Source: Bugula neritina (taxonomy: Eukaryota; Animalia; Bryozoa). From it: a stretch of 64,000 nt of DNA. How positions within the stretch are numbered: position 1 is the first letter of the stretch; every line of letters begins with the position of its first letter. Location of the stretch: the NCBI GenBank assembly GCA_964035545.1, contig OZ037766.1:30618773-30682772 (forward strand), read 5' to 3'. Below the pieces are notes generated by a model, which worked only from the letters and a program-made list of their open reading frames with translations, did not search any database and was not told the DNA's origin. Shown one piece after another: positions 1-64,000 of this stretch. The translations under genes and the position numbers were made by a program.

Positions 1-89
1 CTAGAAATTATATTTGTGATGGTTTATTTTCTGATTTGAAATGGGAGAGCAGAAGAGAGATAAGGATCTCTTTTATTCAATGTACTTAC

Positions 90-1992
90 TTCTAAGGTTT
101 TGCAGTCCAATTCCTTCAAGAGTTTTGTGACTGGAGTAATCTAACTCTAAACCAACTCTACCGTTGTATAAGGTTTTACCGCCAATTGTGTTGAGATTAG
201 GGAAGACGGGTGGTATATTTTTTGGATCTGAATTGGTGGAATGGGAAATGATGGCTACGTATCCAGAAACATCAGTTATCAATTTAAGATGGTTAACCAG
301 TTTTCCATACACAGAAGGGTTGAGCTCAATATGTACGTTTCCTGTGATGTACTTACACTGGTAATACAGACGACTGTAGTAATGCAGCAGTTGGTTACCT
401 GAATACTCCTTCTCTACACTTCTGTCTTCTGATTGGCCCTCACACACTTGGTCTAGAAGTTCTACAAATTACCAACTCTTTTATAAACAAACTATAATAG
501 AGCAGCCGGTTTAGGAGTTAGAAAGTTTGCCTCGTAAACACGAGGTCATTGGTGATGTTAAGAAGTGCATCCAGACATAATTGCTTCTGTGCCTCATTTA
601 GATAAGTTTTTAGCCTGCTTTAACAAAAACTCTTTCTATCAGAGATTTCTCACAAAGATAGTGAAGATAAAGTTTTGTGAGTTTTTTTACAAACAAACGA
701 TAACCAAAGTGAAGTCATCTAAGTTTTTTTAGTCTTGCTTCTATACTTTTTAAGAACAGCAAAATAATATATAAAAGAGCAAATGTTTGGTTAAAAAACT
801 AAGTGTTAACTATATCAAACCCTTATCTTTGAAAAATCTTCAGCGTTGGCCATAAGTAAACCAAAGAATAGTAATTGCTAATAATAAATAACATGAAAAA
901 TTCATCAGCTGTCCTTTTTATAACCAATTTTAATATTACAGTTTATAACACATTTTAAAGCTTTTTTGCTGTAATTTTTTATTAACAGAATTTTTTATTT
1001 TCTTTTTCAACAAATCGAACAACTTTTAATTAGTTTTAAATTTTTACTCTATTATAGACCTAAATACATGCATATATTTTAATTTATACTTTCCTGATAT
1101 AATAGCCGGTACTTCTATTGTTTGTTAGTCCGGAATGCATTTTCATGACACTTTCTTATTTAGAAACATTATTTTGCATTAAATAGTCATCTTATTAGTA
1201 CCGCATAAATCATTTACATTGTGCGAGAATGAAGGCTATGAACTCTTCATAACTCTTCATCGTGTCAACATAAAAGCAGATGCTTTATTTGCATAGCTAA
1301 ATTAAAGGTTCTATATGTACCACACAGCTCAACAATGCGAGGCGATTATTTCATGACAGAAAACATTTTTCTAATTCTGATAGAGAAGATAGTTTTTTCC
1401 AAAATATTTTTAGACAACAATAAGGGATAAAAATTTGTGACAAAGTGTTTTGGTAAGACAACTACTCGAATAAATTGACAAAAGCTTTTAGAAAAAAATA
1501 TACTGGTTGCCACGAAATTATTAACAAGCTCTCAGATGCATGATTAAAGTACTGGTAAAGAATTTTATGTCTGGGTTCTTCAAGTGTTTTTCAAATATAT
1601 AGTAAGAAAAAGAAAATTATACGTGATGGAGTAATTTAAGCATTGTAAATCTAAAGACAGCATAAAAACCACTTAAAGATCTGTGTTATAACTAACCAAA
1701 GCGTACAAATACTTTGTCATTGAATCAGTATTAATTATGTTCTAAAGTACATTAAATGCAATTTTAAAGCATATAATCAATAAAATAACTATACTATTGA
1801 GTATTGAGATATTGTAATATTTGAATAGTTTCAATAGGATGCTTATGAACTAAATTATCTAACTGATAACTTTTACAGCTTCTTATTGGTTTAATATTAA
1901 TCAATAAACCAACCAGAAAGTTGCTGACATTCTATTGTAGAGTACGATACCAAGCAAATCATTATGCAAACCTTTGCTGTTAATAAGAACAT
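90..1992 (-). CDS. Paralog E (partial, 5' end): EGFR-like receptor L-domain protein; signal peptide exon and L1 exon
   Basis: Exon 1 1914-1992 (MFLLTAKVCIMICLVSYSTIECQQLS, phase 1). Exon 2 90-461 (ELLDQVCEGQ...YYQCKYITGNVHI...FPNLNTIGGKTLY...GIGLQNLR, phase 1). A probable next acceptor AG lies at 1-2. Same exon phases as paralogs A-D but clearly more divergent. Confidence 0.8.
500..682 (+). mobile_element. tRNA-derived SINE family 1 (internally deleted copy)
   Basis: Matches the 13468 copy (gagcagcc...gtaaacacgaggtcattggtgatgttaagaag...tgtgag) but lacks the B-box segment. Confidence 0.8.
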
Positions 1993-2615
1993 TGCAAATA
2001 TTTTTTTCTCTCCTTTATTAACTGATTTTGCTCTCCTATCAACAATGATCATTTCTTACTATTTTAATTTTAGTACATTGTTGCTGTATAGAAATGTGTT
2101 AAGGCATTAATATCTATGAATGCAACCATCACTTTTTATTCAGTGTGATTGGCCTGGATAATTTAATTCATTTTGCAAATTTATTATATCAACACTAAAA
2201 GTTTGTGAAAACAAAAAACACACAAAAACTTTCGGTCGAATGTAATTGAAATATACTTCGAAAACACATCAGTTTCTAAACTGTGGATATTTCATAATTT
2301 TAGTCATGTAGCAATTAAAAATTTTACTTTAACTTTGTTTGTGTTAGTAACTGAAGGTCATCTGAGGGTCAACTGCTAAAACTGAAAATTTTTAAGCTAT
2401 ACTCTGCAGTGTTCTAAAAGGCTGCAGTCAGTTTGAAAAACTTTTTTTCAACAGGTGAGTTTTTGTAAATCTTCAAAAGAGTGAGTTTAGGGTTGTAAAA
2501 GCACTTTTGAGATTTAAGTATCTGTATGTTGGATCGATTGAGAATTGAATTCTGTGAAACAGTCAAGAATATTTGATCAGTTTAATCACTTTAATATAGG
2601 ATTTGGTGGTTGAAC

Positions 2616-16872
<14,257 letters not shown>

Positions 16873-16956
16873 TGTGGTATTAGTCTGATTAGTTTAATAT
16901 ACTTATAGTAGCAGTATGTTATAGGGAGTTTACATTGGGGGCAACAATTACTTCTA
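16873..16956 (-). promoter_or_regulatory. Conserved 5'UTR/proximal promoter block shared by paralogs A-D
   Basis: tacttatagtagcagtatgt...gtttacattgggggcaacaatta (plus strand) is nearly identical at about 16900-16950, 29878-29925, 43611-43658 and 59291-59338. Function is inferred from position only. Confidence 0.5.
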
Positions 16957-17039
16957 ACTTTTTAAGCATTTTATAATATATTAATACACAATCTGACTAT
17001 GGTATAATATTGTTACAAAATCTGGCAACAAACTTTTCA

Positions 17040-17545
17040 GCGGCATATGCAAGCAGGTGAGAAATATAGCTGTTGACATGTGCAAGCAGGTGGATAAACT
17101 GCTGTAGTATGAGTAATATACGTATAGCTGTTGACATGTGTATATACAGGTAGATATAGTGTTGTATAGTATGAGTAATATACATATATAGCTGTTGACA
17201 TATGCAAGCCTGTGAGAAGTATAGCTGTTGACATGTGCAAGCAGGTGGATAAACTGCTGTAGTATGAGTAATGTACATTGCTGTTGACATGTGTATAGGC
17301 AGGTTGACATATATACTGTGTATATAGTATGAGTAATATACGTTGCTGTTGGCATGTACAAGCAGGTGGATATACTGCTGTAGTATGAGTAATATACATA
17401 GCTGTTGGCATGTGTAAGCAGGTGGATAAACTGCTGTACTATAAGTAATATTATAGCTGTTGACATGTGTACGCAGGTGGATATACTGTTGTAGTATATA
17501 AGTAATATACATAGCTGTTGACATGTGTAAGCAGGCTGACATGCT
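17040..17545. repeat. Minisatellite of about 60-bp units (tagctgttgacatgtgcaagcaggtggataaactgctgtagtatgagtaata) upstream of paralog A
   Basis: About 9 degenerate units; the same family occurs upstream of paralog D. Confidence 0.9.
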
Positions 17546-17605
17546 ATGATTGCAAGGCATATATGTATGTACTACTTTTAGGCCTGCCAGTCTCAGTTAC
17601 AAATT

Positions 17606-17687
17606 AAGTCAATATGTGTCACTCCAAGTCAATATGTGTGACTCCAAGTCAATATGTGTGACTCCAAGTCAATATGTGTCACTCCAG
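17606..17687. repeat. 20-bp tandem repeat x4 (aagtcaatatgtgtcactcc)
   Basis: Direct inspection. Confidence 0.9.
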
Positions 17688-18491
17688 CTCTCATGGAAAT
17701 ATTTAGCAAAAAAAATTTAAAAAAAATTTAATATAAAGTGTATGCTGCTATTACAATAGTAATTATCAAATAAACTGCAGGTTTGCAATTCCGGTAAAGA
17801 GCTGTGGGTGTTTATGCACATGCAGTGCACGTTAAAAGAGCTTCTTAAACTTTAATAATAATGAAATATTTATGTAATATGAAGTCATAGTTAAAAAAAA
17901 CCTGTCTACCGATATATTCAGTACTCTGCTTGAATTTAACTTTTATTCCTAATATTTTTCCGTTTTTATCACTTGCTACACAAAGTTTTCAATAAAATAT
18001 TGTTTAATTTATTCCCATTTTTGTATATAGATCTTGCATAACATTTTTCAAAAAATATTTACTTTTACAAACACTGTTTATAATTAAATTGTATATATAT
18101 ACTAAAATAACACATCTATTCATATTAATATTATTTAAAAGTTTAAATCAATGTCAAAATGGAGACTGTGAACGAATGGACACATAGTTATAAAGTTGAA
18201 CTTGTTATGTCAGTTAAACTGCCCATAATATAAGTAGAAAAATTATAGCAATATCTTTTCACTGACTTTTGATTGAGGTCAGGTTGGTCAACTGACATTG
18301 TTGGGCTATACTTCATAGTGCTTCTAAAAAGCTGTTGTCGTGTTAAAAATATTTTATTATTATTCAAATATTTTGAAACTATTCATTAATATTATCAATT
18401 AAGATTACATTACATTAAATAGGAGCTGTTGATGGTAAAGCATGAGTTATTTGTTTGAGAATTACACTCTGTGATATAAAAAAGTTTTCAA

Positions 18492-20975
18492 TCACTTTGA
18501 TGGAAAGTTTTCCCGCATTTTGACTAAACTAGGTGTTGTTAAGTTGCTTGTTGACCCCATAAATATTTTTTGTGGTACTGGTGGAGCGTAGTAGTCAGAA
18601 TTATTTTGTGTTGCAATAGTCACTTTAGAAACTGAATAATCTGTTGGCTTAATAAATTTTCTTGGTGAAAATACTGGAGTGTAATATTCAGAAATATTCT
18701 GTGCAGCAGTAGTTGACTGGAAGGTGGTACTCTTTGTTGGCATCATAAACGTCTTTGGTGGAACTGGTGGAGTGTGGTAGTTGGGATTGCTTTGCGATGC
18801 AATAGCCACTTCGGGAATAGAACTATATGTTGGTTCTCTAACTATATTCGATAGAGCTGGTTGAGTGTTGTAGACAGTTGGTTTGGAAATAGAACTGTAT
18901 GCTGCTTCCCTAAATAAATTTGATAAAGCTGGTTGGGTGAGGAAGACAGCCGGTTTGGAGGTTGAACTGTATGTTGGTTCCCTAACTAAATTTGATAAAG
19001 CTGGTTGGATGTGAGAGTTGGGATTGCCTTGTGGGGCAATAGTTTCCTCAGCAATTGAGCTGTATGTTGGTTCTCTAACTATGTTTGATAGAGCTGGTGG
19101 GTTTTGGTAGTTACGATTATCTTGTGCTGTAATTGTCTGCTTGGGGATATCTGTTTGTTCTATTAATGTGGGCTCTGTCATTTTAAGATATTTCTGGTCA
19201 ACATTTGCTGGAAGTTTCGGTTCGCCGTTAGAGTTATGAAAATTATTTGAAAAGTATTTTTCAGTCTTGGGTATCATATTTGTACGAGCAGGTGCTGCTG
19301 AAATTGGCCTACTGCAACCTGAAGTTTCATAACTCCTAGGTACAGTAATAGTGTCAAGGTCAACTCTTTTTCTGATTGGTCTACCAGGCTTTATTGGAGC
19401 TGACTTTCTTGTTCTATTTACTTTTATTATTCCAGACTTGAAACCAATAATTGCTGTCTGTCAATAAAAAAATCTTTGAAATAACTTTATTTCTATATAT
19501 TTCTTTTAAAACTTTAGTCAGTGGATTTTGCATTTATGATTTAACATCATGGAGTGTTTTACTTTCACAAAAATTTTGAGAAAAAATTACCAGGCCTAAT
19601 TGGTTGAGAAAAATTATTTGCTCAATACGTAATTAATTAAACTACAATATCATAATATTTCTTTGATTAAAATAAATCTAGATTTAATTTTTTTCTACAT
19701 ATAACTCATATACTAACAACATACTATGATAAGTTTATCACAATTTAACTTACATCATTCTTGTATATTAATTTGAAGCATTTTTTTATTTAGAATTTTG
19801 CAAATGGCAGAATGGCAAATTTCTTCCAATTTAATTTAGAATCAATAATAATTGTGCTGTGTTTAACAGATGCAGTAATATTAAGCGTAGTAACGTCAAT
19901 AGTTATGAAAAAGTCAACCCCAGTGTCTAACTTTTTGCTAGTATAAAAGAAGCAAATTCGATTTTGTTTGAGTACTACAATATGCTTAATTTATAACTTA
20001 TAAAAAATAAAACTAAGAATAATAAACAATTTGCAAATCATGCAAAGTCCAGATTCATACATGCTGTGGCTAAGAAAAATAATCAACATTGATGGCTAAA
20101 AAGAATTATAGCTCTGTTTTTCTATAATTGCAATTGAAGTCTGTTAGTTGTTTGTCAAGTAATATAAATAAATGGTTATAGGAACTTACCCCCATTATTA
20201 AAACAACAACCATAATGGCGAATATAAGCACCACCACTATTTCACTTTGACTTTGATCATTAGGTTTCAAAGTGCTTTGTGCTTCTTGTCTATTTCTTTT
20301 ACCACCACTAGAGCTAGATGTCAAAGTGGCTGTTGTAGTTGTACTACTGGTAGAGCTAGATGTCAGAGTGGTTTGAGGTAGCAGTGCATTGGTCGTACTA
20401 CTACTACTAGAGCTAGATCTCAAAGTAGTTTGAAGGACTGATTTCGTTACTGTATCAGTGCCAGATCTGGATATTAAATTGGTTTGGATTTGTGTTCCAG
20501 TTTTTGTACCACTATTAGAAGTAGATCTCAAAGTGGTTTGGAGGACAGGTCCATTTGTTGTACTAGTACCAGAACCTGGTGTCAAGATGCTTTGGGGCTC
20601 GAACTTATTAGTTTGATTATTTTCAGTTGCTGTCAAAAATTAAATAGCTTAAAATAATTAAACTAGTTTATGTTTTGTGTTTGTATTACAATTTTTTAAG
20701 CTAGTTAAAAATGTTGCTTGTTGGCAAGATTCATTCCTTGAAAAAACATAAAATTGAAACACGTTGAATGGTTACAAAAGTTTATTCCTTACCTGGTACA
20801 CCCAGGTGAATGGGTGGATACCAGGACATGACTCCATATGATGAAGAATTTACCAGAAGGACTACACTGTACACCATTCCTCTAATAAGTCCATAGGTCG
20901 GTGATGTTAAATCTACTAAGCTCTGGTCTGTGTAATAAATAGGGCAAGTAGATTGTAGTTTGAGCATTGTGTGTG

Positions 20976-21047
<72 letters not shown>

Positions 21048-24000
21048 TGTGTGTGTTTTATTTTCATCATAATACAGTGTTTTACAACTAGCATAAGTTA
21101 CAAGAGCAGACAAACAATTAGAAAGGAAACATAGTAACAAATAACAGTATATAAAACATAAAGCTGTCGGAAGTGATGATGAGGCCCAGTGCGAAATAGC
21201 ATGGCTAGTGGTACGCGGGCCCACATATGACAATGTTTTGAATAAGTTTATTATCTTTTAATCTCTGCTGTTCTTGAATGTGGCAACACTTATAGATACT
21301 TTGCAGCATATTTCATAAAACAATTTACAACAGAGTTTCTGTGTAACTCGAACGTTAAAAGGTAGAATATACATGTGCTTATAGTAATGATTGACTACTG
21401 CTCAAAGCTCCATAACTTGTCATCTTTTGCTTTCTAAAAGATTCTTTATGAAGTTGATATTTTTTAACTTACCCGCTTCTTCTTTAAACAAATTGTATTT
21501 TGCATCAGTGTAACTTTTTATGTAGAGAGGAAAACTCTGAATATGTTTTTCTATTTCCGGGACATCTTTATTAAACTCAAGCGTCCATGAAAAGTTTGCT
21601 TTTCCATCATAAGAAAGAAATAGTGAGTACAGTGATCTTTCTTTCTCTCTTTAAATTATAATCTATATGGATTATTTGTTATAACAATTTGAATTTAGCA
21701 AAGCCTTTAGAATACTGATCTAATTTATGTTATAAATGTTTACATCAGAGAGAAATAAAGATATTAGTGAGAATTAATAATCTGAAGCACAACTCACTGA
21801 ATAGTACAACCATTAGGTACACAGGCTAAACATATCTTGTTGATATTATCTGGTACAGTGTTGTCTGGACAAGTCTGGACACATTTATTTCTTAATCTGT
21901 AGTTCTTACACTGGTTACACTCTGTGTCTAACTGAAAACACAAAGTTACTGTGAACAAGCTAAATAATGTATATAGTGATTTTCCGAAACAATTATAAAG
22001 CACAGTAGTTGTTTTTCCAATACAAATTTACCAATAAAAATGATGATAGACTTTGGAATCTACAATATTTTAAAAAACTTTATCAGTTAGGACAGAATAT
22101 TAAAATTAGAAAAATATTTTACTCAAAAATCATATCTTATCGTACTAGCACCATTTCACATAATACTTTATTGTTTTTGGTGTATCTAATGTTATATTAT
22201 GAACATTATAATTCTGGCTTTGATTATATTACGTAGTTTAACAAAAATTTTATAAAATATGGCCATGTTCTGAACCTATTCCTTAATATTTCTCCACTTC
22301 ATTTATTTCAACTAAAAAACTAAATTTATTAAAAGAGTAGCTGGTATGTCTTTAGGTATATATAGCTATTAGGAATTGGCACACAATGTCGCTATATACA
22401 AATATTCATCCATGCACTCTAAATACCTGTGGAATACAGAGACACAAATGTCAAGGTGCTATTTAAAACCCAAGTTTACGAACTTACACTACCAAAACAA
22501 CCTCCTGCACACTGACTGTGACAGCTGATACATTTGTTTGTCTTTGTATGAAGATATAGAGGTGGGTCACAAGTGGAAACACACGTGTTGTTTAACTGAT
22601 AGCCTCCTGTGCACATCCTACAAGCTGAATCAGCATGTGGGGGGCATCTGTTACACGCCCCGACTCTATTCTTGCATCCAAATTGACACAATGGATTACA
22701 TGTTGGGCGTGAACCTGTAATTACAAGTGTGGCAACATAAAACTGTGACAGAATTTTTCTCTGAGGTTTCAAACTTTAAGACAAAACTTTGTAAAGTATT
22801 TTGTTAACTAAATATCAAGTAATAAAAAAAATGTTTTTAAAACCAATTGCTTTTCTGCACATTTAAAAATAAAATCATATGGGAGTAAAACATTATTTAA
22901 AAATTCCTAGGGTAGTTCTTATAAAAGATAAACCAATAAATCGTCGTTGAATACCCCCACAATTGTCCGAGCTAATGATTATTTTGTTTGTAGCTGAATT
23001 GGTAATGTGTTTCAGAAGGTTTTCTGTCTCAGTTACTGTTATAGAACAAGTTTTATGTATTTTTATGTATACGGGACCATTAGTTCTCTCTAGACTATCA
23101 AATCCAAGATAATCCATATTAGGTACTTGCAAGGCCAAAGAGTAATCTCTGTAAAAGTATAACTCAGGTTGCTAGATTCAAGTCACGGTTTATAGTGACT
23201 GGGGTATCATCAATAATAATGCATATAATACGTCAATATAGTTGTGAATGTATTGCAACACATTTATTATACTTTGCAAACTTTCACATTGTCTGTTATT
23301 TAAGATATACAAAATCATCAACTGAAATAAAATTTATAAATTGTGAAAATCTTTTACAAAACTTCTCTATTAGTAACAATAAGCTGCGTTCAACCAATCA
23401 ACTTATTAAAATTTGCAAGCTTTTCAATTTTTTAACAAAATAATTTGAGTGAGAAATCTTCTATCATAATTATTAGCCTTCGAGTTCAATTGTTCTGTAA
23501 AGTTGTGGCTATATCTTAATTGGAATGTTTAATTTGTGAGGTTTATTGTTTTTAAAAAAATTTATAAATCAGAAATAAAGAAAATTTAAGACAAGTTCTA
23601 ACCTATAAGCTACTATTTGCTTTAAGAAAATAATAAAACAGCTTTTTTAATAAAACTAAAAACAAAGTAACTGTAGGAAAAAGGTAAGTTACGTATCTAC
23701 TTTTACCTTTGGCAGACATCTCTATTTCTAATATCTCTGCAGTAAGTGGTGTCCCTGAAATCCCCTTCCCCACCAACAACCTTTAACCTTCCCCAAAATT
23801 TAGCCAGATCTTTATAGCCAGGGTAAAAAAGCCTCAGTACCACAGACCCAGTGATGTGCTCTATGTGTTTTGTTACTGCACTTATAGCAGAATGATGAGC
23901 CACTGTAAGGCAAAATTCAATATGTACAACAAAGTTACGTTGGTATTATATTACCCTATCACAATTTAAATAAATTCGAAGTAATTAATGTATGCATCAG

Positions 24001-27000
24001 ATATAAGTCTTGATCTCAAAATATTTAGTAGAGTTAATGCCTAATATGCTGATGTAACAGAAATCAGTTAGAAGTTATTTTGTCACAGATCTAACCAAAC
24101 TTCTCTTAAAAGAGCGTTGTAATACAAAACTACAAATTTTTTACATCTTCATTTGTAATGTTTAAATTATCATTATTGCGCAAATTTGTATGAAATTATG
24201 TAATGAATCTTACAGAGAAACTAAGATGAACTTATGGCAAACATTCTTGCAATTATCAATTACCTAAGTTACTGCCAATAACATGGCCTTTGATGTGTGT
24301 GCAACCACGCCTTTGCTGATATAATGATACGATTTGCCAATCCACGTCCACACGACTAAAGTCACACCATTTCTTGCAAGCTCCTTCACATTTAACACAT
24401 TTCCGGTTAACATCTGGTAAATATCCTGCCGGACATTCTGTAGTGCAGGTTCCATCATCATGTTTGAAATACCCAACTATAAAGTTTACAGAAAAACTTT
24501 GGCAACAATTGTACTATATACGAATGTGAAGCTACTTTCAAATATTCATCACTCCCTTATCACCATATTTCAAGCAACATGGACAAGTTTGCCTTCAAAT
24601 TTGTGCTTATTTAGTTCAATCAATTTAGGTAAAGTTAGGGTCACATGCTTATTTGCACACATTATATTTGAAATGTTTGAAATATTCAACAACTAGCCCA
24701 ATTACAAGTAGGGCGTATGTGTGTGTATGTGTGTTTATGTTCGTATGTGTGCGTATGTGTGCAGATTAAGTGCGTTCGCAAGTGTATGTAAAGTGTGTAA
24801 ATGTGAGCAGATGTGTGTAGGTGTGTATCTGTAGATGCATGCGTGCGTATGTGTGTTAAATATTTTATAGTTTTAAGCCTTTCACAACAGAGAAGCCTAA
24901 TGCTGCTAGAATAGTTATTATATAAAACAAGAAATTATAGCTTACTGCTTCGCTCATCATACTCATAGAGCTCTACTTCTGTAAACATAAACCTCTTATT
25001 TGCTTCAGCGTAGATGCCAAACTGAGCTGTGAGAGGGTATCTTTCTGTCCCATCTTCATGTTTGCATGTGATATAGAACACTTTTCTTCCTGGAGGCTGA
25101 TTCACTTGAGTACACAACTCCCAACCAGCGTTGTATTCATCCGGCAGGGTGGAGGCGTAAGTTGAATGTGCAGCATTTGTAGTAGCCACAAATGGCTTGA
25201 ACACCTGTCTGATAGCTTAAACAAACAACATCTTTGAAGTTTATATTTGGCCAAATAATTATTCCAAAAAAATTATTCGTTCAAACTTCTTTTCCGTGTA
25301 TTTGTGGCACGAGCAAAATTTATTGAAAAAAAAACAATATCATTAGTTACTTGAAGTCGATTTCAATTAGTTTGTACTCACAGCAATCAGTGAAGTTACA
25401 CTGAAGAGGTAAATTTATGACTGCATGAGAAAGTTGTATCAACTTTTGTGAGATTATAATAATAATCCATGACCAGTGTGTTGAATGAGTATCAGTTAAC
25501 GAAAATATAGGCATGTTTATTTCTCCATCAGTTAAAAGAGATGAGTCTATTCTTTGATTCCCAGGCTCTGATTTGACTTCTTGCTGGTATGCATAGTCCA
25601 AACCCCCTAAAACCAATATAAGTTGAAGCAAAAAAATGTTTTTGAACTATAATACGTTAAGATTTTCTAAATTTTGAAATGCATAATCAAAACCTAGTTC
25701 TTTGATAATTGTTCACTGCTGATTATAATTAATTATTTCATTTTAATTATGTGTATTATAATGATGCAAGGTTTTATTTATCTAAAATTTTTTGAAGATG
25801 CTTTTAAAACTGCTAAATTTATGTGTTATATATAGAGCAGTTTGAAAAGTTTTCATTACCAAAACTATAGGTTAAGAGAAAGTTTAATTAACAAGGCTAG
25901 TAGCGTAAAAACAGATTGACTCCTATAATCCAACTTGAAAAATATTATTATGGGATTTTAAAATTGTAAACTAAAATCCAATAAAAAAAACATAAAAAGC
26001 GAAATTATATTTTATATGTTTATATTGAATAAATAGTATATTTACAAAAAATAGTGAAAGAAAAATAATAATGTAAAAAACTCACCTATACCAAAAACCT
26101 GGACTTCTTTTAACACCAGACCGAGTGAATCCTTTCCAGCTACAATAATGAACTGTTTACTCAGTCTGTGTGGGTCACCGTAGTCACAGGTTACTATGGA
26201 TTTTATTTCAAGTTCAGCGCCTTCAAATTTACACAAATCTGTATCTGGAAGAAGGTGAGGAGGTGCACGTTGTAGTTCATCACTACGTAGAGTAGTCAAA
26301 TAAGTTACATCTTTCAGTGTGTAGGATCCTGGAAAATGTGTAACTATAATACTTATAAACAGCTATATATGTTACAGATGCTTTCAGTACGAGGTTATAT
26401 TTCGAATGTTTTACTCTGCAGCATCTACATGCACCCCAATTATGTTGTCAAAACTTAAAACATTTCAGCAACTAATAGATAAGTAACTTCGGATATTTCG
26501 GAAGCATGTCAAGTTTAGTTTATGGCTCAGAAAGTAAATGTTTTACCAGAGAAACTTAGACAGGCGTGTGCATCTTCTGTTGTCCCTCTTTCAACTATAG
26601 CATAGTAAAACCTGATCTTGGACTGAAAGGTGACAGATAAATATCCATAGTCTTCTTTTTCTCCAATGAACAAATGATGAGGAGTAAGTCTAAAGGCATT
26701 ATGTGCCCGAAAGATGATTTTTGTTCCATGGTATACGGTTTCGCACTCACTAGAACTGCGGATAATGGAAGAATGATCCGTTCCTTCTGCAAAAGTTATC
26801 ATAACAATTATTTAAGGCTCTCAACAAATATTTTCTTAATATTAAATTATAAATCATTTATGAATTAAAGTCATTTACAGTTAATGTAAAGTGTGTTCAG
26901 ACAGCGTACCTGGACATTCATTTACACAGAACTTGTCCTTGATACTGTACTGTCTGTTAGGATGATCAACAAACTTATTAGAGAGGACATCATAAACTTT

Positions 27001-28518
27001 CTCTGAATGAACTTGAGAACAGTTTTCAACACAAGCACCAGATGGGAACATGTAGAAACCAGAGCAGCCTTCAAACTACAAATAATAAGAATATGCATAG
27101 GTTATTGTTTCAAATAACTCTTTTAGTTTAGGATTTTATTATACATTTTTTTCTAACATAAATCTAGCTTTTAACTAACTTAGTTTTATTTAGTAAGTTT
27201 TTAGTCACAAGTTCTTTTTAAAGAAAGTTTTTAAAACCATATTTAAGTCATTTAATAGAATTTAAAATAGCAAACAAACTTATTGTTCAAAGTAAGTAGC
27301 TATCTACAAGTCATAGTACAGTACAATTTTGCCACATGTTAGTAATCAAGGAGTATCCAGTTTTAATTTTATATTTTATAAACTGATTGTGTTTGTGACC
27401 AAATTTTGGTTTACCACAATGGCAAAATTATCAACAAAAATAGAGGAATAAATCATTAATATCCCTGCTGAATAATTAAGCTGATTGACTTTCTAATGCA
27501 ATGCAAAACTTTTGCCACTACTTTGACCTTGACCTAGAACTTTGACTTGCAAGCAGGAGCTAACCATTATACAACTTGGGGGCACTGCATGGGTGATTTC
27601 AATACGACACCTAAATTCAATTAGAAAGAAATAATTTATAGTTTCAAATGTAATTCTTTCTTAAAATCCAATCCACTACAATTTCTGGCATAGAATCAGT
27701 CACCTACCTTGAGACAGTCAGCTTCAGCTGGTCCTCTACATCCGGTGAGACAACTCTCATGACAACAATGATTTGCTGTGTTATGATAACAGCCAGTAGT
27801 ACAACTTGGATGGCAGTTTGTAAAGTCTATTTGACAGTCTTCTGCATCTGGTCCCCAGCAGTCGTTTCCCAGACAAGATGAATGACACTGGCCTACATTT
27901 GACAAGTTGCAGCAGTTACTTTATTATGTTGTAAAAGTCAAATAAAGTTGTATCAAAGAATGACTCTGCCCTACAAAAGCGTCTTTGACAAAGAATATTT
28001 TTAATTATGGATTTTTTTGTACAAACCAACCTTTTTGAATTAGAAAAAATTATTTTGTTTATCAAAGAATGCATGCAAATGTAAAAAGTTTTACTTTTAA
28101 TAAACACTCGCATACCCACCTGTACTGCATGTCGCAACCCGGATATCTATTTTTCCTGATGTTTTTACTTTAGACCAATCTGTTTTGTGATCAAAGCAGT
28201 TGTCAACCTTTATTAAAATGTTTCTACCAGAAACCTCTTCGTCATAAAAAATAAAATCTTCATATAAAATAAAAGTTTCAGTGTTATCATTTTCAAGTTT
28301 GATTTAATAATTATAGTGTAGTCACTTTGGTATAGCGTAATTCAAAGTTATAATAGTTAAGACTTATATAGTACAGGTATACATGTATGGCTTATATTTT
28401 AGCAGCACTTTTTTTCGAAAATGAAGAAGTCCCTAATAAATACAATTTCAGATAATGGCAAATGCGCTTTACACTTTATTCAAACACAAATGAAACATAA
28501 ATTTTTATTTTAAGACAT

Positions 28519-28577
<59 letters not shown>

Positions 28578-28614
28578 CATATATATATACATATATATAT
28601 ATATACATATATAC

Positions 28615-28645
<31 letters not shown>

Positions 28646-28824
28646 GCTTCTATATTTAAAAAGTGAATCAAAAGAACTCAATATTTCAAAAAATAGAGTA
28701 GGTATTTATATTTGGTACTGATACAATTTTGGATATAAAATAAACTTATATATTCATTTTTCGAAAAATGAATATATAAGTTTATTTTATATCCAAAATT
28801 GTATCAGTACCAAATATATATATG

Positions 28825-28915
<91 letters not shown>

Positions 28916-29848
28916 CATACCACGAAGTTTATGTAGTCCAATACCATCTCTCAGTGTCCCATAGTAAGCTAGCTGGAGACTATACTCATTAGGCTGCAGC
29001 ATTTTACCACCAATAGTTGCGAGACTTGCCAAGGCAGGTGGTTTTGAGGTAAACCTAAATGCGCTGTTTGTTTCTATGTAAACTGAACCAGCAACGTCAA
29101 TTATTGAATTTAGAAATTCCAGTTGTGAGTCGTAATAGAAAACGCTTTCATATACATATAAACCACCGCCAACAACGTATTTACAGTTCTGGTAACGTCT
29201 CTGTAGATATATTGCAGTTTCGCTTCCGTATCCAGCAGCTACACCTCTAGGATGACCTAGGTTTCTATACAGTCTCTCAAGGGTTTTGTTTGTTTGGCCG
29301 ATGCAGACTTGGCCGAGAAGCTCTGTAGAATAAAAAATATTCCAGTTTCAGTTACACTAGTGTACAAGAGTTATCTGTACACAAGTGTTGAGCTGTTGAG
29401 TTTTCAGATTGCATAGAAAACCCTCACTGAGATATAAATATGTCTGAAATTGCTATCTGATGTGTTGATAGACATCATTTATATAAACTTACTCATACAA
29501 GTTTATAGTTACCATCCCTGTGAGAAAGCCCCTGACGGAAGGGGTTTCTGTTAAAGTGGGCTAAGGACTTATTTAAATGAGGCACAGGAGCAATAATGAG
29601 TAGATGCTCTTCCTAGCATCACCAATGGCTTTTGTTGTGTTCGAAGCCATGACTTTATGCTTACTAGGCAAGCTCTTTAATCACTCTAACTTCTAGACCA
29701 CGGCTACTCCCTATATATACATGTATATATATCCAATATATGTTTGTATAATGTTATCTAACTTACCTGAGAGCTCTTGGGCTTCAACTGTAGCATGTAA
29801 CACACAGCAGGTTATAAAGTATTTGATTATGGAAATATATAAATTCAT
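18492..29848 (-). CDS. Paralog B: kinase-less EGFR-like/lectin-like/FN3/mucin receptor, 18 exons, about 1536 aa, long Tyr-rich tail
   Basis: Exons 29767-29848, 28921-29322, 28120-28236, 27708-27892, 26910-27075, 26547-26786, 26086-26328, 25382-25606, 24946-25215, 24264-24476, 23707-23902, 22955-23148, 22488-22714, 21798-21931, 21473-21648, 20793-20927, 20190-20629, 18492-19457. Same phases as A; total 4611 nt. Confidence 0.88.
20968..21056. repeat. (GT)n/(GCGT)n microsatellite
   Basis: Direct inspection. Confidence 0.95.
28521..28913. repeat. Two (TA)n tracts (28521-28644, 28815-28913) flanking a perfect 112-bp palindrome (28707-28818)
   Basis: Arms checked base by base: 56 bp perfect, no spacer, centred on tttttc|gaaaaa. 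Confidence 0.93.
29491..29712 (-). mobile_element. tRNA-derived SINE family 1, inserted only in paralog B intron 1
   Basis: Reverse complement of the consensus; interrupts the intron-1 sequence gatagacatca/aatatatg, which is contiguous in A, C and D. Confidence 0.85.
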
Positions 29849-30082
29849 AGTGATGTTAGTCTGACTATAATTTATTATACTTATAGTAGCAGTATGTAGG
29901 GAGTTTACATTGAGGGCAACAATTACTTCATCTAATATCTAAATGCATTTTTAGCTTATTTAACAGAATTTACCTTTGTTATGTGCTAAGAAACAGTTTG
30001 AGTTACAGAGTCACTTAAAACAAACTCAAGTAGTATAACTGTAGAAGTTTGCATATAAGCAGTTTTACAATATGAATTGTAT

Positions 30083-30432
30083 GACACCATCTGAATGACA
30101 CCACTTGGATGACATCATTTGAATGGCACCATCTGTACAACACCATCTGAATGACACTACCTGCATGACACCACCTATATGACACCGCCTGTATGACACC
30201 ACTTGTATGACACCACCTGTATGATACCACCTGTATAACACCAACTGAATAACACCAACTGAATAACACCAACTGAATAACACCACCTGTATAACACCAA
30301 CTGAATAACACCAACTGAATAACACCAACTGAATAACACCAACTGAATAACACCAACTGAATAACACCAACTGAATAACACCAACTGAATAACACCAACT
30401 GAATAACACCAACTGAATAACACCAACTGAAT
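30083..30432. repeat. 14-bp minisatellite (acaccaactgaata)n upstream of paralog B
   Basis: About 25 units, degenerate on the left and homogeneous on the right. Confidence 0.93.
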
Positions 30433-30753
30433 GATGCCGGCAAGACTACAAACAATTCAAAGTATAGAATTATGACATAAACTTTTGGAAGCAAATAAAC
30501 TTCTTGTGACATTTAGTGAGCATAACTTTAATATAGATAATTGCATTTAACATCAGTAGATTAAAGATAAAATTTAAAAAAAAAAAACTTACTTATTTTG
30601 CTATCTAACAACCTGTTCATTACAGCTCATATGCTTTTGCCAAAACGTGAATGTATTTGAGAGCTAGCACTGTAGGCACAGCTTGTCTGTAAAACAGTGT
30701 AGCTCAAACTGAAAGCTTTGCATAAATTATGCTACACATTATAAGATACACAA

Positions 30754-30970
30754 GGGAGCAGCTGTGGTCTAGGGGTTAGAGCATTTGTCTAGTAAACACG
30801 AGGTCATGGGTTTAGACTGGAAAAGGGCCATTGGTGATGTTAGAAAGAGCATCCAGTCATAATTGCTCCTGTGCCTCATTTAAAAGTAAGTCTTTAGCCC
30901 GCTTTAACAATAACTCTTTCTATCAGGGGTTTCTCATAGCGATGGTCACTATAAACTTGCATAAGTTTTT
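30754..30970 (+). mobile_element. tRNA-derived SINE family 1 with 16-bp target-site duplication
   Basis: Flanks attataagatacacaa (30738-30753) and attatgagatacacaa (30971-30986). Confidence 0.9.
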
Positions 30971-31786
30971 ATTATGAGATACACAATTGACTGTAATTAT
31001 TAAACTTGTCAGACATTTGCAGTCATGACTGAAGTTCAAGCTAGCCTTCTATGTCAATATAAGCAGATAACTATATCAAATAACATATTATAATATTACG
31101 AAAACCATTTGATTAACTATTTATTTGTAGACAAGCTGGTCACAGTATTATGGAGAAGCTTAATATTAAACTTTTGTGTCAGAACACAAGTGCCCTAAAA
31201 AGTTAAAAGTAACTGATGTTCAAATTTTGTTTTTATTTTTCCTAAATGTATATATTGTTGTAAAATATTAACATTACTTGAAGTTATGGAACTTGAATAT
31301 AATTATGTAGTATATAATATTTATATGATGTATATGTTTTATGGAGAAGTTAAGTATTATATATGATATATTAATATAAACTCATCTTACAGTATTTGCC
31401 TACTTGAGGTTTCATATCAGCATTATTTTATTTTCTTGAAAAAATACAAGCTCTACATTTCATAGTAAAAGCAAGCTACTTTGGTATACTGAGTTATTCT
31501 AGATGTCAGTGTATATAAGTATGAATGTCAAGAGTTCTAAAGATTGTAAGATAGTTTAATAGTCTAAAGTATATGAGAAGAAAGAAAAACATAAAACACT
31601 TTAGAATCCCACATTTTATTTGAACCTAATCAATACATAAAGAAGGAAACACTTTTATTTTTTAAAATTTTCAAGTTTCCATATTACAAAAAAAAACCAC
31701 ACTGTACAAACATTTCGTTAGAAAGATTCGATCAGAGGCATGGTTATTTGGAAACTGGCACAGCTATAATATCATAATGTATAATA

Positions 31787-34700
31787 TCACAAATTCCAGC
31801 TGTAAACAGAGTCAGTGTTATATATGAGAGTCTTTTCTCTTCTCAGGTGCAATTTCCTTACTATAGGTGTTGCTGAAGCAGATTTACTATAACTACGAGC
31901 AGCAGAGGTTTCTTGTAAACTCTGATAATATGTCAACTCAACAACCAGTGGTTCTGAAAAAATATAATAAAGCATTTTCTTTTAAACTTTATTTTTATAT
32001 TTTTAAAAGTTCTAAAACTCAACAATAAAATTTTAAAAAATTAGTTGTGAAATCGATAACAAGTCAAAAGTAAAACAATTCCTTTGCATGTATTTTGTTT
32101 TTAAGAAAGTTCGATGTTGAAAGAATTTTTGAGCTCATGCATGTTAAAAAATTAAGTTAATAGCGGCAACAACACTGAGATGAATCTACTAGAAAAGCTT
32201 ATAATTATTTTGCAAGAATTAATACGTAAGCAAAATATAATGCAAAGTTTTTATGTTTTCATTAAAAGATGCATTACACTTTGCCTCATAAATTATTGAT
32301 AGTTTGAATTTTAATTACGGGTAGCAGGTCTTGTTCTTTTTATAGGTTTGATTAGACTTGTCTGCTTTTTGATTAAAGAACATGCATTTTTATATTTTAT
32401 CAACTTACTGCTATAATCATCATAACAGCTAAAAGTGCTGAACCGTTTATTGCCGACGAATGGTTTGGACTTGGATCAGTAGAGTTAGGCTCCAAAGTGC
32501 TTTGAGCTTCCGGACCATTTGTCGAGCCACTTTTTGTGCTAGATCTCAATGAACTGTTAAGTTTTTGATCAGTTGTCGTGCCTTCACTCGTACCAGATCT
32601 TGGTGTGCTTTGGAGTTCTGGAGTATTTGCTGTAAACATTTTCAAAGTTTTAAAAACAGCGAAGTTTGAAATATGTCAACATACCGTCATGCTCAAAGTT
32701 TTCAATGTGAAGCTAGTTTAGTATTACTTGTTAGCTTGTTTTGTAGCTTGACAAAAATTGAGTGCTTCTGTAATTGATTATTAGGAGAAGTCATTTTTAC
32801 CTGCAATACTCAGGTGAACAGGTGGATACCATGACATAACTCCATATGATGAAGAATTTACCAGAAGGACTACACTGTACAACATGTCTTCAGTAGGTTC
32901 ATTGTAGGCGTGTGATGCTAAATCTACTGATCGTTTTTCTTTTAAATTAAACAAAGCCACAGAATGAATTTTACGCAGAAATTATTTTCTGTTAATATTT
33001 TTAAAAACAATTTATTTGTTTTTGTCTTGGAGGGTATCAAAGCTGACTAAATATTAAAAAACAGTTGTTGGAGAAAAGTCCTATTATAACAGTTAGTTAC
33101 TTCAAGTTTTGATTACTCTATAATATACTGTACAAATGCGTCCTAATTTTCAAGTGATTCTTGTAAACCTATCAACAACATGTTGTATGGTTGATTATAA
33201 CTTGCATAGATTAATTTCATCTTTTAAATTTTAGTATTCATAAAAACTATTTTAGTCAATGTACCTGGTTTTTCTTCGAAAAGATCGTATTCTGTCTCAT
33301 TGTATTTCTTCGTGTAGAGAAGAAACTCTTCTACACTTTGCTCTTGCTCTGGGACATCTTCGTTAAACTCAAGCACCCATGAAAGGTTTGCTTTTCCATC
33401 ATAAGACAGAAGTAGCGAGTACAGTGAACTTTCTTTCTCCCTTTAAAGTTCAAACTCAGTTAATAATTTATATTTAGCTTAGTTTTTTTTAAAACATGAA
33501 TATTGTCTGACAATTTCAGTCAACGTTATAATGAAAAAGCATAAAGATGGTACTGAAAATTCAAACCAAAACTCACTGAATAGTACAACCATTAGGTACA
33601 CAGGTTAAACATATCTTGTTGATACTATCTGGTACAGTGTTGTCTGGACAAGTCTGAACACATCTATTTCTTAATCTGTAGTTCTTACACTGGTTACACT
33701 CTGTGTCTAACTAAAATATAGTGAGGTACTGTGACTATAAGTATAAATTAGATAATCTATGTTGATTTGCAAAAACAATAAGGCTAAAATAGGCTGTGCA
33801 CTTTGGAAGGTAACACCTACTTATGAAGTCTACAAAATAAAACACTTTATGTTATAAAGTCATATGGCAGCAATAATTTACTGTTTGTCTTTATTTTAAT
33901 GACCAACGAAAAAATGATTGGGTGCAAGTTTTGTAAAACTACATGCAGTATGTTTTATTTTTTTATTCAACATTCAACCAATCTAAACCAAACACGAGGC
34001 GACTTCACACCAAACTCACATTAGAGAAAAATTTACTTCAAATAGTGCAAATAGCGCAAATAGTAAAATTGTACTATTGTGCTACTATATATTTAGTAAC
34101 TTTTATTCTATATTTGCCAAAAAACAGAAGGTCTAAATACATTAGACTTTTGCATCGCTGTTGAATTGTACTTAAGTTTAAAGAACAGTATTTCTTATAA
34201 AGTGAGTTTTACTCGATGTTCAAAAAATAAAACAGTGTTTATCTTGTGACTGAAATAAAAGCTGTATTATTGCTTTTGCATATAAGAGCAATTGGCTTTA
34301 AAGAGTCCCATGCAAGTTATAAATTGAGATTCTTTTGGGAATATTCAGCTAGCAACATAATAATAGCATTCTATTTGACAAAAAGTTGATAGGAAAGCAG
34401 TTTAATTTTTTCTCTGTCTTATTTTCTCAGTGTTATTTAGAATCAAAATATAGTCTTCTTAAATAGCAAACTTTAATAAATTTTAGACTGGTGCGAATCA
34501 AATAAAATACAGATATACTAGTATTTATAAAAAGACCTGCAGCAACACAGAATAAAATTAACAGACTTACACTACCAAAACAGCCTTCTACACACTGACT
34601 GTGGCAACTGATACACTCATTAGTTTTAGTATGAAGATATAGTGGTGGGTCACAAGTGGAAACACACATGTTGTCTAACTGATAGCCTTGTGTGCACATC

Positions 34701-36368
34701 TTGCAGGTTGAATTAGCATGTGGGGGGCATCTGTAGCACCTCTTATTGCTGTCTTGACATCCAAATTGACATGTTGAATCACATAATGACAGTGGTGCTG
34801 TAATTACAGATAAAACAGCATATAAATGTAGTGGGGAAGAGTAATTTTCAAAAGAAATGGTTGAATTTATATCTAAGAATTCAGATCAAAAATTTTATTG
34901 AAAAAAATATTGAATTACTCTTTCTCTAATTTTAATAATCTATGACGCTGTAGGCCTAAAAGCTTTAATTTAAAATATAAAAATAACGAATACTGGTGCA
35001 ATTGTTGATTAACATAGAAAGTATATGTCTATAAGTAATGTTAAGTTACCTTCACAGGTTTTTCTAAAAACTTTGATGTTGTTGTTAGCTGAGCTGGTTA
35101 TTTGCTCCATAAATTTTTCTAATTCATCATCTATTATAGAACAACTATCATATATCTTCATATACACCGACCCATGGATCCTCTCAAGATTATTCAATCC
35201 AAGATACCCCACTTTACCGGTTAAAAGAATCAAAGAGGGATCTCTAAAAAATGTAACTCAGACTATCATACTTTAATCTCAGTCTATTAATTACTGAACT
35301 CACTTTTTATTTGGATAAATCTATAGCTACAAGAATTTGTGTGTAATCATTAGAGATCCGTAAATTAAAACTGTTTAGTTTTAGTATACTACATTTTTAT
35401 ATTTTAATTGCTTCAATTATGGTGATTATGGGAAGTTTTTCAAAATTGGAAATTTTGAATTAAATTTACTGATTCAAAATTTTCAAATCCAAAACTCTTC
35501 AACTTTTTATCAAAATAATGAAGTTAATAAAATTCTTTTTGTGATAAATTGTTCTGTTAAACCATTTGTTGCAAACTTATTCAGTACACATATAGCAGTA
35601 TAATTAAACCTGAATTGTATTTAATTGAAAGGTGTGTTTGAATTTGTAATAATTTGGAAAAGATTTTAGGTATATATTGTAGACATAATTTAGTATAAAT
35701 TTTACTATTTTTGTGTGATCTAGAAGGTACCAAAAAACATTTACCCTTGACATTCAGCTCGGTTTCTAACGTCTCTGCAATACGGAGTGTACAGGAAATT
35801 TCCCTCTCCACCAATAGACTTCAAGTTTCCCCAGAAACTTGTGAAGTCTCTATATGTATCAGAGTAATATTTTAGTGAGACTGAGCCTGTGACATGCTCC
35901 ACGTGTTGAAATACTTCTCTTATCTCTGAATCTGAAGCATCTGCATGGTAATAATAATTAAATTATTAGAAAGGATAATTAATATATCATTTGTTAAGCT
36001 TTCCAATATATTACTGCATGACTAAGTATAGCTATACGGCTATGATTAGTATATTAATATATTACTATCAATTACCAATGCTGTGTGCTATTAAGTGACC
36101 CTTGATGTGAGTGCAACCAGTTTTTTGATGCCGTATAGGAAAAGCTGCAGTCCAGTCCACACGACTAAAGTCACACCACTTCTTGCAAGCTCCTTCACAT
36201 TTAACACATTTCCGGTTAACATCTGGTAAATATCCTGCTGGACATTCTGTAGTGCAGGTTCCATCCTCATGTTTGAAATACCCAACTATAAAGTTTACAA
36301 AAAAATGTTAATAGCAATTTTGTGTGTGTGTGTGTGTGTATTTGTGTGTGTGTGTGTATTTGTGTGTG

Positions 36369-36421
<53 letters not shown>

Positions 36422-36432
36422 GCGTGCGCGCG

Positions 36433-36478
<46 letters not shown>

Positions 36479-39400
36479 TGTGTGTGTACGTGTACATGTG
36501 TGTGTTTCAATTTTTCAATTTCTAAATTAGTTGAACTCTCACACTAAAGTTAGTTCAATGTTACCAATGTAAGTATGTTCATACAGTTTACATCATAAAC
36601 TAAAACATGACTTACTACTCTGCTCATCGTACTCATAGAGCTCTATTTCTGTAAACATGAACCTCTGAGCCTCAGCGTAGATGCCAAACTGAGCTGTAAG
36701 AGGATATCTTTCTGTTCCATCCTCATTTCGGCAAGAAACGTAAAATACTCTGTTTGGTGGATTTTTTTTCACTTGAGTACACAACTCCCAACCAGCATTG
36801 TATTCATCTGGTAAGGTGGAGGTAGCAGAAGAGTGTGCGGCATTGGTGGACACCGTAAACGGCACGAATACTCTGTCTTGAACTTAAAAGCAACAGTTGT
36901 AATGTAGTTGAGGTATATAGTTAAACAAATGCTAATCCATAGCAATTATGTAATTGGTTTCTAGTCTGAACGGTGTAGGTAAGTTTATCTAATAACACAT
37001 CAAAATCAGATAAAACCATGAAATAAGCAAAAAAGAAAATAAAGCATTTTAAAGTCATATTATATACTATAATTATTTTTATAATGATGTAGTAACTGAG
37101 GATTAGTATCACATTAATGTCCACAATGCTCTCCACAAAACTTGCTATGACCCAATAGAACCTGTTTATTTACATCTGAATTTAAATTAAGTTTTCATAT
37201 GAACATACGACTGTAAAGCTGAAAGTCACAGTCATTCATCAAGTAATTTTTTTTTTACAAATGTTAAGACTGCATATTTTGTTTGTAGGAAAATGTTAAA
37301 CTCTGTTCTAAAGAACAAAAATAATTCTTTTGATAAGAGATACTTTATATCAATGAAACATACTATACAGCAAAACATAGAACATCATCTTAAATAGTTG
37401 TAGTTTATTTTAAATATTATAGTTGAGCCGCATTGACTTCCTAACAAGTCACTTTTCCCGAAGTACCCCCCCCACTTTCCTTTTTCTGATTATGCTAGCA
37501 ATTGCTAAAATTATTTTATTTTTATTTATTATTGTATTGAGTTGTGTTTTATTTATCTAATGATTGCATTAACAGTTGACAAAATGCTAGTATGGAAGAA
37601 TAAAGCGTTTCGCTCTTCCTCATAAATTGCAGATATTTTATTAACTGCATGCTACTTAAATTAAGTTAGTTTCTAGATTCCCTAAACCATGCCACATAAA
37701 GCCATGACTGAGTCGCTTACTGAACCGACTTCCAATGACTTCCAATACATGTAACCTCTAAACCCACACAGAATATTTTTAGAAAATTAATTTTTTAAAT
37801 ATAATTTAACAATAAACTTGTAAATATAATTTAACAATAAACTTGTAAATTTTATCAAATTAAAATTATTTTCGTCACTCATGGCTTAGAATATACTCAC
37901 AGCACGGTCCAAATTGACAGTGAGTAGGCAGATGCAGAACAGCGTGAGAAAGTCGTATCAACTTCTGAGACACTACCACAATAATCCACTTCCAGTGAGT
38001 CAAATTACCATCAGATGTTTCAAATACAGGCATGTCTGTTAGTCCATCAGTTAAGACAGATGCGCCCTTTCTACTAGACCCTAGTTCTGCGCTAGCTTGT
38101 TGCTGGTACGCATGATTTACGCCCCCTGAAACATATGCAGTTTGTGAATAAAATATCATGCAATAGTTTTTAGAAGACTTTTTACTAATTTGTAATCAGA
38201 AAAATGCTGTAATCTTTTAACTGAGATATAACTATACCGATTTTGTCATTCAATAGTCAAAATCTGAACCATATAGTGTTCACCAGCAACTAGTTTTGTT
38301 ATATTATCAAAGTTATAATATAAGTTCTGTAATATGCTCTAATTTTAGCGCTGCAATAGGTTATGCCAGTTTATTAATATATTTGAACAATCAGCATGTC
38401 ATGGACACACCCAAAACCAAACTCATAAATTTTGAAGCAAACTCATTCTTTGGTTTTAACTTGCTAGCGTATAATAAATAAAATAAGTTGACCTTTGTAT
38501 AAAGAAACTTACCTAAACCAAAAACCTGTACCTGCCGCAACACCAGGCCAGGTGAATTCTTTCCAGCTACAATAATGAACCTTCTAGTCAGTCTGTGTGG
38601 ATCACCATGGTTACAGGTTACTATCGATTTGACTTCAAGCTTATCACCTTGAAATTGACATAATTCTGTATGGTAAATGGAGTGGTAAGGTGCTTGGTAG
38701 AGATCATCAACACCTACCGAGGTTAGGTAAGCTACGTCTTTCAGTGCGTAGGCACCTAGAAAATTATAAAAATAGATATTTGTAATACAGACATGCTTTT
38801 TAAAATAAAAAAAATGCATAACACCTAATATGCCATAAGCTGTTGTAAAGGCAATATAACATATATTAAAACTTTGACACAATTTAGATACTGAAGGAAG
38901 TTTATATAGATATTTTAAAAATATAACAGTCAAGGGACTTATTTGTTTTAAAACATAACACCAAATTTTAACTAATTTTGTGAGCTGAACAAGTCTTACC
39001 AGGTATGTTTAGGCACTTCTTTGCATCTTTAGTAGTTCCTCTTTCAACCATAGCATAGTGAAACCTGATCTTGGTTTTTAGAGTTACTGCCCAAATTCCG
39101 TAGTTGCCTTTTTCTCCAATAAATACAGAGCTGGGATCAGGGCTGAGAGCATTAGATGATGGGAAGGTCACGTTAATCCCATTGTTTGAGATAATACACA
39201 CATCAGAACTAAAGCTAACATCAGAATAATCTCTTCCTTCTGAAACAAGTATAGAAAATCTGTTGAAAAATATTGACAATGCTTTTAGTTTTTTTTTAAA
39301 TCATGGATGGTTTTTTACCCAATATTTATTTATACAAACTTTGTATAAAATTTAGGTTAGTGTTATAATGTCACATAGAGTTCACATCTTATTATCTATA

Positions 39401-42400
39401 TAATTTATAGTAGATATATGACTTCTATGTGAATCATGCATTTCCTTATTATTGTCATAGTCAGCATCTATATATAATGCTTGTGTAGTTATTGCTAAGC
39501 AGTTAGTTGCTAGATTCCAAAGTTCTATTATCATTTTACATTAATAGTAGTTGTACCAAATAAATCAACATGTAATATATTAAAAGTCAGCACCACCCTG
39601 TCACACACCATCACACATACTGTTATAACAGTTAGTTTTATGTTCTTAGCATACCTGGACATTCATTTACACAGAACTTGTCCTTAACACTGTACTGTCT
39701 GTCAGGATGATCAACAAACTCATTAGAGAGGACATCATAAACTCTCTCTGGATGAACTTGAGAACAACTTTCAACACAAGCACCAGACGGGAATATGTAG
39801 AACCCAAAGCAACCTTCAAACTATATAAAGATAGATGATAGCTCACAACAGCTATTCTGTTTTCAGTCTTTTGATTTAGGGATCTCTGTGGAGAAATGCT
39901 TATTATAGCTTACTAAATTATATTACATCAGCTATACATTACCTCAGTGTATCACCAGCTTGGAAAACATTGCTTGATACATAACTTTGGTAATGTACCA
40001 TAATATAAATTAACAAGCTAAAATAGGCTTTTTTTACTTTTTTTTAAATTCTCTTTCATGCATTGGCATCTTTAGTAGCCATACCATAGCTTAAAGTATT
40101 TTCTTTTCAAAAAAAATCAACAAATTAATTTTTATCTTTGAATATTTATTTCATTCTAGGTTCTTGTTATAAAATCCAATTTAGATTTTTTTTTTATATA
40201 AATAGAAAGTTTCAAAGTATTTTAGCATTACTTTTGAATAGCATTTCTTTTTTGAACCCTGTTCATTATTTGCTTATAATAATTTTCAAAATTTGCATTT
40301 AACAATGACTTTAAAGAACACTACAAAAACTAAAATAAGTTTATTGGTCAATTGAACCAGTAAATATTAAGTCACACAGTACCCTGTTAGCTGTAAAAGT
40401 ATACATAATTACTTTTGTAAACATAAAAAAATAGTTATGTTTAAAATAAATTATAACTACAAAATTAAAAATCTATAGCAATTTCCCGGCCCATATATGC
40501 TACAGTAAATGATTTTGATGAAAGTTATTTGTACTTAGTATGACAAGGCTTCAACTGTCAACATGAAATCAGACACCTACTCTGAGACAGTCAGCTTCAG
40601 CTGGTCCTCTACATCCGGTGAGACAACTCTCATGACAACAATGATTTGCTGTGTTATGATAACAGCCAGTAGTACAACTTGGATGACAGTTTGTAAAGTC
40701 TATTTGACAGTCTTCTGCATCTGGTCCCCAGCAGTTGTTTCCCAGACAAGAAGAATGACACTGCCCTGCAGAGAGAAGTATCTTTCACAAATAACATGCT
40801 TCGTAAAAATTCTGAAGTATGATCGGAATAAATCCTTTTCATGTACTTTTCATTAACAAATACAACTTAGCATTTTAAACACTTAGAAATCGTCAAAGTA
40901 CTCGGCATTTAAAAACATTTGAAAACATGCCGATTCCAAGGCAGTTGCAAACTTACAAAACAAAGCAGAAATGACTAAATCAGCCTAAAATGTGCCTCAT
41001 TATTTAACATATTATAATTCACAGCCAATGAATACAAGCTTAAGTTAATGTCTTCGGACTTTCTTTCACCAGAACTGCAATTTTCCTGATGGGTGATAAA
41101 ATAATATTTAGGTAAGTGTTGACCTAGTTAAATGTCAAATATTACAAATACTCTCCCATTTCCAACTAACCTGAAGTACATGTTGTCTGACTATCACTGT
41201 ACACAGATCCTGGTACTGTGACCTTTGACCAGTCTGTCTTCTGTTTGTAGCAGTTGGTGAGATTGACAGCAACGTTTCCATTGGCAACCTCTAAACGGTA
41301 TCATAAAATTAATTGAAATGAGTTATTCAGAAGTTTTAAACTAAATGGCAATTGTTTGTATACTTCTGCAATCCAAGTGCTTATCAAATCTGTAAGAATA
41401 TATATTAAAATATGATCTAGGGATTAGAATTTGGGATATGAAACTATTTTCAAGGTCCTAAGCTTGAATATCTGCAACTAACAATTGCTATTTATACTGT
41501 GAAATATTGAACACCTCTAATAACTACATATGTTATTAGAACAAAGAAAAACAGAGCTCTTCCTTGACCTACAATTCTACCTTCGAAGAATTTAGAGCAG
41601 GGTTGTCCAACAGGCTACCCCAGGGCCTGATGTTACTCGCAGCTTACATTTATGTGGCCCTCAAAGATATAAAATTAAAATTATGTTTTACATAAGCATT
41701 TGGAATAAAATAATTTTAAAAATTACTGATGCTGTAGACCCCTAGAATGAGCTAAAGTTTACAATGTTGCTCTCACCACAAATATCCCTTTTCTGTAGCT
41801 CACACAAGCAATTCAGAGTAGCTCAGGGTTATTCTGATCATGTATAAATATGTTATTATAGCTTTCTTTCTAGTTTATTAATTTAGGAGTTTTAACATTA
41901 GCTAGAAGGCCATGGACTCTTTGTTTGCATATATATAATATATTATGCACTATCTAGCTGTTTTGCAATGCAATCAGCTTTCAATATAGGATAGATTTTA
42001 TAAAAGCCGTACTTTGGGCGTCACCAGCTCCACACACATGTTCAAAAAAGAACTTCACAGACTTATAGCTGTAACTTATTTGTAATATTTTTACAGTGAA
42101 TAGCAACACAGTAAAGCAGTGAATTTATAACACAATAGCCTACATAGATAACATACCACGAAGTCTACTTAGCCCAATACCATCTCTTAGTGTACCATAG
42201 TAAGCTAGCTGGAGACTATACTCATTAGGCTGCAGCATTTTACCACCAATAGTTGTGAGACTTGCCAAGGCAGGTGGTTTTGTATCAAATTGAAGGTTTT
42301 TGACTGTTTCTATGTGAACTGAACCAGTGACATCAACTATTGAATTCAGAAAATTATATTCAGTTTCATTGTAGGGGTTACTTAGATTAACATATAAATC

Positions 42401-43579
42401 ACCAACAACATATTTGCAGTTGCGGTACCGTCTTTGTAGATATTGATTAATTGGATTTCCATATAAACTAAACAGGTTTTCAGATGGCTGGAGGTTTCTG
42501 TACAATCTCTCCAGAGTTCTGTTTGTCTGGCCAAGGCATACTTGACTCAGAAGTTCTGAAAATCAATCAAGAATGTAACAGTACAGTTAGACTAGTTTAT
42601 AAGCTTCATGTCCACATTTTTATCAATTAGTAGGAACTTTTCAAAAAATGTATCTCCTTTTGAAATAGTTTTATCAAGTGTGACATTATAATATTAGTTG
42701 CTAAAATAGACACATTGTAAGTTGCTATAGTTGAAACAAAATAGTTATTGTTTAAAATTTAATAGAATTTAAGCAGCCCAATTACTGTTTCTTTTAAAAA
42801 ATTTGCATAGAATGTTATGTTGTTCAAATTGAGTGAATATAACTTTACAGAGTTTCAATATTTCTCTACATTCATTTATATATATTATATTTTATTGTTA
42901 TATGATATAATATAAGACTTTACAATATTATAGTAAATTAAATAATACAGTACAGTGTAAGATAATATGGTAGAATATATTATAATATGAATGATTATAT
43001 ATTCTAATATAAGATAATGTTTGATGTAATATTGTAAAGCCTCTTATAATACTGAATGTTAAGATACCTATTCATAAGAGTATATTTTATTTCTCTGATA
43101 TCTACTTTAACTGTAAACTCTGTTTGTTATTATCTGATGAGATCACCTTTAGTTTTTTATTCTCATGTCTATGTTTGTCTATTTTAACAAAGCCTGCTTC
43201 CACCTATAGTACATTTCCAATCAGCAGAGATTCCACACTATTTTAATTCAGCTAGCGAGTAGCATGAACTATGGCATGTTGACAAAATGTTTTTCTTAAA
43301 TTGTCAAATGTACAAATATATTTTTTGCTATACAATTCTAAGTTGATTAGAACCTATATAAGAAAGAACCTATTTTCTAAGGTTGTTAAGTCTACTATAG
43401 GCTGAGTGAACAGGGTCTACATATTTTAAATTATCACTTTATGTATGTGTTGATAGACATCAAATATATGTCCATATAGTATTATCTAACTTACCTGAGA
43501 GCTCTTGGGCTTCAACTGTAGCATGTAACACACAGCAGGTTATAAAGTATTTGATTATGGAAATAATATATAAATTCAT
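31787..43579 (-). CDS. Paralog C: kinase-less EGFR-like/lectin-like/FN3 receptor, short stalk and short tail, about 1211 aa
   Basis: Exons 43495-43579, 42157-42555, 41171-41290, 40581-40765, 39655-39820, 39000-39239, 38513-38755, 37901-38125, 36616-36882, 36076-36285, 35745-35940, 35050-35243, 34571-34797, 33577-33710, 33265-33440, 32801-32938, 32409-32629. Two tentative tail exons, 32319-32361 and 31787-31953, fit the phases but need a 47-nt intron, so the 3' end is less certain. Confidence 0.82.
36320..36506. repeat. (GT)n/(GCGT)n microsatellite
   Basis: Direct inspection; GT-rich tracts occur in the same intron (9) of A, B and D. Confidence 0.95.
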
Positions 43580-44645
43580 AGTGATGTTAGTCTGACTATA
43601 TAGTCTATTATACTTATAGCAGTAGTATGTATGAAGTTTACATTGGGGGCAACAATTACTTCATCTATAATATCTAAATTATTGTATACTATAATACACA
43701 ATCTGCTTCTGTTATGTACTATAAACAGTTATTTTGTTTAACTGTATTACATTATTATTTAGAATATATATATTATTATGTTGGGTTACATGCATTTCAT
43801 TACAATAAAAAATCCCTGAGTAACTCTTCACTGTTTTGACATACTTGGAAAGTTTTTTCAGTTTCCTCATAAAGTTAGTGCTATGTGATAAAAAATTTTT
43901 AGAGCTTTTTAGTTTTTAGATTAACATATTTTAATATTGAAACATTATTAAGTGAAGCACTTTTAAATAAATCACACTTTTAAAAACTTGGTGATAAAAG
44001 TTTTACTTGTTTATAACGTTTTTAGTTATAATAAGACAAAAGTCTGCTACTTTAAAGTCAAAGCTGAGATTTTACTTATCCTAAATTATGTGTTACAAAA
44101 ATTTATTCTAAAGTGAATTTTTGTTGTATATTAGAATCTGGAGCAGCATTAGAATAATCAAGTATCTATGACTTTGGAATTTATGAGCAGCAACGGCGGA
44201 GATTAGAAACAGCACTGGCATTTCAAAAGTAGTTCCCAGTTTTAAATAAACAAAGTGCTGCCTTCAAAACAGTTTTAGCTTTTCCTAATAAAGCTCATGG
44301 CGAGGCTTTTTTATTTATTATCAATGTTATTGAAAATTATTGATTAAGTGGCAAATAACATCCACCAAGTTTTTATTATTATCTCTATTCTGCAGTGTTT
44401 ACAAAACAGCATCATTAAGTTGAAAAGCTGTTTGTTATCAGGTGTGAAGCAGGTTTAAAAATGTAAATAATTCTTTATTTATGTTTAAATATTATGTTAA
44501 TACAGACATTTTGGGTAATAAGTTTAGAAAGTTAGGAAAACAACCAGAGCTTTAATCAATTTAATTTCAAGTTGATTATAGACTGTTGACTCCTTAGCTG
44601 CATTTCTTGGAACCAATTAATAGTCAGCTTAGAGAGACTAAATCA

Positions 44646-47600
44646 TTAAGAATACATTTCATTTTTAGGTGGTGTTTCAAATTGACGAGACAGTGCTACT
44701 GAAGCTGGTCTACTACTATAGGGGTAACTCTTAGGTCTAGTAACAGCTTGATAGTTAGCAAATTGCTTGGTTAGTCTACCGGGTGATCGAGAAGTAGACC
44801 TCTTTGCTGATTTTTTGGATTTTAGTGATCCAAATTTAAAAGCTGCTCCTGCGATCTACAAATGAAAAAATTATGACTAAATAGTTTTGTAAAATTAAAG
44901 CAGCTAATTTTAAATTTGTTTTGAAGCACTCCGAAGAAGTTTGAAACCATATCAACTCTTTGATTAAATAAAAAAAACTATGTGCAACAATTAAACAAGA
45001 TGTTTAGGCTGTTCTAAAAAACCTTTTGATAAATATTGTTACACTAAGCCTATCAAAGTTGTATCTTGTATTTACAATAAAATAATCCACAGTTAACTTT
45101 TTGCCAAGAGATTAAACCTGATGCCAGTGTAAGTGCAAGTTTGCAAAACTATATTATATAAACAAAAAAGTAAAAAAAATAAAGTTATAAAATTTTCAAT
45201 CATGCTAGAGAGGAAAGAGTAAAAAAAATGTTTGATGCTTTTTAATATGAAAAACCTATGCTGTGAGCCTTTCTAAAAACATACAGTAAAACAATTTTTT
45301 CTTTTTAGTTTTAAAGCTAATACCAACAAATTTACCATATCATATTATTTCAAATATATGAAAAAATTTGTTGCAAACTAAAACAAATTTATGTCAAGAC
45401 TTTTACAAAACCTAAATTACAGTTTTCCAAAAGTTTTTTTGCATTTGTTAGTTTTATAAATTTTCATTGCAAGGCTAAAATTTTATTAAAATTCGATTGT
45501 TATAAAGTTGTAGCAAAAATTACAAGTCCAATCATCTTTTTTAGTAAAACCAACTCTGAAACCTCAAACATTTATCTCGCATGAAAACTACTCGTTTCTA
45601 AAAAATATAAAAAGCTAATAAAAAATCTGAGTTGACAAATATTAATTTTAAGTTCCGATTAGAACAGTTTTCAAAAGATAAAAACCCATTCAACAAATCA
45701 TTAAACGTGTTGACTTAGAGTAGAATTTTTGTGTAAAAACATGTCATGAGATAATTTCCTATTTTTAATCACTAGCAAGTTAATTTTTCCAGTTGGCTTG
45801 CAATTTCATACAGTATTATAAAACAAAAAGTAATTATTGTTGACTTTTAATGCATGATATTCTCAGCTGTTGCAACACAGTGGGCTGGCTAGTTTTAAAA
45901 ATTAAAGCGGGTTATCAAAAATCTTAAATTATTCACAATATAGGTTTGCGCAATATTTATTATAAAATGAAATTGTTTGAGCATTCAACTCTCAACTCTC
46001 CTTCAGATTATAACCAAACAGATATTATTAGTATTTCAATAGATTCTTTAAGGGGTTCCTGATACCCCCTATACAATTAGGAGTTGTGGTCTCTCACAGA
46101 AGATAGGCTGAATCTTTAGCTAAAGAGAAAACTCATTAAAAATTTAAAATTTAGCTGCTACTTGAAATTCTAATTATGCTATAGAATTGTTAATGTAGGA
46201 AATTAATATTTTGGTATAAACACACATATTAGCAGTTCAAAAAAAGTTTAAAATATTTCTTCATGGATAATTTTGGCAGAAATTATCTTGAAAGCATTTA
46301 TGTGGTTTTGGTTACTGAGTAATGCTAAAGTGGCACTTTAGCATTGCTCAGCACCAAAACCACAAAAATAAGTTCAAGCCTATTTTGCTCAACAAATTTC
46401 ATTTTGGAAGACCACAACTCTTAATTGCAAGGAGATCCATTGGGAACCTTTGAAAAGGGTCTATATGACATTAATGAAGTGTTTCGAAACTTCTTTAAAT
46501 CAACATTATTTATAATTAATAGCTTTGTCTGACATTTTTACAATAAAATGTAAGTATTCATCCTTTATTAACTTACCGCTATTATCATCGCAACAGCTAC
46601 TACAGTTGCTATAAGAACTATTGCTACTGCTCGGTTTGGATTTTGACCATCAGAGCCAGGTTTCAGTGTGGTTCCAAGGTCTGGTCCAGTTTTGGTAGCT
46701 TCACTAGAATTTGGTGTTAAAGTGCTTTGAGTTTCTGATGAATTTGTTGCATCATGACTAAGGTTTGAGAGAAAATGGCTGATTGTTGGTTGAGGCTCTG
46801 ATTCCCTTGTCATACCACTAGAGTTGAATCCTAGAGTGCTTTGGGAGTCTGATGAATTTCTTATATTACCACTATAGCTAAGTCCTAGTGTGCTTTGGAG
46901 AGTTGGTACATTTGTCATACCAGTACTAGAGCTAGATATTAGAGTGGTTTGTGGTTGTGATGTAGTGGTCGTACTATTACTGGAGGTAGATGTCAAAGTA
47001 GTTTGGGGTAGCAGTGAGTTGGTGGTACTACCACTAGAGGTAGACGTCAAAGTGATTTGGGGTGGTGCTGTAGTTGTCATACTACTACTAGAAGTAGATG
47101 TCGAAGTAGTTTGGGGTGGTGCTGTAGTGATCGTAATTCCAATGGTGGTAGATGTTGAAGTAGTTTGGGGTGGTGCTGTAGTAATCGTGCTACTATAACT
47201 GGTGGTAGACTTCAAAGTAGTTTGGGGTGGTGTTGTAGTGGTCATGCTACTACTAGAAGTAGATGTCAAAGTAGTTTGAGGTGGTGCTGTAGTGGTCGTA
47301 CTACTACTGGTGGTAGATGTCGAAGTAGTTTGGGGTGATGTTGCAGTAGTCGTACTACTACTAAAAGTAGATGTCGAAGTAGTTTGGGGTGGTGTTGTAG
47401 TGGTCGTACTACTACTGGTGGTAGATGTCGAAGTAGTTTGGGGTGGTGTTGTAGTGGTCATACTACTACTGGTGGTAGATGTCGAAGTAGTTTGGGGTGG
47501 TGTTGTAGTGGCCGTACTACTACTGGTGGTAGATGTCGAAGTAGTTTGGGGTGGTGTTGTAGTGGTCGTACTACTACTACTACTGGTGGTAGATGTCGAA

Positions 47601-50600
47601 GTAGTTTGGGGTGGTGTTGTAGTGGTCGTACTACTACTGGTGGTAGATGTGGAAGTAGTTTGGGGTGGTGTTGTAGTGGTCGTACTACTACTGGTGGTAG
47701 ATGTTGAAGTAGTTTGGGGTGGTGTTGTAGTGGTCGTACTACTACTGGTGGTAGATGTCGAAGTAGTTTGTGGCACCCGTCTATTCGTTATATCATCTTC
47801 AAAAAATGAAAAATCAAAAGCGTGTAAAATATTCAACAATATTTTTGGCTCAAATTTGATCATATGAAATTTTATCAAGCTTATTAAAAATGTGCTCTCT
47901 AACACAAATTATTGCTTGACAAAAAATATACTACAAATACTGTTACTACTTACTTGATATAAAAATATTCACAGGTGGATACCAGGACATGACTCCATAT
48001 GATGAAGAATTTACCAGAAGAACCACACTGTACACCATGCCTCCAAAAAGTCCATAGATGTGTGATGTTAAATTAACTGACCTTCTTCCTGCATATTAAG
48101 TGTTAGTAGCATTTATAATTGTAATTAATATTAGTTTCAGACATCCAAAACCGAATGTTTTTAATATTTTGTAATATATGTGCCTTTGTTTTTGAGAATT
48201 CTCATATTAACAGTATACTAAAAGTAGCCTTTAGAGTTTAGATTGAGGGCTTTGTTATAAGTCAGTTTAGATTTTTGTGTAACTTAGGCTATTTAGTATG
48301 AACTAATTTTGCAAAATGTTGTGATAGGTGCTTATATTTTTTTTATTAGCACACTGTGCATTTCTTTGTTCCATGCAATGACATGTGGGCATAATAACCG
48401 CTATTTATTTTACCTGATTCTTCTTTAAACAAATTGTAGTCGGTATCGGCGCAGCTCTTTATGTACAGCAGAAACTTCTCAATAGCTTGTTGTTGTGCCG
48501 GGATATCTTTATTAAACTCAAGCACCCAAGAAAGATTCCCTTTTTCATCATATGAAAGTCTGATCGAGTAGAGCGAATCTTCCTTCTCTCTTCAAATTAC
48601 AAACTCATTTTAGTATTCATCAACGTTTGGTTTACTGCCATCATATTATCATCTAGTTGTTTAACCAGAGTAAATAAAATCTGCTATTTTTATGAAATAG
48701 TTAAAAAACTCACTGAATAGTTTGACCTCGTCCCAGTACACACGCCTTACATGTGCTGTTGGAATTATCTGCTACAGTGTTGTTTGGACAAGTCTGGACA
48801 CATTTATTTCTTAATTTGTAGTTCTTACACTGGTTACACTCTGTGTCCAGCTGAAAGACATATAGTGAGTTATTGTAGCGAAGAACATATTAGATAATGC
48901 TTTGTTGTCTTTAAAAGCAAAACACTTTAAAACTGGTAGGTTGATAGTCTGTGAAAGGAAAAATCGGCATCGATATAAAGTAATATACACAAGATACCTA
49001 GTTGCACATGCTAGACATTATCAGTACATTGCAAGCAAAACTAACTCTCACCAACGCATCCAAATAATCACAAATGAAACATACTACAAATGATCAAACA
49101 AAATTTAATCTCTTAAAAAACTTTAAATGACACATTGATATTGCCTAATAGTGCTGATGCACCGAAATCTTTGCCAAGCAGAGAAAAATTTAGTTTAACC
49201 TGTTTAGCTATATAAGGCATAAGGTTAGAGCATTTATAAAGCAATTATTACATTTGGTAAGATTTTGCTGTTATTTAAAAACTGCAGTATAAATCAGATT
49301 TCAAATTAAAATTAAGTTAAATTTTAAATTAAAATTTCAATTTAAAAGTACAGGAAACGGTTACATAATTAAGAAAGAAAAACAAGTGCAATTTAAGTGT
49401 GACTGTGAGCTGTGATGAAGTTGCACAGTATTTTGAAACTCCTGCATGCTTTCTTTATAATTTATGGTTTTGCTACAGAAGGCTATGAAAAATTAGGAGT
49501 CATGAGATAACATTGTTTCAGCAAAATAGTAAAGCCATTGCTACAACTAAAAAGCTCAGCATAATAAAAAAAACTAGTTGTCTGTAAAAGTCTTAGTACA
49601 TACTCCGCTAAGGAAACACACAGGCTAATATAAATTGTCGGTCAATAGCAATAGGAGGTCAACCTAGTTCAACAGTCAAACTTGACAACAATAATGTTGT
49701 CTTATTTATTTACCCTACAAGCTATAGTTATAAATCATAATAAATATATCTGTGAGGTAATATTTACATAATGTAAGTTACTTCCTACATGGCATGGGCT
49801 TTAGTAATAATAAATTATTGCAACACTAAAATTATTATAAAATGTTTTGATTTAATTTGAGTCATTTTGATAATAATATAGCAAACAGAGTGCAGTGCGA
49901 AAGATTTCAATACAATATAGTACTCAGTATTTTATTGAATATATAAACCTCATTGAATCGCATGTAGAAATATCACAAAGACAGACTTACATTACCAAAA
50001 CAACCTCCTGCACACTGACTGTGACATCTGATACATTTGTTCGTCTTTGTATGAATATATAGAGGTGGGTCACATCTAGTAACACAAGTTTTGCCTAACT
50101 GGTAGCCTGCTAAACACACCCTACAGGTTGAACTAGCATGTGGGGGACATCCGTAGCACGCCCCGTTTCTATTTTGACATCCAAATTGACACAATGAGCT
50201 ACACGTTGAAAGTGAACCTGTAATCACAAGAGTGATATGAGAAAGGTTTTTTTGAGAAAGTTGATTAACTTTATTCCAAAAACTCGAATAATCAATGGAA
50301 GTCTTGAAAATATCTTTCTAAAGACCATTAATTACGTATCAATTCAAAAGCACCATGTGATGAGAGAAGAACTAATTGCTCAAACCATTCATTTCTTCAT
50401 TGAAAAAATTTAACTTTAAAGGTAAAAACCGACTTTACAAATCCTAAGGTGACTTTTATTTTAAATAAATTAAAATACATATTAAAATAAGATTAAAGAA
50501 GTTACCCCCACATGACTGAATGGTTATGCTGTTTGTAGTTGAGCTGGTTACGTGATACACTAAACTTTCTATTTCAGCTTCTGTTATTGAGCAGGTTTCA

Positions 50601-53600
50601 CGTATTTTTATGTATACCGAACCATGTACCTTCTCAAGACTATCAAATCCAAGATACGCCATTTTAGTTGCTTGCAGCGACAGGGCGTAATCTCTGTAAG
50701 AGCAAATCCTAATTTAGTAGGCTTTTGTTCTAGTACATTTGTAAATACTAAACAATTTTTATATAATTCTTATATATCTGTAGGTATAAATATATATATA
50801 ACAATAAAAGGTATTTAGCTTTACAACGCCTGTCTTTTTAAAGTTTACTAAATTATTAATCCTTCAACATAAATTTCTAATTTTTTGGCAAACCTTAGCA
50901 ATATTTTACTTTTAATAGAAATTATAAGTCTTTTAACTTATTTAAATTATTAGCAACATTTTTTTTCAAAACAACGTAAGTGATAAAGTTTTAACGCAAG
51001 TTAGTTGAGTTTTTGACATATGGTGTTAATATTGTAAATAAATTCCAATAATCAAGTGAAAGTAATACATATATATATAACGCGCGCACACACACAACAC
51101 GCACACACACGCACACAGATATACATATATACACACAAATATATAAACACACACAAATATATATGCACACACAAATGTGTATATTTGTTGACTTTTACCT
51201 TTCACATACATGTGCATTTCTAAAATCTCTACAATAGGAAGTAGTACTAAGCTCTCCTTCCCCACCAACAACCTTTAGCTTCCCCCAGAACTTTGCTAAG
51301 TCTACATGGGTGTTCCCTTGAAACCTGAACACCGCAGAACCTGTGATATGCTCCATGTGTTGAGTGACACTTTCTATGTGATCGTCGGACATCACTGTAA
51401 ACCAAAATTAAATTCATACAAGAAAATTACCTTAAGCCTTAAATTATTGCAACAATATATTATGTTACTAAATTATTACGATCTTATACTATATTATACT
51501 ACTGTATTGCAAATGTCTATTATTTTTTAACTTAAACTGAGGTTACAAATTTACAATAAAATATTCATTTAAAATAAAACTTAGCTAAAGAATTTTTTGT
51601 CTCAACACAAGAAAATTGTATTTTGAAATCGTACAAGCAAATGGCCAACAGTAGAATAAATAAATATATGTACATCGGCAAGCTTCAAACATTTGAATGA
51701 GTCAGTAATGGGTAAAAATTTGAAAGTAATAATTATACTCTTATTAAAAAATTTGTTTAAAACTAGCTTCCAGGCAAGAATGGAAAGTTTATTATAAATA
51801 CTCGGCTAAAAGCCATAAAATTCTCTGTTTATGTATTTTTAATATTTACAATGTTATATTTGCGTCTACATTGAAGACACCCTTTTCCAATTCTGAATTG
51901 AAAAAATTAGAAAAAATTATACTAAAGTAGTGTGACAACATCAATAGCTATTACCTAAATTGTCGGCAATCACATGACCCTTGACATGTGTACACCTAGT
52001 TTCCTGTTCACGTAAAGATATAGCTGTCCAGTCCACATGACTAAAGTCACACCACTTCTTGCAAGCTCCTTCACATTCAACACATCTCCGGTTAACATCT
52101 GGTAAATATCCTGCTGGACATTCTGTGGTGCAGGTTCCATCATCATGCTTGAAATACCCAACTAGAAAGTTTACAGAAAAGTATTAGCCTAATAGGAATT
52201 TTTGTGCGTGTGCTGTGCGCCTGTGTGTGTGTGTGTGTGTCTGTGTGTGGTATTGATTACACTAGAAGTTAAACTTGTGACAATCAACTTTTTATATGGT
52301 CTTCACAAACCCAACAAAACATAATAGTTCCATGCTTTCCTTATCTTTGTTTGTTCCAATTCTCATTAGGCTCTTCATCTCAGCACTGCCAAAACAGTTA
52401 TTATGATAAACTTTATAAGAGAGGCTAACTTACTGCTTTGCTCATCATACTCGTAGATCTCTATTTCTGTAAACAAGAATCTCTCATTTCCCACTGCGGA
52501 GATTCCAAATTGATTCGTAAAAGGATGTTTTTCTGTTCCATCTTCATGTTTGCACACGACATGAAATACTCTGCTTTGTGGAATTTTCTTCACTTGAATA
52601 CACAACTCCCAACCAGCATCGTAGGACTCAGGATGGCTAATGGCGTACGAAGCATGAGCAGCATTGGTAGTCACCGTAAATGGCTTGAAAACGTGCAGTA
52701 GAGCTTGAAAAAAGCAACATAGTTGTGATTCATAAATAAACAAGCTGCAATTTAAAGTGTTTGATTCATTTGTCCTCAGGTTTGAAATATGCTCCTACAA
52801 CATGCTTTGAATACGGCATAAGGTATTGCAATGACAAAATAAGGAAATGTATTTTTAGAATGCTGCAATAACTGTGTCTCATTGCTGTCACAAGGCTAGT
52901 TGGCAGTTGTCAAAAGTTTTTCCGAATTCACCAAAAATATCTGTAAAAGTAAGTTTCAGGAACCACTTCATTAAGTCATAAAAAATAGATAAATAAATAA
53001 ATGCAGTCAAAAAAATTGTGGCTTGATTTAGAAAAGATAGCTGAGTTACGTTAATATGTATAAAAAAGTAACATAATTTATTATACAATAGGCCTATATG
53101 AAATTCTTTCCCGCCAATTCCATCCATTCCAATTGTATTTGCAGCAACATTTGCTTTGAGTTATTTTAAACTGAACTGAACTGAACTGACTTATGTAACA
53201 TTTGTTTAGATGAGATCATTAGAATATTTATAAAATGCTTGTTCATCAAATACTAAAACCATAATATAATTATTTTTCAAAATATGAAAAACAATATGCC
53301 GTCATAGAGAATAGTTAAAGTCTTATAAAATTACACACATATAGGTCACTCCTCATCTACTGTAATAACGTTACTCAAATTAGGTTATTTTTTAATTTGA
53401 TTTTTTTTGAAAAGATGGATATTCTAGACCAGACATGTAGCAGCAAACATATGCTGAGTACTAAAAAAAATTCTACTAGCATTCTTAAGAACTCTGTAAT
53501 ACTTGTAAAACAAAAGATCCTTACAACATGTTTGTGTGTATTATAACATAATCTGAAAATTAAATTTAATACAACACTTGTAGTTTTCTTAGACTATAGC

Positions 53601-56600
53601 TCTCCGCTAGTTGATACTTACTGCAATATCCCGAGCTACACTGACTAGGGAGATACAGAACTGCGTGGGAAAGTTGTATCAACTTATTTGGGATTACAAT
53701 AATAATCCATGCCCAGTGATTTAAGTAGCCATCAGCTTTTTGAAATATAGGTATGTCTGTTTGTCCATCATTTAACAGAGATGGGTTATTTCTCCTATAC
53801 CCAGGTTCTGACTCAGATATCGTTTGGTATGCATAATTTTTACCTCCTGAAACAAATACAACTTTATATAGAACAAAATTCTGCAAAACTTTTCTTGGGG
53901 TAAATTTTTATGTTTAAACTTAGATATGAGCTTTTCAGCTTAAAATTTACTATGTTTGTCAGTTTTGCTTGCTGGCTGAGCAAGCAAAAGATGGTTGCAC
54001 CACAAGTTGAAAAAATGATCACAATTTACAATCAACTTCAAATTCTCAAACATATTTACAATACATATTACTACTTGGCCTACAAATAAAAGAATTATGT
54101 TTAAGAAGAGCTCACCTATACCAAAAACTTCAACTTTTTTTAACACCAGACCAGGTGAATCTTTCCCAGCTACAATAATGAACTGTCTAGTCAGTCTGTG
54201 TGGGTCACCACTATCACAGGTTATTATTGATTTTGGTTCAAGTTCGTTGCCTTGAAATTTACACAAATCTGTATCTGGAAGAAGGTGAGGAGGTGCGCGT
54301 TGTAGTCTGTCACTACGTAAAGTAGTCAAATATGTTACATCTTTCAGTGTGTAGGGTCCTAAAAGATATTCACTGTAATTATCATAAGTATTAGCGCCAG
54401 TTTTGGTCTTTGTACAAATAACTTTCAAATGTTTTTGCCGGTATATGAGCTCTACACAGTATCGCTGTATAGCAACTGACTATTAGGTAGGCCAAGTATA
54501 GATTACTTCAGATATAGTAATGAAATACAACATTTTGGTTAGTTAGTTTGTTAAAACATAAATACAAGTCTCACATGACTGCTTACAAGCAGATATATTT
54601 TTACCGGGTACATTCAGACACCGCCGTGCATCTACAGTAGTTCCTACTTCAACTATAGCATAGTAGAACCTGATGTTAGTCTTCAAAACAACAGACCAAT
54701 ATCCATAGTCTTTTTTTAGTCCAATAAATACAGAAGTAGGTTGTGGTTTGAGAGCATTAGAAGATGGGAAGGCAATATTCGCCCCATTCTGCCATATTGT
54801 GCACTCATCGGAACTGTAGGTAGTATTGGACTGATCTTTTCCTTCTACAAAAGTTGTCATAGAAGTGCTTATATAAAGACTGCCTACAATTACTAGATTT
54901 TGTCATAAAGCATATGGTAACTTCTCTGACTAGAAGAGTGCTCGTTTAAGATATACTCAGCATACCTGGACATTCATTTACACAGAACTTATCCTTGATA
55001 CTGTAATGTCTGTCAGGATGATCAACAAACTCATTAGAGAGGATATCATAAACTTTCCCTGAATGAACTTGAGAACAACTTTCAACGCAAGCACCAGATG
55101 GAAACACATAGAACCCGGTACAGCCTTCAAACTACGAAATAATAATATGTGTAAGTTATTTTATTCTAGGCTTTTATTATATAGCTACAGTTTAATTTTG
55201 TTTTCAATATAAATCTAGCTTCTATAAGCACATTTTTTAACATATACAAGTCTATACCCGCAATTTAGCTTCATATATAACAATATCTATTAATTGGGTT
55301 TTTGAAAATTAGCTATTGAAAGCACTTTTAAGGCACAAAATAAATCTTCAAATAACAGATAAACTCATTGGTCAATCAAAACAGTTACAGTTATACAGTC
55401 AGATTTGAATAGATCATTGATTAGATAGTAGTTCTCTTTTAAGACTAGTTGACAGTACCCTTTTAACAATCGGTTCTACTTTAATCAAACTAGGCTTAAA
55501 AATATAAACTAATCTTCAGAAGTTTAAAACAGTAATTTTGAAAACAAATTTATTAGCATGCAAAAGTAAGAAGCTGTTTTATTATATTTGGTTGTTCTTC
55601 AATCAACATATTAAGTTTACAAGTAAACTTTGCAAACTAGAAACTTGAATTCTGTAGTAAAGACCTCCTACATACCCTGATAAGATCCACACTTATTGAT
55701 AAAAGAAATTAGTAGTGATGAATTTACCCAGTGGTCCCGTGGTGTAATCGTTAGCACACTTGCTTGCAAGCCAGATGTCTCGGGTTCGATTCCCAGTAGG
55801 AGCAAAATTATTTTTCAAGCTTTCGGCTTTAGTGAAGTGTAGTGGTAATACTCCGAGGGAGTTGAGAGGTTAGAGCTGCCTGAACACTGAAGGAGTAGTA
55901 GATAGGCCAGTGGAGTTCAGAGAACTGGGTGGGATATAGTGATGATGTTATCCAATGGTTTCCGTGGTGTAATGGTTAGCACACTTGCTTGCAAGCCAGA
56001 GGTCTCGGGTTTTATTCCCAGTGGGCGCAATTATTATGGAATGAAATTTTATGATTTCAACCTCCACTCCCCCCCCCCCCCTCTTTATAAGTGTCGGGAA
56101 AGAAATCATTTTGATAGCAACTATGTGATTAATTTCCGATAAACCGATCTGAAATATCAAATTACAGACTTTAAAAAAACTTCAATTCCTAAAATCAGGT
56201 ATTTATACATTTGATAGAGGTTAAGTGAACTTTGTGATGAACATAAAAGTTACTAAACGCCAATAGAATAGCTAATATATAATCAGACACATACCCTGAG
56301 ACAGCCATCTCTACCAGGTCCTCTACATCCGGTGAGACAACTATCATGACAACAATGATGCTTTGTGTTATGATAACAGCCAGTAGTACAACTTGAATGA
56401 CAGTTTGTAAAGTCTATTTGACAGTCTTCTGCATCTGGTCCCCAGCAGTTGTTTCCCAAACAAGATGGATGACACTGCCCTACATTTGACAAGTTGCAAC
56501 AGTTACTTTATTATGTTGTGAAAGTCGAATAAAGTTGTATCAAATGCTGCTCAGATATTTTTAAAAACCAAAAAGCCCCATAGTGTTCTGTAAAAATACA

Positions 56601-59261
56601 CTATCAAATGGATTACGGTTAAATATGACAACATCTACCACTTTAGAGATTGTCACAATATTCAGTCCAATCTTTGACGCACCATTTAAAAACATACAGA
56701 TTGCATATTACACAGACAGTAACTTATAACTGATGCCTGCAAGCTTATTAAATGTCTTGATCAAACATCGGGAAGGGGGGACACAAATCGATTTAGCCTT
56801 CACTAGAATATATAGCTATCAGTTTTTTTTAGTAGATACTTCACATTTTAGTGAGATACCAAAATCAACCTCAATGCTGTAACCACTATATATTATTACT
56901 ATTATTTTAATTGCTTGTCAGAATGTTCATCAAATATTACAAATGCTCTTCCTTTTCCAACTAACCTAAAGTACAGGTTCTCAGACTGCTACCAAACACA
57001 GTTCCCCATTTTACCACATTCGTCCACTCTGTCTTCTGTCTATAGCAGTTGGTTATATTGACAGCAACATCACCATAGGAAATTTCTAAACAATACAATT
57101 AAATCATTTCTAAGTAAGCCATTATTATATCCAGAATGTTCCATTTAGAAATAGGTATGTGTCTGATTACCATGCAAGTGTTTGACTTACCAACTCTACA
57201 AAAATCCAACCAGTTCATGGTATATATAGTAATTAAATCTCAGATTTAGTATGGCATACATGTCAAATGTTTGAATATCTGAAGGCCATGCTTAGAAAGA
57301 CTTCAAGAACTAAGTTTTATTGCAATACAATGAACACCCCCAAACTATGTTATAGCCAGAACAAAAATAATGCATGCTTTCTTTGCCTTGCTTAAAAAAT
57401 TTTACCATCAGGCAAAATGGCTTATGAGAGCAAGAATTTCGGTATAAGGGTACAATTTACCAAACTTGTCAAACATAGAACAGCTTGGAGTATCTCATCC
57501 ACCTATAATTATATCACAGTTTTGTAGTATTAAAATGCATGTGATTTACGCATTGTCCTGTGTAATTAAATCTCAGATTTAGTATGACATACATGTCAAA
57601 TGTTTGAATATCTGAAGACCATGCTTAGAAAAACCTCAAGAACTAAGTTTTATTGCAATTTAATAAACATCCCCAAACTATGTTTTAACCAGAACAAAAA
57701 AGATTCTTTGCCTTGCTTAAAAAATTTTACCATCAGGCAAAATGGCTTATGAGAGCAAGAACTTCGGTATAAGGGTACAATTTACCAAACTTGTCCAACA
57801 TAGAATGGCTTGCAGTATCTCAACTATAAAGGAAAGTTAAAATGCATCTGCAACCTACACAGCACAATATATGAGAGATATTTAAACCAGTTCACTGTGT
57901 TTATGTCCAATTCTATCTCTGCACATCTCTATATCCCACAGAAAAGCTAATGGAGAAATTGCATAAACTTATAGTTGAAACTTATTTTTAACACTTTTAC
58001 AATGTATAGTAACGCAGTAAAACAGTGAAAATAAACACAATATATGGATATAACATACCGCGAAGTCTACTCAGTCCAATTCCTTGCGTCAGTGTACCAT
58101 AGTAAACTAGCTGTAGGGCAAATTCAGTAGGATGCAACTTTTTGCCACCAATTGTTGTGAGACTTGCCAAAGCAGGTGGCTTTGTGTCAAATCTAAATCT
58201 GCTGTTTGTTGCTATGAAAACTGAACGCGAAACGTCAACTATTGAATCTAGAAATGTTAACTTCGAGTCGTAGTAGAAGATGCTTGAATCAACATATACC
58301 CCACCGCCAACAATATATTTGCAGTGGCGGTAACGTCTTAGCAGATATTTATAAAATTGATTTCCATATCCACTATATATATTTCCATAAGGTTTCAGGT
58401 TTCTGTACGATCTCTCCAGGGTTCTGTTGGTCTGGCCTTGGCATACTTGACTTAAAAGCTCTGTAAATCGAATAAACATGCATATCTTACAACTAAAAAT
58501 ACATTTGTGTGCGGGGGGGGGGGTTATCCTCCCATATTTTGTTACTTGCGTAGAGGAATTATCTTTTCTTAAAAAGCTATTTTATCAGATATACTTACAA
58601 ACTTTGAAATTGCTACCCTGCCATCTGCTGGTTTCATCAGAATTGACGTTGCGACAAGCAGGTTTTTGAATTAATTTACTAGGCCTTAAAAAACACAAAA
58701 GCTGTTGGAATTCCAATGAAGTAAAGTGTTAAAATTTGATGAGATTGCTGCAGCAACTCTGGCGTACCACATGCACACTGTGACTGCAATCATTGTAAAT
58801 TTTCATGGGACTAGTTTCAATGCAATTTCATGTATATCAGTTTGAGCTCATGTAATTTTTTAATATGAAAAAGAAGAAATTTTGCTTTGAAATACAAGTG
58901 CAGTACACTTTTGCTTTATATAGCCTATGAAACCATGTTCATTTTTCGTCAAACTTTATAATAGTTAGCATTGATTGCTTCAATTTCAACTTTTATAGTC
59001 TTTTATAAAGACTAGCAGCATAAAAACAGTGATCACAATTTTATAACATAGTTTTCACTGTTTATCAAACATTCTACTTTTGTGTGTGTAAACCTTCACC
59101 AGGGTTTACATATTTGATTTTTTTACTTGATGTGTTGATAAACATCAAATATATGTTCATATAATGTTATCTAACTTACCTGAGAGCTCTTGGCCTTCAA
59201 CTGTAGCATGTAACACACAGCAGGTTATAAAGTATTTGAGTATGAAACTATATAAATTCAT
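44646..59261 (-). CDS. Paralog D: kinase-less EGFR-like/lectin-like/FN3/mucin receptor, 18 exons, about 1542 aa, longest stalk, short tail
   Basis: Exons 59180-59261, 58059-58460, 56966-57085, 56295-56479, 54966-55131, 54605-54844, 54116-54358, 53622-53846, 52434-52703, 51955-52161, 51199-51394, 50506-50693, 49991-50217, 48714-48850, 48414-48589, 47954-48088, 46577-47796, 44646-44855 (IAGAAFKFGSLKSKK...PKNEMYS*). Same phases as A; total 4629 nt. Confidence 0.88.
46038..46464. mobile_element. MITE family 2
   Basis: Colinear with 10948-11377, including the TIRs and the internal hairpin. Confidence 0.8.
46900..47775 (-). repeat. Coding 54-bp tandem repeat (PPQTTSTSTTSSSTTTTT), mucin stalk of paralog D
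   Basis: About 16 units in frame; homologous units at about 3775-4185 in paralog A. Confidence 0.93.
55733..55804 (+). pseudogene. tRNA-like sequence (tRNA-Gln-like 5' half), probable pseudogene or SINE head, copy 1
   Basis: ggtcccgtggtgtaatcgttagcac...cgggttcgattccc: A and B boxes present, but acceptor and anticodon stems are imperfect. Confidence 0.65.
55957..56029 (+). pseudogene. tRNA-like sequence, copy 2
   Basis: Near duplicate of copy 1, including about 20 bp of upstream flank; B box degenerate (ggttttattccc). Confidence 0.6.
57228..57822. repeat. Direct tandem duplication (about 270-bp homology, about 333-bp period) in paralog D intron 2
   Basis: gtaattaaatctcagatttagtatg...agtatctca occurs at about 57229 and about 57562. 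Confidence 0.9.
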
Positions 59262-59449
59262 AGTGATGTTAGTTTGACTATAGTCTATTATACTTATAGT
59301 AGCAGTATGTAGGAAGTTTACATTGGGGGCAACAATTAATTTTTCTAATATCTAAACTATTGTATACTATAATACACAATAATTATGTTCTGTTACGTAC
59401 TACAAACAGTTTAAATGTTTACAGAATCATTCAACAATAAACTTTTAGT

Positions 59450-59640
59450 GGCGTGTCTACGCAGGTGAGTAAATCTTGTAGTATATGAGTAATATGGCTG
59501 TTGACATGTGTAAGCAGGTGGATATAATTATACTATATAGTATGAGTAATATAGCTGTTGACATGTTTATACAGATAGATATACTGTGTAGTACCCATGA
59601 GTAATATGTGTAGCTGTTGACACTTGTAAGCAGGTGGATT
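59450..59640. repeat. Degenerate 60-bp minisatellite family upstream of paralog D
   Basis: Same gctgttgacatgtgtaagcaggtgga unit as 17040-17545. Confidence 0.8.
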
Positions 59641-61518
59641 TACAGATAAAAGTTGTAAAATTACTATCAGTAAGTACAATGTTGACAAGGAAGAGAAGGC
59701 TATAGAATAGTATGGATATGTATGCAGGAGAATAAAAGAGGAAGGCATAAAGAGTGTTAGTAGCAACAGTGTTGAAGGCAAAAAAGAAGGGGAAAACTCC
59801 GACATAAGATCATATATGAGACTAGGTGGATGGATTCATCACTTGTTTCATCTCATATAACTCTTCTATTATAGAGAAGTTAAATAGTGGGGATACACAA
59901 CCATGTATAATGCGTATTATTGTGGGGATGTAACTCCACATGCAATATGTACTATAGTGCTGGTAAATATGTATATGTAGGCTATTATAGTGTAGCTAAC
60001 CATGTATAATATGTATTATAAATTGGAGAAAAACCCATGTATAAAATATGATATATAACCATAATAATATAATATAATGCATTTATAAGGTAACCATGTA
60101 CATCATGTATCATAGAACTGGTGAAGATGTATATGTATTATAGAGTAGTGATTAATGTGTATTGTGCACTATTGTGGAGCCTTAACCTAGATGTAGTATG
60201 TATTATATTATTGGAGATAACCATTTATTATATGATGCATTTAATACACTTATAAAGCATAAAAACAATGTATCATATGTAGCAAAATATTCTATATATT
60301 TGCTGTTACGTTACAGTAGTATTTATTACAACACTTGGCAGCTAAACACAAGTACTTTTAGCTGCCATCTTCTCATGGGGAGACAATTACACAAAACAAG
60401 AAACTGTCTCAGAAATAAGACTTGATATTTTATTACAATTTATAATATCCTTTCATAGTTGAGAAAAATATGCAGATGTTATATATTTGTGCAAATATGC
60501 AGAACAGAGTTAGTGAAATATATGAAATGTTTGTGTGCTGCATCCTCGTATACAACAAATAAAAAAGAAATCTCATATTGAAAGAGCAGAGAACTACGTC
60601 ACTATCCAATCATATAGCCATCAAAATAGGAATTATAATTTTCGATAAAAGCAGAACATAAAATAAAATATATAATGCAAATTATTAAGATAGAATAATG
60701 AATGTTCAATACAGTAGATAAGTAGAATGTTGTAAAGATAAAAATTCTGAACCTGAATCAAAATTAGCTCATTGCAGATGGACACAACTATCATGAAATA
60801 TATTAGAAATAAATGAGTGAAATAAATGATATTTTCAAAACTAAAACCATGACTAAAATTATATACAAGTATATTATTTACTTGGAACCGACTATCAATT
60901 ACTAGGGTAAATCTCATGCTTTATACTACAGCCTTTGTGATTCAGAAACTATTTGCAGTTTTTCTAATGAAAGTAGAACTTTTATGGATAAGAGACACAT
61001 GAATTGTTCTTTAAACACTACCTCAGAATGCAAATCACAAATACCTCTAGAGTGATAATAATCATTGTGATAATAAACAACACCTCTAGATCACTAGTGA
61101 TAGTGATAATAAACTTTGTTTAGCTTAAAATTAAAACGAAAAGTTTTTAATAAGTAGAAGGAAACAATTTACAAAAATAGAAATAGTGGAGCTAGCACAA
61201 GCAAGGCTAACCAGCGCTCACCATCTAATAAACGGAGTAAAGCTGTATGGGCATCAAATATAATGTAAAGGCACTTTAAAGTAATTTAAACTTGAGGCAG
61301 GGTGAGTTTTACTAATCAGATCTAGATAGTGAGCTGGCAGTTTGATGAGTGACTCCAAATTGCAAGAGGTAAATCTATTAAGTATATAGTTGAAAGCATC
61401 TAGGTACAGCTCTGTTGGGAATTCATGGGAATACCCAAACAGTGGTGTAGACTAAGAGGGGGGGGTCGAGGGGGTCCGCTGCTGAAGACGGCGCTGAATG
61501 AGACTGATACAGGAGTCG

Positions 61519-64000
61519 CTACAACACTTCGTCAATGAGGGGGGACAGGACAGGGTTGAGCTCAGCTTTCCCGGCATACAGGAGTCGTCTCATCATCTCA
61601 CTGTGCTCTCTGAGATCGGGCAGAATAAGTAGAGTCTCGGCTAACTTACCGGGAGATTTGGGATGGTTCTTGTTCAGCGTGTATTGAAGCAGCTAAAAAT
61701 AACATCGATATAATGAGAATAAAACTCAATAGAAAAACATGAACTAAATGATACCAGCTAATAGTAAAGTATGTTTGATTTTCTAATTTTATGTTTGTAA
61801 GTGACCAATCAGTGCTGCTCTCACACAAACAACCAATCAGCACTGCTCTCACACAGATAACCAATCAGCACTGCTCTCACACAAACAACCAATCAGCACT
61901 GCTCTCACAAACACTGAACTCCAATCCATTCTGCTTTCACCTGGCATGGTAAGAAGGAAACAGTTTCATGACTTATGTCTAGAAATAGGTAAGAAGTAAG
62001 ACACCTGTAACATGTCATCTTGTAGCGATTCCACCTTAGCTGGTTCTTCCAACCCTTCGCGGTCGGCTGATAGAACTATGAAAGCTATGAGCACATTTAC
62101 ATCTTCTAGTGTGTAGTTTGCTTTGAGCAGTCTAGCCATGATTCTGTAACGGAGAGTAGAAGAATTACAACTGCTATCATCTCATGACTGAACACATATA
62201 GTACGTCTGAGTGCTCTGTATCTATAGACTTCATTGTAGTCTGGTTTCTTACTGGGTAGTCAAATGACTTATTGAAACAATTATGAGGCAATTGGTATCA
62301 AGTAACCCAACAATATAACGAAATACATGCTTAAAACTTGTTCTAGTTTTCCTGGCTCAATCACAGTTGTTAGAAGCTGATCACACCATATATGAAGAGA
62401 CTAACAGTCATTCCCTATGATAGAAATCGGTGAAAAATTAGCATCAAAAAATAATTTATTAGAATTTCTTAGCAAGCAAAAAGTAAAAATCTAAATGTAT
62501 AGCTTCCCTAGATGTTCTATAAATAGTATCTGAATGACACAGTACACAGAAATATCCCAGCTATACTTGTGTGTTATGCCTATAGTACTATTTTTCATAC
62601 ATACTTACATGTTATGTTCGTCATTAAACTTAGTAGTGAAAGCACCATGAGGGAACATGTTGATGGGTGTCAGTACCAATTCCTTGGTCTGTTCGCAGAA
62701 CATGCAAATCAGGTGCTTGTCAATCCGGCAGGATGGATGACTATAAATGTGCCAATAAAATATAACGTATTACGTTACACAGTACTATTAATATATCATA
62801 TTACATTGTTTGCACCATGGCAACCTGTATAGTTGTAAGCTTGCATCTGCACACAATATGCTTACAGAGCTGTTTGAGGAAAACTATTGTCATAACTTAC
62901 ATAAGGCATACTAGTCATTAATCAACTGTCCATCCCAAAGCTAATCAGAGGCAGAATAAAGTGCATTTTTATTCATTATAAATAAAAACAAACCTTCAAG
63001 TTGACAAATATTTTTTCATGCCACCAAATTAAGGGAATTTCACAAGAGCTCAGCCACAAAATGCAATCATGCTGTTTGACAGATTGCCAGGTTGATATGA
63101 TTGGACAGAAACGTTAATGCTTCCACCTAATTAACCACGTATTTGCTGTGACATGATAAATTTAAATACGTCTTCTCAATCTATTTTCACATGCATGAGT
63201 CACAGCATGTCTTACAATTTTAAAAAAAAATGACAAAAGTTTGATTATATATTATATATATATCATATATTACATAAGAGGGCAGACAACTCACGCCATG
63301 ATCGTAGACACCTCTACCCGAGCTCCTTTCAGCAGAATTATCCTGTCATTCAGGAGGAGATCATTGAAGCCGGGAAGTTGTTTTGCGAACTTTGTCAGCT
63401 CTACGAACAGGATCTCTGCCACCATCATCCAGTTCTCCCAAAGAAGGTTCACGGCTCTAACATCCTTCCAGGTTTGACCTTCACCTTCAAGGATAAACGG
63501 CGTGGAGTGATGTACTCCGTTACTAGTGGGCGAAACCTGACTGTCTTCGGGTACCTGGGCCGGATCCAAGGCCGGAGTGTCAGATATGTTCAACGAAAAG
63601 GGAATACATTCTCGACTCTTTAGTGATGGAGGTAGTTGGTTGGCCAGGTGGGCAGAAGTGGCAGCATTTATTGCGGCTGCAGCGCGCTTCAATTCGACAG
63701 CATCCGACAGGTTGTCGCAGAAACTCTTGAAGAGCTGTTGACCAGTAGGTCCCGGGGCGTATATCGGGTGATTGGGAATTATGTCCCCTGGACAGTGCTC
63801 TTCCACAAGCTTATCTATTCGATTATATATCTCCTCTTTCTGTGCCATGAATGAATTCATTTCAGGAAAATATTCGGCTGAAAGCTGATTTATGAGTTTT
63901 AGTTTCTCTTCTAGAAACGTAGTGTTGGCGGGAGACGGTGAGCGCACTTGGGGTTCAGTTTTGACGGTCACTTCCTCTCCCTTGATTTCCTTCGTGTACT
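61519..64000 (-). CDS. Nuclear hormone receptor (NR1-like), hinge and ligand-binding domain; 5' part outside window
   Basis: Exons 63312->64000 (LBD signature FAKQLPGFNDLLLNDRIILLK), 62805-62824 (20-nt micro-exon, inferred), 62609-62740, 62005-62143 (VLSADREGLEEPAKVESLQ), 61519-61692 (LLILPDLRE...AF-2-like SPLIDEVL*). No zinc-finger DNA-binding domain in the window, so the subfamily is not assigned. Confidence 0.88.
61804..61910. repeat. 28-bp tandem repeat x4 (accaatcagcactgctctcacacaaaca) in the last nuclear receptor intron
   Basis: Direct inspection. Confidence 0.9.

Follow-up and report, generated by a model that had tools for sequence, protein, structure and literature searches.

Analysis of a 64,000-nt stretch of the Bugula neritina genome (the window, to which plain coordinates refer) and its flanking sequence revealed a family of eight tandem genes, with kin on other chromosomes, encoding kinase-less receptors with an ectodomain that is, on sequence grounds, derived from EGFR. 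In its ancestry an EGFR copy lost the kinase and most of domain IV, and two two-exon phase-1 modules entered immediately behind the dimerisation arm of domain II. Additionally, the lineage gained a domain of ~100 residues (two in G6–G8), a new tail and a stalk that differs in length between genes. Individual exons were the units of all database searches and folding; spliced models served to check reading frames, intron phases, lengths, hydropathy and a single motif.

Cluster layout and exon structure

Five paralogues lie head to tail on the minus strand of the window, namely four complete genes (G1–G4) and the start of a fifth (G5), which accords with the original prediction of at least five; three plus-strand paralogues (G6–G8) adjoin them on the left, giving a total of eight genes in ~110 kb. 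G1 (44646..59261) encodes 1542 aa, with a mucin stalk of ~400 aa, a transmembrane (TM) segment and a 69-aa tail bearing 4 Tyr; G3 (18492..29848) encodes 1536 aa, with a 321-aa tail in which 5 of the 15 Tyr are in YxxP motifs; and G4 (2616..16872) encodes 1537 aa, with a 232-aa tail of 6 Tyr, 4 of which are YxxP within a 93-bp repeat. G2 (43579-31933 or 43579-31787, depending on its last exon) has a short stalk and a weak TM segment. G5 (1..1992), represented by its signal-peptide exon (ATG at 1992) and L1 exon (about 461-90), runs off the left edge of the window and ends at G000:C2:30607209, where its stop and that of G8 are convergent and 995 bp apart. The common exon and phase skeleton that had been claimed was borne out: G1–G4 each have 18 exons, GT-AG introns throughout, an identical phase string and 62 cysteines in the ectodomain, and their frames contain no internal stops. 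The intergenic gaps, expected at 0.6–1.9 kb, measured 1067, 1939 (2085 if the G2 end is short), 1620 and 624 bp. At the 5′ end of the genes, the region of the signal-peptide exon is about 92 % identical among paralogues.

The domain order can be followed exon by exon in G1 (all on the minus strand). Exon 1 (59180..59261) specifies the signal peptide, exons 2–3 (56966..58460) the L1 domain, with an internal intron common to EGFR and missing in the insulin receptor, and exons 4–5 (54966..56479) the first part of CR1 (domain II) with the dimerisation arm. There follow two F-type-lectin-like modules, insert A in exons 6–7 (54116..54844; weakly matched) and insert B in exons 8–9 (52434..53846; no fucose motif), after which exons 10–12 (50506..52161, with the exon 12 donor set at 50506) complete CR1 and encode a divergent L2 domain. 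Exons 13–14 (48714..50217) specify a shortened CR2 (domain IV) without the DGP tether motif, exons 15–16 (47954..48589) a ~100-aa domain that is FN3-like by pattern only, exon 17 (46577..47796) a Ser/Thr-rich stalk of 54-bp repeats plus most of the TM helix, and exon 18 (44646..44855) the TM end, a basic stop-transfer stretch, the tail and the stop codon.

Ancestry of the ectodomain and absence of a kinase

Across the ectodomain, the exons matched those of the genome's own EGFR in the order L1-CR1-L2-CR2, and seven of nine introns agreed with it in position and phase. Pfam identified CR1 as Furin-like and placed L1, which is 30–35 % identical to that of EGFR, above its cut-off in G2 and G5. 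L2 reached no Pfam or PDB significance on its own, the only PDB matches of its exon being weak ones to the L2 of ErbB3 and fly EGFR. At the sequence level, the arm residues of domain II are kept in all eight genes, and the tether motif of domain IV (DGP-H/F plus the following loop) is absent from all eight. The EGFR module from which exon 14 descends is ambiguous. The likeness to EGFR/ErbB receptors, including ErbB2 and ErbB3, thus comprises domain order, introns, arm, a single TM segment and a Tyr-bearing tail, whereas the family differs in having no kinase (ErbB3 retains a pseudokinase), in adding two domains inside domain II, an FN3-like domain and a mucin stalk, and in its truncated, tether-less domain IV. 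Members of the insulin receptor family also possess L and CR domains and an FN3-like domain after L2. There, and in Sdr-type decoys, however, L1-CR-L2 is followed directly by three FN3 domains and the L1 exon is uninterrupted, neither of which was seen here, where a second CR follows L2 and the split L1 and intron pattern are as in EGFR. Derivation of the FN3-like domain from the insulin receptor was not supported, the FN3-like exon showing no match to FnIII-1 of the genome's InsR (E 0.14).

The predicted lack of a kinase was upheld, as neither a kinase motif nor a kinase tblastn match was found in 202 kb around the cluster (best E 0.69), and the end of the G3 tail and its stop are conserved in a sister lineage. 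Three genome-wide kinase searches, the large ones scoring only part of their candidates, gave no match nearer than about 1 Mb to the cluster. An independent sample showed the same G3–G4 junction and stop.

Drosophila Sdr is a kinase-less receptor L-domain protein. Nematode IRLD/HPA proteins and DAF-2B (PMC9262388) are also L-domain proteins without a kinase, and IRLDs are likewise expanded and variable, whereas all of these, Sdr included, lack the inserts, the stalk and a long Tyr tail. DAF-2B (PMC9262388) and Sdr are of insulin-receptor type and the bryozoan family is of EGFR type; as it arose separately, from bryozoan EGFR, the likeness is convergent. Three kinase-bearing EGFRs exist in this genome, and three are documented for the bryozoan Membranipora (PMC4914847) in a survey of animals that took only kinase-domain sequences (PMC4914847), so that kinase-less genes were excluded by design. 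Protein searches returned family members only as Bugula-labelled JGI fragments, with a length filter hiding full-length kin, and we found no paper on the family or on bryozoan recognition receptors; the kinase-less EGFR-derived family is apparently undescribed. Long matches of the 50 % library (P0003, P0004, P0007–P0012) were discarded, those scanned being repeat or Ig-like proteins of fungi or bacteria.

Inserts, stalks, tails and sequence evolution

In the architecture originally proposed (signal peptide, L1, CR1 with two inserted domains, L2, CR2, FN3, mucin, TM and tail), L1 and CR1 were confirmed by Pfam; L2, FN3 and the lectin folds were not, as none reached Pfam or PDB significance in exon-wise searches. 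Neither FN3-like exon had a Pfam or PDB match, and PDB profile matches of the insert and FN3-like exons were at chance level; a bacterial fucose-lectin PDB match (E 4–8) was similarly dismissed as chance. The four phase-1 insert exons did give exon-wise profile matches to F-type-lectin exon halves (E 2.8e-5, 0.0035, 0.008 and 0.08), the halves coming in the expected order and the exon phases being arranged alike. The F-type lectin domain (PF22633), with at least 131 exon matches in this genome, shares with the inserts a two-exon module with flanking and internal phase-1 introns and a similar C-terminal strand pattern, whereas the inserts have no Pfam match, lack the fucose motif and are nested inside an EGFR domain. 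This fucose-binding motif, H-x26-R-x-D-x4-R/K (PMC5297725), was absent from the inserts of G1–G4. The second halves of inserts A and B are weakly alike (E 0.008), and no resemblance was found between the first halves. AlphaFold of exon 9 alone, a half-domain, gave a pLDDT of 39; an ESM Atlas search yielded nothing above noise, and a metagenome scan with exon 7 no match.

Variable stalks and tails had likewise been anticipated, and this held for length (tails of 69–321 aa in G1, G3 and G4; short stalks in G5–G8), but the G2 tail is frameshifted or short and tail Tyr content is ordinary (2.5–5.8 %). Because ~68 nt present in the paralogues are missing from the 5′ end of the last G2 exon, splicing to the first acceptor yields an end of 6 residues and a membrane segment that is weak (31953-31933, minus strand; 6 aa then stop, protein of 1148 aa); a second acceptor at 31936 (31936 to 31787, minus strand) gives a 50-aa Tyr tail in the ancestral frame. 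Low-Tyr or missing tails occur in G1, G2, G5 and the distant relative C6, of which the 3′ end alone was read. YxxP is enriched only in G3 (5; p 0.027) and G4 (4 of 6 Tyr, 0.44 expected), in counts inflated by internal repeats. Tyr motifs are not enriched in G1 or G5–G8 and none is common to the family; those of G3, together with its tail end and stop, are conserved in the lineage about 9 % divergent. The tail motifs of Hydractinia Alr are reportedly of ITIM/ITAM type, whereas such recurring motifs were not found in the family, Yxx[ILVM] being enriched in no tail. Judging from mucin dimensions, stalks of ~230–400 residues would presumably raise the heads of G1 and G4 well beyond the height of an EGFR ectodomain.

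Exon-wide dN/dS was 0.32–0.64 throughout, indicating net purifying selection on all exons, with no positive selection shown by these values. Between lineages, L1 has undergone 38 amino-acid and 37 synonymous changes, compared with 0 and 13 in EGFR L1 with exon L1b left out (Fisher p 0.0004); as no exon has a dN/dS as high as 1, this faster change may reflect relaxed constraint. The cysteine-rich exons are homogenised between paralogues, synonymous sites included, possibly by neutral gene conversion, and L1, L2 and the inserts diverge. Orthologues are recognisable one-to-one between lineages. In a single DNA-contig run (X1), differences between the G2 haplotypes are dense near the L2 exons, and ~1.6 kb at the 3′ end is free of them; those in the coding sequence of exons 10–12 comprised 5 synonymous and 4 replacement.

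Candidate functions

From the recognition-receptor system originally envisaged, a real, kinase-less family of EGFR origin with putative lectin-like inserts and variable stalks and tails stands, in a cluster larger than claimed, whilst an immune, allorecognition or chemosensory role is not established in view of purifying selection, the absent fucose motif and the restriction of YxxP to G3 and G4. Tentatively, and at a little under an even chance, we favour dimerising, non-catalytic surface recognition receptors with tyrosine tails that would be phosphorylated by another kinase. With the arm kept and the tether lost, family members would be able to dimerise among themselves, probably with no need of EGF, and the divergent L domains would, together with the putative lectin-fold inserts, form a binding surface for external ligands, with microbial, substrate or neighbouring-colony surfaces as candidates, raised clear of the membrane by the stalk. 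Receptor clustering might then lead to tail phosphorylation by a separate tyrosine kinase (an EGFR or one of Src/Abl type), with the YxxP repeats in the tails of G3 and G4 possibly recruiting Crk/Nck-type SH2 adaptors, and G2 and G5, which have a minimal tail or none, may be non-signalling or decoy members. In an extended form that we consider unlikely, the bryozoan EGFR ectodomain would be a scaffold for variable recognition, in which shared, converted dimer modules pair at least eight paralogues combinatorially, interchangeable L and lectin-fold domains decide which microbes, symbionts, settlement surfaces or other colonies are recognised, and signalling and decoy members share one cluster.

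The conserved arm may also leave room for a role as EGFR modulators, i.e. decoys or co-receptors trapping EGF/neuregulin ligands or pairing with the three true EGFRs; as there is no kinase C-lobe, a paired EGFR could not be activated and would be damped or lent docking sites. Direct EGFR ancestry, the available kinase-bearing partners, the short stalks of G5–G8 and the precedent of nematode IRLD/HPA proteins and DAF-2B (PMC9262388) are consistent with this. We nevertheless regard it as somewhat unlikely, since ~325 inserted residues separate L1 from L2, two domains that must clamp one EGF between them, L1 shares only 30–35 % identity with that of EGFR and is changing fast where EGFR L1 is invariant, G1 and G4 have long stalks, and eight diverging copies exceed a decoy's need. 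Conservation of the G3 Tyr motifs across lineages, retention of the arm and the rapid change of L1 weigh against adhesion or surface-coat glycoproteins (in epithelium-cuticle or zooid-zooid attachment) with tails tied to the cytoskeleton instead of relaying recognition; mucin stalks, lectin-fold modules without a sugar motif, purifying selection throughout and the low-Tyr or missing tails of G1, G2, G5 and C6 would fit such a function, which seems decidedly improbable.

That the cluster is a colony allorecognition (fusion/rejection) locus is more doubtful still. The animal is colonial, the ectodomains are tandem, mosaic and dimer-competent, and the G2 haplotypes differ densely around L2; this pattern, however, comes from a single run with 5 synonymous and 4 replacement differences, and orthologues remain one-to-one across lineages. 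Hydractinia Alr (PMC9546547), an example of clustered, non-catalytic recognition receptors in invertebrates, likewise has tandem paralogues, divergent ectodomains, a single TM segment and no enzyme domain, whereas Alr ectodomains are Ig-fold, and Alr has been shown to be extremely polymorphic in its alleles and to have a fusion phenotype. Finally, it is hardly credible that the genes are dead or that their kinase lies elsewhere through misassembly or distant splicing: the last exon of G2 is damaged, but frames are open, splice sites intact, the 62 cysteines conserved and dN/dS below 1, and the recurrence of the G3–G4 junction and stop in an independent sample and the convergent gene layout also argue against an artefact.

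As a growth-factor receptor, EGFR usually exists in few copies and evolves slowly. In this genome its ectodomain has been separated from the kinase, has accommodated two further domains within domain II and has multiplied into a family that evolves faster and has more members than the true EGFRs. The cluster not only offers a natural setting for testing whether the arm can mediate dimerisation when tether and kinase are missing, but is also a source of candidates for the sensing of microbes, surfaces and neighbours in a fouling, symbiont-bearing colonial animal.

Gene models and genomic setting

Six-frame and self-comparison scans of the window identified one multi-exon gene in five minus-strand copies: G1 (59261-44646; 1542 residues), G2 (43579-31933; 1148 residues), G3 (29848-18492; 1536 residues) and G4 (16872-2616; 1537 residues), each of 18 exons, and G5, which starts at 1992 and runs out of the window. 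Splice sites of G1-G4 were set by comparison between copies, giving models with GT-AG introns, an identical phase string, zero internal stops and 62 ectodomain cysteines apiece; these spliced models were used for frame-type checks, and database searches and folding were run on single exons. The original prediction of at least five head-to-tail paralogues with one exon/phase skeleton and intergenic gaps of 0.6-1.9 kb was borne out, with gaps of 1067, 1939-2085, 1620 and 624 bp. A genome search and the left flank added three plus-strand paralogues, G6-G8, from C2:30567514 onward, such that the cluster totals eight genes over ~110 kb, five of them pointing towards the other three; the stops of G5 and G8 are 995 bp apart. 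G6-G8 have short stalks and one additional predicted domain ahead of the membrane. Exons 12 and 13 of G7 and G8 run together as a single open frame (flanking stretches L017:9579-10000 and L019:1219-1641), so these two genes have lost an intron that EGFR and the remaining paralogues keep.

The last exon of G2 is missing ~68 nt at its start, where contigs of DNA run X1 are identical to the assembly. With its first acceptor the protein stops after six residues, which may make a GPI-type or secreted end; an alternative acceptor 17 nt further on brings back the ancestral frame. Run X1, a single sample, differs densely from the assembly near the G2 L2 exons, with zero differences over ~1.6 kb at the G2 3' end. 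A full-depth X1 contig resembling G2 exon 15 (33385-33416) is differently joined (32892-33633 and 33447-33570), and possibly represents an extra paralogue or a rearranged copy absent from the assembly.

The immediate upstream neighbour of G1, likewise on the minus strand, is a nuclear hormone receptor gene (63294-63998, on to C2:30683873; ligand-binding domain E 0.0006) with a zinc-finger-like exon upstream. Just left of the cluster are tandem single-exon ankyrin-repeat genes of ~1000 aa (C2:30508534-30548100, L009-L013), and this array includes an exon for a caspase domain (30512864, E 2.8e-12); long open frames at C2:30506671 (minus) and 30539744-30543500 (plus) look by eye like LTR-retrotransposon gag/pol. 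A short interspersed repeat in introns and intergenic gaps of the window (~514-714, 5671-5820, 13507-13680 and 30826-30968) has very high depth in X1. Elsewhere, small contigs C15-C314 hold dozens of kinase matches interrupted solely by TAA/TAG, typical of the ciliate genetic code, and are probably contaminants.

Descent from EGFR and the kinase

Cluster exons match those of one of the genome's own kinase-bearing EGFRs, on contig C5, in the same order, with 7 of 9 intron positions and phases in common; both have an intron inside L1, unlike the insulin receptor. Exons 6-9 (~325 residues) occupy the phase-1 intron immediately after the dimerisation-arm exon. This arm is retained in all eight copies; the tether motif of domain IV, which the C5 EGFR has in the region corresponding to human EGFR 553-597, is absent from all eight, and their domain IV is shortened.

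No kinase was found in 202 kb around the cluster, either by scanning for motifs or by tblastn with the kinase exons of EGFR and the insulin receptor (best E 0.69; control cross-hit E 0.002), and the sister lineage keeps the G3-G4 junction as well as the G3 tail end with its Tyr motifs and stop, in agreement with the earlier claim that the complete genes end without a kinase and that the gaps contain none. Genome-wide, among the candidates scored, the nearest kinase matches lay ~1 Mb off, and kinases stood directly behind four L-domain genes (C5:9.99, C4:24.26, C1:20.39 and C1:13.28 Mb), two of which were read, C5 as EGFR and C1:13.28 as the insulin receptor. The EGFR count of this genome, three, equals that of the bryozoan Membranipora in a survey restricted to kinase-bearing sequences (PMC4914847). 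Judged by sequence, the cluster genes descend as paralogues from EGFR, and with no kinase found they do not rank as receptor tyrosine kinases.

The genome search also returned related cysteine-rich exons at C2:25.17, 27.00, 30.81, 30.94, 31.76 and 31.78 Mb, with another five at C6:9.42-9.60 Mb; the 3' end of one C6 relative shows FN3-like exons, a stalk and a TM like those of the cluster, and its tail has no kinase. At C2:25.17 and 27.00 Mb the EGFR-like L domains and arm are well conserved, three kinase searches gave no match nearby, and these genes may be intermediates between EGFR and the cluster family. The closest database fragments came from two JGI samples labelled AY690838, a Bugula neritina mitochondrial accession (PMC2678162), whose EGFR gene has 91% DNA identity to that of this genome, which probably places the window in B. 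neritina or a sibling lineage.

Exon evolution, inserts and tails

Because dN/dS was 0.32-0.64 for every exon among the five closest paralogues, the genes appear functional, with no exon-wide positive selection. Between lineages, L1 codon changes numbered 38 replacement to 37 synonymous in the cluster versus 0 to 13 in EGFR (p 0.0004); by this count cluster L1 changes much faster than EGFR L1, yet below the neutral rate. Exon 4 of G2 and G7 has a synonymous divergence of 0.00, against 0.5-0.9 in adjoining L and insert exons, a pattern repeated in exon 14 and in part in exons 3, 5 and 13. The homogenised exons hold near-identical tracts of 150-230 bp ending near exon borders, and star-like trees were confined to exons 4 and 14; together these observations indicate exon-scale gene conversion between paralogues, inverted copies included.

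At least 131 F-type-lectin-like first-half exons (PF22633) were found in the genome, with large clusters at C3:7.1-8.1, C5:0.46-1.5 and C6:10.7-12.6 Mb, on C8 and elsewhere, a large-scale expansion of the module. Those modules that were read have two exons with phase-1 introns, as does each insert, and profile comparisons made exon by exon agreed with the inserts in their order, at E 2.8e-5 for exon 9, 0.0035 for exon 7 and, more weakly, 0.008 for exon 8 and 0.08 for exon 6, which is suggestive of an origin by exon shuffling from this family. In the genome search, insert exons 7 and 9 turned up in the eight cluster genes and nowhere else. The fold found no support in Pfam, PDB, the Atlas or an AlphaFold model of a half-domain, and the fucose motif defined for F-type lectins (PMC5297725) is absent from the G1-G4 inserts; thus, of the predicted lectin-like character, 'lectin-fold-like' is fair and 'lectin' says more than the results show. 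Likewise, the proposed FN3 domain stands as a resemblance of exons 15-16 by pattern, and nothing beyond it.

Stalk exons encode 73-406 residues (Ser/Thr 34-60%), and TM hydropathy exceeds 3.1 in G1, G3 and G4 and is 1.57 in G2. Tails span 134-336 residues in G6-G8 (open-frame reading) and 79 in G5, have an ordinary Tyr content (2.5-5.8%) and can be aligned solely within G3/G4 and within G7/G8. YxxP, a candidate SH2 site for Crk/Nck/Abl, occurs four times in the G4 tail (0.44 expected) and five times in that of G3 (p 0.027), an enrichment stemming from internal repeats in both; ITIM-like motifs were not enriched in the tails.

Candidate function

Our tentative preference, at slightly under even odds, is that the cluster encodes non-catalytic recognition receptors with kinase-phosphorylated tails. 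The untethered, retained arm would mediate dimerisation; L1, L2 and the inserts would make a variable binding face for a ligand; the stalk would determine the reach of the ectodomain; a separate kinase would phosphorylate the tail, and short-tailed members could serve as decoys. The sequence shows kinase loss, the retained arm, the lost tether, the inserts and the rates of change; dimerisation, ligand, phosphorylation and role are inferred. The main rival, modulation of the animal's own EGFRs, is rather unlikely; it has a parallel in the nematode IRLD/HPA proteins and DAF-2B (PMC9262388), and the big L1-L2 insert, fast L1 and long stalks weigh against it for G1 and G4, less so for G5-G8. A role in adhesion or a surface coat seems improbable, an allorecognition locus more improbable still, and an artefact scarcely credible.

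In the literature searched, mostly outside subscription papers, neither this architecture nor a bryozoan family of the kind was found described, in keeping with the suggestion of an undescribed family; family-specific homologues came only from samples labelled Bugula, in searches whose length filter conceals full-length relatives. The cluster thus reads as a real, apparently undescribed family in which known parts are newly arranged, and recognition is its candidate function.
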